From: a virus
Lineage: Duplodnaviria > Caudoviricetes
Virus record (IMG/VR): IMGVR_UViG_3300028914_000062
Span: 1 to 64,000 of that record
Length of the DNA stretch: 64,000 nt
Direction: 5' to 3' (one strand)
Shown here one piece after another: positions 1 through 64,000 of the stretch (positions within the stretch are counted from its first letter, which is position 1; each line of letters opens with the position of its first letter). Under the pieces are notes generated by a model. It did not search any database, had not been told where the DNA came from, and saw only the letters and a list, made by a program, of their open reading frames with translations. The position numbers and the translations under genes were made by a program.

Positions 1-6
1 GCCGTT

Positions 7-24
7 TGTCAAGTGATATTTCAC
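7..24 (-). promoter_or_regulatory. Promoter -35 (TTGACA) plus adjacent GTGA-N4-TCAC palindrome; -10 lies outside the window
   Basis: tgtcaa-gtgatatttcac, the same unit as 14 other copies in the window. Confidence 0.7.
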
Positions 25-104
25 CTTTTTTGAAAATTTTTTCTCCCTCGCTCCGTCTCAAACCCCAAAGAGACGTTAATAAAAATAAGCGAGGGAGAAG
101 TCTG

Positions 105-662
105 TTATTCTTTAAAGCTTAGTTCGTTTATAAACTGCTCGAGCAGTTCCGGCTTGTGTTTTATGGTCCAGGCAAGAGAGAAGAGATTCCACAGGGTCGC
201 CCTAGAATGAATAGATACGGGCTCCGGATCATCCGGATCGTTTCGCCCTACCTTCATCAGATGGCGGGTCGCCGAGTCTATGTAACAGTGCACTGAAATC
301 CCCTTTTCCCAGTTCCTATCCGAGTACTTTTTGGCCCCGTCCTCGTACTGCTTCGAGACCTCGATCAGGGCTGTATACGGATCAGGGAACAGCATCTGGG
401 CCTCAATCACCATTGCCATGTACAAAAACTGGGGTTGTGGTTCGTCTGATCTACAAGAATCGATAAACTTGCTGATCGCCTGCAGCACCAGAGCGGCTCC
501 TTTCTGGAACGTAAGCTTCTTCTCGGTTGTTGTGTATGCCTCCAGGAATGATGCAGCCACGTCCAAGGGCACCAGGTCCATCCTGCCTTTTCCTTCGGCC
601 AGATCACGCACTGCTCCGGTTCCGAATTCTCGGCGCTCCCCCGAGTCTGCTAGTTTTGCCAT
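105..662 (-). CDS. dATP/dGTP diphosphohydrolase-domain protein (DUF5664-like)
   Basis: Motifs GAVRD-x4-KGRMDLVP and GAKKYSDRNWEKGI-x4-YIDSA-RHL typical of this phage family. Confidence 0.75.
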   Translation of the reverse strand: MAKLADSGERREFGTGAVRDLAEGKGRMDLVPLDVAASFLEAYTTTEKKLTFQKGAALVLQAISKFIDSCRSDEPQPQFLYMAMVIEAQMLFPDPYTALIEVSKQYEDGAKKYSDRNWEKGISVHCYIDSATRHLMKVGRNDPDDPEPVSIHSRATLWNLFSLAWTIKHKPELLEQFINELSFKE

Positions 663-848
663 AAATTATTACCTCCTGTTTTGTCTGTCTTGTTCTTCTT
701 GTTTTCTTTTCGCTTCCATCTCCCAGTACGCACACTGTTCTCTCCAGAGATCAATGAGCAGCGGAGATGCAATGAGTAAAAGTATTAATAGACACTTCAT
801 TATTGTACACATCCTTTCTTTCGTCGTTCGGGGTTTGGGTTGGCCGGT

Positions 849-889
849 ATTATACCACGTAAGCGCCAGCCTGTCAAGTGATATATCAC
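849..889 (-). promoter_or_regulatory. sigmaA-type promoter with operator-like palindrome
   Basis: Minus strand GTGATATATCAC-TTGACA-17 nt-TATAAT. Confidence 0.85.
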
Positions 890-959
890 CGGTTTTAAAA
901 TGTTTTGTAATTCAGCTTATCCATAACTCAAATCTCGAGCGGTTCAGATCAGACGGGCG

Positions 960-1127
960 TTATATATCCAGCACCGCAGCTGTTGCCAGGGTCAGGCTAG
1001 CCATCAGCACCAGGATTAGCTTGGGAGTGATATAATGTGTTTCTTTTAACCTATATCCTATAAGTCCCAAGCTAGCCCCGCTGATTACGAGACTGAGTAT
1101 TCGGATTGTAAAATTAAAGGCCTACAT
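960..1127 (-). CDS. Small membrane protein (55 aa); second codon is TAG
   Basis: GGAGTG RBS, ATG-TAG-GCC-TTT..., open to TAA at 960, two hydrophobic segments; needs TAG readthrough. Confidence 0.55.
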
Positions 1128-1128
1128 G

Positions 1129-1332
1129 TTACGTCACTCCTTTTACTAATATGATTAAATTGAAGCTGGCCCAGATGATGACAACCCAGCCTACGATCAT
1201 TGCTATTATGAAAACAATGGTTTTGATCTTACCGGGTTTGGTCTTGCCGAGATTTTCGGCCAAACGCACGCCGGCTTCACCGGTCAAACCCACTCCTGCT
1301 AGTACAATCAGGAATAAAAGATATTGGTTCAC
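1129..1332 (-). CDS. Small two-TM membrane protein
   Basis: Hydrophobic ORF directly downstream of a consensus promoter. Confidence 0.6.
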   Translation of the reverse strand: MNQYLLFLIVLAGVGLTGEAGVRLAENLGKTKPGKIKTIVFIIAMIVGWVVIIWASFNLIILVKGVT

Positions 1333-1361
1333 GTCGCACTGGGCCCCCTTTCACTTTCTTC

Positions 1362-1402
1362 ATTATACCACGCTTTTTCGGATTTGTCAAGCGTTATCTG
1401 AC
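1362..1402 (-). promoter_or_regulatory. sigmaA-type promoter with degenerate palindrome
   Basis: TTGACA-17-TATAAT on the minus strand. Confidence 0.75.
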
Positions 1403-2523
1403 ATTTTTTCGAAATTTTTTCTGATTTTTTCTACATTTTTCTTGATGGCCTCAATCAGAAGATCCACCTGCTCAGGACCGTTCCAGTAACCCAGGGAAAT
1501 CCTGATCGACTCGTCTGCTTCGAAGCCGCTCAGCCCCATCGCTGTCAGAACATGGCTCGGATCCAAATCACCAGTCGTGCACGCACTTCCTGTGGAGATC
1601 TGATAACCTTCCTGATCCAGCTGAAGCACAAGGGCATCACCTGGTATGCCGGGGAATCTGAGATTGACAATACCGGGGAGATGTGAGTCTGGGCAACCGT
1701 TGACGACGGCACCGATATCTTTCAGCTGATCTATAATCCGGCTACGAAGCACTTCGAGTCTGCACATTTCTTCCCGCAAATAATTTAAACTCATCTCTGC
1801 AGCGACGCCAAACCCAACGATGCCGGGTACGTTCTCGGTTCCTGCTCGCAGCCCGTCTTCCTGAGCTCCACCTGTAATCAGAGCAGCCGGCTTCGGAGCT
1901 CCCTTCCTGACGAAGAGGCATCCGATTCCTTTGGGACCATACAACTTATGAGCGCTGATCGAAAGATAATCCACTCCCAGGGCCTTGACATCGATCGGGA
2001 TATGACCGGCCGCCTGCACAGCATCGGTATGGACCCAGCAATCTCTTGCGTGGGCCAATTCACAAACCCATCTGACGTTCTGGATCGTACCCACCTCATT
2101 ATTGGCCAGCATCACCGACACCAGGGACTTGGGTTGCAAATCTTTCAGCTCATTCATAATAAGCAATCCGTGCTGATCAACCGCCAGCTTATGCCAGGTC
2201 ATGTACTGATCCGTATCCAGGATCGCCTCCATCGTATGCAGCACTGCGTGGTGCTCAATGGCCGACGTATAAATCGTATCCACAGGGGCTCCCCTGAGTA
2301 TTAAGTTGTCTGCTTCTGTTCCGCCTGAGGTAAAATAGATCTCCTCCGGCTCTGCGTTTATTAATCTGGCGACTTTCTCTCTTGCTTCATCTACAAGCTT
2401 CCTCGCATCTTGTGCCAGAGAATGCGCTGCCGAGGGATTGCCGTAGACTTGAGCTGCTCGTACCATGGCCTCGATTACTTCGGGGTAAGGACGAGTCGTC
2501 GCCGCATTATCAAAATAAGGCAT
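1387..2523 (-). CDS. iscS: Cysteine desulfurase (IscS/NifS family)
   Basis: YFDNAATT, FTSGGTEADN, HTDAVQ, SAHKLYGPKG (PLP lysine), RAGTEN, STGSAC catalytic Cys. Confidence 0.95.
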   Translation of the reverse strand: MPYFDNAATTRPYPEVIEAMVRAAQVYGNPSAAHSLAQDARKLVDEAREKVARLINAEPEEIYFTSGGTEADNLILRGAPVDTIYTSAIEHHAVLHTMEAILDTDQYMTWHKLAVDQHGLLIMNELKDLQPKSLVSVMLANNEVGTIQNVRWVCELAHARDCWVHTDAVQAAGHIPIDVKALGVDYLSISAHKLYGPKGIGCLFVRKGAPKPAALITGGAQEDGLRAGTENVPGIVGFGVAAEMSLNYLREEMCRLEVLRSRIIDQLKDIGAVVNGCPDSHLPGIVNLRFPGIPGDALVLQLDQEGYQISTGSACTTGDLDPSHVLTAMGLSGFEADESIRISLGYWNGPEQVDLLIEAIKKNVEKIRKNFEKMSDNA

Positions 2524-2547
2524 ATAAGCCCTCCTTTCTTACGGTAT

Positions 2548-2588
2548 ATTATAACACAAAGTTTTCCATTTGTCAAGCGATATATCAC
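2548..2588 (-). promoter_or_regulatory. sigmaA-type promoter with palindrome, upstream of iscS
   Basis: GTGATATATCGC-TTGACA-17-TATAAT. Confidence 0.85.
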
Positions 2589-2596
2589 CAAAATTA

Positions 2597-2630
2597 TAAA
2601 AAACCTCCCCAAGGAGGTAAGGGGAGGTTA
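2597..2630 (-). terminator. Rho-independent terminator
   Basis: AACCTCCCC/GGGGAGGTT stem followed by a T-run on the minus strand. Confidence 0.6.
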
Positions 2631-2812
2631 TCGACACGACTACTCAATTAAATAGTCGTAGAAGTAGGCATTTTTAAGGATGGGTATTTTGCGCCTGTTT
2701 CTGCTTAGGAAAACGAGGACATATACCCCTTGGTAATATAAATTCCTTCCTAAGGGGAGATAGGCGTCAAATGCTCACCATCTGGTGAGGAAAATCGGGT
2801 AAAGTCGGCATT

Positions 2813-3163
2813 TTACCGAGAATTGTTTTCTCGCCATTTCCGTAAACGTTCAGCAGCTGCCTGTTTCTGCTCTTCGTTCACTATATTCGCCACCGGCTTC
2901 TTCGTCCTAAAACTTATGCAGTTTAAGTCTATTTTGTAAATAATGCCGGTGACCTCTCCTGCTGCGTTGGTATGTTCTTTTTCAATAACAGCGGTTCCTC
3001 CATCGACGCATTTATCCAGTTTGGTAATCATGGGACCTTCACAGGTATAGATCGAGTACGACCCATCCCCATTCACATGGTTAATTACAGTTTCTCTTTC
3101 TTCTACGGGTCCCAGGTTATAATTACGCGTTTTCATGATCAGACGTATCTCCTTCCGGAACAA
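2813..3163 (-). CDS. Hypothetical protein, paralog of the upstream gene
   Basis: RNYNLGPVEERET resembles RVYNLDPPEKQHT in the neighbour; real start probably MKTRNY. Confidence 0.6.
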   Translation of the reverse strand: MFRKEIRLIMKTRNYNLGPVEERETVINHVNGDGSYSIYTCEGPMITKLDKCVDGGTAVIEKEHTNAAGEVTGIIYKIDLNCISFRTKKPVANIVNEEQKQAAAERLRKWRENNSR

Positions 3164-3428
3164 AAATCTTGATATTCTCCTCGGGGATCTCGTATTCGAT
3201 GGCGGTTACTCTACCCTTCCAGTCTTTATATTCGATACTGCGCACCCTGGAGTCTCCTTTGGCCAAAGCATCACACTGTCTAATCCAGCGAAGACTATTG
3301 GTCCAGATACGAGCCATCGGCTTCCGGCTTATACTTATTCGAGTATGCTGTTTTTCGGGCGGATCTAAATTGTAAACTCTTTCGTTCATGAGTGGCTCCT
3401 TTCCCAGTCCTTTTTGACGAATTCCCAC
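3123..3428 (-). CDS. Hypothetical protein
   Basis: ORF, start probably at MNERVY after an AGGAG RBS. Confidence 0.55.
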   Translation of the reverse strand: MGIRQKGLGKEPLMNERVYNLDPPEKQHTRISISRKPMARIWTNSLRWIRQCDALAKGDSRVRSIEYKDWKGRVTAIEYEIPEENIKIFVPEGDTSDHENA

Positions 3429-3610
3429 GAGAAGTCAATGACCTCCCCGTACTCCTCCTCCAGATACTCCTGTATGGCCTCAGTTATAAGGTTTATGGTA
3501 TTGGGGTCTCGATCTTTGATAACGTCTACTATTAGGATTAGGCTGAAGGGTTCGAAACCCTCAATCTAAATATCAGACACCAGGATCTCCTCGGGATATT
3601 TCTTTTTCAT
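3386..3610 (-). CDS. Acidic hypothetical protein with one in-frame TAG
   Basis: MKKKYPEEILVSDI-TAG-IEGFEPF... open to TGA; overlaps the previous stop as ATGA. Confidence 0.55.
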
Positions 3611-3879
3611 ACGATGTCCTCCTCGATGCTAACTATAGTGTCCTCGATGGGCTTATAAGCATATTTGAAGTCTTTAGGGTCCACACCCAGCAAATACTTA
3701 ATGTAATTGCGGATCTGCTTTTGAACTTGGACCCCGATCGCCTCAGTAGCGTCATAATCATATAACGCAGTAAACACAACGTTCGTCGGCAGCGGTGAGA
3801 TATGCTTCGAAGGCAGATCCTCATAAGTAATGTTCGACGCATGCACACGAAGATAGGCACAGTTCATGATTTTTGTCAT
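3607..3879 (-). CDS. Hypothetical protein
   Basis: Start MTKIM after AGGAGG RBS, downstream of promoter 3911-3951. Confidence 0.6.
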   Translation of the reverse strand: MTKIMNCAYLRVHASNITYEDLPSKHISPLPTNVVFTALYDYDATEAIGVQVQKQIRNYIKYLLGVDPKDFKYAYKPIEDTIVSIEEDIV

Positions 3880-3910
3880 TGGTTTCGTCCTCCTTGAATT
3901 TGATGGCATT

Positions 3911-3951
3911 ATTATACCACGATCCCGATCATTTGTCAAGCGAGATTTCAC
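3911..3951 (-). promoter_or_regulatory. sigmaA-type promoter with palindrome
   Basis: GTGAAATCTCGC-TTGACA-17-TATAAT. Confidence 0.85.
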
Positions 3952-4074
3952 CTTTTTTGAAATTATTTTTTCCTGGTGAGGAAAAGGTAAATTGCCAGTC
4001 CGATGATTACGAGGGCTACGATTACGGAGATTGGTATCCATAGGATGTTGATTAGATTTTCCATGAGCGGCTCC

Positions 4075-4248
4075 TTATAGTTGAAAGTTAAATAATAGGC
4101 ATAGGACGGCAAGTACTACGAAAAGTACGGCTCCGATGCCGATGCCGAATAAGACTGATGCTAAGGTATCGCAGTCGGAGAATTTGAGGCAGCATGATGC
4201 GAGTACTCCTATGCAGAAGGCGATGATGAAGAAAAATAGGTATATCAT
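4075..4248 (-). CDS. Small two-TM membrane protein
   Basis: AGGAGG RBS, MIYLFFFIIAFCIGVLAS...LFVVLAVLCLLFNFQL. Confidence 0.55.
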   Translation of the reverse strand: MIYLFFFIIAFCIGVLASCCLKFSDCDTLASVLFGIGIGAVLFVVLAVLCLLFNFQL

Positions 4249-4329
4249 AGTTGAAGACTCCTCCTTGTAAAATTTCTGGGTTGATATATAGAAAGGGCGT
4301 TATCAATTTCCCTATTCAAGTACAATCCT

Positions 4330-4650
4330 CTTGTACTTCAAGACGAAAATCAATCCCTATTATTATTCCCATTACCCTTACCATTACCATTCCCTTTATT
4401 ACTCTTATAACTCCTATAACCACTACCATCCTTACCCCTATTATTACCTTCCCTATTATTATACCCTTTCTACTACACTCTCTATTCCTCTTATAATTAT
4501 TATACCCTATCCAGTATAATAACCACTATTATTCTTCAAATTGATATTATAGAGAAAATATATAAAATAATAACTTTAAGGGGGAGGGGGGTACTACTGA
4601 CGTCTAATATAATATAATATATATAGGCGGAGGTGATACCCCCCCCTCTG
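4330..4650. other. Non-coding strand-skewed low-complexity tract plus G/C-arm inverted repeat; candidate replication origin
   Basis: Nearly G-free tattaccc-like periodic tract, then GGGGGGTA...AT-rich spacer...TACCCCCCC; next to a putative initiator gene. Confidence 0.35.
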
Positions 4651-4665
4651 GACTTACTCTTTTAT

Positions 4666-5862
4666 CTAACCAAAAGTAAGAACAGTTCTCTTATAAGATT
4701 CAAAGGTCTCATTATTTTCAACAAGATAAGCTTGAAGATCAAGAAGCTTTTGAGCAACTTCTGCTCGAGCATCCGCTTTGCCTTCGAGCACTTCTTCATC
4801 GCTCAAGAAGGACTCGGCGTCGTGTCCATCCACAAAATATTGTAAAATCTGCTTATTGATTTCTTCAATCTTTTGACGGTAAAGAACATTGGGAGAAACA
4901 TTGGGAAATTTTTCAAACTCGGCTCGAATTAACTCATTCGGGAAAAACCGGATTTGATAAATCCATTGATAATCAGCCCAACCAAAATCACCGTGTGCTT
5001 GATTCTTGCAATCTTGCTTATAAACCATCCAAAGCTTTTGATTAAAAAGAACAAACTTGCGAGAGGGATCCAGTTTATACTTTTTCAGCAAAACTTCATT
5101 CTCCATAAGAACGGCTTGAGCCTGCTCGTTTTCCGTAGCAAGAAGATAATTACCATTTTGATCCTTATACTTAATCTTTTTAGCATAAGTGATAAGTCCC
5201 CGGTTTTGCATTGACTCAAGAGCGTCTCGGATTACTTGACTGATTTTATGGTTCATTATCATAATGAAATCGGCCCACTCGGTCTCGTCGTGCTCGTTGA
5301 AAAATTCGTTCCTTAACTTGGGGTCGTGCAACTGATTGAGATAATGAAAATAATTTGGAGTACGAAGACCAAGGATGGTAAACAATTTATTAGTGGTTAC
5401 TTCAATACAACAAATATAGCGTCGATCCATCTCAACTCGAGGTGCATTTTCCTGTGCCAAAAGCAAAAGGAGAAGGGTTTGAATTGACTGAGTATAAAAT
5501 CCTTGTGGATTACGAGGAACTTGAGAAATTTCCGTAATCGTAATCACTCCCGTTGTTTCGTTCCTTTTCCACCTAAAGAACCTTTCAAGGTGCTGCTTTT
5601 GTTTCTTTTTATTTTTCCCGCCTTCGGCTCGTTTAATCCCAAGAGTATTAAATAAATCCGCATAAGTTGCAAAAGTCTAACCTACACAAAGGCGCTGGCT
5701 AACCAGAATGGCAAAATCTTTATCTTTTTGAGTTTTTGTTCCCAGGGTTTGAGGAGTCAACGAAAGTTCCGTTAACTCCTCGATTTGCTGAGCTTGTTCA
5801 ACTGGGTAATAAACCCTTTCGTTCCTGTTATCCCTTGAATACTCTTCTTTGTACAAACTCAT
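4666..5862 (-). CDS. Putative phage replication initiator / DNA-binding protein (one in-frame TAG at 5677)
   Basis: ORFs 5677-5952 and 4666-5547 are in frame and joined by a single TAG (LCVG-Q-TFATYADL...ITITEI); function inferred from N-terminal resemblance only. Confidence 0.5.
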
Positions 5863-6192
5863 TTGCGACCGTCCTTCTTCTTCCTTTTCTCCTTTTCCTC
5901 TTCTTCTCTTCTCTTGGCTTCCATTTCCCAGTAGGCGCACATCTCTCTCCACCAGTCAATGATAAGAGGACTGAGACAGAGCAGGATAATAAGCAAACAC
6001 TTCATTGAATTTTCACCCCTTCATAACTTTTTCGATGATTTCCCGCAGAAGCTCGATCTACCCATCTTCGAAATCGGTGGGCATGCCCATCTGGGTTTTC
6101 TGAGCCTTGCGCTGAAATGCCTGTACATATAGGCTGCGAAGGTATCCTTCCATTTCACCCATCTGCATGTGCATCTCTCCTTTCTACCAATA

Positions 6193-6233
6193 ATTATACC
6201 ACAAACTTTTCGGTTTGTCAAGCGATATATTAC
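6193..6233 (-). promoter_or_regulatory. sigmaA-type promoter with palindrome
   Basis: TTGACA-17-TATAAT with GTAATATATCGC. Confidence 0.8.
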
Positions 6234-6448
6234 TTTTTTTCAAAAAATTTTTCGTCTCATTATACTTTCTCTTCTTCATCCTTCAACATCTTTTCTCTTG
6301 AAGACCGATTTATTGGACTTTGTGGGAGAAAAATGTTAATTCCGGGACAAATGGTGGTCCCAAGTGGGAGAAAGTGGGAAATCCCAGGGAGAAAAATCCT
6401 GGGATTTTCCCAAACCCCTGTTTTTCAGAGGAGGCTTATTATTGCAAA

Positions 6449-8437
6449 TCACCCTTTGAGAGCCTGGTATTCCTCTTCGGTGATTATCTGAACCCCCAGA
6501 GCAAGAGCCTTTTTGGTCTTTGAAGAGGTGGAGTCCTTGCCCTCGTTGGAGATTAAGTAATCGGTGTCTTTGGTTACTGAGGAGGTAAAATGACCGCCGT
6601 TGTCCTCGATGTCTTTAACCAAAGCGTCTCTATTTTCAAACTGACTAAGGGAGCCGGTGATGCAGAAGTTCTTGCCCTCCAAGGAGCCGCTCGTCTTCGG
6701 GTTGGTTACATTAAGAAGGAAACCCAGCTCGTGCAGCATATGAGCGTGATCGGTAATATACTTGTTTATGCTCTTGGAGGTCTTCTCGCCGATGCCTTCG
6801 ATATTATCTTCCCACTTGAAACCTTCCGGACCAATGGCAGTGCTTGCCATGGCGCAGAAAGTAGCGAGGGTTGAACCTTTGGACATATAGTTGGCAATAT
6901 CCTTAGCGGTGGACTTGCCGACTCCGGGGATGCCCAAAGCAGAGATTACCGAAGCGAGAGTGCAGTTCTTTGCCTTATTAATTGCTTCAACCAGATTGCG
7001 AGCAGAGGTCGTTCCAAACCCTTCAAGTTTGGCAACTTCGTCCTCGATCTTTTCAAGCTTGAATATGGAGGGGTAATCGGTTATGTATCCGACATTGTAA
7101 AGCATCTCAATGGTGGCTTCCGATATGCCTTCAATATTCATTCCTTCTCTGCTGACGAAGTGGCAGAGCATATCGATCTTCTTGGAGGTACACTGCTCGT
7201 TCGGACAGATTAAAACCTTGCGACCATTGTCCTCTGCAATCTTGGTCTCGGAAAAACATTCGGGGCAGAACTTGGGAAGAGACATGGGGCCGGAACGAGT
7301 GTAATTCTCCACGATGTGAGGTATTATCTGGTTCGCCTTAATTACAGATATCTCGTCGCCGATGCCCAACTCCAAGTCCTCGATAATGCTTACGTTAAAG
7401 AGAGAGGCTCTGGAGACTGTCGTTCCGTCGATCTCGATCGGGTCGAAGATGGCGGTGGGGTTTATGCGACCACTGCGAGTGGTGTTCCACTCAACATCTC
7501 GGAGTATCGTGCGGTTCTCTTCCTGGTAGAACTTAAAGGCGTAAGAGTGGCGAGGATGATGCGAGGTAAAGCCAAGCTCGTCTCCGTACCACCTGTCGTC
7601 AAAGGTTCCGACCAAGCCGTCTATGGGATAATGGAGATTATCAAGCTGCTCAAGCAGACTCTTCTTTGCGTCGGCAAACTGCTCTCTGCGACAGAAGTAA
7701 CGATAAGGGACAACCTCAAAGCCGTGGCAAGCAAGAGTTAAGAAGTTATCCATAACCGAAGGTCTACTGCCAAGATCAACGGCATTAACCAGTCTCCACG
7801 CCACAAAGCGAACTTTGCGACGAGCACAGACGGCGCTATCAAGCTGGCGAACTGTACCACTTACGAGATTGCGAGGATGCTTGTATTCGGTATGCTCTTT
7901 CTCGTTTATCTCTTTGAAGGTCTCCGTGTCGATAATGCACTCACCGTCGATGGTAACTGTACCAGCTGCCGCAATCTTCTTGGGAACGTTCGCAAAGGTC
8001 AAAACGGAATGAAGGATATCTTCTCCGGTCTCGCCGTCGCCTCTGGTCTCAGCAGAGATTAACTGTCCATCCTTGTAAGTCAAGGAGGCAGTAAGTCCGT
8101 CAAGTTTGCCCATGAGAACAACACCACGAGAGTCTCCTCTATTCTCGGTCCCCTTAAGGAAGTACTCGATGAACTCGGTCTCGTCGGTTGTCTTATCAAG
8201 AGAAAGCATCGGATGATTGTGTTTAACTTTCTTAAGACCCGATACCACTTGATAACCAACCGAATGAGTCGGAGAATCGGCGTACACGAGACCGTAATCG
8301 TTCTCAAGCTTCTCGAGCTCGTCGTACATCTTATCGTACTCCTGGTCAGAAATCTCGCTCTTATTCTCGTTGTAATAAGCGTTCCTGTAATGATTGAGTT
8401 TGCTGATAAGGTCTCTCATTTTGTCTGCTGGATACAT
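6449..8437 (-). CDS. ligA: NAD-dependent DNA ligase
   Basis: HPMLSLDK, KLDG adenylation motif, TRGDG, Cys4 zinc finger, HhH repeats, C-terminal BRCT. Confidence 0.97.
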   Translation of the reverse strand: MYPADKMRDLISKLNHYRNAYYNENKSEISDQEYDKMYDELEKLENDYGLVYADSPTHSVGYQVVSGLKKVKHNHPMLSLDKTTDETEFIEYFLKGTENRGDSRGVVLMGKLDGLTASLTYKDGQLISAETRGDGETGEDILHSVLTFANVPKKIAAAGTVTIDGECIIDTETFKEINEKEHTEYKHPRNLVSGTVRQLDSAVCARRKVRFVAWRLVNAVDLGSRPSVMDNFLTLACHGFEVVPYRYFCRREQFADAKKSLLEQLDNLHYPIDGLVGTFDDRWYGDELGFTSHHPRHSYAFKFYQEENRTILRDVEWNTTRSGRINPTAIFDPIEIDGTTVSRASLFNVSIIEDLELGIGDEISVIKANQIIPHIVENYTRSGPMSLPKFCPECFSETKIAEDNGRKVLICPNEQCTSKKIDMLCHFVSREGMNIEGISEATIEMLYNVGYITDYPSIFKLEKIEDEVAKLEGFGTTSARNLVEAINKAKNCTLASVISALGIPGVGKSTAKDIANYMSKGSTLATFCAMASTAIGPEGFKWEDNIEGIGEKTSKSINKYITDHAHMLHELGFLLNVTNPKTSGSLEGKNFCITGSLSQFENRDALVKDIEDNGGHFTSSVTKDTDYLISNEGKDSTSSKTKKALALGVQIITEEEYQALKG

Positions 8438-8440
8438 GTT

Positions 8441-8584
8441 TTACTCCTCTTCATCTTCAAAATTTTCTTTATAGCAATCCTCACAAAGGATTAAAAGGTC
8501 CTAGCCATATACTGCGGTATAACAGTCTTCAACGCGAATTTCGGTTCCGCACTCTTCGCACTCTACTATATCATCAGGATCCAT
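8441..8584 (-). CDS. Small zinc-finger protein (in-frame TAG at 8501)
   Basis: CEECG...TAG...LCEDC; the second CxxC pair lies after the TAG. Confidence 0.6.
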
Positions 8585-8618
8585 GTGGAGATCCTCCTTT
8601 CTCGGATTTCTTGCACCT

Positions 8619-8659
8619 ATTATACCACGATTATTTTTGTTTGTCAAGTGAAATCTCAC
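8619..8659 (-). promoter_or_regulatory. sigmaA-type promoter with palindrome, upstream of the ligA operon
   Basis: GTGAGATTTCAC-TTGACA-17-TATAAT. Confidence 0.85.
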
Positions 8660-8777
8660 CTTTTTTCAAAAAATTTTTTAATTGAAAAACCGGCGATTTT
8701 TAATGGTTTTCCCATGGTTTTCGTCGGTTTTTGATTTTTATTATATTTTTTTCTATTTTATTTGATTTTATTCGAAT

Positions 8778-9392
8778 TTATTCTAATTCTTCTGATTTTT
8801 CTTCGGTATTTTCTGCTTTCTCAAGTTTCTCTTTTTCCTCGATTTCTTTCCACGACTCGGGAATGATATCTTCTTCATCGAAGATAGTATTTAACACGGC
8901 GAGTTCGTGATTGGGACCGACGTAACCGACGATCTTGGTGTTGCCGTCCTGCTCGTGAATTATGAATGGCTTGCGAGATAACTCGGGATGGAAGCTCTCG
9001 GTAGCGATAATGTTCTCCCACTTCTCAGCCGTCTCTTGCATCTTTTTGGACACCGCTTCGGCCGTTTTCTGCATCTTTTCCAACTCTTTCAGACGAAGCT
9101 TAACTCTCTTCGCAAGAGAGGTGTAATACTTCTTAAGCATTCTCGCTCTCGCCAGCGCAGTACCAACACCAGCGTCGGGATTATCATCCACAGAACAGGT
9201 CGCTTTGCCGGAGAAAGTCTTGGGCATCTTATACTTGGCAAGTTCCTCGTTCGGTGTATAATAATTCACCTCAGGCATAAGACCTCTTTTAAGGAGAAGG
9301 TCTATGGCATCGTCTTCGCAGCCAGTCATGACAGCTACGGTGACACCCTTAAGGTTATTAACATAGTATTCTATATTACTCATCTTCTTCAT
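8778..9392 (-). CDS. Conserved phage hypothetical protein
   Basis: GKATCSVDD-x5-G-x2-LA-x2-R motif common in phages; coiled coil. Confidence 0.65.
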   Translation of the reverse strand: MKKMSNIEYYVNNLKGVTVAVMTGCEDDAIDLLLKRGLMPEVNYYTPNEELAKYKMPKTFSGKATCSVDDNPDAGVGTALARARMLKKYYTSLAKRVKLRLKELEKMQKTAEAVSKKMQETAEKWENIIATESFHPELSRKPFIIHEQDGNTKIVGYVGPNHELAVLNTIFDEEDIIPESWKEIEEKEKLEKAENTEEKSEELE

Positions 9393-9699
9393 TTTCCTCC
9401 TCGATTTCTTCTACATATTCATCTTCGTCTTCATCCACAAATTCTTCGTTTTCTTCTTCGATTTTTTCTACATATTCATCTTCATCCACAAACTCAAATT
9501 TGCCGCCATACGATCCATCGATTGGTCTCTAGGTCCACTCAACTATTGTGCAATATGTATCTGTGGTAATATGTATTTCGTTAAAGTGATATTCACTCAT
9601 TTGGTTAAGCTCGAAAAGAGTTTGGATTAACTTTTGGGGCATGCCCTTCTCCAACTCTTCGGGCACAAAAGCCATAGAGTTATATTTCAGTTGATCCAT
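9376..9699 (-). CDS. Hypothetical protein with duplicated, highly acidic C-terminal tail beyond an in-frame TAG (9529)
   Basis: Frame stays open after the TAG to TAA at 9376; FVDEDEYVEKIEEENEE occurs twice. Confidence 0.6.
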
Positions 9700-9706
9700 A
9701 ATGAAA

Positions 9707-10387
9707 TTATCCTTTCTTTTTATCCTTGCGTCCGCAACCATACTTTTCGGGACAGTAGCCCAAAAGCTCACACTTGGGAACCAGGTAGGTATCGACAATA
9801 TATTTCCACTCTTCGGAATACTCAGAAAGCGCCGTCATAATATCCTTCATAAGAGTTCTATATTCCTTATACGCTCTGGTACAGAGTCTCTGATGACTCA
9901 TATCTATAAAGTTGCGAAGGTTGCGCTTATCCACAATCTTGGTGGTCATGCCAAGGGGGAGGAGCATTGCAATATCTTCTCTCGGTATTCCCCGGAGTTC
10001 AAGCAAGCCCATGGTCCGCGAGACCGAACGCATGAACTCGGTGTATATGGTCTTGGCAGTTTCATCCTTCTGAATTGTCTCAGGGATAACATACTCAAAA
10101 TTGCCATAGTCAATATACCTTGTTGACGCCTGTAATCTCGTCGGCGCTCCACCAATATGAGTATACCATTCACGGATAACTCTAGCAGAGTAGCCGTCGA
10201 GTACAAGCTCCATATTGACAAACTCAAGAGTGCGTCCGTGATTATTTTCGATGCACTCGAGTCCTCTCTTATAGTTCTTTTTAGGGTCAGAAATATCACT
10301 GCCCCAGCATATTCCCGCTCGTTCACCGATTAAAGTAATCGGATTTTTTGTCGTTTCGGGTAAAATTATAACCTTTCCCATACTCAT
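9707..10387 (-). CDS. thyX: FAD-dependent thymidylate synthase
   Basis: HGRTLEF, SARVIREWYTH, QASTRY, NLRNF...QRLCTRA motifs. Confidence 0.9.
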   Translation of the reverse strand: MSMGKVIILPETTKNPITLIGERAGICWGSDISDPKKNYKRGLECIENNHGRTLEFVNMELVLDGYSARVIREWYTHIGGAPTRLQASTRYIDYGNFEYVIPETIQKDETAKTIYTEFMRSVSRTMGLLELRGIPREDIAMLLPLGMTTKIVDKRNLRNFIDMSHQRLCTRAYKEYRTLMKDIMTALSEYSEEWKYIVDTYLVPKCELLGYCPEKYGCGRKDKKKG

Positions 10388-10423
10388 TCTCCTGTATATT
10401 TATACAAAGTATTGTGTAATTAT

Positions 10424-10675
10424 TTACTTTCCAGCCTTCTTTTTGCTCTCTTCGCCAATGTCTTTTATGTGTGATTGGAGTTCCGTAAGACAATCGGCGC
10501 AGATATCATAGTCAGTCATTTCGGGGCCCTTCACTGTTCCATCTTTATTATATAAAGCGGATATGTCATTCGGATCGTAAGGGGTAAAAGATCTAAAAGT
10601 AGACAAGGTAATCATATCTATCTCGTTTTCGATCTCTTTTCCACAAAAGTCGCAAGTGATCACTGTTTTTCTCAT
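10424..10675 (-). CDS. Small zinc-finger hypothetical protein
   Basis: CDFCG...DICADC. Confidence 0.65.
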   Translation of the reverse strand: MRKTVITCDFCGKEIENEIDMITLSTFRSFTPYDPNDISALYNKDGTVKGPEMTDYDICADCLTELQSHIKDIGEESKKKAGK

Positions 10676-10698
10676 AATTTTATTCCTCCATTTTTATT

Positions 10699-11250
10699 TT
10701 ATCCAAAAACTATACTATCTAAACCCTTAACAAAGTCCGGCTCCTTGATCTTTTTCCAGCCTTTCTTACTTTTCTGATACAACTGACGTGACTCTGCTAT
10801 AGGCATAAGGCCAAGCTCAGCTACTTCTATAACGGCGTAATCATAGGGGTACCACCAATGACTGCGCATCAAAGCCTTCTCTGCTTCTGCTCGAGTTCTA
10901 AAAACTCCCCAGAGAGTGACCTTTCCGAAGTTGGGGAAGGTGATCTCACCTTCGAGTTTTTCAATTTCTTTATCTTCTATTAACTTCTCCATGGTAGCAA
11001 GATAGAAGAAAAACTCTGTCTCACGAGTTTCAGTGAAATCGGACTCACAGATTTCAGTAGGGTCGGGTACTGGCGCAACTGACCACGTGGTTGTTGTTTC
11101 CGTTGTTGCTATTGTGGGCTTTGTCGATTTTTGACTTTCAAAATATGGTAAAGTACAATGACAAATTCCGGATCCGCCGTTAGAAGGATGATTTGAACAC
11201 CCTTTGCAACATTCAGGAATAACTTCCTCTAAATAAAATTCTGAATTCAT
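10699..11250 (-). CDS. Hypothetical protein
   Basis: ORF with Cys-rich N-terminus (CSNHPSNGGSGICHC). Confidence 0.6.
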   Translation of the reverse strand: MNSEFYLEEVIPECCKGCSNHPSNGGSGICHCTLPYFESQKSTKPTIATTETTTTWSVAPVPDPTEICESDFTETRETEFFFYLATMEKLIEDKEIEKLEGEITFPNFGKVTLWGVFRTRAEAEKALMRSHWWYPYDYAVIEVAELGLMPIAESRQLYQKSKKGWKKIKEPDFVKGLDSIVFG

Positions 11251-11576
11251 TTAATCTTTTTCTCCTCTCCATTAATAATACATTGATCAGGTTTAATCGT
11301 TTCGGGTTCCCATTTAGGACCAATATTCTTTCCTTTCTGTACTGCGCTCAATTTTTTAATTGTCTGCGCTAGAGCAAATTCATTAGCTTTTTCTTGACTT
11401 TCAAATACGTTTTCTTTGACAAACTCTTCACACACTTCGGTTCCGGCTCTTAACAGTGCCTTAGCAGTGGGAAAGCACTTTGTTTCAACGTAATAAGAAC
11501 CAACGTCGAACCGTCCCCACGGAAGATCGACGTAATGGGTTTCATCGTATACATAATATAAAGCTATTGTTTCCAC
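11247..11576 (-). CDS. Hypothetical protein
   Basis: ORF in a tightly packed operon. Confidence 0.55.
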   Translation of the reverse strand: METIALYYVYDETHYVDLPWGRFDVGSYYVETKCFPTAKALLRAGTEVCEEFVKENVFESQEKANEFALAQTIKKLSAVQKGKNIGPKWEPETIKPDQCIINGEEKKIK

Positions 11577-11600
11577 TTATGAACTTCCTTTCATTCATTA

Positions 11601-11978
11601 TTATATCATATCTATATCTTTCCCCTCCGAAAAATTTTGAGTGCGATATGTAATATCTTTCATCTGTAGAGTTAATTCAATTTCTTCGGTTGGTACATGT
11701 ACCACGTGACCAACGCCATTTATCTCTGTCTCAAATTTATCTTTATAATGGTAAGAAGGGGTTAAAGATAGACCTTGTACTATTGCCTTGAAAGTAACCA
11801 CCTAATCATTTACCAGAAGGGTCATTATAAAGGGTTCGTCTGTTCTTAAAATAGATAGATCATAATAAGGTGTACCACAATAAGCACACTTAAGCGAACC
11901 GGCCTCTAACGGCGCTCCACAATTAGGACAATTGGTCCTAACAACTTTATTTCTTTTTAATGGTGTTATTTTACTCAT
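11601..11978 (-). CDS. Zinc-ribbon hypothetical protein (in-frame TAG at 11802)
   Basis: NCPNCGAPL...KCAYCGT joined through a TAG to ORF 11601-11801. Confidence 0.6.
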
Positions 11979-12567
11979 CTTTATCTTCCTTTATGATATT
12001 ACTAACGCACCATTTCTTCATTTCGTTGATATCGTAAGAAGAAAAAAGTATAGAAGAGGAATAGTCACTATCTTCTATAAAGATGCCAAATTTACCCTCA
12101 AGTAAATCCGATTTTAAGGTAGATAGGTTGTGCCTTACAGGAACATATACCCAATATTTCTTATCATTGTACTCAAAATAAAACTCTATTCCGGATGTAA
12201 CCATTCCGTATTGAATTATATTGGTGATTTTAATCTGTATCTTGTCATCAAAGAAATCTTCTGAAATACAATGTTCTAGAAACTCTAAATTACGTTTAGC
12301 TTTTCTTTTGTCTTTTTGTGATAATTCTTTTATAGCTTCTGTAATATACGCCGGTATAAAATCATACCTCGTGGGACAATTCCTAATAGTTGAGACATAG
12401 TTTTCTTCTAAAACATTTAAGAGATATTCTGCCTTTTTCACAAGATGTTCTTGCTCTTTGTAATAGTTTTTAGCTTCAAGAATTGCGTTAAGACGATTTT
12501 TCTCTATTTCCTCCACTTTTGGGGTTACAAATAAATTAGCATTGTTATCCATTACTTTTTCCTCCAT
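11971..12567 (-). CDS. Hypothetical protein
   Basis: 198-aa AT-rich ORF. Confidence 0.6.
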   Translation of the reverse strand: MEEKVMDNNANLFVTPKVEEIEKNRLNAILEAKNYYKEQEHLVKKAEYLLNVLEENYVSTIRNCPTRYDFIPAYITEAIKELSQKDKRKAKRNLEFLEHCISEDFFDDKIQIKITNIIQYGMVTSGIEFYFEYNDKKYWVYVPVRHNLSTLKSDLLEGKFGIFIEDSDYSSSILFSSYDINEMKKWCVSNIIKEDKDE

Positions 12568-12585
12568 AAAATTCAGGTTTCATTA

Positions 12586-12879
12586 TTACTTTTTATTATC
12601 CATAAGTTTCTTGATATTCCGGCACCGCTCGTTCCACTTTACCATTAAAGCATCTTGAGCCTCTTTAGAGGTGTTGTAAGTCACAGTATTAGTCTCTAAA
12701 GGACGAAAACTCATCGGACAGTCCTCATTGGTACAATGAACTTCATAACTATAACTATCTCTATAACCGTGAATTGTATTTCCACATTCTCTCCACATAG
12801 GAGAGGTCTCAATTATGGGAATACTACCACATATAGGACAAACTTCAATTTTCATTATCTTCCTCCGGCAACGCCCCAA
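12586..12879 (-). CDS. Lar-like zinc-ribbon protein
   Basis: CPICG...VHCTNEDC...KWNER pattern resembling restriction-alleviation Lar-like proteins. Confidence 0.5.
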   Translation of the reverse strand: MGRCRRKIMKIEVCPICGSIPIIETSPMWRECGNTIHGYRDSYSYEVHCTNEDCPMSFRPLETNTVTYNTSKEAQDALMVKWNERCRNIKKLMDNKK

Positions 12880-13138
12880 ATAAAGATCTGGCGATCTCCT
12901 CCAAACTCGGCGTCTTCTCCATGTTTTCGTTATGGTTTATCCAATTTATAAGTTCCTGTTTGCATTCGAAACAGAGCTCATAGTCTTCGACTTTCTTATA
13001 ATAGTGGTGACCAGGCTCATGTGTTCCAACCGCAATCGTAAAAAGATCTGTACGATGAGGGAATCTTCTACCACACCTGGCGCAGATATAAACCGGAGTA
13101 CAAGAATTAAGCGGTTCGAAATCTTTAGTTTTTTTCAT
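12845..13138 (-). CDS. Zinc-finger hypothetical protein
   Basis: CARCG...ELCFEC. Confidence 0.6.
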   Translation of the reverse strand: MKKTKDFEPLNSCTPVYICARCGRRFPHRTDLFTIAVGTHEPGHHYYKKVEDYELCFECKQELINWINHNENMEKTPSLEEIARSLFGALPEEDNEN

Positions 13139-13165
13139 TATGTTTCTCCTTGTCTACTTATCATA

Positions 13166-13282
13166 TATTTAATCTTCCACAATATATCCATTTAACGATA
13201 GCCAATTTTTCTGTTCAGGAGATAGCTTGCAAGTATGCAAATATCCGTCCTCTGACTCTTCAAGAATAATTTTAATCCATCC
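13166..13282. repeat. Imperfect copy of the 3' end of gene 13784-14626
   Basis: About 115 bp similar to 13781-13897; both encode GWIKIILEE...LSPEQKNWLSLNGYxVED. Confidence 0.85.
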
Positions 13283-13412
13283 TGACACTGTATTCATAAC
13301 AATCTTTATATCCGTGTATTGTATATCCATAATCTCTCCAAAGAGGCTTTTTATCCAAAAATGGAGAAGAACCACAAACAGGACAATTTCTTATTTTCAT
13401 AACTTTACTCCT

Positions 13413-13781
13413 TTACTTACTACGATTAGCCCAATGAGCAGGGTCGGGAAAATCAAGGTTTGCAAATTTTTTAATAGCCTCCTCGTCATCTTTCGCCTGG
13501 AACTCTATGGTCCATATATCAGTACCTATAGGAAACTTATCAAAATGCTTTCCACATTTGCCAACTGCAGATCTTTTATCTTTAGGGTTGTATTGATATG
13601 GAATAGAGCGGAAATAAGCTAATAATGTAGTATTTTGATAATACTCACTAGAGTACCATCCGCAATAATTCCCTGTGCCACACCAGTCTCTGTTCGTAAA
13701 TAATCCAATACAACTTATGCCATAATCTGCGAATTCATATGCGTCTCTCAAATAAAAACTGTTGACATAATACGTGTTCAT
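13413..13781 (-). CDS. Hypothetical protein
   Basis: ORF lying between the duplicated segments. Confidence 0.55.
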   Translation of the reverse strand: MNTYYVNSFYLRDAYEFADYGISCIGLFTNRDWCGTGNYCGWYSSEYYQNTTLLAYFRSIPYQYNPKDKRSAVGKCGKHFDKFPIGTDIWTIEFQAKDDEEAIKKFANLDFPDPAHWANRSK

Positions 13782-13783
13782 AT

Positions 13784-14626
13784 TTAATCCTCCACAACAT
13801 ATCCATTTAACGATAACCAGTTTTTCTGTTCGGGAGATAGCCTGCAGGTATGCAAATATCCATCTTCTTCTTCCTCAAGGATAATTTTAATCCAACCAAA
13901 ACTTTCTGCGGCTAATTCTCCCCCTATTAATTTCTCAGCTAATTTACTATGTTCACCGTGCTTACATTTATAAAGTCGGCCCTCTCTATCAAGCCATCCA
14001 ATATTGGGTAAGGTGTCTTCATAATCTTTTTCGACTTGAATATAAGTCTGCTGCTTTAGCCAAAGCAAAACATCTCTTATCTTCTCCGCCAGCTTATACT
14101 GAGCATTAGTCATATCAATTTCCAAAATCTTATGATTGGCAATTGTAATACGACCCAATTCTACTTCACTACCAGCGCGATTAAACTTAACAAGCCTTAT
14201 TGTCTGATAACGAGTATCACCAATTTCCTTATCCCTGTCTTCCCATAAACTATCAGTTGTGTCCCAATAAGTATTTTTGGGAAAAGTAAAAGCAACGGCT
14301 TCCATTAAATCAGTGATCAGATCCCAAGTCAACTGAAAATTATAATCATTGGCAAAATCAACATCAAGTACATTCTTTCTGTTCAGCTCAACTATATCGT
14401 CTTTATAGGCATCCCAAAAGTCTTGCACCTTATAACCCTTAACCTTATAACGCACGGCATAATTCTTTTTGGGACAATGCAAAAAGTCGCAATCGGTGCA
14501 ATCACATTTGAAAGGATTGATAGTTCTACCTATTTCAAATTTTTGATTGGGGACCGGCTCCCACTGTGTATCAAGTTTCATTTGTTTTCTCCTCAATTTT
14601 TTTATTTGTGTTTTGTCGTAACTCAT
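13784..14626 (-). CDS. Hypothetical protein
   Basis: 280-aa ORF; GWLDREG-x4-C-x3-H motif. Confidence 0.65.
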   Translation of the reverse strand: MSYDKTQIKKLRRKQMKLDTQWEPVPNQKFEIGRTINPFKCDCTDCDFLHCPKKNYAVRYKVKGYKVQDFWDAYKDDIVELNRKNVLDVDFANDYNFQLTWDLITDLMEAVAFTFPKNTYWDTTDSLWEDRDKEIGDTRYQTIRLVKFNRAGSEVELGRITIANHKILEIDMTNAQYKLAEKIRDVLLWLKQQTYIQVEKDYEDTLPNIGWLDREGRLYKCKHGEHSKLAEKLIGGELAAESFGWIKIILEEEEDGYLHTCRLSPEQKNWLSLNGYVVED

Positions 14627-14933
14627 TAGTTACAATTTTAGCACAATCGTAACATAATAATTTACATTTACTCATTTCAGCAAGAAATTCAGTTGCAGGA
14701 ATCGGTAGATGTCCTTTAGAACCCAATTTTGTTAAGTGATATTTACTGGGTCTGATGTGTTGAAAAACAAGAGGAGTTTGGCAGTGATATTTCCCACATC
14801 TTTCACAAGGATGTGTGCTTCTGTATATATTTCTAACCTTGTGCATACCTTTAGAACTTATCATAAGTTGTTTACCGTCATCACCCTCAAAATAAATAAA
14901 TCCTTTAATATCATTTAAAGTAAGATGTATCAT
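14571..14933 (-). CDS. HNH-like zinc-binding protein
   Basis: CERCG...FQH...KCKLLCYDC resembles degenerate HNH endonucleases. Confidence 0.5.
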   Translation of the reverse strand: MIHLTLNDIKGFIYFEGDDGKQLMISSKGMHKVRNIYRSTHPCERCGKYHCQTPLVFQHIRPSKYHLTKLGSKGHLPIPATEFLAEMSKCKLLCYDCAKIVTNELRQNTNKKIEEKTNET

Positions 14934-15118
14934 TTATTTTCTCCTTCCTGTTTCCCTTTCATCTTATTGATTTTCTTTTTAAGTTGTTGATTTTCTTCAC
15001 GCAGTCTGGATAATTCGCACATACTGCAACGACAAGCGCCGCCGTACCCTTTTTTGAGTGGACATCTGTCGCAAGGATTGATTTCCATTTTTATCTCTCT
15101 TCTTTCTTACATATAGAA

Positions 15119-15517
15119 TCAGGATTCTACCCCATATTCTAAACAAGCGTTAGCATCTTCGATTTCTACTTCGTCTTCACTCGTTGCAATTTCTTCAACT
15201 TTTTTATTTTCTTCATTATTTTCCCACTTAGGTAATGGAATACCACCCTCAGGCAGGGGAATTCTTGCCATAATCTCAAGATTTTTACCACTTGAAACGA
15301 CGGTTTCATCCTCTCCGGCTTCTCGCATCGCTTCTTCAAGCAAATGACAAGTGTATTTACTGAGGGTCATACCCTTTTCAGCAGCAAGTCTTTCGAGCTC
15401 GTCGATGATTTCGATATCTGCGGTGATGGTATAAAGATAGTCGCCGTGGTAGGGGTCCTGGCCGGAGTATTCGACTTTCATGTTTTTGAGTTTTTCATAG
15501 TTGATCGTCTTTTTCAA
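15119..15517 (-). CDS. Hypothetical protein with possible ribbon-helix-helix segment
   Basis: DELERLAAEKGMTLSKY. Confidence 0.5.
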   Translation of the reverse strand: MKKTINYEKLKNMKVEYSGQDPYHGDYLYTITADIEIIDELERLAAEKGMTLSKYTCHLLEEAMREAGEDETVVSSGKNLEIMARIPLPEGGIPLPKWENNEENKKVEEIATSEDEVEIEDANACLEYGVES

Positions 15518-15822
15518 TTTACTTTCCTCATTTCAATTTCTTTTTCATCGTCAGAAGGAAGATGAGTAACTAAAGGTTTATCTTCTTTATAGGTAAATAA
15601 CAAAGGATAAATAACATATTTATTATCAGAATCATTGAAGTTAATATAAATTTCCGTGCAAAAAGGACTATTGGTATCAATCACTTCGTGAGCTCTTGCG
15701 TCTTTACAGCAATATTGTAATGCTTCTTCAAAGGTTTGATATAAAAATCCATTCAGACTCTCATAATAAGGATCTATTCTTTTTACTGCATAAAGATAAA
15801 ATTGTTTTTTAGGTATCGTCAT
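15514..15822 (-). CDS. Hypothetical protein
   Basis: ORF with AGGAGG RBS. Confidence 0.55.
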   Translation of the reverse strand: MTIPKKQFYLYAVKRIDPYYESLNGFLYQTFEEALQYCCKDARAHEVIDTNSPFCTEIYINFNDSDNKYVIYPLLFTYKEDKPLVTHLPSDDEKEIEMRKVN

Positions 15823-16033
15823 ATCTTTATCCTCCTATTACCATAATCCATAATAGTGTCCGGCCCACCAAGCTGCCTTAGGACCCATAACACTCTCGTT
15901 CTTACAACCATTAGCAGAGCATCCGCCCCAACTGGTTGCGTACTGGCATTCAACGCCCTCTTTTGAGCACCTATAGATCTGAGGGGTAGAATACATCGGG
16001 TTGTCATTCTTGTCGTCGTCGTAGTATCCCATA

Positions 16034-16222
16034 TTAGTCCTCCGATTCGTAGTCGACTTCAAAATAGCACTTGTTGACAAGTTCGTCACGACACGCCCTT
16101 TTGACCTTTTCAAGGTCGTCGCTCTGCGTATAATACCAGAGCTCTCCATCTACCACAGAGCATACAATATACTTCGCGTGGAGATCTTTTGTGATGTTGT
16201 GAACCTCAGCTTTAATTTTCAT
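16034..16222 (-). CDS. Hypothetical protein
   Basis: First ORF after promoter 16256-16296, with RBS. Confidence 0.6.
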   Translation of the reverse strand: MKIKAEVHNITKDLHAKYIVCSVVDGELWYYTQSDDLEKVKRACRDELVNKCYFEVDYESED

Positions 16223-16255
16223 TCTTTTTGACTCCTTTTCTTTATTGTCACGGAT

Positions 16256-16296
16256 ATTATACCACGATATTTTCTATTTGTCAAGTGAAATATCAC
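16256..16296 (-). promoter_or_regulatory. sigmaA-type promoter with palindrome
   Basis: GTGATATTTCAC-TTGACA-17-TATAAT. Confidence 0.85.
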
Positions 16297-16304
16297 TATT
16301 TTTT

Positions 16305-16338
16305 AAAAAAAATAACCTGGTCTTTCGACCAGGTTATA
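16305..16338 (-). terminator. Rho-independent terminator
   Basis: ATAACCTGGTC-GAAA-GACCAGGTTAT followed by a T-run. Confidence 0.85.
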
Positions 16339-16368
16339 ATATAACTCACATTAAGAAGCCCTTCAAAA

Positions 16369-17172
16369 TTAAGCGGTTACTGCTTCGACGCTAAATTCCA
16401 ATTCGATTTCCGCGCCCGCAAGATTGGCTTTATTATTCGTATAAACAACGGATTCGTTGCCATCGTAATAGATATAAAGATCAATAACAAGGACGTCGTC
16501 GTCGACAATATTGGAGGCTCCCTGAATGGAAACAGCGGTGCCATTATCCGCAGAAGTAAGCACAGCGATAACATTGTCTTCGGTCGCAAGTAAAATCTTA
16601 GCAGCAGTAATATCCGAACCTCCCGCCTTCTGAGTAAAGGTCGGAGTAACGGTCAGCGAAGCCGCAGGATTGGAGCCTACAGCAACGGTTAAGTACACAG
16701 TCTTTTTAATGACGTAATCAGTGAAGGCCGTCAATTGAACTGCGGATCCTGTCTTCATGGTCGCGGCATCGGGAGACTCTGCATTGGCAGTATACCAGTT
16801 AGTTACTGCCGCAGCAGTAGCCTGAGTGGTAATTAAAGCGCCAGGGGTAGTAATAGCATTACCTTCGATAGTTTTGCTAGCAGTCGTCAGATACGCCGCT
16901 TCCGCACTTGTAAGCACAGGAGCCGAAGGATAAACCTCCGATTCTGCGTCTGTCATAGCAAAATCAACTTCGGTAGTGGCAGCAGCTTGGATCTCAGCAG
17001 CGGTGTCATTGTCACCGGTACCAATTAAAAGGTACGTTTCATTGGATTGCGCAGTTATCTGCATACCAATTGCAGTGACTTTGGTACTCATAGCGAACCA
17101 AGCATAGGTGGAAGAAGTAAGCATTACTGTTGCCACCAACAACAGAAACGCTGTCATAATAAGTTTCTTCAT
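16369..17172 (-). CDS. Secreted protein with SipW-type signal peptide (TasA/camelysin/pilin-like)
   Basis: MKK-hydrophobic-TYAWF signal peptide; Ala/Thr-rich beta-type body. Confidence 0.7.
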   Translation of the reverse strand: MKKLIMTAFLLLVATVMLTSSTYAWFAMSTKVTAIGMQITAQSNETYLLIGTGDNDTAAEIQAAATTEVDFAMTDAESEVYPSAPVLTSAEAAYLTTASKTIEGNAITTPGALITTQATAAAVTNWYTANAESPDAATMKTGSAVQLTAFTDYVIKKTVYLTVAVGSNPAASLTVTPTFTQKAGGSDITAAKILLATEDNVIAVLTSADNGTAVSIQGASNIVDDDVLVIDLYIYYDGNESVVYTNNKANLAGAEIELEFSVEAVTA

Positions 17173-17197
17173 GTTAATCTCTCCTAAAATAATATTT

Positions 17198-17275
17198 TCC
17201 CAGCAACCAGACTTTCTCCTTATGGAGACTCTCGGCTTTGTGTCTACGCCTCGCGACGCAGTTACCTTTTAGGAT
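17198..17275 (-). promoter_or_regulatory. c-di-GMP-I (GEMM) riboswitch-like element
   Basis: GGTAAC-TGCGTC-GCGA-GGCGTA-GACACAAAGCC-...GTCT...-GGTTGCTG resembles the GEMM-I consensus; in the 5' UTR of the SipW-type gene. Confidence 0.7.
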
Positions 17276-17306
17276 TGATTGTATTGGCTTCTTAAGTGAG
17301 GTATAT

Positions 17307-17546
17307 TCAATAAATGGCCGTACTAATATCGACCCATTCGAGTTCAATTAAAACATCGTCAGGGTCCATTTCGGGATCTATTTGACAAACACCGGCTATG
17401 TATTTGTCAATATGCACATGTAATCCATTACCACCAACCAGCCAATTATGAAAACCGATCCCGCCCACATATTGTTGAGAGCCGGGATCGTAGTATCTAA
17501 CTTGGGTCGGCTCGTCGTAATAGGGGGACATAAACTCATAACCCAT
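17307..17546 (-). CDS. Hypothetical protein
   Basis: ORF with RBS just downstream of tRNA-Pro. Confidence 0.55.
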   Translation of the reverse strand: MGYEFMSPYYDEPTQVRYYDPGSQQYVGGIGFHNWLVGGNGLHVHIDKYIAGVCQIDPEMDPDDVLIELEWVDISTAIY

Positions 17547-17574
17547 ACGCGACTTTCCTTTCTATAGTAATTTA

Positions 17575-17651
17575 TGGTCGAGAAAACAGGACTTGAACCT
17601 GCGGCCCCTTGCTCCCAAAGCAAGTGCTCTACCAAACTGAGCTATTTCTCG
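17575..17651 (-). tRNA. tRNA-Pro(TGG)
   Basis: Cloverleaf, CTTGC-TTTGGGA-GCAAG anticodon arm, TTCAA T-loop, CCA end. Confidence 0.95.
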
Positions 17652-17893
17652 TTATAATAAAATTGCCCTTTTATGGAAAAGGGCTTAACCTCCGGAATTG
17701 ATTACGCTCACCACCGGTGGTGCGTCGTTGAGAGTCTCCGTACTTAAACTGTAAAAGTTGCGGACAAGGTGTACTTCACCAATAAATGTATAATGCCTTT
17801 CGCGATTAAAACTTTCGGGACGCATCCCTACTTATCACACCCAAATCTTAATAAGGGCTGTCTTTCACGGTCAGACCGCAGTCTTCCGAGGGC

Positions 17894-17969
17894 TGGGCGC
17901 AGAAATCAGAGTCGAACTGAATATCTTCTGGTTATGAGCCAGACGAGGAAACCGTTTCTCCCTTCTGCT
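17894..17969 (-). tRNA. tRNA-Met(CAT), initiator-like 1:72 mismatch
   Basis: TCTGG-CTCATAA-CCAGA arm, TTCGA T-loop, CCA end. Confidence 0.85.
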
Positions 17970-18254
17970 TTATTGTAAATCCATTTTCGCGCCACAGTGT
18001 GGACAATAATCGTGTCCAACAAGTTCGTGATAATGAGGACTTGCGGGACATATAATGCCACAATTTGTACATTCATATTCCCAATGTATTCCCCATACTG
18101 TATGAATTTCTTTTCGTTTCCATCTTCCGTGTTTCACTTCTTGGACTTCGATGAGATTACTACAGTTTCTGAACTCTTCGTCTATCTGATCAAGTCTATC
18201 GGCGTATTGATAATTACATCCAACACAAGACGAATTCTTTTCACAAACGAACAT
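17970..18254 (-). CDS. Zinc-ribbon phage protein
   Basis: HGRW...CTNCG...YCPHCGAKMD. Confidence 0.7.
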   Translation of the reverse strand: MFVCEKNSSCVGCNYQYADRLDQIDEEFRNCSNLIEVQEVKHGRWKRKEIHTVWGIHWEYECTNCGIICPASPHYHELVGHDYCPHCGAKMDLQ

Positions 18255-18288
18255 ATTATCCCCCTTATCAAATTCTTTTTTGTTATAT

Positions 18289-18383
18289 TAGGAAGAAGGA
18301 TGGGATTTGAACCCATATCAAGGATGTTTCGCGGCACTACTCCTTACCAAGACCCGAAGCTCTACCGTTGAGCTACCTTCTTC
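18289..18383 (-). ncRNA. tRNA-like RNA with canonical acceptor, D and T arms but an expanded non-canonical anticodon domain
   Basis: GAAGAAGG/CCTTCTTC stem, GCTC-AACGGTA-GAGC D arm, ATGGG-TTCAAAT-CCCAT T arm, about 42 nt between them. Confidence 0.6.
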
Positions 18384-18853
18384 ATATGGTGAGCTATTCT
18401 TTCGACTTCTCCTGGTCTTTTAGAACTACTGGCTCCAACAGGGGCCAGGTGGTGTCTTCCTCCACATCTGCTCACTAATTAATGTAGGCTGTTTATCGCA
18501 TTCCATTTACCACAGCTCCTAGGGCTACTCAATTGAAGCTTGGGTTTCTTAATACCAACTTTCTTCATTCACCCATTTCTTTTCCGTCAAGGGTACTCAG
18601 CTTCGTGGCACCTACTCTAATAAATTAATTATAATAAAAAGGCCGAATGGGGAGCGACCCCACCATGATTTGTGTCGGCCTGTTCACTTGCCATCATAAG
18701 GCAAAACCACAGAAACTCGCTAACTATGTCAACGGAATATTTAACACATCTTTTTGAGAGCGCGGTCCGCATTGTTAAGAGGCGTGCTCCCCGTCTCGTA
18801 ACGTGTTGTGAGGGCAGGGAAATCCCAACGAGGGTATCCGCGGAATACCAAAT

Positions 18854-18928
<75 letters not shown>

Positions 18929-19135
18929 ATGCAGATGGATTATGTGTGATAATCCATCAACAAATGCGGATACTCCCACATTATATGCACTAACGGTGAT
19001 CAAACCGTTCTTATCTCCTCTAGTGGTGCACACACCAGCAGATAGTGATTTAGCGCGATTACTATCCCCCGCAGGGTTTATCGGTCTGACCCCTAACGGA
19101 CTGTCCTTTTGATCGGCACCGCAGTCATTGTGCCT

Positions 19136-19211
19136 TGGTGCTGGATATCCGCTTTGAACAGATGACCTGCTGATTACAAATCAGCTACTCTCCCAACTGA
19201 GTTAATCCAGC
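19136..19211 (-). tRNA. tRNA-Thr(TGT)
   Basis: GCTGA-TTTGTAA-TCAGC arm, full cloverleaf, CCA. Confidence 0.93.
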
Positions 19212-19339
19212 AAATGAAAGCCCAATTTCATCTACAGAGGCCGGGCCTCGCCTTCGTGATATCTGGTAGACCACGATTGACCAGCGACTTATCTCACGCT
19301 TGTTGAGGAAGCTTTTTGCTGAAGCCAGCAACATGGTTT

Positions 19340-19382
19340 CCCAACCATTATATTAAATGCGACAAGAGTCACATGAGTCTTC
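19340..19382. repeat. 43-bp imperfect direct repeat, copy 1 (copy 2 at 20363-20405)
   Basis: 38/43 identical by hand alignment; the copies flank the radical SAM gene. Confidence 0.85.
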
Positions 19383-20367
19383 AATCTCCAGTTTTATTTG
19401 AAATTAAAGCATTTCCGCAAGTTATTCTGTCGCTATCTTCTTCTTTGCTCGGAACGAATACTATAACATCCCAACCGGCTTTTACCAAAGGCTGCTCAAA
19501 CTCTCTATAAACATCATAATCCGTATATGACGTAGTCACATTGAATCCGTTTTCTACAGCAGATTTAGTTTCGTGGATTGGAGTGATCTTTACGATAAAC
19601 TTTTCCTTGTCGAACAGGGAAGACAACACATCGGCGTCGAGAATAGTATCTTTGGTTACTGCAAAATTCAATGTGTATTTTCTTCCGCGAGGCATAGGCA
19701 ACTTTTTAGCCAACTTAGAAATCTCGCCGAGACTTAAGCTCATACCGTTAAACTGCTTATCTCTCTGTTCATCGCTTGTACTATTGATACTGAATTGCAG
19801 TCCGGCTTCGCCCTTATAATCGTTGTTTTTAATATCGCACCACCGCATAATAAACTCTTCGAGGTTCTTGTTCGACTTCGGGAGCATAGTAGATATTACC
19901 GGATGTACCGTATCAGCAACTATATGATGCGCGACAATCTGTCTCAGGTGATTGAGGGCAAAGTCCAGCACTGACGTATTGAATGTTGGTTCTCCCATCC
20001 GAGCGAAATGTACATTGAATCGCTCGGTGTGAGTTATATCGGGTTCCCCATCAAGAATGGTTTCAATTTCATCACACAATTCAGCGAGTGAAGCATTTCC
20101 ATAGAACCCATACTTAGGACAGTCACAAAATTGGCATCTCATAGGACAACCCTTTTGAGTACTTATTGTTGCGACCCACTTTTTTGTAAGATCTACTGCT
20201 GTATTTGCTACACCGTTGATCTCTTTGTGTAATCCGAGAAAATCCGCCTTGATATTATTCTCTTTTCCATAATCACCAACAGTAAGAAATTCAAGTCGAT
20301 GATCTCTATCAACGTATATTTTACCAGTATGCGTTTTAATTATCTCAAGCATAATCCAATCCCCCAA
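19381..20367 (-). CDS. RlmN/Cfr-like radical SAM enzyme
   Basis: ISTQKGCPMRCQFC, MGEP, FSINS and C-terminal TCG motifs. Confidence 0.8.
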   Translation of the reverse strand: MGDWIMLEIIKTHTGKIYVDRDHRLEFLTVGDYGKENNIKADFLGLHKEINGVANTAVDLTKKWVATISTQKGCPMRCQFCDCPKYGFYGNASLAELCDEIETILDGEPDITHTERFNVHFARMGEPTFNTSVLDFALNHLRQIVAHHIVADTVHPVISTMLPKSNKNLEEFIMRWCDIKNNDYKGEAGLQFSINSTSDEQRDKQFNGMSLSLGEISKLAKKLPMPRGRKYTLNFAVTKDTILDADVLSSLFDKEKFIVKITPIHETKSAVENGFNVTTSYTDYDVYREFEQPLVKAGWDVIVFVPSKEEDSDRITCGNALISNKTGD

Positions 20368-20375
20368 CTATTATA

Positions 20376-20615
20376 TTAAATACGGCAAGAGTCGCACGAG
20401 TCTTCTTCGGCGCGTTTAATTAGCTTTAATGAGGGAGATTCTTTAATGTGCTTATAAAGTGTATGTTCTTCCTCAATCATTATATCGTATGATACCTCAG
20501 TATCATCTTCAAAAGTGCCATACTCATCAACAATATAAACCGTACCCGTTTTTACCTTATTATCTATAACAAATGATACAGTATCACCATAGTGATATTT
20601 CGGGCTTCCTAACAT
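20376..20615 (-). CDS. Small hypothetical protein
   Basis: PKYHYGDTV...IVDEYGTF...SYDIM...LYKHI. Confidence 0.65.
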   Translation of the reverse strand: MLGSPKYHYGDTVSFVIDNKVKTGTVYIVDEYGTFEDDTEVSYDIMIEEEHTLYKHIKESPSLKLIKRAEEDSCDSCRI

Positions 20616-20658
20616 CTGTTTTTCCTCCTATTTCATCGCAAAATTAAGGTTATTTTGT

Positions 20659-20897
20659 GTGAGACCTTATTGCACCTTGCACCAGCAGGAGTCGAACCTG
20701 TTGGTTTGCGGACTCGAACCGCGCTTCATTCTCACGACCCGCCGTGGGGAGTTGTTTGACTTGTCTTTGTCGCAACGCAGGGTGGTGATAGTACCTTGCA
20801 TTGCTCTCCTGTATTTATCCTCTCGCAGGAGCCCATTGAGTAATGGTTTTTCACGATCAATTACTATCACTAATTGTCAGAGAGTTCCCCGTCTCAC
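20659..20897 (-). ncRNA. Candidate multistem structured ncRNA (~240 nt) with two tandem T-loop hairpins
   Basis: Closing GTGAGAC/GTCTCAC; GGGGA/TCCCC, GTGATAGTA/TACTATCAC and CTCCTG/CAGGAG stems; TTCGAGT and TTCGACT loops. Confidence 0.55.
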
Positions 20898-20942
20898 GCT
20901 GATTTGCTTAATGTTGCAATCATAAGCTGGGACCAGCACCCT

Positions 20943-21016
20943 TGGCGAGCGATGAAGGTGCTGCCCCCTCAACTCCGGACTCAAATTCCGGCGTGATGCT
21001 GTTTCACCAATCGCTT
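20943..21016 (-). tRNA. tRNA-Gln(TTG), atypical
   Basis: CCGGA-ATTTGAG-TCCGG arm, G73-CCA, A1:C72 mismatch, GGCAGCA T-loop. Confidence 0.75.
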
Positions 21017-21185
21017 AAATAAATTGTAATACAGCCATAGGACTTTCACCTATGGGAGCGATAACTGGACTTGGGCTGCAGCACCGTTACCAGCAATCTT
21101 TTATTTCACATTAATAAGGTAGAGATTTAACTACCTGGCATATTTTATCGCTTTTTTATACTCTCATATATTTTTACACTTCAAA

Positions 21186-21258
21186 CAGGCTCTGTGGGGC
21201 TCGAACCCACACCGCCGGCCAAAAGGCCAGCATGCTCTCCTTTTACACCATCACCCTA
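21186..21258 (-). pseudogene. Degenerate tRNA
   Basis: Good T arm GTGGG-TTCGAGC-CCCAC but mismatched acceptor stem, 8-nt anticodon loop and no CCA. Confidence 0.55.
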
Positions 21259-21563
21259 ATGCTGCCACGTATTACATAAATCGCGCAATTCATATAATAC
21301 TTTGTACAATGTGACCTATGATTGTATAGCTCTATACTCACTACTGTATTTAATTGATAGGCTGTTCTCACACATTTAACCCTCTGTTCGTTAGTCCGCA
21401 ATAATAGATTCTACTCCATTATGTCTTGCGAGTGGCACCCATGAGGTTATTTGTTTCCTACACTATCCCCTTTAATAATATTTTAATATGATTTTATAAG
21501 CTTAATGAAAGGGCATTATTGTCTCAATAAACGATCACTTTATTGCTCCCTTATAAAATCAAA

Positions 21564-21850
21564 TGGCGGGGGCGCTCACCGCGGTCTGTGAGTACTGTTG
21601 GGTTCCTACTACTCTATGTTGCCATAGCCATTTTCGTGTTGTAGTCTGGCACATGTCTTTACCATATCTTTTGACTTAGGTAGTGGGTATATGTGCTCTA
21701 CACATTTATGAGATTTCTCAATTTAGCTCGGCGTTATCCCATAAGGACTTTCGCCGAATTAGCCCACATTCACATAAGAAGTTTCCTATCTTAGTGTCCC
21801 ACGGTTTATACCGAGAGCCAACTGTCTTATACCGAATAGACTACGCCCCT
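21564..21850 (-). tRNA. Amber suppressor tRNA (anticodon CTA, probably Gln) split by a group I intron; exons 21850-21814 and 21604-21564
   Basis: Spliced product has AGGGGCG/CGCCCCC-G-CCA acceptor, GTCT/AGAC D stem, GTTGG-CTCT^AAC-CCAAC anticodon arm, CTCAC/GTGAG T stem. Confidence 0.85.
21605..21813 (-). mobile_element. Group I self-splicing intron (209 nt, no ORF) in the tRNA anticodon
   Basis: 5' exon ends in U with U.G in P1; P3 GTGGG/CCCAC; P4 TTCGGCG/CGCCGAG; P7 GCACAT/ATGTGC after GTAGA and AAGAC joiners; P8 TACC/GGTA; P9 CTATG-GCAA-CATAG; terminal G. Confidence 0.88.
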
Positions 21851-21966
21851 ATATATATGGGAGTGAAGGTGTCCTCCCGGTCCCGCCTCCGTTAATTGGC
21901 GGTTTCGAACTCCATCATGTTGGCAATAGTGTGATGTTCGCAACGCCTCTATTGCCCAATTTCAAA

Positions 21967-22494
21967 TTAGAAATCCCAGATAGCTTTTCTCTTACGGATC
22001 TCTTCGGCTTCCTCGGCAGCCTTCTTAGCATCCTCAGCGGCCTTGTGCGCTTTCTCAGCATCCTCTTTCGCCTTGTTGAGCTTGGCAATCTCCTTATTAA
22101 GAAGATCAGCAATACCATCGCAACAGGTATTTCTCATACCGAACTTGTAGTTGGCACCAGGATAGACCTTACCGAAAGACTCCCAGTTTATATTGACAAC
22201 ATCTTCTTTGCCAGGAAGGACAAAGTAAGTTTCACCATCGCTGAGTTTGAACTCACACTTCGGAGTGACTTTCTTATCCTTACACGCCATTACAAACTCA
22301 AGCTGTTTGAAATCAGCATCGCGAAGGATTACAAGACAGTTCGAAATGGTCTTGAAATCGACACCGTTTTCAGGTTTGACTATGGCCACACCAAAACGTT
22401 CGTCTTCGAGGGTGATTTCAGCACCCATCTTGCCAAGGGTTTTACAGGCTTCCAGTACCTCAAGGGTTTTAATTTCTTTCGTGTTTTTTCTCAT
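21967..22494 (-). CDS. Hypothetical protein with C-terminal coiled coil
   Basis: First gene after promoter 22528-22568, upstream of the suppressor tRNA. Confidence 0.7.
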   Translation of the reverse strand: MRKNTKEIKTLEVLEACKTLGKMGAEITLEDERFGVAIVKPENGVDFKTISNCLVILRDADFKQLEFVMACKDKKVTPKCEFKLSDGETYFVLPGKEDVVNINWESFGKVYPGANYKFGMRNTCCDGIADLLNKEIAKLNKAKEDAEKAHKAAEDAKKAAEEAEEIRKRKAIWDF

Positions 22495-22527
22495 GTTTTT
22501 TTACTCCTTTTCAAATTTTGTGACTAT

Positions 22528-22568
22528 ATTATAGCACATTATTTTTCCTTTGTCAAGCGAAATATCAC
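22528..22568 (-). promoter_or_regulatory. sigmaA-type promoter with palindrome; nearest consensus promoter upstream of the tRNA island
   Basis: GTGATATTTCGC-TTGACA-17-TATAAT. Confidence 0.85.
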
Positions 22569-22583
22569 TTTTTCTAAATTTTT

Positions 22584-22790
22584 TTAAAAATCCTTGCCTC
22601 GATCGATCCGGATAAATCCCTTCGGATTAAAGCGTTCTTGTTTCTTATCCATCTGCGCCTTAATCTTTTTACTGTTTGCTACGGCACAGACAGGACAGTG
22701 TTTCTCGCCAGGCTCCAACTCAGCCCCACATTTAGGACAGGTTGCCATCTCAAAGTTTTCGTCCAGGTCGTCTAATCTGATTTTTGACAT
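22584..22790 (-). CDS. Zinc-ribbon protein
   Basis: CPKCG...HCPVC. Confidence 0.6.
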   Translation of the reverse strand: MSKIRLDDLDENFEMATCPKCGAELEPGEKHCPVCAVANSKKIKAQMDKKQERFNPKGFIRIDRGKDF

Positions 22791-23026
22791 TATTTTCTTT
22801 TTCCTTTCTTCGGTACATTTACATAAGCCGACACTTTGATATGCTCGTCATATTCGGATTTATCTACTTCTATTACACAGGGGATAAGACTGTGTTTAAC
22901 CGAAGGCATGCGCTGAGCCTTAAACATGGCATCAACCGCATCTTTGGCTTGAAAATAGAACATTAATTCCCCTCTATGACCGCTTCCTCTGTGTCCGACG
23001 TACGCTAATGTTTTGTAATACTTCAT
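22790..23026 (-). CDS. Hypothetical protein
   Basis: ORF after a promoter, GHRGSG motif. Confidence 0.6.
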   Translation of the reverse strand: MKYYKTLAYVGHRGSGHRGELMFYFQAKDAVDAMFKAQRMPSVKHSLIPCVIEVDKSEYDEHIKVSAYVNVPKKGKRK

Positions 23027-23060
23027 TGTTTAATACCTCTTTCTTTCTTTTGATGGCTAT

Positions 23061-23101
23061 ATTATACCACTAAAAAGAAAGTTTGTCAAGCAATATATCA
23101 C
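23061..23101 (-). promoter_or_regulatory. sigmaA-type promoter with palindrome
   Basis: GTGATATATTGC-TTGACA-17-TATAAT. Confidence 0.8.
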
Positions 23102-23300
23102 GAATTCCAAAAATTTTTTTCTAAAGTTTGCGGATCTTTCGCTGATTTTTGACGCACATACTTACCTTCAATCAGTTTCCATGAAGAATATTTTGATCCG
23201 TCATAAGTAATATAAAGCGTTTTGTCTTTATTAATACAAGTTGTTTTTAACACTTCTCCATTCGGGAACGCTGGACCAGTAGGATTACTTTTTGTACGAC

Positions 23301-23627
23301 TCATATACGATAACCAAAACCCGGAAAGTAACCACATTTGGGAATTCGCGCGGTGTCTTGAGTCACTTTTCTCACAATTTCATAAGTGTTTCGAATATTT
23401 TCATCTTTACTAGTATTCTTTTTCTTATCCCAGTAAAGAGAAATATACTCCGGATCAAGTCTATCATTAAACTTGCGAACTTCTTGTTCGATTCTTTCCC
23501 ACTCACCCTCATCGGTTGTAATATTATTGGGTCTTAAAGCATATATTTTACGAGCTTCTTTTATTCCTCTTAACAAATCTTCTTTGCGAATAACCCATTC
23601 AACATCCAATTTTATCTTTTCTCTCAT
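23301..23627 (-). CDS. Hypothetical protein
   Basis: ORF with AGGAG RBS. Confidence 0.55.
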   Translation of the reverse strand: MREKIKLDVEWVIRKEDLLRGIKEARKIYALRPNNITTDEGEWERIEQEVRKFNDRLDPEYISLYWDKKKNTSKDENIRNTYEIVRKVTQDTARIPKCGYFPGFGYRI

Positions 23628-23647
23628 AATAGTATTCTCCTTTCCAT

Positions 23648-24214
23648 TTAATGATTCGTTAGCTTATTGTAATCTCTTTGTATATAGCTGAAATACGTGT
23701 TATCACCAAGGACGCGCATATAAGGTTCACGAGCATAGCCTCCGGCATTAAAATACATTACATAGGCAGGTAGCGTTGTTCCGTATTTTTCAATAAAGTC
23801 TACAACCGCAAAGTTCTCAGTTCTTGGAGTAGTTTTCTTTAATGATCCGGCAACAGTGAACTGTCCCTTAGCATAAATGACCTTTTCTATAGTGTTACCC
23901 CAGTAACCATAAGCCAGTCGATTTAAGACAACCGAAACAATACCACACTGTGTTTCAAAACTCTCTCCTCTACCCTCTCTATAAACGAGCTGGGCGAGAA
24001 GTAGTCGTTCAGAAGCCGAAAAGTGGTACGCATATTCGGGCTCACTCTCGACTTCTATGTATACCACTTCTTCTACTATCTTTTCAACCTCTATTATGGT
24101 CGGTTCAGGAGGTGTAGGTTTGGGCTGAAGTGCAACACCTATTGCAATCCCAAGAACAAATATAATTGTTACGATAAAAAGAGACTTAACATTATTTATC
24201 ATTTGTTGTCTCAT
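23648..24214 (-). CDS. Membrane-anchored SleB-like cell wall hydrolase (Hydrolase_2)
   Basis: N-terminal TM; LAQLVYREGRGE, VVLNR, VIYAKGQF. Confidence 0.85.
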   Translation of the reverse strand: MRQQMINNVKSLFIVTIIFVLGIAIGVALQPKPTPPEPTIIEVEKIVEEVVYIEVESEPEYAYHFSASERLLLAQLVYREGRGESFETQCGIVSVVLNRLAYGYWGNTIEKVIYAKGQFTVAGSLKKTTPRTENFAVVDFIEKYGTTLPAYVMYFNAGGYAREPYMRVLGDNTYFSYIQRDYNKLTNH

Positions 24215-24863
24215 TGTGAAGCTCCTTAACCCCGATCAAACGCGAACGAATTTTATTAAGGTTTTGATCAACATTATTAGTAATTTCGACAATTTTATTT
24301 TCAAGCGCGACAATAGCGGTCTTAATATCTTTCTTCCGACTCGACTTAGTGCCTTTAACGATCGCGTCATGAGCGGCGCTTAACAAGTATCCGGTGACCA
24401 GGGCCCTTTCGTGCTCATTAGCATTTAAAGGAACCGTAATAGAATCTGTGGCAATATCTTTCTGATCCACGGCAATTCGATAAGAGATTCTTAACTTTAC
24501 TGCAACAAGAAGATCTTCAATAAATACATCCTGAGGAATGGGTTCGTCTTTTTCTGCGTTGAAGGCACTAATATGATATTGCTTGCCAGTAGGCGCTCCG
24601 TCAACGTTTAAGAAACTCAGGGTTGCATCAAAATCGGCACCAACTGCTTTAAACTCAGGTGTACTAGCAACTCGAATAATCTCCTCATACCAATCAGAAA
24701 ACATGGCTAACTTCTTTGTGCCTTTACGAATGGTTCTTGAAGAAAATTCGTGTTCTGAGGTTTTGTCTTTGTGCAGCAACGAATGAATACAAAATCCAAT
24801 AACCGCTGAAGCAAGCATTAATAGTATCGTTCTCACTGGTTCACTTAATATAAAATCCATCAA
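24192..24863 (-). CDS. Hypothetical membrane-anchored protein
   Basis: N-terminal TM helix. Confidence 0.6.
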   Translation of the reverse strand: MMDFILSEPVRTILLMLASAVIGFCIHSLLHKDKTSEHEFSSRTIRKGTKKLAMFSDWYEEIIRVASTPEFKAVGADFDATLSFLNVDGAPTGKQYHISAFNAEKDEPIPQDVFIEDLLVAVKLRISYRIAVDQKDIATDSITVPLNANEHERALVTGYLLSAAHDAIVKGTKSSRKKDIKTAIVALENKIVEITNNVDQNLNKIRSRLIGVKELHNETTNDK

Positions 24864-24951
24864 ATTTTTATGCCTCCATTTGCAAAAATATATGCCACCA
24901 CAATAGCAGCTGCGATAATTAAAAAGATTACAAATCCTACGCTTTCTTTAT

Positions 24952-25434
24952 TCATTTCTTTTGTCCTATATATATATCAATTTGCTCTTCTTCCGATCTA
25001 TGCTTTTTCTCGATTGCTTTTTGAGCATCTTCTAGAGTTGCGTATAAATCTTGCTCCGTATAAACATAAACATCAGAAGAATAATTGCTATTAACTGAAT
25101 AACTGATTGAAATACAGTTCTTATCCTGATCAATATTTACACGTTTGATCTCGCCCTTTACGGCGCCATAAGTGGGTATTCCATAGCTTTTCCTGTATTT
25201 ATTACGCTCAATCTTGTCAATCGCGTCATTATCTATACCGAAGCGTCGATCATGACACAATGGACAAGTCGCCAGAGTTTTCGTATTGTAAGCGGGGAAA
25301 TCCACTTCTACCTTGCCCCTACCATTGCATTCTGGGCAGTAGTACATCTTAGCCGCTTCAGTAAACACTCGCTGAACGGTATAGATCGTATCGCCCACAT
25401 TAAATTTGGGGGTAATCGTATTTTTCTTTTTCAT
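24952..25434 (-). CDS. Hypothetical protein with DnaJ-like CxxCxGxG zinc motif
   Basis: PKFNVGD...CPECNGRG...CPLC. Confidence 0.65.
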   Translation of the reverse strand: MKKKNTITPKFNVGDTIYTVQRVFTEAAKMYYCPECNGRGKVEVDFPAYNTKTLATCPLCHDRRFGIDNDAIDKIERNKYRKSYGIPTYGAVKGEIKRVNIDQDKNCISISYSVNSNYSSDVYVYTEQDLYATLEDAQKAIEKKHRSEEEQIDIYIGQKK

Positions 25435-25475
25435 AAATTAGCTCCTTGTCGCATTTTTTGATGTTTGCAGATAGT

Positions 25476-25516
25476 ATTATACACTATTTTCTGATACTTG
25501 TCAAGCGATATATCAC
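25476..25516 (-). promoter_or_regulatory. sigmaA-type promoter with palindrome
   Basis: GTGATATATCGC-TTGACA-17-TATAAT. Confidence 0.85.
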
Positions 25517-25527
25517 ATTTTTAAAAA

Positions 25528-26013
25528 TTATTTTTCAGTAGAGCCAAACCCGCCGTTACGCTTCTCTGTGACTTTATCATTGCAAACTGTATTAAAGGGC
25601 AAAATGATACCCTGTATAAAGGCTTGTCCCTTATTAATATGAATGGTCCGGCCATGAGTGCCAGCATTGCAAAGCACGGCGAAGATATGACCCTCATTAT
25701 CAGAGTAATAATAGTCTGAGTCAACAATACCGACGGTGTTCATAAGTTGCAGTCCAAATTTTGCCCCAAGTCCGCTTTTTGGGACACACATTAAAAACTG
25801 AGTCTTATCTAAATAAATCCGTATTCCGGTCGGAACTTTTAAATCTCTACCGGGATCGATATCAAAATCATAAGGAGCAAAGAAGTCATATCCCGCACTG
25901 CCAGTCGTAGCACGGCAAGGAAGTTTAATATCATTATAAATATTTTCTCCGTACACCTGTGGAAAATCCTTTTTAAATTGTTCATAACTAATCTTATCAA
26001 ACCAACAACTCAC
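25528..26013 (-). CDS. dut: Trimeric dUTPase
   Basis: SAGYDF, PKSG, GIVDSDY, QGI, RNGGFGST motifs. Confidence 0.93.
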   Translation of the reverse strand: MSCWFDKISYEQFKKDFPQVYGENIYNDIKLPCRATTGSAGYDFFAPYDFDIDPGRDLKVPTGIRIYLDKTQFLMCVPKSGLGAKFGLQLMNTVGIVDSDYYYSDNEGHIFAVLCNAGTHGRTIHINKGQAFIQGIILPFNTVCNDKVTEKRNGGFGSTEK

Positions 26014-26456
26014 GATTTACCCATCTCCATTCTTCCAAATATTTGAGCGCCCCAGCGCGTAGCTTGACCTTCAAACCATATTGCATCATAAGGAGGCATT
26101 TCATAACTGAGCTTACGATTGGTATCTATAAGCCACTGTCTATACCAGCAACGAATTAAACTCGGTAAGCCAATAACAAACGGGAACAAAGGTCCCCATA
26201 AAATATTCTAAAGTGAATGTCCGCTTTCGTGAGCTCGAACAGAGTCTTGCCCCTGACCGATCACAAAGAACATTCCTAAATTGATGCCGCCAATACGAGC
26301 CTTGGTTGTTGTGTATATACAATAGCCAAATTTCTTAGGCTTGGAGCCACGAGCCATCATAATTAAAGTCACAACCGCTCCGATCAGCGTCATAATAATA
26401 CCCCAAGTCCAAGATAAGGTGTAATATAAAACCGGATTAATTTTGTGGTTTTTCAT
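26010..26456 (-). CDS. Membrane HExGH metallopeptidase-like protein (in-frame TAG at 26208)
   Basis: HESGHSL-TAG-NILWGPLFPFVIGLPS...WFEGQA; open to TGA at 26010. Confidence 0.7.
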
Positions 26457-26745
26457 CAGTTAATTTTCCCTCCGCCTTTAATCGCTCTCGAATTACTTTA
26501 ACTCTTTCTTCCCAGATTGCCTACCAAGAAATATCAGGATCCAGCAACTCAGGATGCTCGTCAAAATTGATCGAACCTTCTTCCTGAGCCATACGAATTT
26601 CATACATATTCAGAGAGGGAAAATCTGGATCGGCATATTTCATATAATCGAGCCCTTTTTCTGCCGCTTGTGTTAATTCTTCCCATTGAGAAAAACTAAA
26701 TAACTCTCTATCTAATTTCTTTTCTAAATTTGCCATAGAGGTCAC
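26437..26745 (-). CDS. Hypothetical protein (in-frame TAG at 26521)
   Basis: Frame continues past the TAG to TAA at 26437. Confidence 0.5.
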
Positions 26746-27635
26746 GACTTTCTAAATAAGCAGAGAAGCTGTCTCCAGAGATTGCCGATTTCCAGAAACA
26801 GAGTCTGATACCACTTTCTCTTCGGAATATTCATAGCATAGGCGTAATCGGTCATAGCCCACATTTCCGTAATGGGATAACCCCACTTAATATATCCATA
26901 ACCTTTGTCGCCCCAAATAGTGCCCCAACTATTTTGTACAATCAGAGTATCGTCGTCTTTCCAGCCAACGATAACCATTGCATGATATCCGCGTTTTGTG
27001 CCTTCTTCTTTTATTTCACCGGTAAGAGAGTTCCAACCTGAGTAGGTGGGAACAGATATAAAGACTGGCCCTATGTTCATCAAGGTGTATTTTATCTCGT
27101 CTAAAGTGTATAAACGATAATAAGAACCTATTCTCCAGTTCACGGCACTGTCAAAAACATCCAATAAATTGGGGATTTCATTGAGTTTATTTTTGCATTG
27201 TTCGCATGTTCCGGTGACCGGAAACTCGTCGTAAGTGCACACGCCGTCTTTTAACAGAGCAGCAATAGCGGGTCTGACGTACATACCCTCCATTGTTTCA
27301 GATCGATTGGCGTAGATAAAACCAGGAGAAAACCTAACTCGCTTTTTCTGATCGACCAATTCTTGAGACTCTTTAATCTCAGCAAGAGAATAAGCAACAC
27401 ACATTGAAGTTGCGCCCTGAGAGTATATTCTACTTTTATTGGCAATTCTAAACTCTTTAGGATATTCAGCTGCACCGGCGACGGCGCCGGTTGCATATTT
27501 TAAGTTATAGTCTCGTCTGTCGAACTTGGAGGGCAAACATCCTCCAAAAACGACCTTGCTCTCATCAAACGTTCTTTTTGTCGCCATGACGACGCTCTCT
27601 CCTCTCAAAGAAGATTTTATCGTTGGTAACTTCAA
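26742..27635 (-). CDS. Papain-like C1 cysteine peptidase
   Basis: QG-x2-SMCVAYS, GYHAMVIVGW, QNSWG-x2-WGDKGY; real start probably MATKR. Confidence 0.88.
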   Translation of the reverse strand: MKLPTIKSSLRGESVVMATKRTFDESKVVFGGCLPSKFDRRDYNLKYATGAVAGAAEYPKEFRIANKSRIYSQGATSMCVAYSLAEIKESQELVDQKKRVRFSPGFIYANRSETMEGMYVRPAIAALLKDGVCTYDEFPVTGTCEQCKNKLNEIPNLLDVFDSAVNWRIGSYYRLYTLDEIKYTLMNIGPVFISVPTYSGWNSLTGEIKEEGTKRGYHAMVIVGWKDDDTLIVQNSWGTIWGDKGYGYIKWGYPITEMWAMTDYAYAMNIPKRKWYQTLFLEIGNLWRQLLCLFRKS

Positions 27636-27888
27636 TCCTTACGGACTTTGTATACGAAGTCTTAATAAACTCCTGATACAAAGGATCGTTTTCATCAGGA
27701 AGAGGGCTTAAGCATTTTTCAGCATCCTTAAAAGTAAATGCCTCCGTAAAGCACCCTATCTCGTCATCCTCGCAACAGACTTCAATATAGGGATAATTTT
27801 TCTGAATCGTACCAATGGCAGTCGATCCATCCTCAAAGGTTACCTTGACTTTGTCTTTTAGTTTAAACATAAGAGTTGCTCCTTTCAT
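27565..27888 (-). CDS. Hypothetical protein
   Basis: ORF in operon. Confidence 0.5.
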   Translation of the reverse strand: MKGATLMFKLKDKVKVTFEDGSTAIGTIQKNYPYIEVCCEDDEIGCFTEAFTFKDAEKCLSPLPDENDPLYQEFIKTSYTKSVRIEVTNDKIFFERRERRHGDKKNV

Positions 27889-28060
27889 TCACGTATTGTT
27901 ATTTCAAATCCGTCAAAAAGTCTTACGCAGACTTCATCTTGGGTTATACTATAGAATTCATTCCAGTCTACTCTCTCATCCTTAATGAGTTCTCTAACTT
28001 TCTGAGTAAGCTCATACGAGCACCCAGCATTTCGCATAAGAGATCTTAATTTTACGTCCA

Positions 28061-28810
28061 TTAGTTCTCCTCTCTGCCGGTAGTCGGCAACTCGTCAGCT
28101 TTGGCTGACACGATACCTCTATAGTTATGGTTCAGCTCACACACGGCGCAATAGGGTTCATCTTTAAACCACTCGAGATACGGTACAAAACCACTTCTCT
28201 CTTTATGATGAAAGATATCACACTGCTAGTCGTGACCAATTACAATAACTTTACAATTATCCTTGACTCGCGTTAAAACCTTCTTAAGTTCGTCCAAATA
28301 AAAGTTCTGAGCCTCATCAATAATGATAATAGCATTGTCAAAGTTTGTACCGCGCAAGAAAGTATGTGGTTTACAGTCAACAAAAACCTCATCACTTTTG
28401 GCGTTGTCACTCAGCTAATTTATAACTTTGTTGGGAAAGTACCCGCACTCAATAAGTGCTTCGGACAGAGGTTCATAAAACGGCTCTGTCTTATCCTCCA
28501 GAGTACCAGGTAATAGTCCAACATTTTCATAGCCTATAGGGGCAAAAGTATATATAAGTTTGTGATATAACTGATATTCAATCATAGCACAGGCTGTAGC
28601 TATGGCGATAGTGGTTTTACCACTACCGCTTTTAGCATTACAGAAAATGATCTTATTTTTGGGGTCATAAATGGCGTCACGAAACGCCTTTTGCTCATCC
28701 GCCAGACGGAAGCTTAATCTCCGGAAGAAGCCGCTTTTATCAAGTGTCTGGGGAGGATTAACCTTTTCCGCTGGCTTAGCTGCAGAAGAAGATTTTGCCA
28801 CAAAGGTCAC
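28061..28810 (-). CDS. phoH: PhoH-family ATPase (in-frame TAG at 28415 and 28226)
   Basis: AKSGSGKT, GLLPG, FLRGTNF, IIDEAQN, LTR, IGHD-TAG-QCD in one frame ending at TAA. Confidence 0.9.
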
Positions 28811-28822
28811 TCCAGTCTTAGA

Positions 28823-29482
28823 TTATTTTGTTGGGGTAAAAAGCTCGTCTACCGAGTCTACTATACGATCGACAACACCGAGTTCAATAAGTTCGGCATC
28901 TCTCATGTACCAGTCTTTATCCTTATTCTTTTCATAAAGCTTTTTGGAAATCTTGGTACGAGAAAAGATGAACGCTTTGGTTAATTCAAGTTGTCTCTCA
29001 TATTCCTTCTGGAACTGACGCACCTGATCTGCGGTCCCTTCGAAATTGGCACTACCTTCGTGCAGTAAGCACTGAGCACCAGGTAAAGAGAACCTCTTAT
29101 GACCGGCCAGAAGCATCAACATAGCTGCTGAAGCACAGACACCCAGATTATAAGTATAAATGGGGGTCTTCGAAATCTGGCAAACAGAGATAAAATGAAG
29201 CGCCACATCAAGACTACCGCCATAAGAGAAAATAAGTATCTTAATGGGTTCTCTCTCTTCAACCGGCTTACCCTGATCGTCTCTGTTGAATTCAACAATC
29301 ATACGAGTGTACTCAAGGATGTTTTCGTCAACATCCTGATTAATCTGTATGGTACGATTATTTAACTGCTTATACCAAAATATGGAAGCAGGGTCCGGCA
29401 GATTCAAACCAGAGGGAGCGCTCAAGACTTCTGAATCGGGGAGGGTGATTTCGAATAACGGATCTTCATTCATTTTCTTCAT
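28823..29482 (-). CDS. clpP: ClpP-like protease subunit
   Basis: IFSYGGS, CASAA (catalytic Ser), LLHE, DWYM...GVVD. Confidence 0.85.
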   Translation of the reverse strand: MKKMNEDPLFEITLPDSEVLSAPSGLNLPDPASIFWYKQLNNRTIQINQDVDENILEYTRMIVEFNRDDQGKPVEEREPIKILIFSYGGSLDVALHFISVCQISKTPIYTYNLGVCASAAMLMLLAGHKRFSLPGAQCLLHEGSANFEGTADQVRQFQKEYERQLELTKAFIFSRTKISKKLYEKNKDKDWYMRDAELIELGVVDRIVDSVDELFTPTK

Positions 29483-29514
29483 ATAATTGTCCTTTCTATG
29501 TTTGGGATGTCAAT

Positions 29515-29555
29515 ATTATACCAAACAATTCCTTATTTGTCAAGTGATATATCAC
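29515..29555 (-). promoter_or_regulatory. sigmaA-type promoter with perfect palindrome
   Basis: GTGATATATCAC-TTGACA-17-TATAAT. Confidence 0.85.
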
Positions 29556-29558
29556 CAA

Positions 29559-31880
29559 TTATAATAAAAATTGTAGCCAAGTTTGCTTAATTCTTACTCG
29601 ACTAATGGTTACAGCTTTGCGAAAGACCGTATTTGCAGCGACAACAACACAATATTTTCTTGCACGAGTAATCGCCGTATATAATAATTCCTTCGAAAGC
29701 AGAGCATAAGCGGTCTGATCCAGCCCAAAGATAACATAAGGAGATGAGTCACCCTGCTTCTTATGAACTGTAATCGCATAACCCAATGATAAGGTAGGCC
29801 ACGCCTTGGCAGGAAGAATTAGATCACCTTGTTCTGTCAAGTTAATAATCATTTCCATCGGGTTAATCTTTTTTATATACCCCACGTTGCCATTGAAAAT
29901 AGGGGTTTCCTCGCCGCGCATATTCTTGGCTGATTTATAATCGTTCTGCATAACAATAATACGATCATTCGGCTTTAGAGTGATCACAGTACCTGTACCG
30001 GGAATTGCTTTACCACTCTCATCTCGTTCCGGAGCAGAAGTAACCTGTACTTGCTCGACGTATTCGGTGGGATTAATCAGTGCCTGTAAATGATTGTTCA
30101 GAGTTCTGCAACACACATTACCCCTATCTTTAAGCGGAACAAGTATCTGAATATCATCAGCGTTGACCCCTTGTTCACGCAAAGCATTAAACTCGTTAAT
30201 GATATTTTGATAAACAAGAGCAGAGTCATGGACCACATCTAATTTAAAGTCTTTTCGTTCTCCACGGATTTCTTCGCCACAAAAACCACTATCAAATAAC
30301 TGTTCACCATTAGAGACTTTCAAAGACTCAGTAATGATACCGGAAGCGGCTGCTTGACGATGAATTTTCGTAAGGGTAGTTACAGGTATTTTCCCACTCT
30401 TGATTATATCGGCGAAGACATTACCCAAGCCTATTGGCTCAAGCTGGTGCATATCACCAAGCATAATAACACGAGTACCTGTTTTTACTGCTTTCAAAAG
30501 AGATAGGAAAATATCGGCGCCAATAAGGGTGCACTCATCAATAATAATTACGTCTAAGCTTAATTGATGATCTTCATCGTACATAAACTCATTTTTACCT
30601 TTGGCCCCTAATAATTTGTGGATTGTTTGACCAGGTCTATGAGTAATTTCGGTTAATTTACTTGAAGCGCGACCACTTAAAGCACAAGTGGCGATGCTCA
30701 AACCTTTTGATTCAAAGATTTTATAAACAGCACTTGTTGAAAAACTTTTTCCAACACCTGCACGACCTGTTAAGACACTAACGGGATTTTCGATCATTGT
30801 GTAAATGGCTTGTTTTTGTTCTTCCGTATAATCAAAGCCAAGATCATCTTCAGCCTCTTTAATAAACCTATCAGCATCCGTACGAGTAAATTGTACATAA
30901 GGGTGACCGTTCATAAGCCTGTGCAGGTTCTCCGCAACACCTTTTTCGATTTCATAATTGTCTACAAGACTTACTCTACGAGTGTCCGGTTCATAATAAA
31001 GTGGCTCATCGGGAGTTTCCTGGGTTCTAATCAAACTCTTAATAGTTGATACAACCAGTTCGTCGCTCATAGGGGCGCACATACTCTGAACCGCACTAAG
31101 GAGATCATCAATAACAACCCAAGAGTCGCCATTGGTCTCTCCTCGCTGGTCAAGATAATAACACGCATAAGCCCTTGCTCTACGCGGATCGTTGCCTTTA
31201 ATACCAGCTTGATTGGCCCAGCGATCTGCTTTATTCCAGCCGTAGCCACGAACTTTTTCTATAAGAATATAAGGATTTTTCTCTATGGCTTCGACTGCGG
31301 CTTCAGCCGAACCGAAAGCGTTAACAATTTTTTTAATGGCCTTATCGCTCAAATGATACTCTGAAAACGCGATAACTGCGTCAGCATACTCTTCGTTATC
31401 TACAAATTTATCAATGGCTCTGCGAGCACTCTTTTCGCCAATGCCTTTTATTTTCATCAAGGCTTTCATATCCTTGGCACGGAGCAATTTAATAGGATCT
31501 TCGCATCCATCGCATATTTTCTGCGCCTGTCCCTCGCCAATAGCGAAGCTCAGGAACTTTAATTGATCCTCTTTATTCTCAAAATTATAGTCCCCTCGAA
31601 GGCTTTTCGCATTATATTGAGGTCCATATTTGTCATCATTAACTAAAATGCCACGAAAAACATATTCCTCTTTGGGCACCATAACAGGAAGTGTACCTTT
31701 AACGGTAATATTCTCGCTCCACGCTAGCTCGTCAGGAAGCTCGCCTTCCATAAGTTCAGTAATTCGAACTATGGCGATGCCCCATTGAGTCTCTCTCCAA
31801 GAGGTGGGGTAAATATATCGCACTAAACGAACTTTGGCCTTAAGTGCGGACCCCAGTAATTCTTCTACGCTTTTTGCCAT
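29559..31880 (-). CDS. recD2: RecD2-like SF1B helicase
   Basis: HhH region, GRAGVGKS, IIDE, GDMHQLEPIG, IHRQ, YAITVHKKQG, YTAITRA. Confidence 0.92.
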   Translation of the reverse strand: MAKSVEELLGSALKAKVRLVRYIYPTSWRETQWGIAIVRITELMEGELPDELAWSENITVKGTLPVMVPKEEYVFRGILVNDDKYGPQYNAKSLRGDYNFENKEDQLKFLSFAIGEGQAQKICDGCEDPIKLLRAKDMKALMKIKGIGEKSARRAIDKFVDNEEYADAVIAFSEYHLSDKAIKKIVNAFGSAEAAVEAIEKNPYILIEKVRGYGWNKADRWANQAGIKGNDPRRARAYACYYLDQRGETNGDSWVVIDDLLSAVQSMCAPMSDELVVSTIKSLIRTQETPDEPLYYEPDTRRVSLVDNYEIEKGVAENLHRLMNGHPYVQFTRTDADRFIKEAEDDLGFDYTEEQKQAIYTMIENPVSVLTGRAGVGKSFSTSAVYKIFESKGLSIATCALSGRASSKLTEITHRPGQTIHKLLGAKGKNEFMYDEDHQLSLDVIIIDECTLIGADIFLSLLKAVKTGTRVIMLGDMHQLEPIGLGNVFADIIKSGKIPVTTLTKIHRQAAASGIITESLKVSNGEQLFDSGFCGEEIRGERKDFKLDVVHDSALVYQNIINEFNALREQGVNADDIQILVPLKDRGNVCCRTLNNHLQALINPTEYVEQVQVTSAPERDESGKAIPGTGTVITLKPNDRIIVMQNDYKSAKNMRGEETPIFNGNVGYIKKINPMEMIINLTEQGDLILPAKAWPTLSLGYAITVHKKQGDSSPYVIFGLDQTAYALLSKELLYTAITRARKYCVVVAANTVFRKAVTISRVRIKQTWLQFLL

Positions 31881-31883
31881 ATA

Positions 31884-34800
31884 TTACACCCTTTCCCTTT
31901 CATTCTTAAATGTGGCAATTCCATTCGGTCCCAGACTTTCAATAAGTCTAACCGTATGACCACCCTTTGTCCAGTCTTGCTTGGGAATAAAGAAGCTATC
32001 TCGACGCACGCCGGAAATCATTACTTTATTGCCTCGTACAAACCAGCTCTTTTCGATAACCGTTTTCTTGCCTTTATCATTCAACTTACTGATATTCTTG
32101 TTATAATGAATAAAGGCGCCCTTGTAAAACTTAACATCAACAACACCATGAGGTGTCAAAATGGTAACTATATGTTTATTATTATCCGTATCAATAACCG
32201 TACCGACTATGTTTTCGATTTTATATACGTCAAATTCTTTGCCTTGCTTATTCACACGCTTGCCAACAGGCTGTAAATCCTCCGGCAAACTATTAAAGTT
32301 GACCAAGTTGTAAGCAGAACTTGACATTTTTGCCAATTCGTGATCATGATAATAGTAATGCAAAGAATTCATTTCCCAGGTGCTTACAGTGCCTTCGCAG
32401 TACTTCTCCCAAATATCGTCAATGAAGGTGGCAATTTCGCCCTCGTAATACTTGGTTCGACCCTCATCAGAGTTTAACCATTCCATTAATTGGCTCAATT
32501 TGGCAGTAATTACTTTGTTAAATATAGACTGTTTTATCTGAATTACACCATCGGGCATAACATTATAATCTTTGGTCTTCATATCATCCTGTAGATAATT
32601 CTGGAAGAAAGTAATGCCATCTTCATCAGAAAGTTCCATCATTTTCGTCTCAACTTTTAGCTGATTGGCTTCGCACCATTTTTTGAAAGCGAAAGTTCGA
32701 ATCGCTAACTCATATTCTTGAGGAATGATTTTAAAACTAATGGCTTTTTCCAGGTTGGCAGTTGTTATCTTATCCTTCTTGGTATACTTCTGTTCAGCAA
32801 GAAAACGTAAAAACGTTCTCATTGCAACATGACGAGAAGCATAAAGCTTGTCGAAACAACCCGCTTTAATCAGCGAAATCATTTGCACATTGGTCGGCTG
32901 GATCTTCGTCCAAAAATCTTGAACCGAAGTGTATGGTCTATTTTGTACAATTTTCTGCGCCAATTCAGTATTGACATTGGTAATTGCTAACAAACCATAT
33001 ACAATTGAGTGATTCTCTATATCGGGGAAGAACTCTAAATGAGCGCGATTAATATCCGGTAAATCAACTTGATATCCATAGCCCTTAAGATCTCCAATAG
33101 CCTTGGCTATCTTTCCATAGTTAGTAGTTGCTACCGCTCGCTTACCAGAATTCTCAGACTCAACCTCTTCATCAGAAACCGTCTCTTCCTCTTCGTCTCC
33201 AAAGGCTTCTTGCATATCTACGTCAGTATCGCCGCCTGCGGTAACAGTTAAAACCGCACAGGCCCAATACATCGGATCGTAGAAACAAGCCAGGTTGGCT
33301 TCCTGTAAAGCTATTAAAGAATAAGCGTGAGAATGTATTGAACAGAAAGAATATGCCAATTGAACTTTAATGCAACTCTCCCAAACAAAGTCTGCAAAAG
33401 GTTTAGACACCTTGTTGTCTGCACACTTCTTAAAGTAGAGCTCTTCTAAGCCGGCAACTTCTTTCATTATCTTCTTTGCAAGTATCTTCCTTGCATGATT
33501 TGCTTCAGCCAAAGTAAAGCAAGATATGTGAGGATCCATCAGAACCAACATCAGGGTCTCTTGCTGAGTGCACATATAGTGTGTTTTCTTCAACAGGGGC
33601 CGCAGAATTTCGATTTCCTCATCAGTAACGCCTGCATTTTTGGCATCTTTTTCCCATTCAGAGGGGTCGTTTTTATATCTAAACAGAGTATCAATCGGTT
33701 GCTCCGTATTGGGACTCTGCAGTCTCATTGTATCGTTAACCAGACCAAGTTCAGATATAGAGGTAGGACGGATTTTTTTAATGCACTCACGGCCCACTTT
33801 GGAGTCGCCAAACTGGAAAAGCGAAATGACTTCGCCATTTGCCATTTTCTCCCACATGGTTTTATCTGTCTGGTTGAGAACATCAGGATGCAAGTATTTG
33901 TTATAGGTTGCTCTCAACGAACCTTGCCACTCCATCGCTCCGCCCTCAAGCATCAGTTGAACGCACTTTTGGATTTTGCTCATAGCATCAGTTACGAGCA
34001 AGTCTTCTTTAAGTGCTCCAAGTTTATCACTTGCTTTCATATTGAACATGGTCATAGGCGTTCCATTAGGAGCTCTTAATAGGCTATTGTGCTCCAAGTA
34101 GCCCTCTTCACCAGAGAAGACATATACAGACGAAGCGTGCTGACCTCTACCACACCACAATCCTTCGAGTTGTTGCACAGTCTCAAAGAGTCTAGGATAA
34201 CTTTTAAGAGCAACTTCAAAGTTGGGGACGGCAGGGAGCTCTCGTTCTTCGTCACCGTTTAAGCATTGTTCAAAGGTGTATTGTATCCCTCGAACCGCTG
34301 GAACCAGCGCTGCCAATGCCTGTGCCTCATCATTAGAAATGTTTCCAAGACCTCTGCAACTATTGATTATAGCCGACTTTAAGGTCATTGTCTTAATGGT
34401 AAGTGTCTTAAGAACCTTATTAGCTCCATAATGTTGGCGCATTAATTCAATGATCTCATCGATTTTGACATTATTAAAGTCAGAGTCTATATCGGGAAGC
34501 TCGCCGCCACCTTTGACGTGACCTTGTTCATCCTTCTGAATACGAGAAAGATTTAAGAAGCGCCACTCAACCAATCCATACTGAAGAGGATTAAATTGAG
34601 TAATACCAAGTAGATAGTTTATTAAAAATCCTCCGGAGCTACCTCTACCAGGTCCGACAAAAGAAACGTTCCAAGCGAGGTCGAGAATATCTCTTGTAAG
34701 CAGTTCATAAGAACTCAGTCGTTGTCCAAGAGCATCACTTATTCCCCAAAGTATCTCAAACTCAGTATTTAATCTACTCAAAACCTCGAAAGTCGTACCG

Positions 34801-35840
34801 ATAAGCTTCAACTGAGGACTTGTCTCAATTAAATAATACAAATATCTATCGGCTTCAAACTCCGAATGAGCAAACTTTTCAATAAAGGGATATTGAGCAA
34901 AATACGGCGCCAGAGCATAAGTCGGAGTAAACTCCGGAATTACAATCTGGGGCACTTCCGTATTTGCTTTAATATCATAGTCTTCCACCTGAGCGGTAAT
35001 CTCAAGTGTATTCGTGAGACCAAGAGATGTCTGCTCTCTGGTAACTCCCGATTTCTCCATGAGATCATAAATCTCTTCCTCGGTCATCAAATAAGTGTAA
35101 GCGTAGAAGTCGCCCACTTCTCGATCTGATTCATCACGACTGGAGATAAATGCCTCATGTACTGAACGATCTTCTTTATTCAGATAATGAACGTCAGTAG
35201 TAATAATATATTTAATTCCAAAGTGCTTGGAAAGAGCTATCAAAATTGGATTGACAATTTTTGCTGCGTCTGTATCGGCCGGCTGCAACTCAATATAACA
35301 ATTGTTTGCGCCGAAAGTTCTCTTTAGCCAAGGCAGATACCAGTTAATAAAATCGGAATCTCTGGCAAGAATGGCTCGATCCAGAGCAGAGCCGAGACAG
35401 GCGGAGCTGGCAATTAAATGTCCCTTATTGGGGGCCACGATTTCTTCTAAATCGGAGTAAAAGGTAGGTACTCTCCACTGCCCTTTACTAAAATACGCTC
35501 GGTCCCACGCACGAGAACTGATGTGACGAATTTGGTCGTGACCAATCTTATCCTTTGCAATCATCAAGAAATGCGGAAAGACAGAAGTCACCTTATAGTC
35601 TTCCGGTTTAATCAAGTACGATTCGATACCCAACGCAATTTTGAAATTGGGATTATCCTTGCGGATTTTATCTCTCAGCTCAAGTACATCTACGTGGTTT
35701 GCTATTATTTCATGGTCTGTGATTGCAACGCCGCCAAGACCCATCTCAATCGCCTTATTTATAAGATCTTTAGGTCTGACAATGCAATCTAGTAATTTGA
35801 GGTTTGATGCCTCGGTGTGACAGTGTAATGAAGAATACAT
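31884..35840 (-). CDS. dnaE: DNA polymerase III alpha subunit
   Basis: PHP domain (LHCHT, AITDH), GPGRGS, LPDIDSD, C-terminal OB fold; no in-frame TAG. Confidence 0.95.
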   Translation of the reverse strand: MYSSLHCHTEASNLKLLDCIVRPKDLINKAIEMGLGGVAITDHEIIANHVDVLELRDKIRKDNPNFKIALGIESYLIKPEDYKVTSVFPHFLMIAKDKIGHDQIRHISSRAWDRAYFSKGQWRVPTFYSDLEEIVAPNKGHLIASSACLGSALDRAILARDSDFINWYLPWLKRTFGANNCYIELQPADTDAAKIVNPILIALSKHFGIKYIITTDVHYLNKEDRSVHEAFISSRDESDREVGDFYAYTYLMTEEEIYDLMEKSGVTREQTSLGLTNTLEITAQVEDYDIKANTEVPQIVIPEFTPTYALAPYFAQYPFIEKFAHSEFEADRYLYYLIETSPQLKLIGTTFEVLSRLNTEFEILWGISDALGQRLSSYELLTRDILDLAWNVSFVGPGRGSSGGFLINYLLGITQFNPLQYGLVEWRFLNLSRIQKDEQGHVKGGGELPDIDSDFNNVKIDEIIELMRQHYGANKVLKTLTIKTMTLKSAIINSCRGLGNISNDEAQALAALVPAVRGIQYTFEQCLNGDEERELPAVPNFEVALKSYPRLFETVQQLEGLWCGRGQHASSVYVFSGEEGYLEHNSLLRAPNGTPMTMFNMKASDKLGALKEDLLVTDAMSKIQKCVQLMLEGGAMEWQGSLRATYNKYLHPDVLNQTDKTMWEKMANGEVISLFQFGDSKVGRECIKKIRPTSISELGLVNDTMRLQSPNTEQPIDTLFRYKNDPSEWEKDAKNAGVTDEEIEILRPLLKKTHYMCTQQETLMLVLMDPHISCFTLAEANHARKILAKKIMKEVAGLEELYFKKCADNKVSKPFADFVWESCIKVQLAYSFCSIHSHAYSLIALQEANLACFYDPMYWACAVLTVTAGGDTDVDMQEAFGDEEEETVSDEEVESENSGKRAVATTNYGKIAKAIGDLKGYGYQVDLPDINRAHLEFFPDIENHSIVYGLLAITNVNTELAQKIVQNRPYTSVQDFWTKIQPTNVQMISLIKAGCFDKLYASRHVAMRTFLRFLAEQKYTKKDKITTANLEKAISFKIIPQEYELAIRTFAFKKWCEANQLKVETKMMELSDEDGITFFQNYLQDDMKTKDYNVMPDGVIQIKQSIFNKVITAKLSQLMEWLNSDEGRTKYYEGEIATFIDDIWEKYCEGTVSTWEMNSLHYYYHDHELAKMSSSAYNLVNFNSLPEDLQPVGKRVNKQGKEFDVYKIENIVGTVIDTDNNKHIVTILTPHGVVDVKFYKGAFIHYNKNISKLNDKGKKTVIEKSWFVRGNKVMISGVRRDSFFIPKQDWTKGGHTVRLIESLGPNGIATFKNERERV

Positions 35841-35868
35841 CCTATGTCTCCTTTCTTAATCTTTAATA

Positions 35869-35909
35869 ATTATAACACGGCATCGAATATTTGTCAAGCG
35901 TTATTTCAC
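35869..35909 (-). promoter_or_regulatory. sigmaA-type promoter with palindrome, upstream of dnaE
   Basis: GTGAAATAACGC-TTGACA-17-TATAAT. Confidence 0.8.
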
Positions 35910-35944
35910 GTTTTTTCAAAAAATTCGATGCCGTCCAATAATGA

Positions 35945-36937
35945 TTAAAAATCGAACTTGAATTTCTTCGGAGCATAGCTCGTAGTTGCCTGCGTGCTTA
36001 AGTAATGCTCCATAACCTTTTCATGATTTTCAATTCCTTCCCACTTATTCAAACACTCATAAGTGGAATTTTGCCTTGTCCATAAAGAGTGATATGGACA
36101 AAGTCTTTTACCTTCTTCGGGCTGATTGGGGTTGGTTGCACTAAACGGACACCAATAGCAAAGCGGAGAGGGGCTCGGAGTCCAGTCTTGCTTATCAATA
36201 TTAGCAAGATTTTTCTCAATTTTAGTCATTCCACGCTTTAACCAGCCTTTTGTGCCTGCACTTTGGCGCATATCACAGAATGGAAGGTCGTAATTAAATA
36301 AAATCATTGTTTCATCCGGATCGACCTACTATATATTGTATATAGACAAAGCGTAGACCACAAGCTGTAGTGGTGTCTTGGTATCCTTTTCATCGAATGG
36401 ACGGTCTCTCGTCTTAATATCCTCGATAAGATATTTATTTTCGTCTTTATACTTCCAAAGTCTATCAATGAAGCCTTTGAAGACGGTATTGGCGAAAGTA
36501 AACTCGAAATATTTTTCGACTGCGACCAGTTCAAGTTCAGGATGCTCCTTAGCAAAGTTCTCCAATCTATAAATGCCTTCGTTAAGGTAATTTGCACATT
36601 TGACTGCGTAGCAAGATCCGCGAGCGTCTCGCTCAAAATAGGGGGTGGGATATTTCTGCTTGAGTATGTCCAAACCGTAAATACCACCACTCTGATCAAA
36701 GGGGCTGGTCTTGGGAATATTAATATGCTGGAACTGATCTTTTAAGTTCTCATAATCAATCGGCTCTCCATTAATAATACACTGACCAATCTGCTCTTCG
36801 ATATGGTGAACGAGAGTACCCAGATCTATTGCAATCGACGGCTGATCGATAAAATGTTTATCCTCGTATTTAAGTTTGTAAGCCCAGGGACAGTTGACGT
36901 ACTGATTAAGACGAGAATAAGAAAACTTAGGTTTCAT
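35945..36937 (-). CDS. PD-(D/E)XK nuclease, RecB/Cas4-like (tandem in-frame TAG-TAG at 36326-36331)
   Basis: SYSRL..CP, GFIDR, EDIKT, QLVVYA, then C-terminal CYWCPF after two TAGs. Confidence 0.85.
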
Positions 36938-37294
36938 AGGCCTCCATTCCCTTACTCTAATGTATACTTCCGATCAGAAAAACTATTATATATCCTTTTA
37001 ACTAACGCCTGCTCTTCGGGAAGAATTACCGGCACATATTTTAACAGTCCTGTCTTTTCGTCAGTTACCTTACGAACAATATGAAATACAAGATGATAAT
37101 CCGGAGGGTCGGGCTCTTCATCCTCGTCATATTCATAAGGGTCATTATCCTCAATAGGTTCATAGCTCGTAAGTATCAAGTAAGTCTAAAAATTAATATT
37201 CAGCGTCTCTTCGACGAAGAATTCCTGGGTGGTCCCATCCTCTAAGACAAACTCTAAATATTTGTCTTCGTCCGGACGATCCTCATAAACGTAA

Positions 37295-38431
37295 TCATCT
37301 GGTCTCAAAGAGAACACTTCCTTTCTTAACCCTCGCTGAAACGGTAACTGGATTGATACGGATCTTTTGTGCCAACAGTCTTTCCAGAGTTTCTTTTCCT
37401 CTATCGGCCGGACTATCTTTATACCCAACCAAACCATTGTAATCAAAGACCACATTCGTATCCATATACTTTGCAAAGGGCTGTATAATCTTTAATAATT
37501 TTGTTTCATAACTTTTAGTAAGTATCGAATTTCTATCCAAATCATTTTCTCTATCGAACGCAAGGGTAATCTTTTCCACTCCCAGACTTAATAGCAAATC
37601 AATTTGCTCGGTTGAGAGTGAAGAACCGCAACAAGCCACTGCGTAATTATTGCCGGGATAATATCCTTCACAAAGAAGAACACTTTTCTCCGCTTCAAAA
37701 ACAACGGCTTTCTTGAGGCGCCTAATTGTATCCTTGTTTTCATACAGTCCATAAAGATTGCGTCCAAGAGGGTGCTTATAGACGTTGCCTTCGACACAAA
37801 TCGGCATATACTTTCTGCCATTTTCGAGGTCATTTTCGTCAAAACTGCGTCCTCTTATTCCCACTAATCGACCGTTTATATCTCGATGAGGAATAATAAT
37901 CTTCCAATTCCCTGTGTCCACTCGAATACCAAACTTGAGCATCGCTTTGGCGGTTATACCTTCTTTAAGCCATTCATAAGGAACGGCTGGGCTACCAAAT
38001 AAGTCAAGTATGTTTTCTTGTATTGCCGGGAGTTGCTCAACGTTGGTTCGGGTTTTATCATTATCGAGTCTTTGAAGAATGTCCCAATCAGGTGTTAAAG
38101 TAACAACCTTTTCCTCAAAGCCGCTAAAAATATCAAGCCCAAAGTAGCGCTGAAGAGTCAGATATGATTGATAAAAATCACAATTACATACTTTAGAAAT
38201 GAGCCCATATATATCAAATGAGGCACTGCATTCAGTATAACAGTGAAACATCATTGACTCGGGGTAATAATATAACTTATAACTTCCTTCTCCAGGAGCA
38301 TTATGACATCTGGTCCTGAAGATCAGGTTGCCTTCGCCATCGGTTTTATAATCTCCGGCTTCAAGGCCCACAGATACAAATTGAGCAATTTGTTCAGTTG
38401 TAAGTTTCTGCTTCAATTCTGCCGGTGTCAT
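37295..38431 (-). CDS. DNA primase (zinc finger plus TOPRIM)
   Basis: CHN...FHCYTEC, IIIPH, GIRGR, VFEAEKS, LAFD. Confidence 0.88.
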   Translation of the reverse strand: MTPAELKQKLTTEQIAQFVSVGLEAGDYKTDGEGNLIFRTRCHNAPGEGSYKLYYYPESMMFHCYTECSASFDIYGLISKVCNCDFYQSYLTLQRYFGLDIFSGFEEKVVTLTPDWDILQRLDNDKTRTNVEQLPAIQENILDLFGSPAVPYEWLKEGITAKAMLKFGIRVDTGNWKIIIPHRDINGRLVGIRGRSFDENDLENGRKYMPICVEGNVYKHPLGRNLYGLYENKDTIRRLKKAVVFEAEKSVLLCEGYYPGNNYAVACCGSSLSTEQIDLLLSLGVEKITLAFDRENDLDRNSILTKSYETKLLKIIQPFAKYMDTNVVFDYNGLVGYKDSPADRGKETLERLLAQKIRINPVTVSARVKKGSVLFETR

Positions 38432-38453
38432 AATTTACTCCTTTCTGATTAAT

Positions 38454-40010
38454 TTAGAATTCAAATCCGAAATTGTCAGCTTGATCGTAGATGACTTCTA
38501 CGTCAACACCTTTAATATCGGTTAAAATATTTCCTTCATTGTCGGTTACAAAGCAATCTGTAATACGACAAGTTGATCTATCAAAATATACATACAGACG
38601 AACGTTGGTGTGTTGACCTCGCCTGACTTTATATATGTGCAATACGTGAGTAGGTCTCAAAGTAAAACCCTTGCTCAAATAACTGTCGATAACATCCTTA
38701 TCTGCTTCTCGAACAGGCAACATAATTGTACCTATATCAACTTTATCGGAGATAGATTTTGCACCACGAAGCAACTGTTGGTCGGCCTCTTTAACCGTTT
38801 TCCAATCGCCACTTAACTGCGTCGCCGTCGAGATAAAAATCCCCAGCTGATTGCACAAATCTTTTAATCTGGTAGTAAACATAAGTAAGATCTGATCTTC
38901 ACGAAGGTTGCTAATGCGAGATTTCATCGCGCCTTCAGACATAATCTTGATCGTGGTCGCGAGGTAATCGTAATATACATAGTTCACACCATAGTTCTGC
39001 CAGTACTCTTTAATCAAATTCTCTATATCGTCCATATCATAATTGCTAATTTGCACAAAATATAGGGGAGAATTCTCAATGAGTTTGGCAGCTTTATCTA
39101 CTCGCTGCTCTTCATCATCATAATATTTACCATCCAAGATATGATGCTCTGGCACGCCGGAAACGGTTGCAAGATACATTGTCTGCACTTCATCGAGTTC
39201 GAGCTCAGTGGAAATATACAAAACAGGGTTGCACATATTGGTTGTAACCCATTTTCTCTTAATGGTATCATAATATTTTGGGACCGCAATACGAGCTGAC
39301 TCGCCAATCATTCTACGAGTTTTACCAACACCCTGTGCAGAAGATTCAAGATAAAGTTTCTTTAATCTCTGACCGCTATATAAAGAGGTTAAGATCGGTG
39401 AAGTTAAGGGCAAGCCAATACTTGGCTACTGTTTTAGTTTCTCTTTCAGCTCGCGTATATTATCACCAGCCATGGCGTTAACCACAGTATCAGTGCACTG
39501 AAAAGCGTGTTTGATTGTAGCAAGCTTCGTATCAAACTTATTTGCGATATCGTCGATTGTCATTTCGTCAAATCGGCGCTGCATTTCAGCTTCCTAATTC
39601 GGGTCCAGAAGAGTATCGTCATAGATGCTAGAAGTGTCAAAACCTTCTTTTTGCAAAGCATTTAGCATACTATGTTTCTTCATCAGATTATAATAATAAT
39701 CAAGCTTGGTCTCATCTGCCAGTTCAATCGCCTTAACAACATAATCGTCTCCGCGATTATCGGTATAAACTTTATACTGAACAGGATATTGTGTTAAAAA
39801 CTCGCGAACATCAGCGACTGTAATGGTCTGGAGACCCTTCATAGCCAGATATTCAACGGCTCCATACACAATTCTGTGAAACTGACCAACAAAATCATCT
39901 ATATTGAATTTATATTTATCACTACGCAAAAGTAGTGGATTTTTTAGTAAGCAAGCGATGACCTGCAACATGGCCATCGGGTTTTGCTTAGGTTGTATTG
40001 TATTGGCCAT
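38454..40010 (-). CDS. DnaB-like replicative helicase (in-frame TAG at 39594 and 39426)
   Basis: N-terminal domain joined in frame to SAQGVGKT, ISTEL, YDYL, TATQL, KVRRG. Confidence 0.88.
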
Positions 40011-40011
40011 T

Positions 40012-40476
40012 TCACAGATCCTCCATGTTGAATTTGGGTTTTCGCATTTCATTGACCGGATTTTTTATGGTAACGTGCGTAACATCGGTATTTATGGGTT
40101 TTTGCATATTGCGTTCCATCAGTGCCATACGTTCCATATAATATTGTCTTGCTTCGTCATACTTATATTTAATGACATACAGTCCGTACTCGGGAGTGGG
40201 CTTCATGCCCTCAATCTCGTAACAATAATAGAGCGTATACATCATTCCTGAATATTGTTTGCCTTCCTTGGCATACTTATCAATCATGATTTTCCACTCA
40301 GCGGGTACATCATTGAGTCCGAAAACCTTTTTGATGTACCCGCATAATTGACTGTAATCTTGCTCCTGAGCTCGGATCTGATCGGTCATAGCCTGGTAGC
40401 AATTGGGACAATATTTTTTTCCAGCAAGTGTTAATGGAGTTTCTGTGCGTTGCCCACACTTACTACAGGTTGCCAT
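40012..40476 (-). CDS. Zinc-finger hypothetical protein of the replication module
   Basis: CSKCG...YCPNC. Confidence 0.7.
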   Translation of the reverse strand: MATCSKCGQRTETPLTLAGKKYCPNCYQAMTDQIRAQEQDYSQLCGYIKKVFGLNDVPAEWKIMIDKYAKEGKQYSGMMYTLYYCYEIEGMKPTPEYGLYVIKYKYDEARQYYMERMALMERNMQKPINTDVTHVTIKNPVNEMRKPKFNMEDL

Positions 40477-40483
40477 GGGTTAA

Positions 40484-41518
40484 TTACAGACCGGCTTCTT
40501 CGAGACCGGCAAGAAGTACTTCGAGCTGCTCTCTCTGAGCTTCAGTGGCATCCATGGCACGGAATTCCTTCGTACCAAGAACGCTGCCCATTACATCATA
40601 ATACTTATCGATGTTGCCACCGTTGGCTTCACCTATAGCGGTGACTTTGTTGCCAATGGCTTCGATAATCTCACTGATGGGGCGCTTAGCCTGGGCCTCT
40701 TTTGCAGCTTTGGTCTGCTCTTTCTTAACCGCCTGATCGACGGTAATGGTCTTCTGACCAGATTCTTTGGCCTTCATATCAATGGCATTGATTAAAGCCT
40801 GCTCAAGCTTTTCGAGGCTCCAATCCTCTATATAAGGAGGCATATAATCAAAGTTGGTACCAGCATGGAACGCAGGCGAACCATCGAGGAAGAGAGTGGA
40901 CTTCATCGGCTGGCCAGCAGGAGCCGGAGCAACCTTCGCGTAACCTATGATATTGCACAGGTTGCAGATGGGATCGATAACTCTCTTATCGCCAGCAGGG
41001 TATATCTTAGTATATTTCTGACCAGTCTCATCGAGGAACTCGCGCTCGGTCTCGTGAGTAATATAGATTACAAGATAGCCAGCGGCATTGAGAGTGGTAT
41101 TGATGGCTCTGAGGTGTCTCTCGATTTCAGTCGAGAACTCTTTCCAAAGGCCATAACCTCTGTTACCATCGTTAACTCTTGCGACGCCATAGGTGGCGCA
41201 AATGAAGTCGGCACAGAGCATACCCATCGAGTCAGCACCGTCAATTATAACGGTAGAGTAAAGCTCCTTGGCTTTCTCAAAGGTAGCCGGACCAGTGAGC
41301 TGCTTAACGAAGCTCTGCCAATCGGCCCACTTCTGGATCTTAACATTCGGAATACCGCCAATGGCGGCAAGACCATTTTCAAAGCAAGCAACTATAGGCT
41401 TTTTGGCCTTTATAGCGTTTGCAGTTTTGCCAGTTCTATTGGTGCCATAGAGAAGAATACTCTTACCCTGCAGACCACGAACGACTTCCGAAACTTCGGG
41501 ATTAAAAATATCTACCAT
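40484..41518 (-). CDS. AAA_24 / Sak4-like ATPase
   Basis: LLYGTNRTGKT, VIIDG, ITHE; adjacent to the SSB-like gene. Confidence 0.8.
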   Translation of the reverse strand: MVDIFNPEVSEVVRGLQGKSILLYGTNRTGKTANAIKAKKPIVACFENGLAAIGGIPNVKIQKWADWQSFVKQLTGPATFEKAKELYSTVIIDGADSMGMLCADFICATYGVARVNDGNRGYGLWKEFSTEIERHLRAINTTLNAAGYLVIYITHETEREFLDETGQKYTKIYPAGDKRVIDPICNLCNIIGYAKVAPAPAGQPMKSTLFLDGSPAFHAGTNFDYMPPYIEDWSLEKLEQALINAIDMKAKESGQKTITVDQAVKKEQTKAAKEAQAKRPISEIIEAIGNKVTAIGEANGGNIDKYYDVMGSVLGTKEFRAMDATEAQREQLEVLLAGLEEAGL

Positions 41519-41553
41519 AAAGTATCATCCTTTCTCAAAATTCTTATATATAA

Positions 41554-42654
41554 TTACCAAGAAACGGTAGGCTTGGAATTAGAGACGGAGGGAGCGGTGG
41601 TAGTGTTTTCAAAACCCCACGGCGGAATATTGTCTTCCTCTTCCTCGACCACAGGAGTGGCCATAACAGGAGGCTGGGCAGGGGCAGCAGGAGCAACAGG
41701 CTTCGCAGGAGCGGTAGCCGTAGGCATACTGAATGCCCAATTCTTATTCTGACCCTGCGGCATCGCAGGAGCAGAGGGCTTAGCAGAGTTTTTCTGAGCC
41801 TCTGCGACTCTTTCAGCAACGGCAACTTCTCTCTTGGCAAGAAGATCTCTCATCTCGTCAATCTGGAAAGCGGTCGGATTGTCGGAGTCGACAGGATAGG
41901 CGCCACCAGTAACAATAAGCTCGTGAGTGAATACGGTTTCAGTCGTACCTTCAATGCCGGTACCGAAAGCCATAGGAGCCGCTTCTTTCTTGACAACAGA
42001 ATAAGAATTGACAAGATAACCAGCTATACGAGCAGTCATCTGAGGGGCATAGAGGTTCGCGGCCTGATCGACAAGAGTCGGCTCATTCACTACGAACTTA
42101 AGGATCGAAGCGCCCTGCGACGAATAAGGCTCGGGTACAACACCTATTATTTTAACATTATTGCCTTCGGGATCAACCTGAACGGCTTTAACCATGCACT
42201 CAACATCAAAAGTGGAGTGAGGATTAAACGGATGCGCCGCATCAATAGTCTTGAAGCCAAAGCTAAAAGCACGGATGCTATAGTCATAAGCTTCGGGAGC
42301 GTTGCCGCGAATATATTCCTGAAGGGTACCGATTACGTAAACCTTGCTGGCCACTTCTGCGGCGGCATTAAACGTAAGGTCTTTGTTGGAATTAAGCGCG
42401 GTCGCTATAGTGCTGGTGTACTGCGGGAGCATCTTTACAAGTTTCGCGTACTGAGCGTTCTCGCCCACGACATTACCCTGAGCATCGCGCTTCTGCTTGC
42501 GAACATAAATCTGCGTACGGATGGAATTGTGCTCATCAAGAGCAACGATAACGCTACCGGAGACGACGTCGTCGCCAGATTCGGTGCGTTTCGCTTCGAG
42601 ATTGTTTTCTCTAAGATAACCTTCAATAACTACTTTGTTTACAAATTCTCTCAT
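41554..42654 (-). CDS. Single-stranded DNA-binding protein-like
   Basis: NKVVIEGYL OB-fold-like start; acidic EEEEDNIPPW tail. Confidence 0.6.
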   Translation of the reverse strand: MREFVNKVVIEGYLRENNLEAKRTESGDDVVSGSVIVALDEHNSIRTQIYVRKQKRDAQGNVVGENAQYAKLVKMLPQYTSTIATALNSNKDLTFNAAAEVASKVYVIGTLQEYIRGNAPEAYDYSIRAFSFGFKTIDAAHPFNPHSTFDVECMVKAVQVDPEGNNVKIIGVVPEPYSSQGASILKFVVNEPTLVDQAANLYAPQMTARIAGYLVNSYSVVKKEAAPMAFGTGIEGTTETVFTHELIVTGGAYPVDSDNPTAFQIDEMRDLLAKREVAVAERVAEAQKNSAKPSAPAMPQGQNKNWAFSMPTATAPAKPVAPAAPAQPPVMATPVVEEEEDNIPPWGFENTTTAPSVSNSKPTVSW

Positions 42655-42656
42655 AA

Positions 42657-43346
42657 TTATTTCCTTTCTTCATTAACCTTTTCATTCGCTTCGTCTGATT
42701 CTTTTGCTTCATCTTGTGCTTCAGCTGGAACATAATTCGTCTCCATCTCCAAAGCGGTCTTTATATCCTTTCTTTCCTGTCTCGTGAGTTTCTCTTCCTG
42801 AGCTTTTCTCTCCTCAATCTGAGCAAGAGGCTTAAACTCGAAGTCATCATCACGGACCAAAAGATCCGTATAAAGATCGAAGAGCCAGCGCTGTCTGGGT
42901 TTCTCGTCTTCGCCAAGAAACGACTCATCGTGTAACGGATCGTCTTCGGTGAGAGCAACCAGTGAACGCTCGGTGTCTTCTCTGGTAATGGTGAACACTT
43001 TGTTACGGTAGAAGCGGACCCAATCGAGAAAACGCGGGTTCCACTTGCCGTTACGACTAAGTATCGCATCAGCATTCAACATAACCTTGGTCCCATCGGG
43101 AGCCAGATCCTGATTATCCAGATGCATCATTTCTGCCGGAATATCAAGATCGCTAAGATCGGTAATACCATGCTTAAGCCTCTCAACCGCAACAAACAGA
43201 TCAAAATCCTGTCTCTTATAATGAGTACGGAACCTACGATTAGCCTGTCTACGCTGAGCACGATTAAGCTTCGGAATTACCGTGATACCACTTTCAGTTT
43301 TTATGGTATCGGTATTTTCCACTGCGGGGGTGTCTTTTGCTTCCAT
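42657..43346 (-). CDS. Hypothetical protein
   Basis: LNRAQRR motif; first gene after a promoter. Confidence 0.65.
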   Translation of the reverse strand: MEAKDTPAVENTDTIKTESGITVIPKLNRAQRRQANRRFRTHYKRQDFDLFVAVERLKHGITDLSDLDIPAEMMHLDNQDLAPDGTKVMLNADAILSRNGKWNPRFLDWVRFYRNKVFTITREDTERSLVALTEDDPLHDESFLGEDEKPRQRWLFDLYTDLLVRDDDFEFKPLAQIEERKAQEEKLTRQERKDIKTALEMETNYVPAEAQDEAKESDEANEKVNEERK

Positions 43347-43376
43347 AAAATACTCCTTTCATATCATGGTGCGTAT

Positions 43377-43417
43377 ATTGTACCATATATTTTTTTATTT
43401 GTCAAGTGAAATATCAC
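43377..43417 (-). promoter_or_regulatory. sigmaA-type promoter with palindrome
   Basis: GTGATATTTCAC-TTGACA-17-TACAAT. Confidence 0.8.
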
Positions 43418-43434
43418 TTAAAACCAAAAAATTT

Positions 43435-43635
43435 TTAACGATCCCAAGGATCTTTTATCTTAACAAGAAGGCCGCACCCACATACGCCTTCTTCGATGTT
43501 ATCAAAGTAATCACAGGGACATTGAAAAGGAGCGGATAGGGTCTCTGCCCCAGAAACGGGGCAGTGACCCTCCTCCTTTATATAATGTAATATATTGTCC
43601 CTGATTTGTTTATTATCAGTAAACTTTATAATCAT
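43435..43635 (-). CDS. Ferredoxin-thioredoxin reductase catalytic subunit-like protein
   Basis: GHCP...CPC...CGCGL; follows nrdD. Confidence 0.55.
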   Translation of the reverse strand: MIIKFTDNKQIRDNILHYIKEEGHCPVSGAETLSAPFQCPCDYFDNIEEGVCGCGLLVKIKDPWDR

Positions 43636-43636
43636 A

Positions 43637-46006
43637 TTAACCTTCGAGATACTTACGTATTTCTGAAACTCCTTTATATTTTTTGAAACTGTCTCCGGTT
43701 TTTACTATCAAAGTAGGGGCTTGCATAACCTCATATTGTTTGGCAATTTCCGGATGCTCAGTAGCATAAATCTTTGTATATTGTTTATTTGCCTTGTCCA
43801 ACATAGCACCAGCAACTTTACAGTTGGGACAAGTTGGGGTTGCAATTAGAATTAATTCAGTCTCTTCAATTTTACATAAATCACAAGACTCTTCTTTTAC
43901 ATTCGCTTCCTCAAAATGATGTTTTGCAAATGAAGAGCCAATATCATAAACTTTACGATCTTTAAATTCTTGTGACTTGCCGTCGTTCCAGTTCTGAACG
44001 GGACGGTAATAACCGGTTATGCGGCTGTAGACCTCGGTCTTTTCGCCGCACTCGGGACAGGTCTCCTGCTCGCCCGCGAGATATCCATGTGTTTTACACA
44101 CGGAGTAAGTGGGAGAAAGTGTATAATAAGGAAGTTTATAATTTTCTGCTATTTTACGAACAAGCGTCGCGGCAGCCTTCCAGTCGGGAAGTTTCTCGCC
44201 GAGGAAGGCGTGGAAGACGGTGCCCGAGGTGTAGAGGGTCTGAAGCTCGTCCTGGATATCGAGCGCCGAGAAAATGTCCTCGGTGTAGCCGACGGGCAGG
44301 TGAGACGAGTTGGTGTAGTAGGGGGTGTCGTCGCACGACCTAGCAGCAGTAATAATACCAGGGTAGGTTTCTACATCATGCTTGGCTAAACGATAGGCAG
44401 TGGATTCAGCCGGCGCCGCTTCGAGGTTGTAGAGGTCACCATACTATTCTTGATAGTCGGAAAGGCGCTCTCTCATATGATTAAGCACCTTAATCATAAA
44501 CTGCTACGCCTCTTTGGTTGTTAAATCTTTACGGATCCACTTAGCATTCAAGCAACATTCGTTACCACCAACAGTAGCGATTGTAGAGAAGTGATTATGA
44601 AAGTCACCCAAATATCTTTTTGTGTATGGGTATAAACCATTTTCCAAAAGCTGGGTAATAGTTTTGCGTTTAATATCAAGAGATCTCGCGGCAATGTCCA
44701 TCAAATGATCAAGACGCTTAAAGAAGTCCTCCTCATTTTCGGCTAGATATCCTATACGAGGAAGATTTATAGTTACTACGCCAACGGAACCAGTACTTTC
44801 ACCAGAACCGAAGTAACCACCGGACTTTTTACGAAGTTCTCTTAAATCCAGACGGAGCCTGCAGCACATGGAACGAACGTCGGATGGCTCCATATCCGAG
44901 TTGATATAATTACTAAAATATGGGGTGCCATATTTAGCCGTCATCTCAAAGAGAAGACGATTATTTTCAGTATCGGACCAGTCAAAATTTTTGGTAATAG
45001 AGTAAGTGGGTATGGGGTATTGAAAGCCGCGCCCATTAGCATCGCCCTCAATCATAATTTCAATGAAGGCTTTGTTGACCATATCCATTTCCTTTTGACA
45101 ATCCTTATATCTGAAATCCATCTCCTTACCGCCAACAATACAGTTAAGTTCGGCAAGGTCCGGAGGAACGACCCAGTCCAATGTAACATTAGTAAAAGGT
45201 GCTTGAGTACCCCAACGGCTCGGTGTATTCACACCATAAATAAACGACTGGATACATTGCTTAACTTGCTTATATGTTAAATTATCTGCCTTTACAAACG
45301 GAGCTAAATAAGTATCAAAGCTAGAAAAGGCCTGTGCTCCAGCCCACTCATTTTGCATGATACCAAGAAAGTTAACCATCTGATTGCAAAGGGTAGAAAG
45401 GTGGCTTGCAGGAGAGGAGGTAATTTTCCCAGGTACTCCACCAAGACCTTCCTAAATTAATTGTTTCAATGACCATCCGGCACAATAGCCAGAAAGCATA
45501 CTTAAGTCGTGAATATGCATCTCGGCATTTTTGTGAGCATCGGCGATCTCTTTATCGTAAACTTGATTAAGCCAATAATTAGCAGTAACTGCCCCAGAAT
45601 TAGAAAGGATCAATCCGCCAATGGAATAAGTAACGGTAGAGTTTTCTTTAACTCTCCAGTCGTTTACTTTTAAATAGTTATCCACTAATTTTTTATAATC
45701 AAGCATTGAATTATGTGCGTTTCTGAGTTTTTCTTGTTGTTCTCTATATAATATATATGCTTTGGCAACGTCTTCATAACCCGATTTAATCAAGACGGAT
45801 TCGACGCTGTCCTATATTTGCTCTACTGAAAGTTTACCATCCTAAATCTTGTTCTCAGCATCCGCCACGGCTTTAAGGGCCAAGAAATCGATAATATCTG
45901 CGTTGAAATCTCGATTACAGCCCTTAAAAGCCTTAGTGATAGCATTAATAATCTTAGTCAGGTCAAACTCCACGAGGCGTCCGTTGCGTTTGACTATTTT
46001 ATACAT
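43637..46006 (-). CDS. nrdD: Anaerobic ribonucleoside-triphosphate reductase with ATP cone and C-terminal glutaredoxin-like domain (5 in-frame TAG)
   Basis: IVKRNG ATP cone, HIHDL, SMCCRL, YSRITGYYRPV glycyl motif, CPNC; TAGs at 45842, 45812, 45452, 44504, 44444 all in frame. Confidence 0.95.
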
Positions 46007-46010
46007 ACTT

Positions 46011-47222
46011 TCACTCTTTTTCTTCAATATTTTCTTCTGTGGTTTCAGGCGCATATTTAGTCAGAATTCTATTCATATACTGATCAAATGTTTCTGTCTC
46101 TATACCAAGGTTCTGACCCACCATGCGCTGGCGTTCTCTATGATAAATAATTTGTCTTTCAACTTCACTTGCGTTCATATAAAAACCAATATACTTGGTA
46201 TAGAATTTCGCTGTTGATTCAGCAAGCATATCAAGCCATTTCTGATCAATGCCTCTCCAATGATTGCACTGTGTCAGAAAATACAGGTAGAAAACAACCT
46301 GACATACAGTGCCAATAGACGAGTCAGCCACACGGCCGCCCTCTCTGACAAAAATTTCTTCGAGCATCAAGTCTATGGCTTTAACAAAAGCAGCCATACC
46401 ACTATACTGGTATTCTGCATCGTTCGATCTTGTAATCGAGGTTGGTGTCCATTTCCATACATACGTCAAACTATCTATATAAGTCTTCTTTTCCGTAAAG
46501 TGAAAAGCGAGACCATTAAAGAAAGAGTCTTCTTGAATTCTAAGCTCCGGATGAAATGAAATGCGGTTTTCATTTATATAAGACCTTTTATAGACCTTGC
46601 CGTGCATCCAAGTATTATCATTCTGATGAGTAATATAAGTATATCTCCCATCAGGAAGTAATTTTTCCTCCAACCAACTCGTGTTTACCAAATCAAACTT
46701 ATCTTCTTTGATGGCATCATAAAACAGAGAGAATACGCCAACCGAATGAATTACATCATCCGAGTCTGCAAACATAAGATAATCTCCCCTTGCATTATGA
46801 ATGCCAATCTGTCTTGCTACGCCGGGACCGCCATTGCTGAGCGCTCTAATAACCTTCGGTTTAATATGAGCGAACTTATTAAGATTCTCAGCAGTAAGTT
46901 CTGATTTTGTTGAAGCATCATCAACAATTATAACTTCTACCGTGCTCATGTCAACGCCAATCTGTCCGTCAATACTTGTAAGCAGGGGCTCCATCATGGC
47001 AAAGGGGGTGTTATAATAAGGAATTATAACGCTCAATCTGATATGGGGTTCCTGGGGCTTTGGAGCAGTCGCAAGATTAGCACAGGCTTCTACAGCTGTC
47101 TGAACATCAGCGCATGCATCTTGTGCGATTTCGGCAAATTTGTCGGCGGCTTTTTCCATTTCAACAGAGCTAACAAACTCACTCTGAGTCTCTTCAATTG
47201 TTTTTACCTTTTCTTCTTCCAC
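46011..47222 (-). CDS. Glycosyltransferase family 2
   Basis: SVIIPYYN, VDDAS, GPGVARQIG, FADSDD, QEDSFF. Confidence 0.88.
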   Translation of the reverse strand: MEEEKVKTIEETQSEFVSSVEMEKAADKFAEIAQDACADVQTAVEACANLATAPKPQEPHIRLSVIIPYYNTPFAMMEPLLTSIDGQIGVDMSTVEVIIVDDASTKSELTAENLNKFAHIKPKVIRALSNGGPGVARQIGIHNARGDYLMFADSDDVIHSVGVFSLFYDAIKEDKFDLVNTSWLEEKLLPDGRYTYITHQNDNTWMHGKVYKRSYINENRISFHPELRIQEDSFFNGLAFHFTEKKTYIDSLTYVWKWTPTSITRSNDAEYQYSGMAAFVKAIDLMLEEIFVREGGRVADSSIGTVCQVVFYLYFLTQCNHWRGIDQKWLDMLAESTAKFYTKYIGFYMNASEVERQIIYHRERQRMVGQNLGIETETFDQYMNRILTKYAPETTEENIEEKE

Positions 47223-47297
47223 TATCCTTTTACTCCTTTCTTAATTTTGGGAAAATATAGGGGCATATTTGCAATGCCCCTATTCTTTTTCGCCAAT

Positions 47298-47338
47298 ATT
47301 ATACAACACTTTTTCTTATTTGTCAAGCGTTATATCAC
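47298..47338 (-). promoter_or_regulatory. sigmaA-type promoter with palindrome, first of the non-structural block
   Basis: GTGATATAACGC-TTGACA-17-TATAAT. Confidence 0.8.
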
Positions 47339-47355
47339 ATTTTTTAAAATTTTTT

Positions 47356-48846
47356 TTATTTGATAATTGCGCCCTGCATAATTGCACGGGCTTCATCAAT
47401 TTTCGCCAGCGCTTCGGTCGTTGCGGCTTTCGCCTCATTCGTTTTCGCCAGCGCATTATTGAGTCCTTCCTTAAGGACGCCAATATTATCTTCAAGATTA
47501 TCATTCTTCTCCTGAAGTTCTTTGACCTTGGCATTAGCCTCATCAAGATGAGACTGAACCAACATCATCTACTTCTGAAGCAGAATGTTCGCTTGCTGAA
47601 GAGCCATTGCTCTATCAGTTTCAGCTTTCAGATCGGCCTGAGTCTCAGCAAGCTGGGCCTGGGTCTCTTCAAGCTCTGCTTTGGTATCATTATAAAGCTT
47701 CTCCCAATCCGGAGGATCAATGGGAAGAATGTCCTTCTCATCAAACCAATAAGCCAAAGTAATAGTATCACTATATTTAATTTCCACCTGATATGGATGA
47801 GGATAATTCATCGGGACCCTGGAAATAATAGTACCGGTTCCAGGAACATTCGGAGCCGTTTTAGCTGTAGCATCAAAATAAGTATAATACTTATCAGCAA
47901 TAACCTTAACCTGCTCACCAATCTCATACTCATTCTCAGGGAGTTCGGTATAAGGACCAACGAATTCTGCGTCGACCCAACCATCAACAGTGCCAAGAGG
48001 ATTGTCCTCAGTATGTTTTATATTGTAGGGATGCTTTTTACCTTTAGCAACCTATTTCACATAGGCTTTGCCGCCGATACAATCTTTCTGAGTGCCAGCA
48101 GTTGCATTAGTATAATGATAAATACCATCATAGCTGACAATATCGCCAACCTGGTAATAAGGATCAACGGGTTTGCTTGCGTCGATTATTTTCTGAACTT
48201 CGGATCTGAACCAATCCATATCCTTACCAAAACGCGCCAACCAGTGCGAAGGATCTTTGTGACTCGAAGCATAACCGGCAAGGTTGGCCTCATAGTGCGA
48301 AGTAACTTTAGATGAATCCCAACCAAAGAGCATACAAAGATAAGCAGTATAAGCAATGGCTTGTCCAAAAGCTTCGTCAAAATATTTCTGGCACTCAGGA
48401 TTCGAGGCGTCAAGAGAATCTTCGCAAATTTCGTACTACAAATAAGGGGTAGGATTATAATTATAAGACCCCTTTTCGCCAGCCCCACAACCCCAGCAAC
48501 AATAATTATATGGAAGTAAATGATAAACTTCCACGACACCGGCAGCATTTTTGCCAACCATAGCGTGAACGCATTTACTGCAAGTGGGTTTATTCCAGTG
48601 GTTATTATTTTTATTTTTCCCAAGATCCGCAATTATCGCATCATAGTTCGGATCACTTTTAGAAGGCTACACAAATCTCGCTAATTTAGTCTGATTGCAG
48701 CCAGTGGAGTGAACAAGAACACCAATCGGCTCCATCTAACTTTTAGAAGAGCGGTCGCCTTTATAATAGATTGTTTTGTTATTAATACCATAATCATAAC
48801 AATACGAATCATAGAAAATACAATCTTTTAAGATTAATTCTGCCAT
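47356..48846 (-). CDS. Endolysin: N-acetylmuramoyl-L-alanine amidase plus SH3-like repeats plus C-terminal coiled coil (5 in-frame TAG)
   Basis: VHSTG, VHA, WGCG, TAG-YEICED, SHYE...SHKDP; TAGs at 48736, 48667, 48436, 48052, 47569 in one frame, 496 aa. Confidence 0.88.
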
Positions 48847-48867
48847 ATCATTTCACTCCTTTTGTAT

Positions 48868-49788
48868 TTAGCTTATTGATGTTAACTAATTAAAACTAAA
48901 AGTTACCGCTTGCCACGTTACTCCGGCCGTATTAGTTACTATCCAATAAAACGTATCCGCAGATTCACTAGGTGCAATAGTAATGCTTACGGTTATTTTG
49001 CGAAGGTTGCTAGTGTCTAACGTAGTTACTCCTAAGGGACAATCTATATTTATAGAAGTAGAAGCTCCACTATTATAATAAATTGTTCCAGATGTATTCA
49101 TATATTGAGCGGTGCCCCCTACAGGAGCATAAACCAAACCCGCTCTAACCAATAAAAGTCCTGTTGTTAAATCATGTCCGCTTAAAGTGAAAGAGCCAGA
49201 TGTGCCACTAACCGTTTTAGTATAAATGGTTGTATCTTTTAATTTTCCAGCTATAACCGACCCCTAAGCACACACATTGGGTTTGCCCGCTTTCCACCAA
49301 ATGGGCTAAGAATCACTACCAATATTACCCGATCCAATTTTAGTAGCCGATCCTGCATTATCAGCATATCCTGCATTATCAGCATAAACTGCATTAGCCA
49401 CCTTCTCAAGAGCCACTGGTACGCCGCCACTAAAATATACCGCATTACCGACGCCACTTCCAGAAGCAGAGCCTCCGACCGAATATGCCGATGATACATT
49501 ACCCAGCGCTTCGGCACGACCAACTACTATATTAGCAGCAGCAGCGAATGCCATACCGGTGGTGCCGGTTCCGGTGTATATGGGTAATTTTATTGTGTTT
49601 GACTACAGTCCCGAAACAATATTATTAATTGGATTAATTGTTTCTACAATATATGCGTTACTACAGTTGGTGCTAGAGTTTCCAGTCCCAACAAAAATAC
49701 TTCCTTTAGCATCGGCCATAAAATTGTCCACAACACGATTTCTAAACTCAATCGCTTGTACACCATTAGGGATAACTGTTTGTGCCAT
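48868..49788 (-). CDS. Tail fibre-like structural protein (4 in-frame TAG)
   Basis: KGSIFVGTG, PIYTG, YADNAG repeats; fragments all in one frame. Confidence 0.6.
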
Positions 49789-49957
49789 AAAATCATTCCT
49801 TTCTTTATAAAAATTTTTTGTATATAGTATACAAATTATTACTTAAACCATTTAAGTTCATTGGGTAAAATCACGAAATTTTACCCAATGAAACATCTCT
49901 TTTATTAATTTTTCTCTTTCTTTATGAAAGATCGCGTTTATTTTTATTGCACTTAAT

Positions 49958-52900
49958 TTATACGGGATTACGGGCAATATAACAGGACCCACCCTTTAAA
50001 ACTTTTGAATTATTGTCTAATGTTACTACATATATCGTAGCTCCTATCCCAGAGAAGCTAAGAGATACCTGTACTTCATTAGCCGCAATTAAACCAGAGG
50101 TTAGCCAAGTACTATCTAGACTACTTCCGATATCGGGCATTGTCGTGTTATATTTATATCTAACTTGAGTTGCTGTACCATAACCTGATAAACCTATTCT
50201 TGTTGAAGTGGTACTAGTAGAGCCCGCAACTTGCCACACCCCTAAACCAGAAGCCGGAACTGCAATAGTTCCAGACCCGCCTTTATAAGCCTTACCGTCT
50301 TGAAGTGTTACCACATAAAGAGTACCTCGACCATCTGGAGGATATGTCACGGAAAGTTCTCCGTTGCTTGTAATATGAACGCCGCTCCCTAGTGTCCACC
50401 CATCGTCTGTTAAAGTTGACGTTGTGGTTCCAACGAGAGGCATACTGTTAGCATTATATTTATAAGCAGCATCACAATTTGAAGCACCGGTAATTGCCAC
50501 CGTAACCGACAATGCGCTTACTGAGTCACGCAAAATAGCTAATCCTTGTGCCTAAGGAATAGTAATAGTACAAGACCCGCCTTTGGTTGCTTCCTAAGAA
50601 ATATTACGGGCCACGATCTATATCGTATTTCTAGACGAAGAAGGGAAATCAACTATAGCAATCACATTTGTATCAATAATTTGAGTCGAACATTGAGACC
50701 AGTCAGTGTCCGTAGTAATTGCGTCTCCTATATATGGGGGCAAATTCTAATATTTATACCATAAACTATCTGTTGTGGAAGCGTTCAAAACTTGTACTTC
50801 AGTTGTACTACTGCTTGCTGCAGAGCCCTATATGAGCTGTAATCCTGTTACATATTTTTTAATAGCCGATCCTCCGCCCCCAACAATAATTTTATCACTA
50901 TCGTTGTTTACTATAACCACATATACCATATCACCACTCTATGGCGGAAGGTCTATTTGAGCAGTAGCCAATCCCATAGATTTAATAAGCTCCGTATTAG
51001 ACCATGTACTATCAACATTGGTCCCTATATAAGGTGTAGAATTCGTATATTTATAATAAATTTTATTCACCACTTCAACCGAAGCATAGGGGGATAATTC
51101 TATTCTGACGTCACCATTTATCTGCCTAATATTTATATCGGTTGCCGGTATCGGATCAATTACTGTCGAAGTGTGTCCTCCTAGTTCCACTTGAGTTTTT
51201 GTACTATTCAATGTTACAACATATAAATATCGAGAGGAAGGAGGGGGAGATATACTAATTATAGATTCTCCGCTCGGCAGTAAAGAAGATGACTATGTTT
51301 GTTCCAGTGTCCAGCCACTAGGTGGCGCATCTCCAATATAAGGCATGACAGCATCACTGATATTAGCAGAATAATAATATGCAACCCAAACACTAGGCTC
51401 ACACGTTAAATGTACTTGAACCTTATTATTTTGAGTTCCGCTCTTAGTGACGGTCAAATCATTAGCTTTTAACTTAATAGTCGGAGGATTATTAGTGCCT
51501 AACTATACTACCATATTAGCGTTTACAGTAACAACCTAAACAGTCTAAATGCTTCCGGTGGGAAGATTAATTGTAATTTCTCCACCACTAACCGTAGCAG
51601 ATTGCCATCCACCACTTGTACTAATCGTTGCACCTTCACGAGGTCTGATACCTAGATAATTGTAATATACAAGGGGCCAAGAGTCACTTGTTGAGCTTGT
51701 TTTAGAAATAGTAAGATAAGCATGATTGTAATCCGAAGATACCCACGTTACCGTCAAGCCAGAAGCGTAAGGCGCCAGTGGAACAACTTGTGTAGAACCA
51801 CCATACTCTACCTTGTTTTCATCGTCCAGTGTTACTACATATAAATATTTAGTAGCATCTGGAGGGGATATAGAAATATACGTACCAGCAACACTTGAGG
51901 CAGTTTGTGTGAAATTCCAATCCGCAGATTGTAAATCACTTTTAGAGGTACCAGCATAAGGCATCACACCACTTGATAAAGTAGAATAATAATATCCTAC
52001 CATCGTACCAGGCTAACAGCCTAATAAAATAGTTACGGTTGTATCTGTGGTAACGCTCTGTTGTATTGTCATAACGGTCGGTAACAATTTAACTGTGCGC
52101 TAATTTATATTATTATCTGCTCCACTTGTAACTTCCAAATTAGCATTTGCTGTAACTAGCTAAATAAGATGAACTTCTCCTTCAGGAAGATCAATTACCG
52201 CCTCCCCATTACTTACTGTGGTAGATTTCCATCCACTAACATTCATTCCCACATATGGCTATGTACTTAAGTAATTATAATAGACAGTGGACAGAGATCC
52301 GCTCCCAGAATTTCTGGAAACCGTAAGATAAGCGTGAAGATAATCCGAAGAAATCCAAGTAACTGTTAAACCCGAAGCATATTGCGCAGGAATAATCTGA
52401 GCAAACCCACCCGTTTCTACATTATTTGACCTATCAAGAGTAACAACATATAAATATTTAGTAACAGTTGGCAGGTTATTGGTGATGTTAATTATGCTAC
52501 CATCTGGCACCGCCCCCGAAGATTGAGTCTGTGTGGATGTCCACCCAAGTAAATCAGCAGATGCTGTGCCAATATAGGGCATGTTTGTTATTGATTCTGT
52601 ATCAAACCATTGATATTTCACATTTACTGTTGAACCACAGTCAAATACTATTGTAATAGAAGTTGGCGTAGTAGCGCTTTGTGTTACGGTCAAATCATTA
52701 GCTTTTAACTTAATAGTCGGAGGATTATTAGTGCCTAACTATACTACCATATTAGCGTTTACAGTAACAACCTAAACAGTCTAAATGCTTCCGGTGGGAA
52801 GATTAATTGTAATTTCTCCACCACTAACCGTAGCAGATTGCCATCCACCACTTGTACTAATCGTTGCACCTTCACGAGGTCTGATACCTAGATAATTGTA

Positions 52901-54562
52901 ATATACAAGGGGCCAAGAGTCACTTGTTGAGCTTGTTTTAGAAATAGTAAGATAAGCATGATTGTAATCCGAAGATACCCACGTTACCGTCAAGCCAGAA
53001 GCGTAAGGCGCCAGTGGAACAACTTGTGTAGAACCACCATACTCTACCTTGTTTTCATCGTCCAGTGTTACTACATATAAATATTTAGTAGCATCTGGAG
53101 GGGATATAGAAATATACGTACCAGCAACACTTGAGGCAGTTTGTGTGAAATTCCAATCCGCAGATTGTAAATCACTTTTAGAGGTACCAGCATAAGGCAT
53201 CACACCACTTGATAAAGTAGAATAATAATATCCTACCATCGTACCAGGCTAACAGCCTAATAAAATAGTTACGGTTGTATCTGTGGTAACGCTCTGTTGT
53301 ATTGTCATAACGGTCGGTAACAATTTAACTGTGCGCTAATTTATATTATTATCTGCTCCACTTGTAACTTCCAAATTAGCATTTGCTGTAACTAGCTAAA
53401 TAAGATGAACTTCTCCTTCAGGAAGATCAATTACCGCCTCCCCATTACTTACTGTGGTAGATTTCCATCCACTAACATTCATTCCCACATATGGCTATGT
53501 ACTTAAGTAATTATAATAGACAGTGGACAGAGATCCGCTCCCAGAATTTCTGGAAACCGTAAGATAAGCGTGAAGATAATCCGAAGAAATCCAAGTAACT
53601 GTTAAACCCGAAGCATATTGCGCAGGAATAATCTGAGCAAACCCACCCGTTTCTACATTATTTGACCTATCAAGAGTAACAACATATAAATATTTAGTAA
53701 CAGTTGGCAGGTTATTGGTGATGTTAATTATGCTACCATCTGGCACCGCCCCCGAAGATTGAGTCTGTGTGGATGTCCACCCAAGTAAATCAGCAGATGC
53801 TGTGCCAATATAGGGCATGTTTGTTATTGATTCTGTATCAAACCATTGATATTTCACATTTACTGTTGAACCACAGTCAAATACTATTGTAATAGAAGTT
53901 GGCGTAGTAGCGCTTTGTGTTACAGTCAAATCTTTAGCTTTTAATTTAACGGTCGGAGGATTATCTGCGCCCTTTTGTACTTGCATACTTGCATTTACAG
54001 TTACCACTTGAACTGTATGAACCAAACCTGGAGGTAGCCCTATAATAGCCTATCCATCATTATCCACTGACGCATAAACCCACCCATCTGAAGTACTAAT
54101 CGTATCTCCTTCAAGAGGCGTTGTAACCGAATACTTATAATATACGAAAGTCACAACACCTCCACCAACTGGATTAACCGTTAAATACGCATAATTATAA
54201 TCCGAAGAGTTCCAAATGACTCGCAGTCCAGAAGCATAGGGTGAGGGGATCTACAGAACTTTTTGAGCATACTATTCTATTTTTAAAGTGTCTTCAACCT
54301 AAACACCTTTACTTATAATTGCAGCTCGTAAATTACTTTTCGCCAAAATTAATCGCGCAATATTATCTTCTGTTAAACTATTTTGGTCTAAAACTATTTC
54401 TGTAGTCGATGTATAACTTGAAGGAATCTCCAAAACTTTTTGAGCATATCCGTCTAATGTTATATCTCCGACTGAGACACCTTTAAATTCAATAGCAGTT
54501 TTTAAACTAGATTTCGCTGATATTATTCTTGTAATATTCTCTTCAATTGACACACATATCAC
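49958..54562 (-). CDS. Very large repetitive beta-rich tail/receptor-binding protein (~1530 aa, many in-frame TAG)
   Basis: Seven supplied ORF fragments share one frame; repeated YxYxxxMPYIG...LYVVTLD...GG modules; duplicated AKxxLxxAIxxKGV N-terminal motif. Confidence 0.75.
51450..53921. repeat. Tandem duplication, 2 x 1236 bp (412 codons)
   Basis: 51450-52685 matches 52686-53921; identical ORF translations offset by 1236. Confidence 0.95.
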
Positions 54563-54568
54563 CTCTGC

Positions 54569-55033
54569 TTATATAGCGGATAATTGAGTATCAATTACAC
54601 CCAATATATTGTCAACATATTGTTTTACAGCCTTGGCAGTAGGATATTGAGCATCGGTAGGCTAAGACCCAATACTGGTTACTTTATTGACAAGCAGCTC
54701 TACTCCGGCATAGGATATTGAGCTATTAACAGCAATCGTACCGTCCGCATCCTCTTCTCCTCCAATTTTAAACACAAGAAAGCTCATAGTGATTTGATTT
54801 TTATATTTAAACAAAACACCCTAGTCGCCCTCTTTGAAGGAATACTTGGACCCGTTCCTAACATTAGGAATAATGGAGCCGTTCTCTCCCTCATCGGACA
54901 GCATGCGAATATTATAGGTTCCGTCGTTATTTTTGGTAACAATCTCACATAAAGCTGTTTGATCCCATTTTTTAAGAGTCTACTAATTTAGTGTTTTAAT
55001 TGCACTAACCAGTTCAAGATATCCTGTTTCCAT
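54569..55033 (-). CDS. Putative baseplate/tail protein (several in-frame TAG)
   Basis: METGYLEL... open to TAA at 54569 when TAG is sense; lies in the tail module. Confidence 0.6.
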
Positions 55034-56310
55034 CACATGCTGCCCCCTTTTCTAGCAAAATTAAAATTATTAACATTACTTACTTCAAGTGACATTACAC
55101 CATCATAATTCAAATTGAAGTTCAATCCTTGGATCAAAAACTTCTCTTGGTTCAAATCAAAAAACTCATCGGTAATTGTCACCAAATTATTAACTGACAA
55201 CAGAGGATTAAACGGCACATTACCCAAATTAACCGTCGACTTCAGAATTAATATCTTTCTCAGTTCATACTGAGCTCTTTCGTCAACCAAATATTGTGCC
55301 GTTAAATTTCCATCTGATATTGGTGGTGCAGTTCTATAACCAATTCTCTAATAACAAAGCGGAGACTCCGCATTATCATTCACCGCAATCGCTTTATATG
55401 CAGCGCTTTCACTTGAACCACCAAGTACAACTACTCGGTTAGCCACATCAGTAAACTTAAAATCAAGACTTAGATTGTCGAAATCTCCGTGATCTGATCT
55501 TAAATTATAAAGCACCGGTTTCGAAGAGTCACCAGAAACTTCGTCAAGAGGAATAACAACCAAATGCCCCTCAACATCATAAAAACATTCAGCGCCCAAT
55601 TGCATAACCAGGTCATTAACGATATCTCCTATTGTATCGCCGGCTTCGTGACTAATCTTCGCACCGGTCTTTCTTCCCTTAAAAGAAGAATGATAAATCA
55701 TTGGAAGCGGGTCCAAAGGTCTACCATTTCCCTTGGGGAAAAGTAAACAATCCCGAAGCGCCGCTTCAATATCGGAGTTTTCTGGAATGGTATAACTTGT
55801 CTCAAGTGTACCAAGCTTTCCTTCGAGGATCGCGAATTTATCGGAACAATCCAACTGCGTATCAAACTTTGAAGCCGACTCTGTTGGATTGGCCGAGTTT
55901 ATAATATAGGTTCCTTTGGGGAACCAAATGGTGGACCCCGATAATAAGTCGAGGCCCACTTTTAAACCTACTTTGGTTTCCGCCCAAATCGAATTGATAT
56001 TGGGGGTATAACGCCCATCGACGTTATTTAAACCGAAAGAAAGAGATCGACGTTGGCCCGTTTGATAATTTTCAGAATAACTACCATTATCATAAATCAA
56101 TTCTTCTGGAATAATTTCATCCTCGGTCTCATCTTCATTTAACCAAACATAACGATATCGAGGGGTCAAAACAGAGTTTTGAATCGTCCTACGGATCATA
56201 TCAAAATCTGTTTCGGCATTAACATAAGTGTCACCAACCATCATCTATGCTACAAGCTTATCACCACTGGATAACTTGTAATAAGATGATCTTGAATTTA
56301 TAGTACCCAA
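55033..56310 (-). CDS. Baseplate hub / minor tail protein (in-frame TAG at 56245 and 55348)
   Basis: TTG start with AGGAGG RBS; QRRSLSF, DKFAIL, FYDVEGHL, NRVVV motifs. Confidence 0.7.
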
Positions 56311-56332
56311 GGCGATCCTCCTTTCTTTTTAA

Positions 56333-59300
56333 TTAATAATGCGTGCGATGAGTAGAAAAACGAGTGCCCATATGATTTGATGTAAAACGAGTGAAGTTCC
56401 AACATCCCGTCTAGCTAGGTACTGAGGTATTATATGCGGCACCTACACTTACGGCTACCGGAGTAGCAAGAGCACCGATACCAAATGCTAAACTTCCCGT
56501 AGGAGAGTTGGTGGCCCCTCCATTGGCACCTGGCATAGTTGTGTTGAAAATGGGTATTTGTCCAATCTAATTATTGCCAAAATTATAAAAACTAGGCATA
56601 GTAATATATCCCACAGCTGGCACTGGCACCCCCGTATTAATAGACGTGGCCTCAATTGTAATATTACTTGTGTAATTCAGATTGGCATCTTTTGAATAAT
56701 AATAATAGCCATTAAGTACGGTAAAATCACAACACAATTTGTCTACATTACCAAAAGGATTTTCAATACCACGATATTTACTAGGGAAAAAGAAATTTCG
56801 AGCCTAATATGGATTAACAGAGCACAAACTTCCTGTTGCCCCCAAAAGTATATCCGTACATCCTGCCACATAATATACTGGTGTAATTGAAGTGTAATCT
56901 GTAATGGTGGGACTATCAGTCAAATAAGCATCGAGATAATTATTATTTGGCACCATAGCCGCTATGGTAGAAACAAACCTATTCTATGGATTTGCAGTCG
57001 TATTAGCTGAAGAATTATTAAACGCAATATATGTGCCAGGCATTAACATTAGTTTATAATACTTACCACCGCCCGGTGACGCATTACTGCTGTTGGTAAT
57101 ATTTGGTTCGGTAATCACAATTTTTGGGTTCGAAGCTGTAGGCGTATCAATAGCCAAGGTTCTAACTCCAATCAAATAACCAGACAACGCCTCCTATATT
57201 CGAGTAATCCCATATTCGCCCATCATTAACAAATATAACATATAATGATCTGAATATTTATAGCCCACAAGCCCAGAGTGAGCATGTTCTATATCCATTA
57301 ATTTGTTAAAAGACTAATATTGAACAGGACGTTTTCCACTAATTGAGCGTAAATTACCATTATCATCACTTAATTCATACGCAGAAATAAATCCCATTGC
57401 AAAAGTTAGCTCTGAGCTATAATTATAATGCATATTAGAAACATTACAAATAGCATCTGCTATTGAGTCGTGACCGCCATAATGGTATGGGTAAATACAT
57501 ATTAAACTTATTTGTGCTGGCTATATTTTAGTAGCGGCTGTATTGTAAAATTGGAAATCTTGACTTAAATCTGAGGGGTTAAAATCTGCATAATAAAACA
57601 AAGGAATCTCAACAAACACATCTCCCTAATCGCCAACTACGCTAAAATATTTCTCCCCTTCATAAGCTACACGATTGTAGTATCCATTATTCCATGAGCC
57701 GCAACTTCTTTTAATCTCTGACCACGGATAGTATTTATCGCATTGGGTTAAAGAATGATGCTAAGCAGAAGAAATTCCGCCATAACTCCAAAGCGTTGCC
57801 CTTCTATTCGTATATACGTTTCCAGAAGGGGCGGCCAATAATGTACCTGTAATTGTCTTAAGCGATTTATTAATCTCTTGTATCTATATAGTCAAAGTTG
57901 GTTCATTAGAATAAAGAGATCTCGTAGTTCGCGACGAAGCAAAACGATACCCAAGAGAGTAAGTGTTTCCATCTGATAATCCACCACCAACACTATAAAA
58001 TACTATATCACCAATCTAAAATGGAATATCTTCGATGGATACAAAATCTGAAACAGTAAATGTTATTGGATTTCCCAATCCAATACTAGTAAGTGGATTA
58101 AAAGTGGTCGATGATCCATACTATTCAATAGATACAGTATTTAACTAAAATAGATTTCCTAGTCTCCAAGCGCCCGAGGTTCCACTTTGTGCATTAGCCC
58201 AAGCCTCTTGACTTTGAATTGCTAAGCCCGAAAATCCCCATTTAGTATTTAAAAATTGTAAATTTCTACTAAAGGTTAATCCCTATTCTTGTTCATATAA
58301 TTGTTGATGTTTATTAGGCCCCCAAAGCCATTGACATTCAATAATCTATGTATAATAATTAGAAGGCTCAATCGAACTATTATTCGATTTACCCCTAACT
58401 CTTAGCATATACTATTTACCTTCTGTAAACTATCCACTAAAACTACCTGTACCATCCTATTCGGGTAAGATAACCGGTGCTATTGCCGATTTAAGAGTCT
58501 TGGTAGGCGTCTCATAGCCAGTAATCTCTACATTATTAACGGCTGTTAGTGTCCACTCGTAGTAATCAGTTAAAGCATCGTTTTCAATAGAAAAGATAAA
58601 GTGATAAGAGTCTTCATAGGCTGGAGTTTCTAATTCGGTATTCCAGATGGTATCACCAATAAAAGCTGCGCCGTGAATAATCGGAGTGGGCAATTTAATG
58701 GTCTACATAACAGCCTGTCCCTGAGCGGTATCAATTGTATCATTCATATCCTGGCCCGTAATTAAAACATTATCACAACTTTCGATTTCTTGCCAACTAA
58801 AATTAACAAAAGAAGGCTGACATGGAACATTATCGTCTACTCTATCAGACATAGAAGTAAGCTATACAATATACTTATTACCCTTACGATCTTTCAACAG
58901 CTTCGGATTTTTTGAAGATACGAACCTGCGCCACGCTTTCAACATAGCAATAGATTTATTGCTTGTGGTTAATGGAGTGAAACGAGGCTCTTCATTATAT
59001 TCACCAGTGCAACGAACTAGTTCACTCCCAAGATAGCACGAAACAGTACCACTCATATAATTGCGCTTGCCCTGTGCCATCTTGTTATATTGAGATAAGT
59101 TTGTAACCTAATCTCGACCAACGTTCTAAGTATTTTCACCAGTCGAAACATTAAATCTAAATATCCACACACCAGATTTGTTTACCGTATATTCTTTCTT
59201 TACAGAAGGGATATCGGTAGTTGTTTCAGAAGGCAAAAGCTCAGAAAGCGACCAATTAATCATAGGAGTTTGAATAAGGGAAGTGTCTGAGGTCGTAGCA

Positions 59301-59782
59301 CTAGGATTAACTGCAGTTGTCGCAAAAACGGTGTCTTCCATATCTGTTGGATATGCAATATATTTATAAGTATGATTCGACGCTATGTTATAGTCTATAA
59401 TTTGAGGTGACTATACGTTAATGGCAACAGGATCTCTGTGTGTAACCACACCTGTCGCATTGTTTGCGGCAACTTCTTCACGATAAAACGAATAATGACC
59501 AGAAGTCTTAGAGACCCCAGAGAAAATACCAATGTTTGGAGTGGTGCGATAATTACCCGTTACAAAATTTAGTAAAGAAGACTTTTTGCTTTGTTCAATT
59601 AATTGCGAATATTGCCATTTATTTGGAAATGGTAAATGCGCACTATCATATAAATTGGAAGCAAATACATTTGTGCCAGAAGGCCATCCCTAAGCGTACA
59701 TATAATCAACATCCTATTTGGTATCATGCATATCTAAATTGTTATCGTGCCCAGACACTTTCCATGTTATATTTCTTGCCAA
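56333..59782 (-). CDS. Large tail protein (~1150 aa, about 25 in-frame TAG)
   Basis: No TAA/TGA found in frame by hand reading; VFVEIPLFYY, SAYE, YRGIENPFGN motifs of tail-fibre-like proteins. Confidence 0.75.
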
Positions 59783-59818
59783 GAAAAACACTCCTTTCTT
59801 TTAAAATTTTAATATATA

Positions 59819-62800
59819 TTATTGTATCGAACCCGTAATTTGACGCACTTCAATTTGTATTCTAGGTGTACCGGAATAACTAAATGTAGTAATTACAGGA
59901 TTGGAACTAATATCAGGATTAGAGCTTGATAAAGTAGATAAACTATCAATATCATTAATACGAATATCAAACCCATAACGAACCATTCCCCCACCAGCAG
60001 TAAACGCAATTGGAGGATGGCGTTTAACTACCGTAAAAGGTTTTTGACCTTCTGCATAGTCGGTCCAACGCTAATTACATACGACATTAATCTAGTTCTA
60101 AATAGAAGGATCGGTAAAATCCACGTCATTATTCTAACTGCTTATGAACCGGAAACGAATAAATTTAACCGCAACACCGTCAATAGTAGAGGGAATATCA
60201 AACGTATCTGCAGATCGCACTGAACGCGAAGAGGGGCTCCAGGTATTGTCTGATTTATTTACACCAAGATACGTATAATTCGCTCCATAAGCATAACATT
60301 GGCATTTATAATTAGAATAATATTGACTAATCATATTTACAGAAATATAATCACTCACAACATCTTGACTATAGGAAGCTGCGGATATAAGGGCTCCTGT
60401 GGTATATGATAGTGCCTTGCCATTACCCTCGTTATCAGTATTAGCAAACCTATTTAAACTATTATCTTCCCAAATATGAGGAATTGGATTGCCCCCGTTT
60501 AATTTCTTCACTCTTCCATATTCTTGTCTTTGAATTGGATAGGTAGTTGGAATCAAATCCACTTCATTATCTTCCCAAATCGAATCACCATTATTTTGAA
60601 TATCAGTAGGATCTAAAACCAAACAACACGGGTTAATAGGTCTCATACTATTATATGGAGTATCCATTGGTTGATAATAAACATTACCAATTTTGATTTT
60701 ATTAGCGTTAATATATTCATCGGTCGCTTTTGGCCACCCATCGCCCTCGGCGCTCAACTATACATTAAATTGACGATAATAATGGACATTCGGATTCTAA
60801 ATATTATAATCTCCGCCACTATCTCTCCAACAAGTGTACAGAACCGGAGCACCGCTTAAATCAGAAACGATTGCGTCATCTATGGTGCCAACATAACCAA
60901 TATTACATTTTAGAGTGTTACGAGCATTTTCTAATGTACCACTACCAAGAGCATCATAATTGAGAAATCGATCGGTTGAACTGGTAAAATCGTCAGGAGT
61001 AAATATATCTATTGCCAAATATGGGTTTGACGGGTCTGAGGTTTCTACCATAAACCTTAAAATTCGACCGCGATAATTCGCGTCTAGTCTAGTAACCATT
61101 CTAAAGGTTGTTGCACCACTATCATCAGTATATAATTGATTAGTTACAGGTGTTATATTTTCATTATATCCAAAATAATATTTATATTTAACTCCGTGTT
61201 CATTGGCATCGCCGTTAACATTTGCAAACATTGATCCGTTTGAGCCAGAAACGCGCATTTTATCACCGTTATAACCTAAAGACCCATCCTAAGGTGTATA
61301 AGCTATTGCAACAGTACCCGTCTCAGTATCATAAGGAAGAATATATCCCATATCCTAAAGTGACAAAATAACGCCGTGAACATTACAATCATATTTGGCA
61401 GTAAAATCAATTTCCAAATTTTCTGGAGTAAACATTGCATCAATCTATGCGCAACTCATAAGAGAATTTCCCAACTGATCTTCTACAACTAAAATCGCAT
61501 AATACCGTTGATTTTCCATGAGCCCATAAAATACAACATTCATTAAGCCAGAAAACTTCTTACCAGTGTCCTGAATAACGTCTCCGTTCTAATCGACCAG
61601 CATCCAGCGGTACGACATCCAAGAAGCTGCCTACGGCTGCGAATATGCGCCAACTAGAGAGATAAAACGAGTATGAATAATACCTGTATATAAAACAGGA
61701 ACAGTAAACTGTCCATCTTTGGTAGAAACAGTAATTTCTTGAATGTTGTCTTCACTAACTGTTGTAAGTCCATCCTGTATATATTTTCGTCCATTTTGAT
61801 CACCAATGGTCACCGTCCGTCCGCCAAACATTTGCCCCTGTTTAACGAAGAACGCTGCGGCAGGATCAAACGACTCTATTTTCATCCAAGCGATAGCAAA
61901 CGAAACGTTCGTATCCTGACTTGCTAAACTAATTGTTTTGCCACTAATAGTAACAATTTTATTAGCATAGGATAGGCCATATCTAATAGAAGTAGAGGTC
62001 AAATTTGCACTAACTGTTCCCTATGCTGTAAAAGGAGTTAATGCAACACTATCATAAGCTTTGATATATTTTTGAATACCGGCCCCATTACCCGAATAAT
62101 CACCAGGATAGTAAGCATAGAAAGTAGAATTAGGCGCCATAGAATCAAAATTAACACCATCTAAAACCATCGATATCTTCGAACGATTAACCGTTGCGCC
62201 TGTTTTTTTAAAATACCAAATTTCTCCACCTCTAGTATTTCCGTGTTTAATATATACAGAAATACCAGACGTACTTTCAAGATTCACAACGGGAGTGGGA
62301 TCAACTTTATAAGTAACAAGATCTTGAGTTATTTCGGTTACCTCGTAAATACCCCATCCGGCACCATAAGGATTATTAAATCGCCCAACAATATAGGTTC
62401 CTACTCCAATTGTATATCCATCAATAACAATACCACCAGAGGAGGGGCAGGTAGCGCCATCCCAAACATCTGCTGTATATGGCATTGTCTATAACTAATT
62501 CCCAGAAGAATATAAATAATCCACAGAAGGAATAGGAGTATTAGAATTGTCATCAAGAGCAGAAAGTGAGGCTGTATAAGTACCCAGTCCCTCATCGCCT
62601 ATACCCAATGCAACAGTGTTATTATTAACCTGTGTGCCATCGATTAATTGGCTCGAATAATTCGGAAGTTCAGCCAGATAATTAATACCGCCCTCAACAC
62701 TAGTGGCCACTAAATCGGTAGAAGCTGTAGATTCAATATTCAAATCAAGCGAAGGGGCATCATATGCGTAAAACGCTGTCTCGTCACTCGTATTAAAATA

Positions 62801-64000
62801 TGTTTGAATATTATAAGTATAAGGATCAACCGAAGGTAACGCTGCCGCTAAAGTCTCGTGAGTAATATACCACATATCTTTATCAATAGTATTAATTGTG
62901 ATATATGACTGTGTCTATCCATTTGCGAGTAAAACACCATCGACATTTGTAAAGAAGAGGCGTTGTCCAACTTCGAGATTTACATTTTGGCCAATATAAG
63001 TTTGCGAAGGAGTATTATAACTTAAAGGACTATAACAAAGATCATAAGTAACTGTAGAATAACCTTTATAGGTTTTGCAACCTCCCAACTCTCCTTGCGC
63101 TACATAATAATACTTATCCGACTCAAGATCTGCAATTTTAGTCCATGAAGAAGAGTTTCGTTGATAAATACCAGTAGAAGCTAAAATAATATCTCCTGTT
63201 TCAACACTATATCCATCTATCGTAGTATCACCACTACTGGGAGCTCCTGTAGTGGTTTTTCTATATTGAACAGTCTCTTGTAATTTACTAGGATACAAAA
63301 TAATAGGCTATTCTTCTGTAAAATACAAAGATGAGCTTGCCGAAAAATTTTGCATCAATGGAGTATATAATGTCCCACCGTAAGAAGCTTGAGACATATA
63401 ATTGTGACCAGCTGTTGCGGCAGTAGATCCACCAAGAGCTGCACTACTTGCGTAAATAATTCTCCCAAGATAAGAAGCCCAATCCTTAAAATTACCAGAG
63501 CGGCCCCAAGTAGTTGAGTCTGCTACCCATACACCATTATATTTAGCGCTAGAGCCCTGACCCATAAGCAATACTAAATCGCCCTTTTCAAAAGTGACAC
63601 TTGTATAGGTGGTTGTTCCATTATGAACCCATGTTTCGGTGGTAGTTAATCCACTAGGGGCACCGCCAGTAAATAAGGAACCGAGAAAAGCATATTTAAC
63701 AATATCGGTGGTCGGGATATCATCTTCGCTATTACTATGTTTATACACACAGCAATAGGTGGCTCGATTAGAATTTAAAATTTTTGCATCCATCCAATCG
63801 GATACGGGATAAATATGACCAAGGGTTGCATCATAACTTTTGATATTACCACGGGCACCCACAGCCTCATATCCGCTACCCGAAGAATAGGCTAACTAAA
63901 CCCATTTTTGAACCAGTACTTCATCAGTCGGCTCAATCTATAATCTCGAGGGTGTTGTGCCGCAAACTGTACCACTAGAAATAACCAGATCATATTCTGA
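59819..64000 (-). CDS. Very large virion structural protein, 5' end outside the window (many in-frame TAG)
   Basis: Seven supplied ORF fragments in the same frame, separated by TAG; ends at TAA 59819; GDLVLLMGQ...NGVW tail-fibre-like motif. Confidence 0.75.

Follow-up and report, generated by a model that had tools for sequence, protein, structure and literature searches.

The closest described counterparts of the locus reported here are group I introns of bacterial tRNA genes and suppressor tRNAs of recoded phages. The intron of the cyanobacterial, plastid and other bacterial tRNA-Leu(UAA) genes belongs to subgroup IC3 and, in the accessible text of Williams (2020, bioRxiv 10.1101/2020.01.27.920355), to class Leu.3Ug (i.e. 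CUU/...g/AAAA); that text also extends the known settings of bacterial tRNA group I introns from 4 to 21. For phages in which a stop codon has been recoded (i.e. crAss-like, Lak and other phages), the published suppressor tRNAs are encoded by contiguous genes, which tRNA scanners were able to detect (Yutin et al. 2021, PMC7886860; Borges et al., 10.1101/2021.08.26.457843). Some recoded genomes have no detectable suppressor, and host-encoded or very divergent suppressors were proposed for these genomes (Yutin et al. 2021, PMC7886860). In Lak megaphages, a tRNA-Tyr(GTA) and a putative tRNA-Thr(TGT) contain introns described as 'enigmatic' in the accessible part of Devoto et al. (2019, PMC6784885). 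A full-text literature search found no paper on an intron-split suppressor tRNA.

The window analysed here (i.e. the whole stretch of DNA under study) consists of the first 64 kb of a 134,923-bp IMG/VR virus record, representing a phage of ~135 kb with an estimated record completeness of 81% and with almost all genes on the minus strand. We consider it probable that this locus is an amber (TAG) suppressor tRNA gene split between positions 35 and 36 by an ORF-less group I intron, and that the intron is a passenger and not a timer of the code change. With the tRNA-Leu(UAA) intron, the insert shares a homologous core of 75-81% identity, the P2-P9 architecture, a guide abutting P2, an omega-G, a GNRA-capped P9a and an anticodon-loop site at which the exons are held by the anticodon stem. 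The two differ in that the window insertion lies one position further 3' (i.e. 35/36 as opposed to 34/35; 'position 4' in the numbering given in the accessible text of Williams 2020), that its guide is GGA where the Leu guide is GAG, and that the interrupted tRNA is predicted to be a class I, Gln-type amber suppressor and not a tRNA-Leu. The small IC3 type, with U at -1, G at omega and a site in the anticodon loop that varies between settings, is also shared with the self-splicing introns of Azoarcus tRNA-Ile(CAU), Agrobacterium tRNA-Arg(CCU) and cyanobacterial tRNA-fMet, but the tRNAs interrupted there are bacterial and read sense codons. The published suppressors of recoded phages (PMC7886860; 10.1101/2021.08.26.457843) resemble the window gene in being phage tRNA(CUA) genes that lie in a TAG-free block and are accompanied by TAG = Gln mainly in late genes; the window gene departs from them in being split by an intron and in having a divergent T arm. 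Finally, the Lak tRNA introns (PMC6784885) are likewise inserts in the anticodon region of tRNAs from a TAG-recoded phage, but the accessible part of that paper does not place them in a group I class, and suppressors are not mentioned there.

The coding use of TAG was examined across the genome. Reading TAG as a sense codon increased ORF coverage of the 56-60 kb region from 0.14 to 1.0. Individual ORFs contained 25, 25, 19 and 84 in-frame TAGs (25 in an ORF of 1534 aa and 84 in one of 4245 aa) and the genome total exceeded 300. As the late genes are open only when TAG is read through, TAG must be a sense codon in this phage, in agreement with the sequence-only reading that had preceded this analysis. 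Three of the five TAG sites in NrdD were opposite Q in 60/60, 56/60 and 60/60 homologues, while the other two were at variable sites with Q among the residues; this alignment with glutamine shows that TAG = Gln. In-frame TAGs were not confined to late genes, being present in dnaB (2) and nrdD (5), and the endolysin gene (23648-24214) contained none. In searches of the 135 kb with ARAGORN and the Rfam tRNA model, all other tRNA hits fell within 17.5-21.3 kb, and a contiguous CUA anticodon was not among them. Phage genes for GlnRS/GluRS and for a release factor were looked for and not found. A canonical suppressor could be encoded in the part missing from the record; an ENA assembly of 135,188 bp, identified by an exact protein match, is of nearly the same size and argues weakly against this possibility.

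The exons, insert, P7, GNRA-capped P9 and terminal G described in the sequence-only reading were all present in the sequence (Table 1). The split gene lies within the TAG-free block, and its 209-nt intron contained no ORF. A leader that directly precedes the tRNA occurred once in the 135-kb genome, and possible roles are as a promoter or a processing signal; its interpretation as a repeated promoter motif was rejected because of this single copy. A match to a sigma-70 type promoter was located upstream of both an ORF (22494-21967) and the split gene and is possibly the promoter of the tRNA-carrying transcript, as judged from the pattern match.

Table 1. Positions of the split tRNA gene, its intron helices and neighbouring elements in the window
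Feature	Position	Strand	Description
Sigma-70 type promoter match	22528..22556	-	TTGACA, 17 nt, TG-TATAAT; 12/12; pattern match only
Conserved leader	21851..21892	-	Hairpin GGGAG...CUCCC then AUAUAUAU; directly before tRNA 5' end
5' exon, 37 nt	21850-21814 (21814..21850)	-	Acceptor 5' strand, D arm, anticodon-stem 5' strand GUUGG, loop C32 U33 C34 U35
Group I intron, 209 nt	21813-21605 (21605..21813)	-	tRNA-intron (IC3-like) family
Internal guide sequence GGA	21797..21799	-	Abuts P2; A-U33, G-C34, G.U35 (splice-site wobble)
P2	21796-21771	-	Intron helix
P3	21767-21763 with 21687-21683	-	Intron helix
P4	21757-21752 with 21733-21728	-	Intron helix
P5	21748-21736	-	Intron helix
P6/P6a	21727-21702	-	Intron helix
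P7 (GCACAT/ATGTGC)	21696-21691 with 21654-21649	-	Intron helix
P8	21682-21660	-	Intron helix
P9	21645-21608	-	P9a capped by GNRA loop GCAA
Omega-G (terminal G)	21605	-	Intron 3' end
3' exon, 41 nt	21604-21564 (21564..21604)	-	A36 A37 C38, anticodon-stem 3' strand CCAAC, variable loop 4 nt, T arm, acceptor 3' strand, G73, CCA
Apparent tRNA pseudogene	21186-21257		Neighbouring tRNA-like genes
Companion tRNA-Gln(UUG)-like gene	20943..21016	-	Cloverleaf in ARAGORN mitochondrial mode only

The identity of the insert was investigated using profile, sequence and structure comparisons. The Rfam model Intron_gpI (RF00028) matched positions 21825-21646 with 26.7 bits (local E 1.2e-4), which is below the gathering score of 50 bits. 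Two members of the same family exceeded this score (L115, 67.9 bits; L120, 61.5 bits) whilst other clear homologues also fell short, indicating that the low score reflects a weakness of the model. The Rfam group I seed contains no bacterial sequence according to the accessible text of Williams (2020, bioRxiv 10.1101/2020.01.27.920355). An RF00028 profile search of the phage's own genome overlooked the element, such that negative results from that search mean little. Homologous phage tRNA introns were detected by blastn with 75-81% identity over ~190 nt and E values down to 1e-44. A scan of IMG/VR with a P4-P5-P4' motif yielded 53 loci (L081-L133), many of which aligned with the window insert from P2 to its last base while their exons did not align. 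Nearly all of the aligned loci were tRNA-Leu(UAA) genes with the classical CUU^...G^AAAA site, and a few family members were in Leu(CAA), Asn(GUU) or CAU tRNAs. ARAGORN long-intron calls across all loci were mostly artefacts in which neighbouring tRNAs had been fused, and only the Leu(taa) calls and that for locus L091 were considered credible.

Eleven compact members of the family were aligned (alignment A1) and a P2-P9 structure, including the P3/P7 pseudoknot, was drawn by hand. Under this structure 94.4% of the cells in the alignment were paired as compared to 30-40% in slid controls, and 35 of the 57 pairs were altered on both sides. The window copy formed 55 of the 57 consensus pairs, with the core helices P3-P9 all present. 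By alignment and fold, the insert is assigned to a family of compact group I introns often encountered in the tRNA-Leu(UAA) genes of phages and bacteria, and the earlier identification of a group I intron was upheld, well beyond chance agreement, by the Rfam match, the blastn homologues and the conserved pairing, albeit with a sub-gathering Infernal score.

The splice sites were positioned by comparison with the family. The 3' end of the intron aligned column for column with the ...GUAGUA(A/G)G^AAAA ends of the Leu introns, such that G21605 corresponds to the omega-G of all members of alignment A1 and the 3' exon begins with AACCCAAC. By base-pairing logic, the guide GGA (21799-21797) is perfectly matched to U33-C34-U35 with a U.G wobble between U35 and G21799. 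In alignment A1 this guide falls where the Leu(UAA) introns have their own guide, GAG, whose pairing partner is C32-U33-U34. Rfam's own alignment sets the wobble at U33 instead and leaves an anticodon loop of 5 nt; the family register, in which the guide abuts P2, agrees with the wobble at U35 that was originally proposed. The combination of U35 and G21605 is the only junction that has a U at -1, a G at omega and a 7-nt loop, giving the loop CUCUAAC and the anticodon CUA. The classical Leu.3Ug setting places the intron between U34 and A35 in the loop CUU/AAAA; here, the loop is CUCU/AAC in a class I tRNA. The proposal that the intron interrupts the tRNA between positions 35 and 36 and that CUA is created by exon joining was borne out by the homology-derived junction and by an identical arrangement in a second phage (L091, described below). 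The predicted junction is thus placed by homology and covariation. Alternative P1 registers (i.e. U33.G, or a bulged U with a CGG/CCG extension) were set aside in favour of the family register.

Joining of the exons in silico produced a 78-nt tRNA whose acceptor stem has 6 bp and an A1xC72 mismatch, with a D stem of 4 bp, an anticodon stem of 5 bp and a T stem of 5 bp (CUCAC/GUGAG). The 7-nt anticodon loop contains U33 and a purine at position 37, the D loop contains GG, and CCA is encoded at the end of the 3' exon (terminal GCCA). The cloverleaf had a predicted energy of -24.8 kcal/mol as compared to -25.2 for the minimum free energy fold. The T arm is non-canonical, with an 8-nt loop (AGACCGCG) lacking T-Psi-C and with C53-G61 in place of G53-C61. 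This T arm was absent from the initial description of the locus. A complementarity between the D loop and T loop (CGGU and ACCG) was not used, the chance of such a match being estimated at ~1 in 7.

Detection of the gene was assessed with standard tools. ARAGORN reported nothing for the gene with or without the intron option, and the Rfam tRNA model (RF00005) had no match on either exon, as expected from the prediction that standard scanners would miss it. Running the spliced 78-mer through ARAGORN, a check suggested at the outset, was successful in mitochondrial mode only; the joined exons were unrecognised in bacterial mode even at low thresholds. The companion tRNA-Gln(UUG)-like gene resembles the suppressor in its A1xC72 mismatch, in G73 and in an encoded CCA, combined with a T loop of GGCAGCA. 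Selection on the orthologous gene of a related contig (L260), this companion of the same design and the tRNA(CUA) genes of two further contigs (L261 and L262) suggest that the odd tRNA body is a lineage-specific design and not decay. In E. coli, the features that favour GlnRS are U35, G73, G10 and a 1-72 pair that is weak or open. The suppressor has U35, G73, an unpaired 1-72 and G10, a set that fits charging by GlnRS and so agrees with TAG = Gln.

Related genomes were examined for the same arrangement. An ENA contig (L260) carries an orthologue with the intron, and the element is 94.8% identical to that of the window. There were 18 differences, 16 in the intron and two in the exons, and the leader was kept. 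The two exon changes (i.e. U31 to C in the 5' exon, which is otherwise identical, and A252 to G in the 3' exon) are the partners of one anticodon-stem pair flanking the intron and convert U-A to C-G, indicating that pairing of the exons across the intron is under selection. Compensatory double changes were also observed in P8a and P9b of the intron.

A second occurrence was identified in IMGVR_UViG_3300028048_000245 (G001; locus L091), where a tRNA(CUA) is interrupted by a homologous group I intron of 359 nt. The exon end GGCUCU, the guide GGA and the 3' junction UAGG^AACCC are identical to those of the window, and the joined exons form a standard tRNA(cta) in ARAGORN, whose intron option returns i(35,359). 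This phage is TAG-recoded, with ORFs containing 6-8 TAGs, and has no CUA tRNA besides the split one; no protein of this phage matched the window phage at E 1e-5. The two loci therefore share the junction GGCUCU^...UAGG^AACCC, the guide, TAG recoding and a split gene as the sole CUA tRNA, but L091 differs in having another tRNA body, a canonical T loop and a longer intron, in which P6, P8 and P9 contain inserts. A tree of intron cores did not resolve the CUA introns as sisters. The search of other phages for the same split gene, suggested at the outset, hence recovered it in both an orthologue and an unrelated recoded phage. A family member in a tRNA-Asn (L128) is also inserted between positions 35 and 36.

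Two related contigs (L261 and L262) contain an intron-less tRNA(CUA) directly after the same leader (88% identity over 43 nt). These tRNAs have the loop CUCUAAA, a U1xU72 mismatch, G73, CCA and the T loop GGCAGCA, and were missed by the bacterial mode of ARAGORN. Their body differs from that of the window tRNA, for which no intron-less copy was found. In more distant relatives of ~185 kb, the same radical-SAM gene has canonical suppressor tRNAs on its upstream side. Among 80 loci around this gene no sequence homologue of the element was detected, and the suppressors at such loci in distant relatives are canonical, non-homologous Sup(CTA/TTA) tRNAs. Exact-pattern scans of viral contigs produced no matches with the 5' exon, no matches with the T arm and chance matches only with TAGAGTAGTARGAAC. 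Two junction patterns run over viral contigs matched only L091 and L259, the latter being an unrelated intron in a protein gene. A single metagenome scan recovered the L091 contig again and otherwise chance matches only.

Several explanations other than a working split suppressor were considered. Lack of scanner support and the non-canonical T loop could signify a decaying or non-functional tRNA gene, with TAG being read by a suppressor encoded in the unsequenced part of the genome or supplied by the host; an apparent tRNA pseudogene nearby (21186-21257) indicates that tRNA decay does occur in this region, and the estimated completeness of the record is only 81%. We regard decay as unlikely, as none of the four stems is disrupted, the gene encodes CCA, the intron retains 55 of its 57 consensus pairs, and the exons are more conserved than the intron in L260, where the sole exon change is compensatory. 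The tRNA-Gln(UUG) and the L261 tRNA(CUA) are also of the same design (i.e. 1x72 mismatch, G73, CCA and non-T-Psi-C loops), and a host with the standard code would not be expected to have an amber suppressor. The non-canonical elbow formed by the T loop would equally suit a tRNA-like RNA with a non-decoding role (i.e. a decoy for host tRNA-targeting defences, a primer or a regulatory RNA) in which CUA is incidental, and the phage and its relatives do contain several further tRNA-like RNAs with altered anticodon domains. Such a role is highly improbable for a gene with a fully canonical anticodon loop (U33, CUA, A37), a co-varying anticodon stem and counterparts with CUA in the same slot of relatives, in a phage whose TAG = Gln decoding calls for a tRNA of precisely this kind. 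Splicing in another register (i.e. with a 5' site after U33 or at a CGA junction) would give a product that is not an amber suppressor. The pairing of U33 with the conserved wobble G in the Rfam alignment favours this interpretation, as does the potential of the first intron bases, CGG, to pair with CCG in an alternative P1 with a longer stem. Cleavage after U33 would leave a 5-nt loop with the omega-G fixed by homology, however, and a CGA anticodon would presuppose both a C at -1 and another omega-G, while a 7-nt loop arises from U35/G21605 only. The canonical tRNA(cta) obtained from L091 with identical exon ends and guide, and the 35/36 insertion of the family intron in the L128 tRNA-Asn, make a different register barely credible.

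As to the role of splicing, the sequence-only reading had proposed a switch by which splicing starts the decoding of TAG and, in consequence, the lysis and virion genes; this proposal was not supported. Under such a scheme, precursor would build up early and slow or regulated splicing would time the reading of TAG, lysis and virion formation. Absence of the CUA anticodon until splicing is compatible with this idea, as are the TAG-free block behind a host-type promoter (so that timing could be set other than by transcription), the maintenance of an intact ribozyme in L260 through compensatory changes and the sharing of the arrangement by two unrelated recoded phages. The intron is, however, evidently dispensable, since an intron-less tRNA(CUA) follows the same leader in L261 and L262, and the distant relatives have canonical intron-less suppressors. 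Ordinary tRNAs of the Leu, Asn and CAU kinds, which have no use for a switch, are also interrupted by members of the intron family. Conservation of the ribozyme would be expected anyway, because any intron in an indispensable tRNA must stay splicing-competent. The replication genes dnaB and nrdD already contain TAG while the endolysin gene has none, a perfect sigma-70 consensus lies upstream and no regulatory element was seen. Small IC3 tRNA introns such as those of Azoarcus and Anabaena splice fast in vitro, which also speaks against a slow step. A splicing-gated code switch is thus very unlikely. We are correspondingly very doubtful of the specific version in which splicing is rate-limiting or regulated (e.g. 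through the GTP/Mg2+ state, or through a factor of phage or host origin), the ribozyme gates the code change and retention of the intron in unrelated suppressors is adaptive. Recurrence of the arrangement can be explained by a mobile intron spreading into CUCU|A loops no less well than by any adaptive scenario.

The preferred explanation, a split suppressor with a passenger intron, can be set out as a series of predicted steps. The precursor would be transcribed, probably together with the upstream ORF, from the host-type promoter. The intron would fold and its guide GGA would pair with exon positions U33-C34-U35, with the U.G wobble at U35. Guanosine would attack after U35, the omega-G (21605) would dock and the exons, held by the 5-bp anticodon stem, would be joined. 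The expected product is the 78-nt tRNA with the loop CUCUAAC and the anticodon CUA, which would most likely be charged with glutamine given U35, G73, the unpaired 1-72, G10 and the TAGs at glutamine positions, and which would decode the >300 in-frame TAGs of the phage. The intron is probably an inherited, formerly mobile passenger whose splicing is required for tRNA function and is probably constitutive. Splicing itself, charging, decoding and constitutive kinetics are all inferred.

A known type of tRNA group I intron is thus found in a new setting, a phage amber suppressor whose tRNA body is itself unusual, such that the range of this family now takes in position 35/36 of a CUA tRNA and phages. 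If this explanation is true, decoding of >300 codons hinges on a ribozyme reaction and the splicing step offers an experimentally accessible handle on the manner and timing of the code change. As a more speculative possibility, this phage lineage may employ a distinct tRNA architecture (i.e. the 1x72 mismatch, G73 and non-T-Psi-C loops) for glutamine and amber codons, perhaps to evade host tRNA-directed defences. The locus shows two causes by which suppressors may go undetected, a group I intron inside the anticodon and a non-canonical T arm, and the intron-less tRNA of the relative L261 was likewise overlooked. An exon-aware search (e.g. tFind-like, or with the ARAGORN intron option) and relaxed tRNA models are needed before a suppressor is claimed to be absent from a recoded genome. 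Many of the Leu-type phage copies among loci L081-L133 were found to be unannotated.

The group I intron family of the TAG-reading suppressor tRNA(CUA), which mostly splits phage tRNA-Leu(UAA) genes, was also observed in other tRNA settings. In two phage tRNA-Leu(CAA) genes (L118 and L131), the intron lay directly after C34 and, therefore, the P1 splice-site pair was C-G and not U.G. These introns are of the 'Leu.3Cg' type, which is placed only in Proteobacteria in a survey of bacterial tRNA group I introns (Williams 2020, bioRxiv 10.1101/2020.01.27.920355). The tRNA-Asn(GUU) gene of phage locus L128 is another 35/36 setting of the suppressor's intron family, with a junction of CUGU^...G^UAA and an ORF within the intron. 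In seven further phage loci (L082, L089, L095, L098, L099, L111 and L112), the Leu-type intron interrupts UAA-anticodon tRNAs with a class I shape (i.e. a short variable loop). An intron-less class I-shaped UAA-anticodon tRNA adjoins the suppressor in the related contig L261. A UAA anticodon on a body that is not Leu-like is unusual.

Features of the phage window and of the compared phage loci
Feature	Location	Strand	Remarks
c-di-GMP-I riboswitch	17199-17276	-	50.3 bits, over gathering score
tRNA-like gene, enlarged anticodon domain	18292-18382	-	acceptor, D and T arms normal
radical-SAM protein	19381-20367	-	distant similarity to RlmN/Cfr; PHROG 24834
structured non-coding stretch, ~170 nt, 3' of tRNA-Gln-like gene	20780-20945	-	81% conserved in L261 and L262
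tRNA-Gln(UUG)-like gene, non-canonical	20943-21016	-	T loop GGCAGCA
weak tRNA match	21186-21257	-	26.3 bits, under gathering score
NrdD gene	43637-46054	-	protein identity to bacterial NrdD
tRNA-Leu(CAA), intron-split	L118, about 10135-10423		phage locus
tRNA-Leu(CAA), intron-split	L131, 6598-7001	-	phage locus
tRNA-Asn(GUU), intron-split	L128, tRNA-Asn locus	-	family intron between 35 and 36

Non-canonical tRNA features were also present in the window. The tRNA-Gln(UUG)-like gene has an A1xC72 mismatch, G73, an encoded CCA and a D loop lacking GG, and was matched neither by ARAGORN in bacterial mode nor by Rfam. Its T loop (GGCAGCA) and 1x72/G73/CCA design are shared with the intron-less tRNA(CUA) of the related contigs L261 and L262. 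No Rfam family matched the conserved stretch 3' of this gene, and two T-arm-like hairpins (~20680-20730) are located directly downstream. In the tRNA-like gene at 18292-18382, the anticodon arm is replaced by an enlarged domain of ~32-45 nt; a counterpart in locus L011 (4533-4608) exhibited 88% identity with covariation in the acceptor stem. By eye and unaligned, similarly enlarged anticodon domains were seen in tRNA-like genes of loci L040 (about 3023-3130) and L046. The weak tRNA match is probably a pseudogene. Its T arm is canonical, but the anticodon loop has 6 nt (CUUUUG) and the acceptor stem contains three mismatches.

The radical-SAM protein matched TIGR00048 with an E value of 1e-8, far under the family cut-off. 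At least 129 viral contigs encode a relative, and several of these relatives adjoin tRNA clusters and suppressor tRNAs. Because RlmN produces m2A37 in tRNAs, the phage protein might, by analogy, modify phage tRNAs. The phage NrdD exhibited 76-79% identity to NrdD from Clostridia, Ruminococcaceae and Eubacteriales genomes, which points to a Clostridia host. The c-di-GMP-I riboswitch, within this phage genome, is located upstream of an ORF (17172-16369).

Follow-up and report, generated by a model that had tools for sequence, protein, structure and literature searches.

Evidence for UAG read as glutamine, with uneven use along the genome, in a gut phage distantly related to SPbeta

Gene content, genome closure and likely host

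The 64,000 nucleotides analyzed here (the window) constitute the beginning of a phage contig of 134,923 bases. The genes described below lie on the minus strand, and many are interrupted by in-frame TAG. The distal part of the window carries the gene for the anaerobic ribonucleotide reductase NrdD with a fused thioredoxin domain (43637..46054; PF13597; 805 aa, five TAGs at codons 71, 81, 201, 517 and 537); an endolysin/amidase (47356..48846; 496 aa, 5 TAG), in which the PHROG endolysin match over residues 28-224 runs through three TAGs; an ORF of unknown function (48868..49788; 306 aa, 4 TAG); a structural protein with a weak N-terminal match to GxDLY/SGNH-esterases (49958..54562; 1534 aa, 25 TAG); a tail protein (55033..56310; 425 aa, 2 TAG; phrog_1887, E = 5.5e-31); a virion or tail-associated protein (56333..59791; 1152 aa, 25 TAG), for which the best of 357 homologues is 55% identical over residues 21-896; and the 3' part of a second structural protein (59819..64000; PHROG "virion structural protein"; 18 TAG in the window), the whole gene of which reaches genome position 64507 and encodes 1562 aa with 19 TAG. 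A 155-aa ORF with 4 TAG occupies 54569-55036. The preceding part of the window encodes a DnaB-like helicase (38454..40052; 532 aa, 2 TAG), which is a lightly recoded replication gene; a PD-(D/E)XK nuclease (35945..36937; 330 aa, 2 TAG); a RecD/Dda-like helicase of 773 aa and a YorL-type DNA polymerase III alpha of 1318 aa (29559..35840; PHROG matches), which together have 0 TAG in 2091 codons; a PhoH-like ATPase (28061..28810; 249 aa, 2 TAG); and a 148-aa ORF with 1 TAG and no family match (26010..26456). A tRNA cluster at 17575..19211 comprises Pro-UGG, Met-CAU, Asn-GUU and Thr-UGU together with an aberrant 92-nt element, and none of these reads UAG.

The ends of the contig are bridged at 100% identity by an independent JGI contig (L022), which was reached via an identical protein that it shares with the phage. 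The genome thus closes into a circle of ~134.9 kb, and this closure overrides the CheckV completeness estimate of 81%. Samples that contain the phage include ENA ERZ27257204 and JGI 3300031998. An exact-pattern scan of IMG/VR to extend the contig ends gave no match, and neither the 1152-aa protein nor the DNA polymerase, used as queries, retrieved close relatives from IMG/VR.

Judged by protein identities of 36-57%, the phage is only distantly related to Bacillus phage SPbeta and is not a member of Spbetavirus. Like SPbeta, it has a genome of about 130 kb, a very long tape measure protein and a YonO-type single-subunit RNA polymerase (PF05183), and over its full length its YorL-type DNA polymerase III alpha shares 36% identity with SPbeta YorL. 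The genes for the head and tail have orthologues with Pfam YonB/YonD/YonG/YonJ domains in standard-code gut relatives. Unlike the phage described here, SPbeta uses the standard code; the probable host here belongs to the same phylum as that of SPbeta but differs in class (Clostridia) and habitat.

NrdD, the single gene from which we assign the host, points to a standard-code gut bacterium from the Clostridia order Oscillospirales as the probable host. The phage protein is 75-80% identical to NrdD of Oscillospirales metagenome-assembled genomes, in which the nrdD genes are called full-length and without in-frame stops on contigs of up to 1.9 Mb, in agreement with the statement in the earlier note on this DNA that hosts of such phages use code 11. 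A true GlnRS (TIGR00440 above cut-off) is encoded in each of the five Oscillospirales genomes whose NrdD is nearest to that of the phage.

TAG as a sense codon and its amino acid

Several observations bear on the proposal of the earlier note that reading frames are broken by TAG alone and that the true gene ends are TAA or TGA. First, the 117 tiled ORFs of the genome contain 264 in-frame TAGs and 0 TAA or TGA, and they terminate with TAA (80) or TGA (37), as had been proposed. Even under code 11, TAG terminates just 4 of 78 ORFs in the early regions, and three of these four are explained, two being pieces of one gene and one overlapping a tRNA. Second, frame 0 of the late block has 226 TAG and 0 TAA/TGA in 18,171 codons, as compared with 427 and 916 TAA and 277 and 824 TGA in the two other frames; this TAG-only interruption far exceeds chance. 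Third, the coding density, determined by greedy tiling of ORFs, increases genome-wide from 0.785 under code 11 to 0.923 with TAG as sense, as compared with 0.818 and 0.867 in controls with TGA and TAA as sense, respectively; in the 43.6-64 kb region, it increases from 0.695 to 0.981. Fourth, the frame previously reported at 56333-59782 was recovered at 56333-59800 as a stop-to-stop stretch of 1155 codons that holds 25 TAG but 0 TAA/TGA, and the adjoining frames are alike (49958-54568 with 25 TAG; 59819-64000 with 18 TAG inside the window). Fifth, profile matches continue through TAGs, e.g., NrdD matches the whole of PF13597 (1-562). All four peptides quoted earlier as spanning TAG (asterisk) are present on the minus strand. 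VEQI*DSVE (45800-45826) and KQLI*EGLGG (45437-45466) are in NrdD and L*YEICED (48418-48441) is in the endolysin/amidase, but HESGHSL*NILWGP (26190-26231) lies outside the amidase, in the 148-aa ORF of unknown family. The base following TAG is distributed as after CAA/CAG, indicating that there is no special suppression context.

The use of TAG is uneven. The earlier note had described recoding over 26010-64000; TAG is recoded there, but densely only in late genes, while most early and replication genes are TAG-free, and the recoding continues past position 64000 as far as ~108 kb in the genome. Between 43.6 and 101 kb, TAG makes up a share of 0.29 of Gln codons; the share is 0.03 between 26 and 43.6 kb, and it ranges from 0.01 to 0.07 in the early blocks (1-26 kb and 108-135 kb). 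Structural and lysis genes are thus rich in TAG, replication genes have few and early genes almost none; the core replication genes, too, are nearly TAG-free. Altogether, 241 of the 264 TAGs are found in structural, tail, lysis and some nucleotide-metabolism genes in 43.6-101 kb and in the gene for the YonO-like late RNA polymerase, which has 9 TAG, the first at codon 9. A MerR-like regulator also has 9 TAG. The tape measure protein of 4245 aa has 84 TAG in one ORF, and these 84 consecutive suppression events demand near-complete suppression.

Four independent tests, made against standard-code homologues or recoded relatives, favor glutamine as the amino acid at TAG, as the earlier note had proposed, and alignment to homologues revealed strong glutamine enrichment at the TAG columns of NrdD, the 1152-aa frame, TerL and the structural genes. 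In NrdD, three of the five TAG columns have glutamine in 120/120, 108/120 and 120/120 bacterial homologues against a glutamine background of 2.9%. In the 1152-aa frame, TAG columns 222 and 310 have glutamine in 122/144 and 99/144 homologues, and glutamine leads glutamate by about 160 nats in likelihood. Across 14 TAG columns of TerL, glutamine is enriched 4.4-fold. For the structural genes, compared with four relatives that translate under table 11, glutamine leads glutamate by 32 nats (163 cells in 50 columns). Finally, comparison with L006 and L021, two near relatives that are recoded as well, showed 11 cases of TAG conservation and 21 changes at TAG positions, of which 15 are swaps between TAG and CAA/CAG. 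These findings support the reading of UAG as glutamine (NCBI table 15) in a phage whose genes end with UAA or UGA only.

Many TAG columns are variable, and the homologues there carry glutamate or lysine more often than glutamine. The prevalence of these residues at variable columns would fit a TAG that specifies another amino acid, such as glutamate, lysine, tyrosine or pyrrolysine. We consider this very improbable: glutamine is the best residue in every likelihood test (by 32 and 160 nats), the conserved TAG columns are 83-100% glutamine, and the codon swaps with the near relatives mostly involve CAA/CAG, with glutamate codons in just 2 of the 21 changes. Moreover, glutamate, lysine and arginine are the usual substitution partners of glutamine and are also seen at true CAA/CAG columns.

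The same data speak to the idea that the TAGs are true stops in a decaying, pseudogenised phage, or artefacts of assembly or sequencing. It is in line with this idea that annotation under code 11 breaks the late genes into fragments and that databases already hold 67-71-aa pieces of the gene for the 1152-aa protein. However, decay would also add TAA, TGA and frameshifts, none of which is seen in about 40,000 codons; the same TAGs occur in independent contigs from other samples; and TAG positions are under glutamine-like constraint. We regard the likelihood of true stops or artefacts as negligible. Reading UAG as glutamine, table 15 is needed to reveal the 4245-aa tape measure protein, the tail proteins, the endolysin and the late RNA polymerase.

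A candidate split tRNA as decoder of UAG

No canonical suppressor tRNA was detected in the closed genome, and no genes for a release factor (RF-1 domain) or for GlnRS/GluRS (class Ic synthetases) were found in the phage. The sole candidate for a UAG-decoding tRNA is an intron-split, non-canonical gene on the minus strand at 21564..21850, rebuilt from the sequence as a putative amber-suppressor tRNA(CUA). Exon 1 (21850-21814) and exon 2 (21604-21564), which ends with GCCA, are separated by a group I-like intron of 209 nt (21813-21605) inserted after anticodon base 35; the predicted ligated tRNA would have 78 nt and the loop CUCUAAC. The intron matches Rfam Intron_gpI with 26.7 bits (E = 2.3e-4), which is under the gathering score, and its fold has z = -3.3. 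The cloverleaf of the candidate has a predicted energy of -24.8 kcal/mol compared with a minimum free energy of -25.2. A scan for the split-tRNA pattern, which was designed after the locus had been seen, gave one match in the genome versus 0.025 per simulated genome.

The candidate is atypical in that its 8-nt T loop lacks the usual TPsiC and that A1 and C72 form a mismatch. ARAGORN made no call on it, even when it was spliced in silico, and, compared with the tRNAs found by a tRNA scan in one likely host, it resembles none overall, tRNA-Gln included. Four pattern scans of public contigs, i.e., for the T arm, for the split anticodon arm in viral and in metagenome contigs and for the intron-less anticodon arm, found no homologues of the split tRNA, so covariation lends it no support; their single match was an unrelated high-GC chance match. 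A promoter and terminator scan around the candidate returned nothing.

Other tRNA-like elements were rejected as suppressors. The 92-nt element (18291-18382) has no CUA and an aberrant anticodon arm, a weak element at 21186-21257 has a UUUU-type loop and a poor acceptor stem, and the 108 long-intron calls by ARAGORN at a low threshold have mismatched stems and are noise.

We suggest that, most likely, the host GlnRS attaches glutamine to a phage tRNA with a CUA anticodon, which then outcompetes release factor 1, and we infer that the split tRNA undergoes splicing and charging and serves as this decoder. Because the early and core replication genes are nearly TAG-free, they are translatable in a naive host cell. 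By contrast, the TAG-rich late genes would give full-length products only after UAG decoding has been established, and the uneven use of TAG may in this way act as a translational timer for the late genes. Altogether, we consider it highly probable that this closed genome is that of a phage, distantly related to SPbeta and with a probable standard-code Oscillospirales host, which reads UAG as glutamine, likely by means of a phage tRNA, and uses it unevenly.

UAG may be read as glutamine by a decoder other than the split tRNA, i.e., a host-encoded or co-infecting suppressor, or the near-cognate host tRNA-Gln(CUG), which would pair by G-U wobble at the first codon position once the phage has disabled release factor 1. 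In favor of such a decoder, the closed genome lacks a canonical suppressor tRNA, and the candidate is non-canonical and without homologue support. In published surveys, no more than about 40% of the TAG-recoded phages had suppressor tRNAs, and host suppressors were raised as a possibility (10.1101/2021.08.26.457843; PMC7886860). However, the split-tRNA geometry, at one occurrence against 0.025 expected from simulation, coincides with an independent group I intron match and a structured insert. Near-cognate reading is inefficient, the 84 TAGs of the tape measure ORF require almost complete suppression, and no RF1-targeting gene was identified in the phage. We therefore view a decoder other than the split tRNA as improbable.

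A bolder version of the split-tRNA proposal is that the code switch is a layered gate encoded wholly by the phage, in which the sole UAG decoder is the intron-split tRNA from the TAG-free early region. The CUA anticodon would exist only once the group I intron has been spliced out, and the YonO-like late RNA polymerase and the MerR-like regulator would themselves need UAG decoding. Splicing and charging by the host GlnRS would then time late transcription as well as late translation. We advance this layered gate tentatively and think it unlikely to hold in full; if true, it would explain the apparent lack of suppressor tRNAs in many recoded phages.

Comparison with known recoded phages

TAG-to-glutamine recoding and its concentration in late genes have been published (bioRxiv 10.1101/2021.08.26.457843; PMC9523058; PMC10607447; PMC7886860), and the phage is a further example of this documented phenomenon, which is not new in itself. 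Borges et al. described code 15 gut phages of the Lak, crAss-like, Jade, Sapphire, Agate, Garnet and Topaz clades (bioRxiv 10.1101/2021.08.26.457843). The phage shares with them TAG as glutamine, concentrated in structural and lysis genes and variable in replication genes; likewise, they have standard-code close relatives, and a suppressor tRNA is often undetectable. Their hosts use the standard code, as the host of the present phage probably does. The phage resembles the Agate clade (127-154 kb) only in genome size (about 135 kb) and in its probable Firmicutes host; two TAG-recoded Agate phages carry an RF2 gene (10.1101/2021.08.26.457843), whereas the phage described here does not. Its affinities are with SPbeta, as seen in the YorL-type polymerase and the YonO-like RNA polymerase, and the text of that study makes no mention of SPbeta. 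What the phage adds is the closed genome of an SPbeta-like lineage that probably infects Clostridia. As its nearest full-length relatives keep to the standard code, it lends support to a repeated origin of recoding over short evolutionary distances. With no canonical suppressor tRNA in a closed genome, it is also a clean case in which to ask how UAG is decoded in such phages.

The crAss-like phages (Peters et al. 2022, PMC9523058) likewise use TAG as glutamine, in gut bacterial hosts with the standard code, as is probable here, but belong to an unrelated, podovirus-like order that infects Bacteroidota. Their code 15 was proven by peptides (PMC9523058), while here it is read from sequence alone.

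phAss-1 (proposed Phassvirus; Babkin et al. 2023, PMC10607447) was re-annotated with table 15. Like the present phage, it is a gut phage of siphovirus type, has a genome of about 135 kb and carries TAG in the genes for TerL, the tape measure protein, the portal and the tail. Its group also includes recoded genomes without detectable tRNA-Sup (PMC10607447). In a tblastn search of GenBank phages with TerL (E-value limit 1e-5), the only matches were to Bacillus and Microcystis phages at <=26% identity; neither phAss-1 nor SPbeta TerL was among them. phAss-1 also differs in having 36 tRNAs, among them three canonical tRNA-Sup(CTA), compared with 4-5 tRNAs and no canonical suppressor here, and its tape measure protein has 3149 aa compared with 4245 aa (PMC10607447).

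TAG as a sense codon in the late genes

Nearly all genes in the window, which covers the first 64000 bases of one 134,923-base virus record, lie on the minus strand. Beyond ~43.6 kb, code 11 gives short ORFs whereas reading TAG as sense gives a row of long minus-strand frames, i.e., NrdD (43637-46054, 805 aa, 5 in-frame TAG), an endolysin/amidase (47356-48846, 496 aa, 5 TAG), a structural protein (49958-54562, 1534 aa, 25 TAG), a virion/tail-associated protein (56333-59791, 1152 aa, 25 TAG), which recovers the long frame described in the earlier note, and a further structural protein (59819-64000+; 1562 aa and 19 TAG in all). The four TAG-containing peptides quoted in that note were all found in the window; however, the HESGHSL motif lies outside the amidase, within a 148-aa ORF (26010-26456) without a family match.

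Several observations concern TAG as a sense codon. First, frame 0 of the late block (43.6-101 kb) contains 226 TAG, 0 TAA and 0 TGA in 18,171 codons, whereas TAA and TGA each occur in the hundreds in the other two frames; this TAG-only interruption is beyond chance. Second, by simple greedy tiling, coding density increases from 0.785 under code 11 to 0.923 with TAG as sense, and gene number decreases from 203 to 138; in controls in which TGA or TAA was freed instead of TAG, densities are 0.818 and 0.867, respectively. At 43.6-64 kb, the density is 0.695 under code 11 versus 0.981 with TAG as sense. Third, profiles are matched in full across TAGs, e.g., NrdD matches PF13597 positions 1-562. Fourth, the 117 tiled ORF terminators are TAA (80) or TGA (37), and TAG is practically never a terminator in the early TAG-poor regions.

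Glutamine as the predicted residue

That TAG specifies glutamine, as first proposed from the sequence alone, is supported by homologue columns, a likelihood fit and codon swaps with recoded relatives. NrdD is 75 to 80% identical to NrdD of Clostridia MAGs, and three of its TAG columns have Gln in 120/120, 108/120 and 120/120 homologues against a Gln background of 2.9% in this comparison; the remaining 2/5 columns are variable (E/K/Q). The 1152-aa frame has 357 homologues, with Gln in 122/144 at TAG column 222 and 99/144 at column 310, and here Gln is ahead of Glu by ~160 nats. In the likelihood test, which used four relatives with a TerL translatable under table 11 and a substitution table from the same alignments, Gln fits best over 163 cells in 50 TAG columns, with Glu 32 nats and Lys 62 nats behind. 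Moreover, two recoded near relatives, L006 (NrdD protein 98% identical) and L021 (TerL 87% identical), both translate, according to their records, solely "with TAG=Q". Compared to these, TAG is kept 11 times, and CAA/CAG is the exchanged codon, in either direction, in 15 of 21 changes affecting a TAG position. Many TAG columns are variable positions at which Glu or Lys is commoner than Gln. Because true CAA/CAG columns behave likewise, Glu and Lys are here the usual exchange partners of Gln.

TAG-to-Gln recoding of late genes has been surveyed in gut phages with standard-code hosts (10.1101/2021.08.26.457843; PMC7886860), proven by proteomics in crAss-like phages (PMC9523058) and described in a group of similarly sized siphoviruses (PMC10607447). 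By every sequence-level test applied, the present genome is predicted to be a further TAG-to-Gln recoded phage; its lineage is not named in these surveys and papers (10.1101/2021.08.26.457843; PMC7886860; PMC9523058; PMC10607447).

Lineage, genome closure and TAG distribution

The polymerase is 36% identical to SPbeta YorL over its full length. TerL belongs to a large metagenomic family (40 to 55% identity) on contigs of 120-197 kb, while the top match among GenBank phages is 26% identical. Loci of relatives encode Pfam YonB, YonD, YonG, YonJ and YomX domains. The standard code is used by 4/4 sampled relatives at 45 to 55% TerL identity, and recoding is found only in the 87%-identical fragment. 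Together, the polymerase, TerL family, Yon domains and codes of relatives place the phage, as a recoded branch, in an SPbeta-like lineage associated with Clostridia. The NrdD-thioredoxin fusion (43637-46054, -) is 75 to 80% identical to NrdD in Acutalibacteraceae, Oscillospiraceae and Butyricicoccaceae MAGs; this gene looks recently host-derived, with its 5 TAG gained since, and would provide a host clue.

The record is linear in IMG/VR and 81% complete per CheckV. An independent JGI contig (L022) runs from genome 127 to 1 and then from 134923 to 124166, identical throughout (100%), the two stretches overlapping by 4 bases (junction at L022:1-300, window 1-127 joined to genome 134923). Because it crosses both record ends unbroken, the sequence closes on itself, and the genome is circularly closed at about 134,919 bp. 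In an ENA variant contig (135,188 bp), two additional small ORFs (170 and 130 aa) lie at the junction.

TAG distribution follows the published late-gene recoding pattern (10.1101/2021.08.26.457843). TAG is present in 9/40 early genes at 1-26 kb (13 in-frame TAG, several of which probably precede the actual start codon; 0.07 of Gln codons), 4/13 replication genes at 26-43.6 kb (7; 0.03), 26/31 structural, tail and lysis genes at 43.6-101 kb (226; 0.29), 4/6 genes at 101-108 kb, including a YonO-like RNA polymerase (15; 0.21), and 3/27 early genes at 108-135 kb (3; 0.01). The polymerase, RecD-like helicase and primase of the replication block have 0 TAG. TerL, outside the window, has 14, and the 4245-aa tape measure protein (genome 64571-77308, -; L001:2571-15308) is a single ORF with 84; its tape measure matches fall in residues ~2340-3940, with none in the N-terminal ~2300 residues. 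The plus-strand YonO-like RNA polymerase (PF05183) has 9 TAG, starting at codon 9, and a minus-strand MerR-like protein also has 9; because both carry TAG, UAG decoding is needed by the late transcription machinery itself. The two genes form a divergent pair (genome 99512-104723; L003:5512-10723).

Within the late block, TAG is absent from a YonB-family head gene (genome 87761-88876, -; L002; 48 to 57% identity to relatives) and from the adjacent 189-aa gene. The head gene is shadowed by an antisense 444-aa ORF (genome 87563-88897, +), which has only one Gln codon and leads naive ORF tiling astray. The plus-strand early block (genome 120467-130581; L004) encodes three or four large paralogues of 722-872 aa, all with 0 TAG and named PcfJ-like in near-identical contigs. 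The replication-proximal block also encodes a papain-family cysteine protease (26742-27635, -; PF00112, E = 1e-13).

A candidate split tRNA(CUA)

ARAGORN and Infernal identified only tRNA-Pro, Met, Asn and Thr and two aberrant tRNA-like elements in the genome, none with a CUA anticodon, and the genome encodes neither an RF-1 domain nor a GlnRS/GluRS-type synthetase. Only two features go beyond the routine: a closed genome without a canonical suppressor, and the 84 read-through events needed for one protein.

A sub-threshold group I intron match (26.7 bits, E = 2.3e-4) lies at 21564-21850 (-), where a 78-nt candidate tRNA can be rebuilt from the sequence after insert removal. The 37-nt 5' exon ends in GUUGG-CUCU, the 209-nt insert is preceded by U and ends in G, and the 41-nt 3' exon starts with AAC-CCAAC and ends with GCCA; the joined exons form the anticodon loop CUCUAAC, i.e., anticodon CUA. 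The D (4 bp), anticodon (5 bp) and T (5 bp) stems are perfect, the acceptor stem has 6 bp with an A1/C72 mismatch and G73, and the cloverleaf is ≤0.4 kcal/mol from the MFE. None of 200 shuffles of the insert folds as stably as the insert itself (z = −3.3). A split-geometry scan, designed after the locus was seen, gave 1 match in the genome versus 0.025 per simulated genome. G2-C71, G3-C70, G10, G73 and U35 of the split tRNA serve as GlnRS identity elements in E. coli; most of them recur in tRNA-Gln(UUG) of one likely host, and a true GlnRS is encoded by 5/5 Oscillospirales genomes whose NrdD is closest to that of the phage. By contrast, the 8-nt T loop is non-canonical, ARAGORN rejected the spliced tRNA, no tRNA of the likely host is similar to it overall, and pattern scans of public contigs found no homologues. 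Weighing structural support against this counter-evidence, we regard the split tRNA as most likely the UAG decoder, a candidate rather than a demonstrated one.

In a 92-nt tRNA-like element (18291-18382, -; RF00005, 45.8 bits), which contains no CUA, the acceptor, D and T arms are canonical, and an aberrant 41-nt region takes the place of the anticodon arm and variable loop. A weak tRNA-like match (21186-21257, -; 26.3 bits, under the gathering score), ~300 nt downstream of the split tRNA, has a GGCC-UUUU-GGCC hairpin where the anticodon arm is expected. A predicted c-di-GMP-I riboswitch aptamer (17199-17276, -; RF01051, 50.3 bits versus a gathering score of 35) lies directly upstream of a 267-aa ORF (16369-17172); the phage would thus have a second-messenger sensor adjoining its tRNA cluster.
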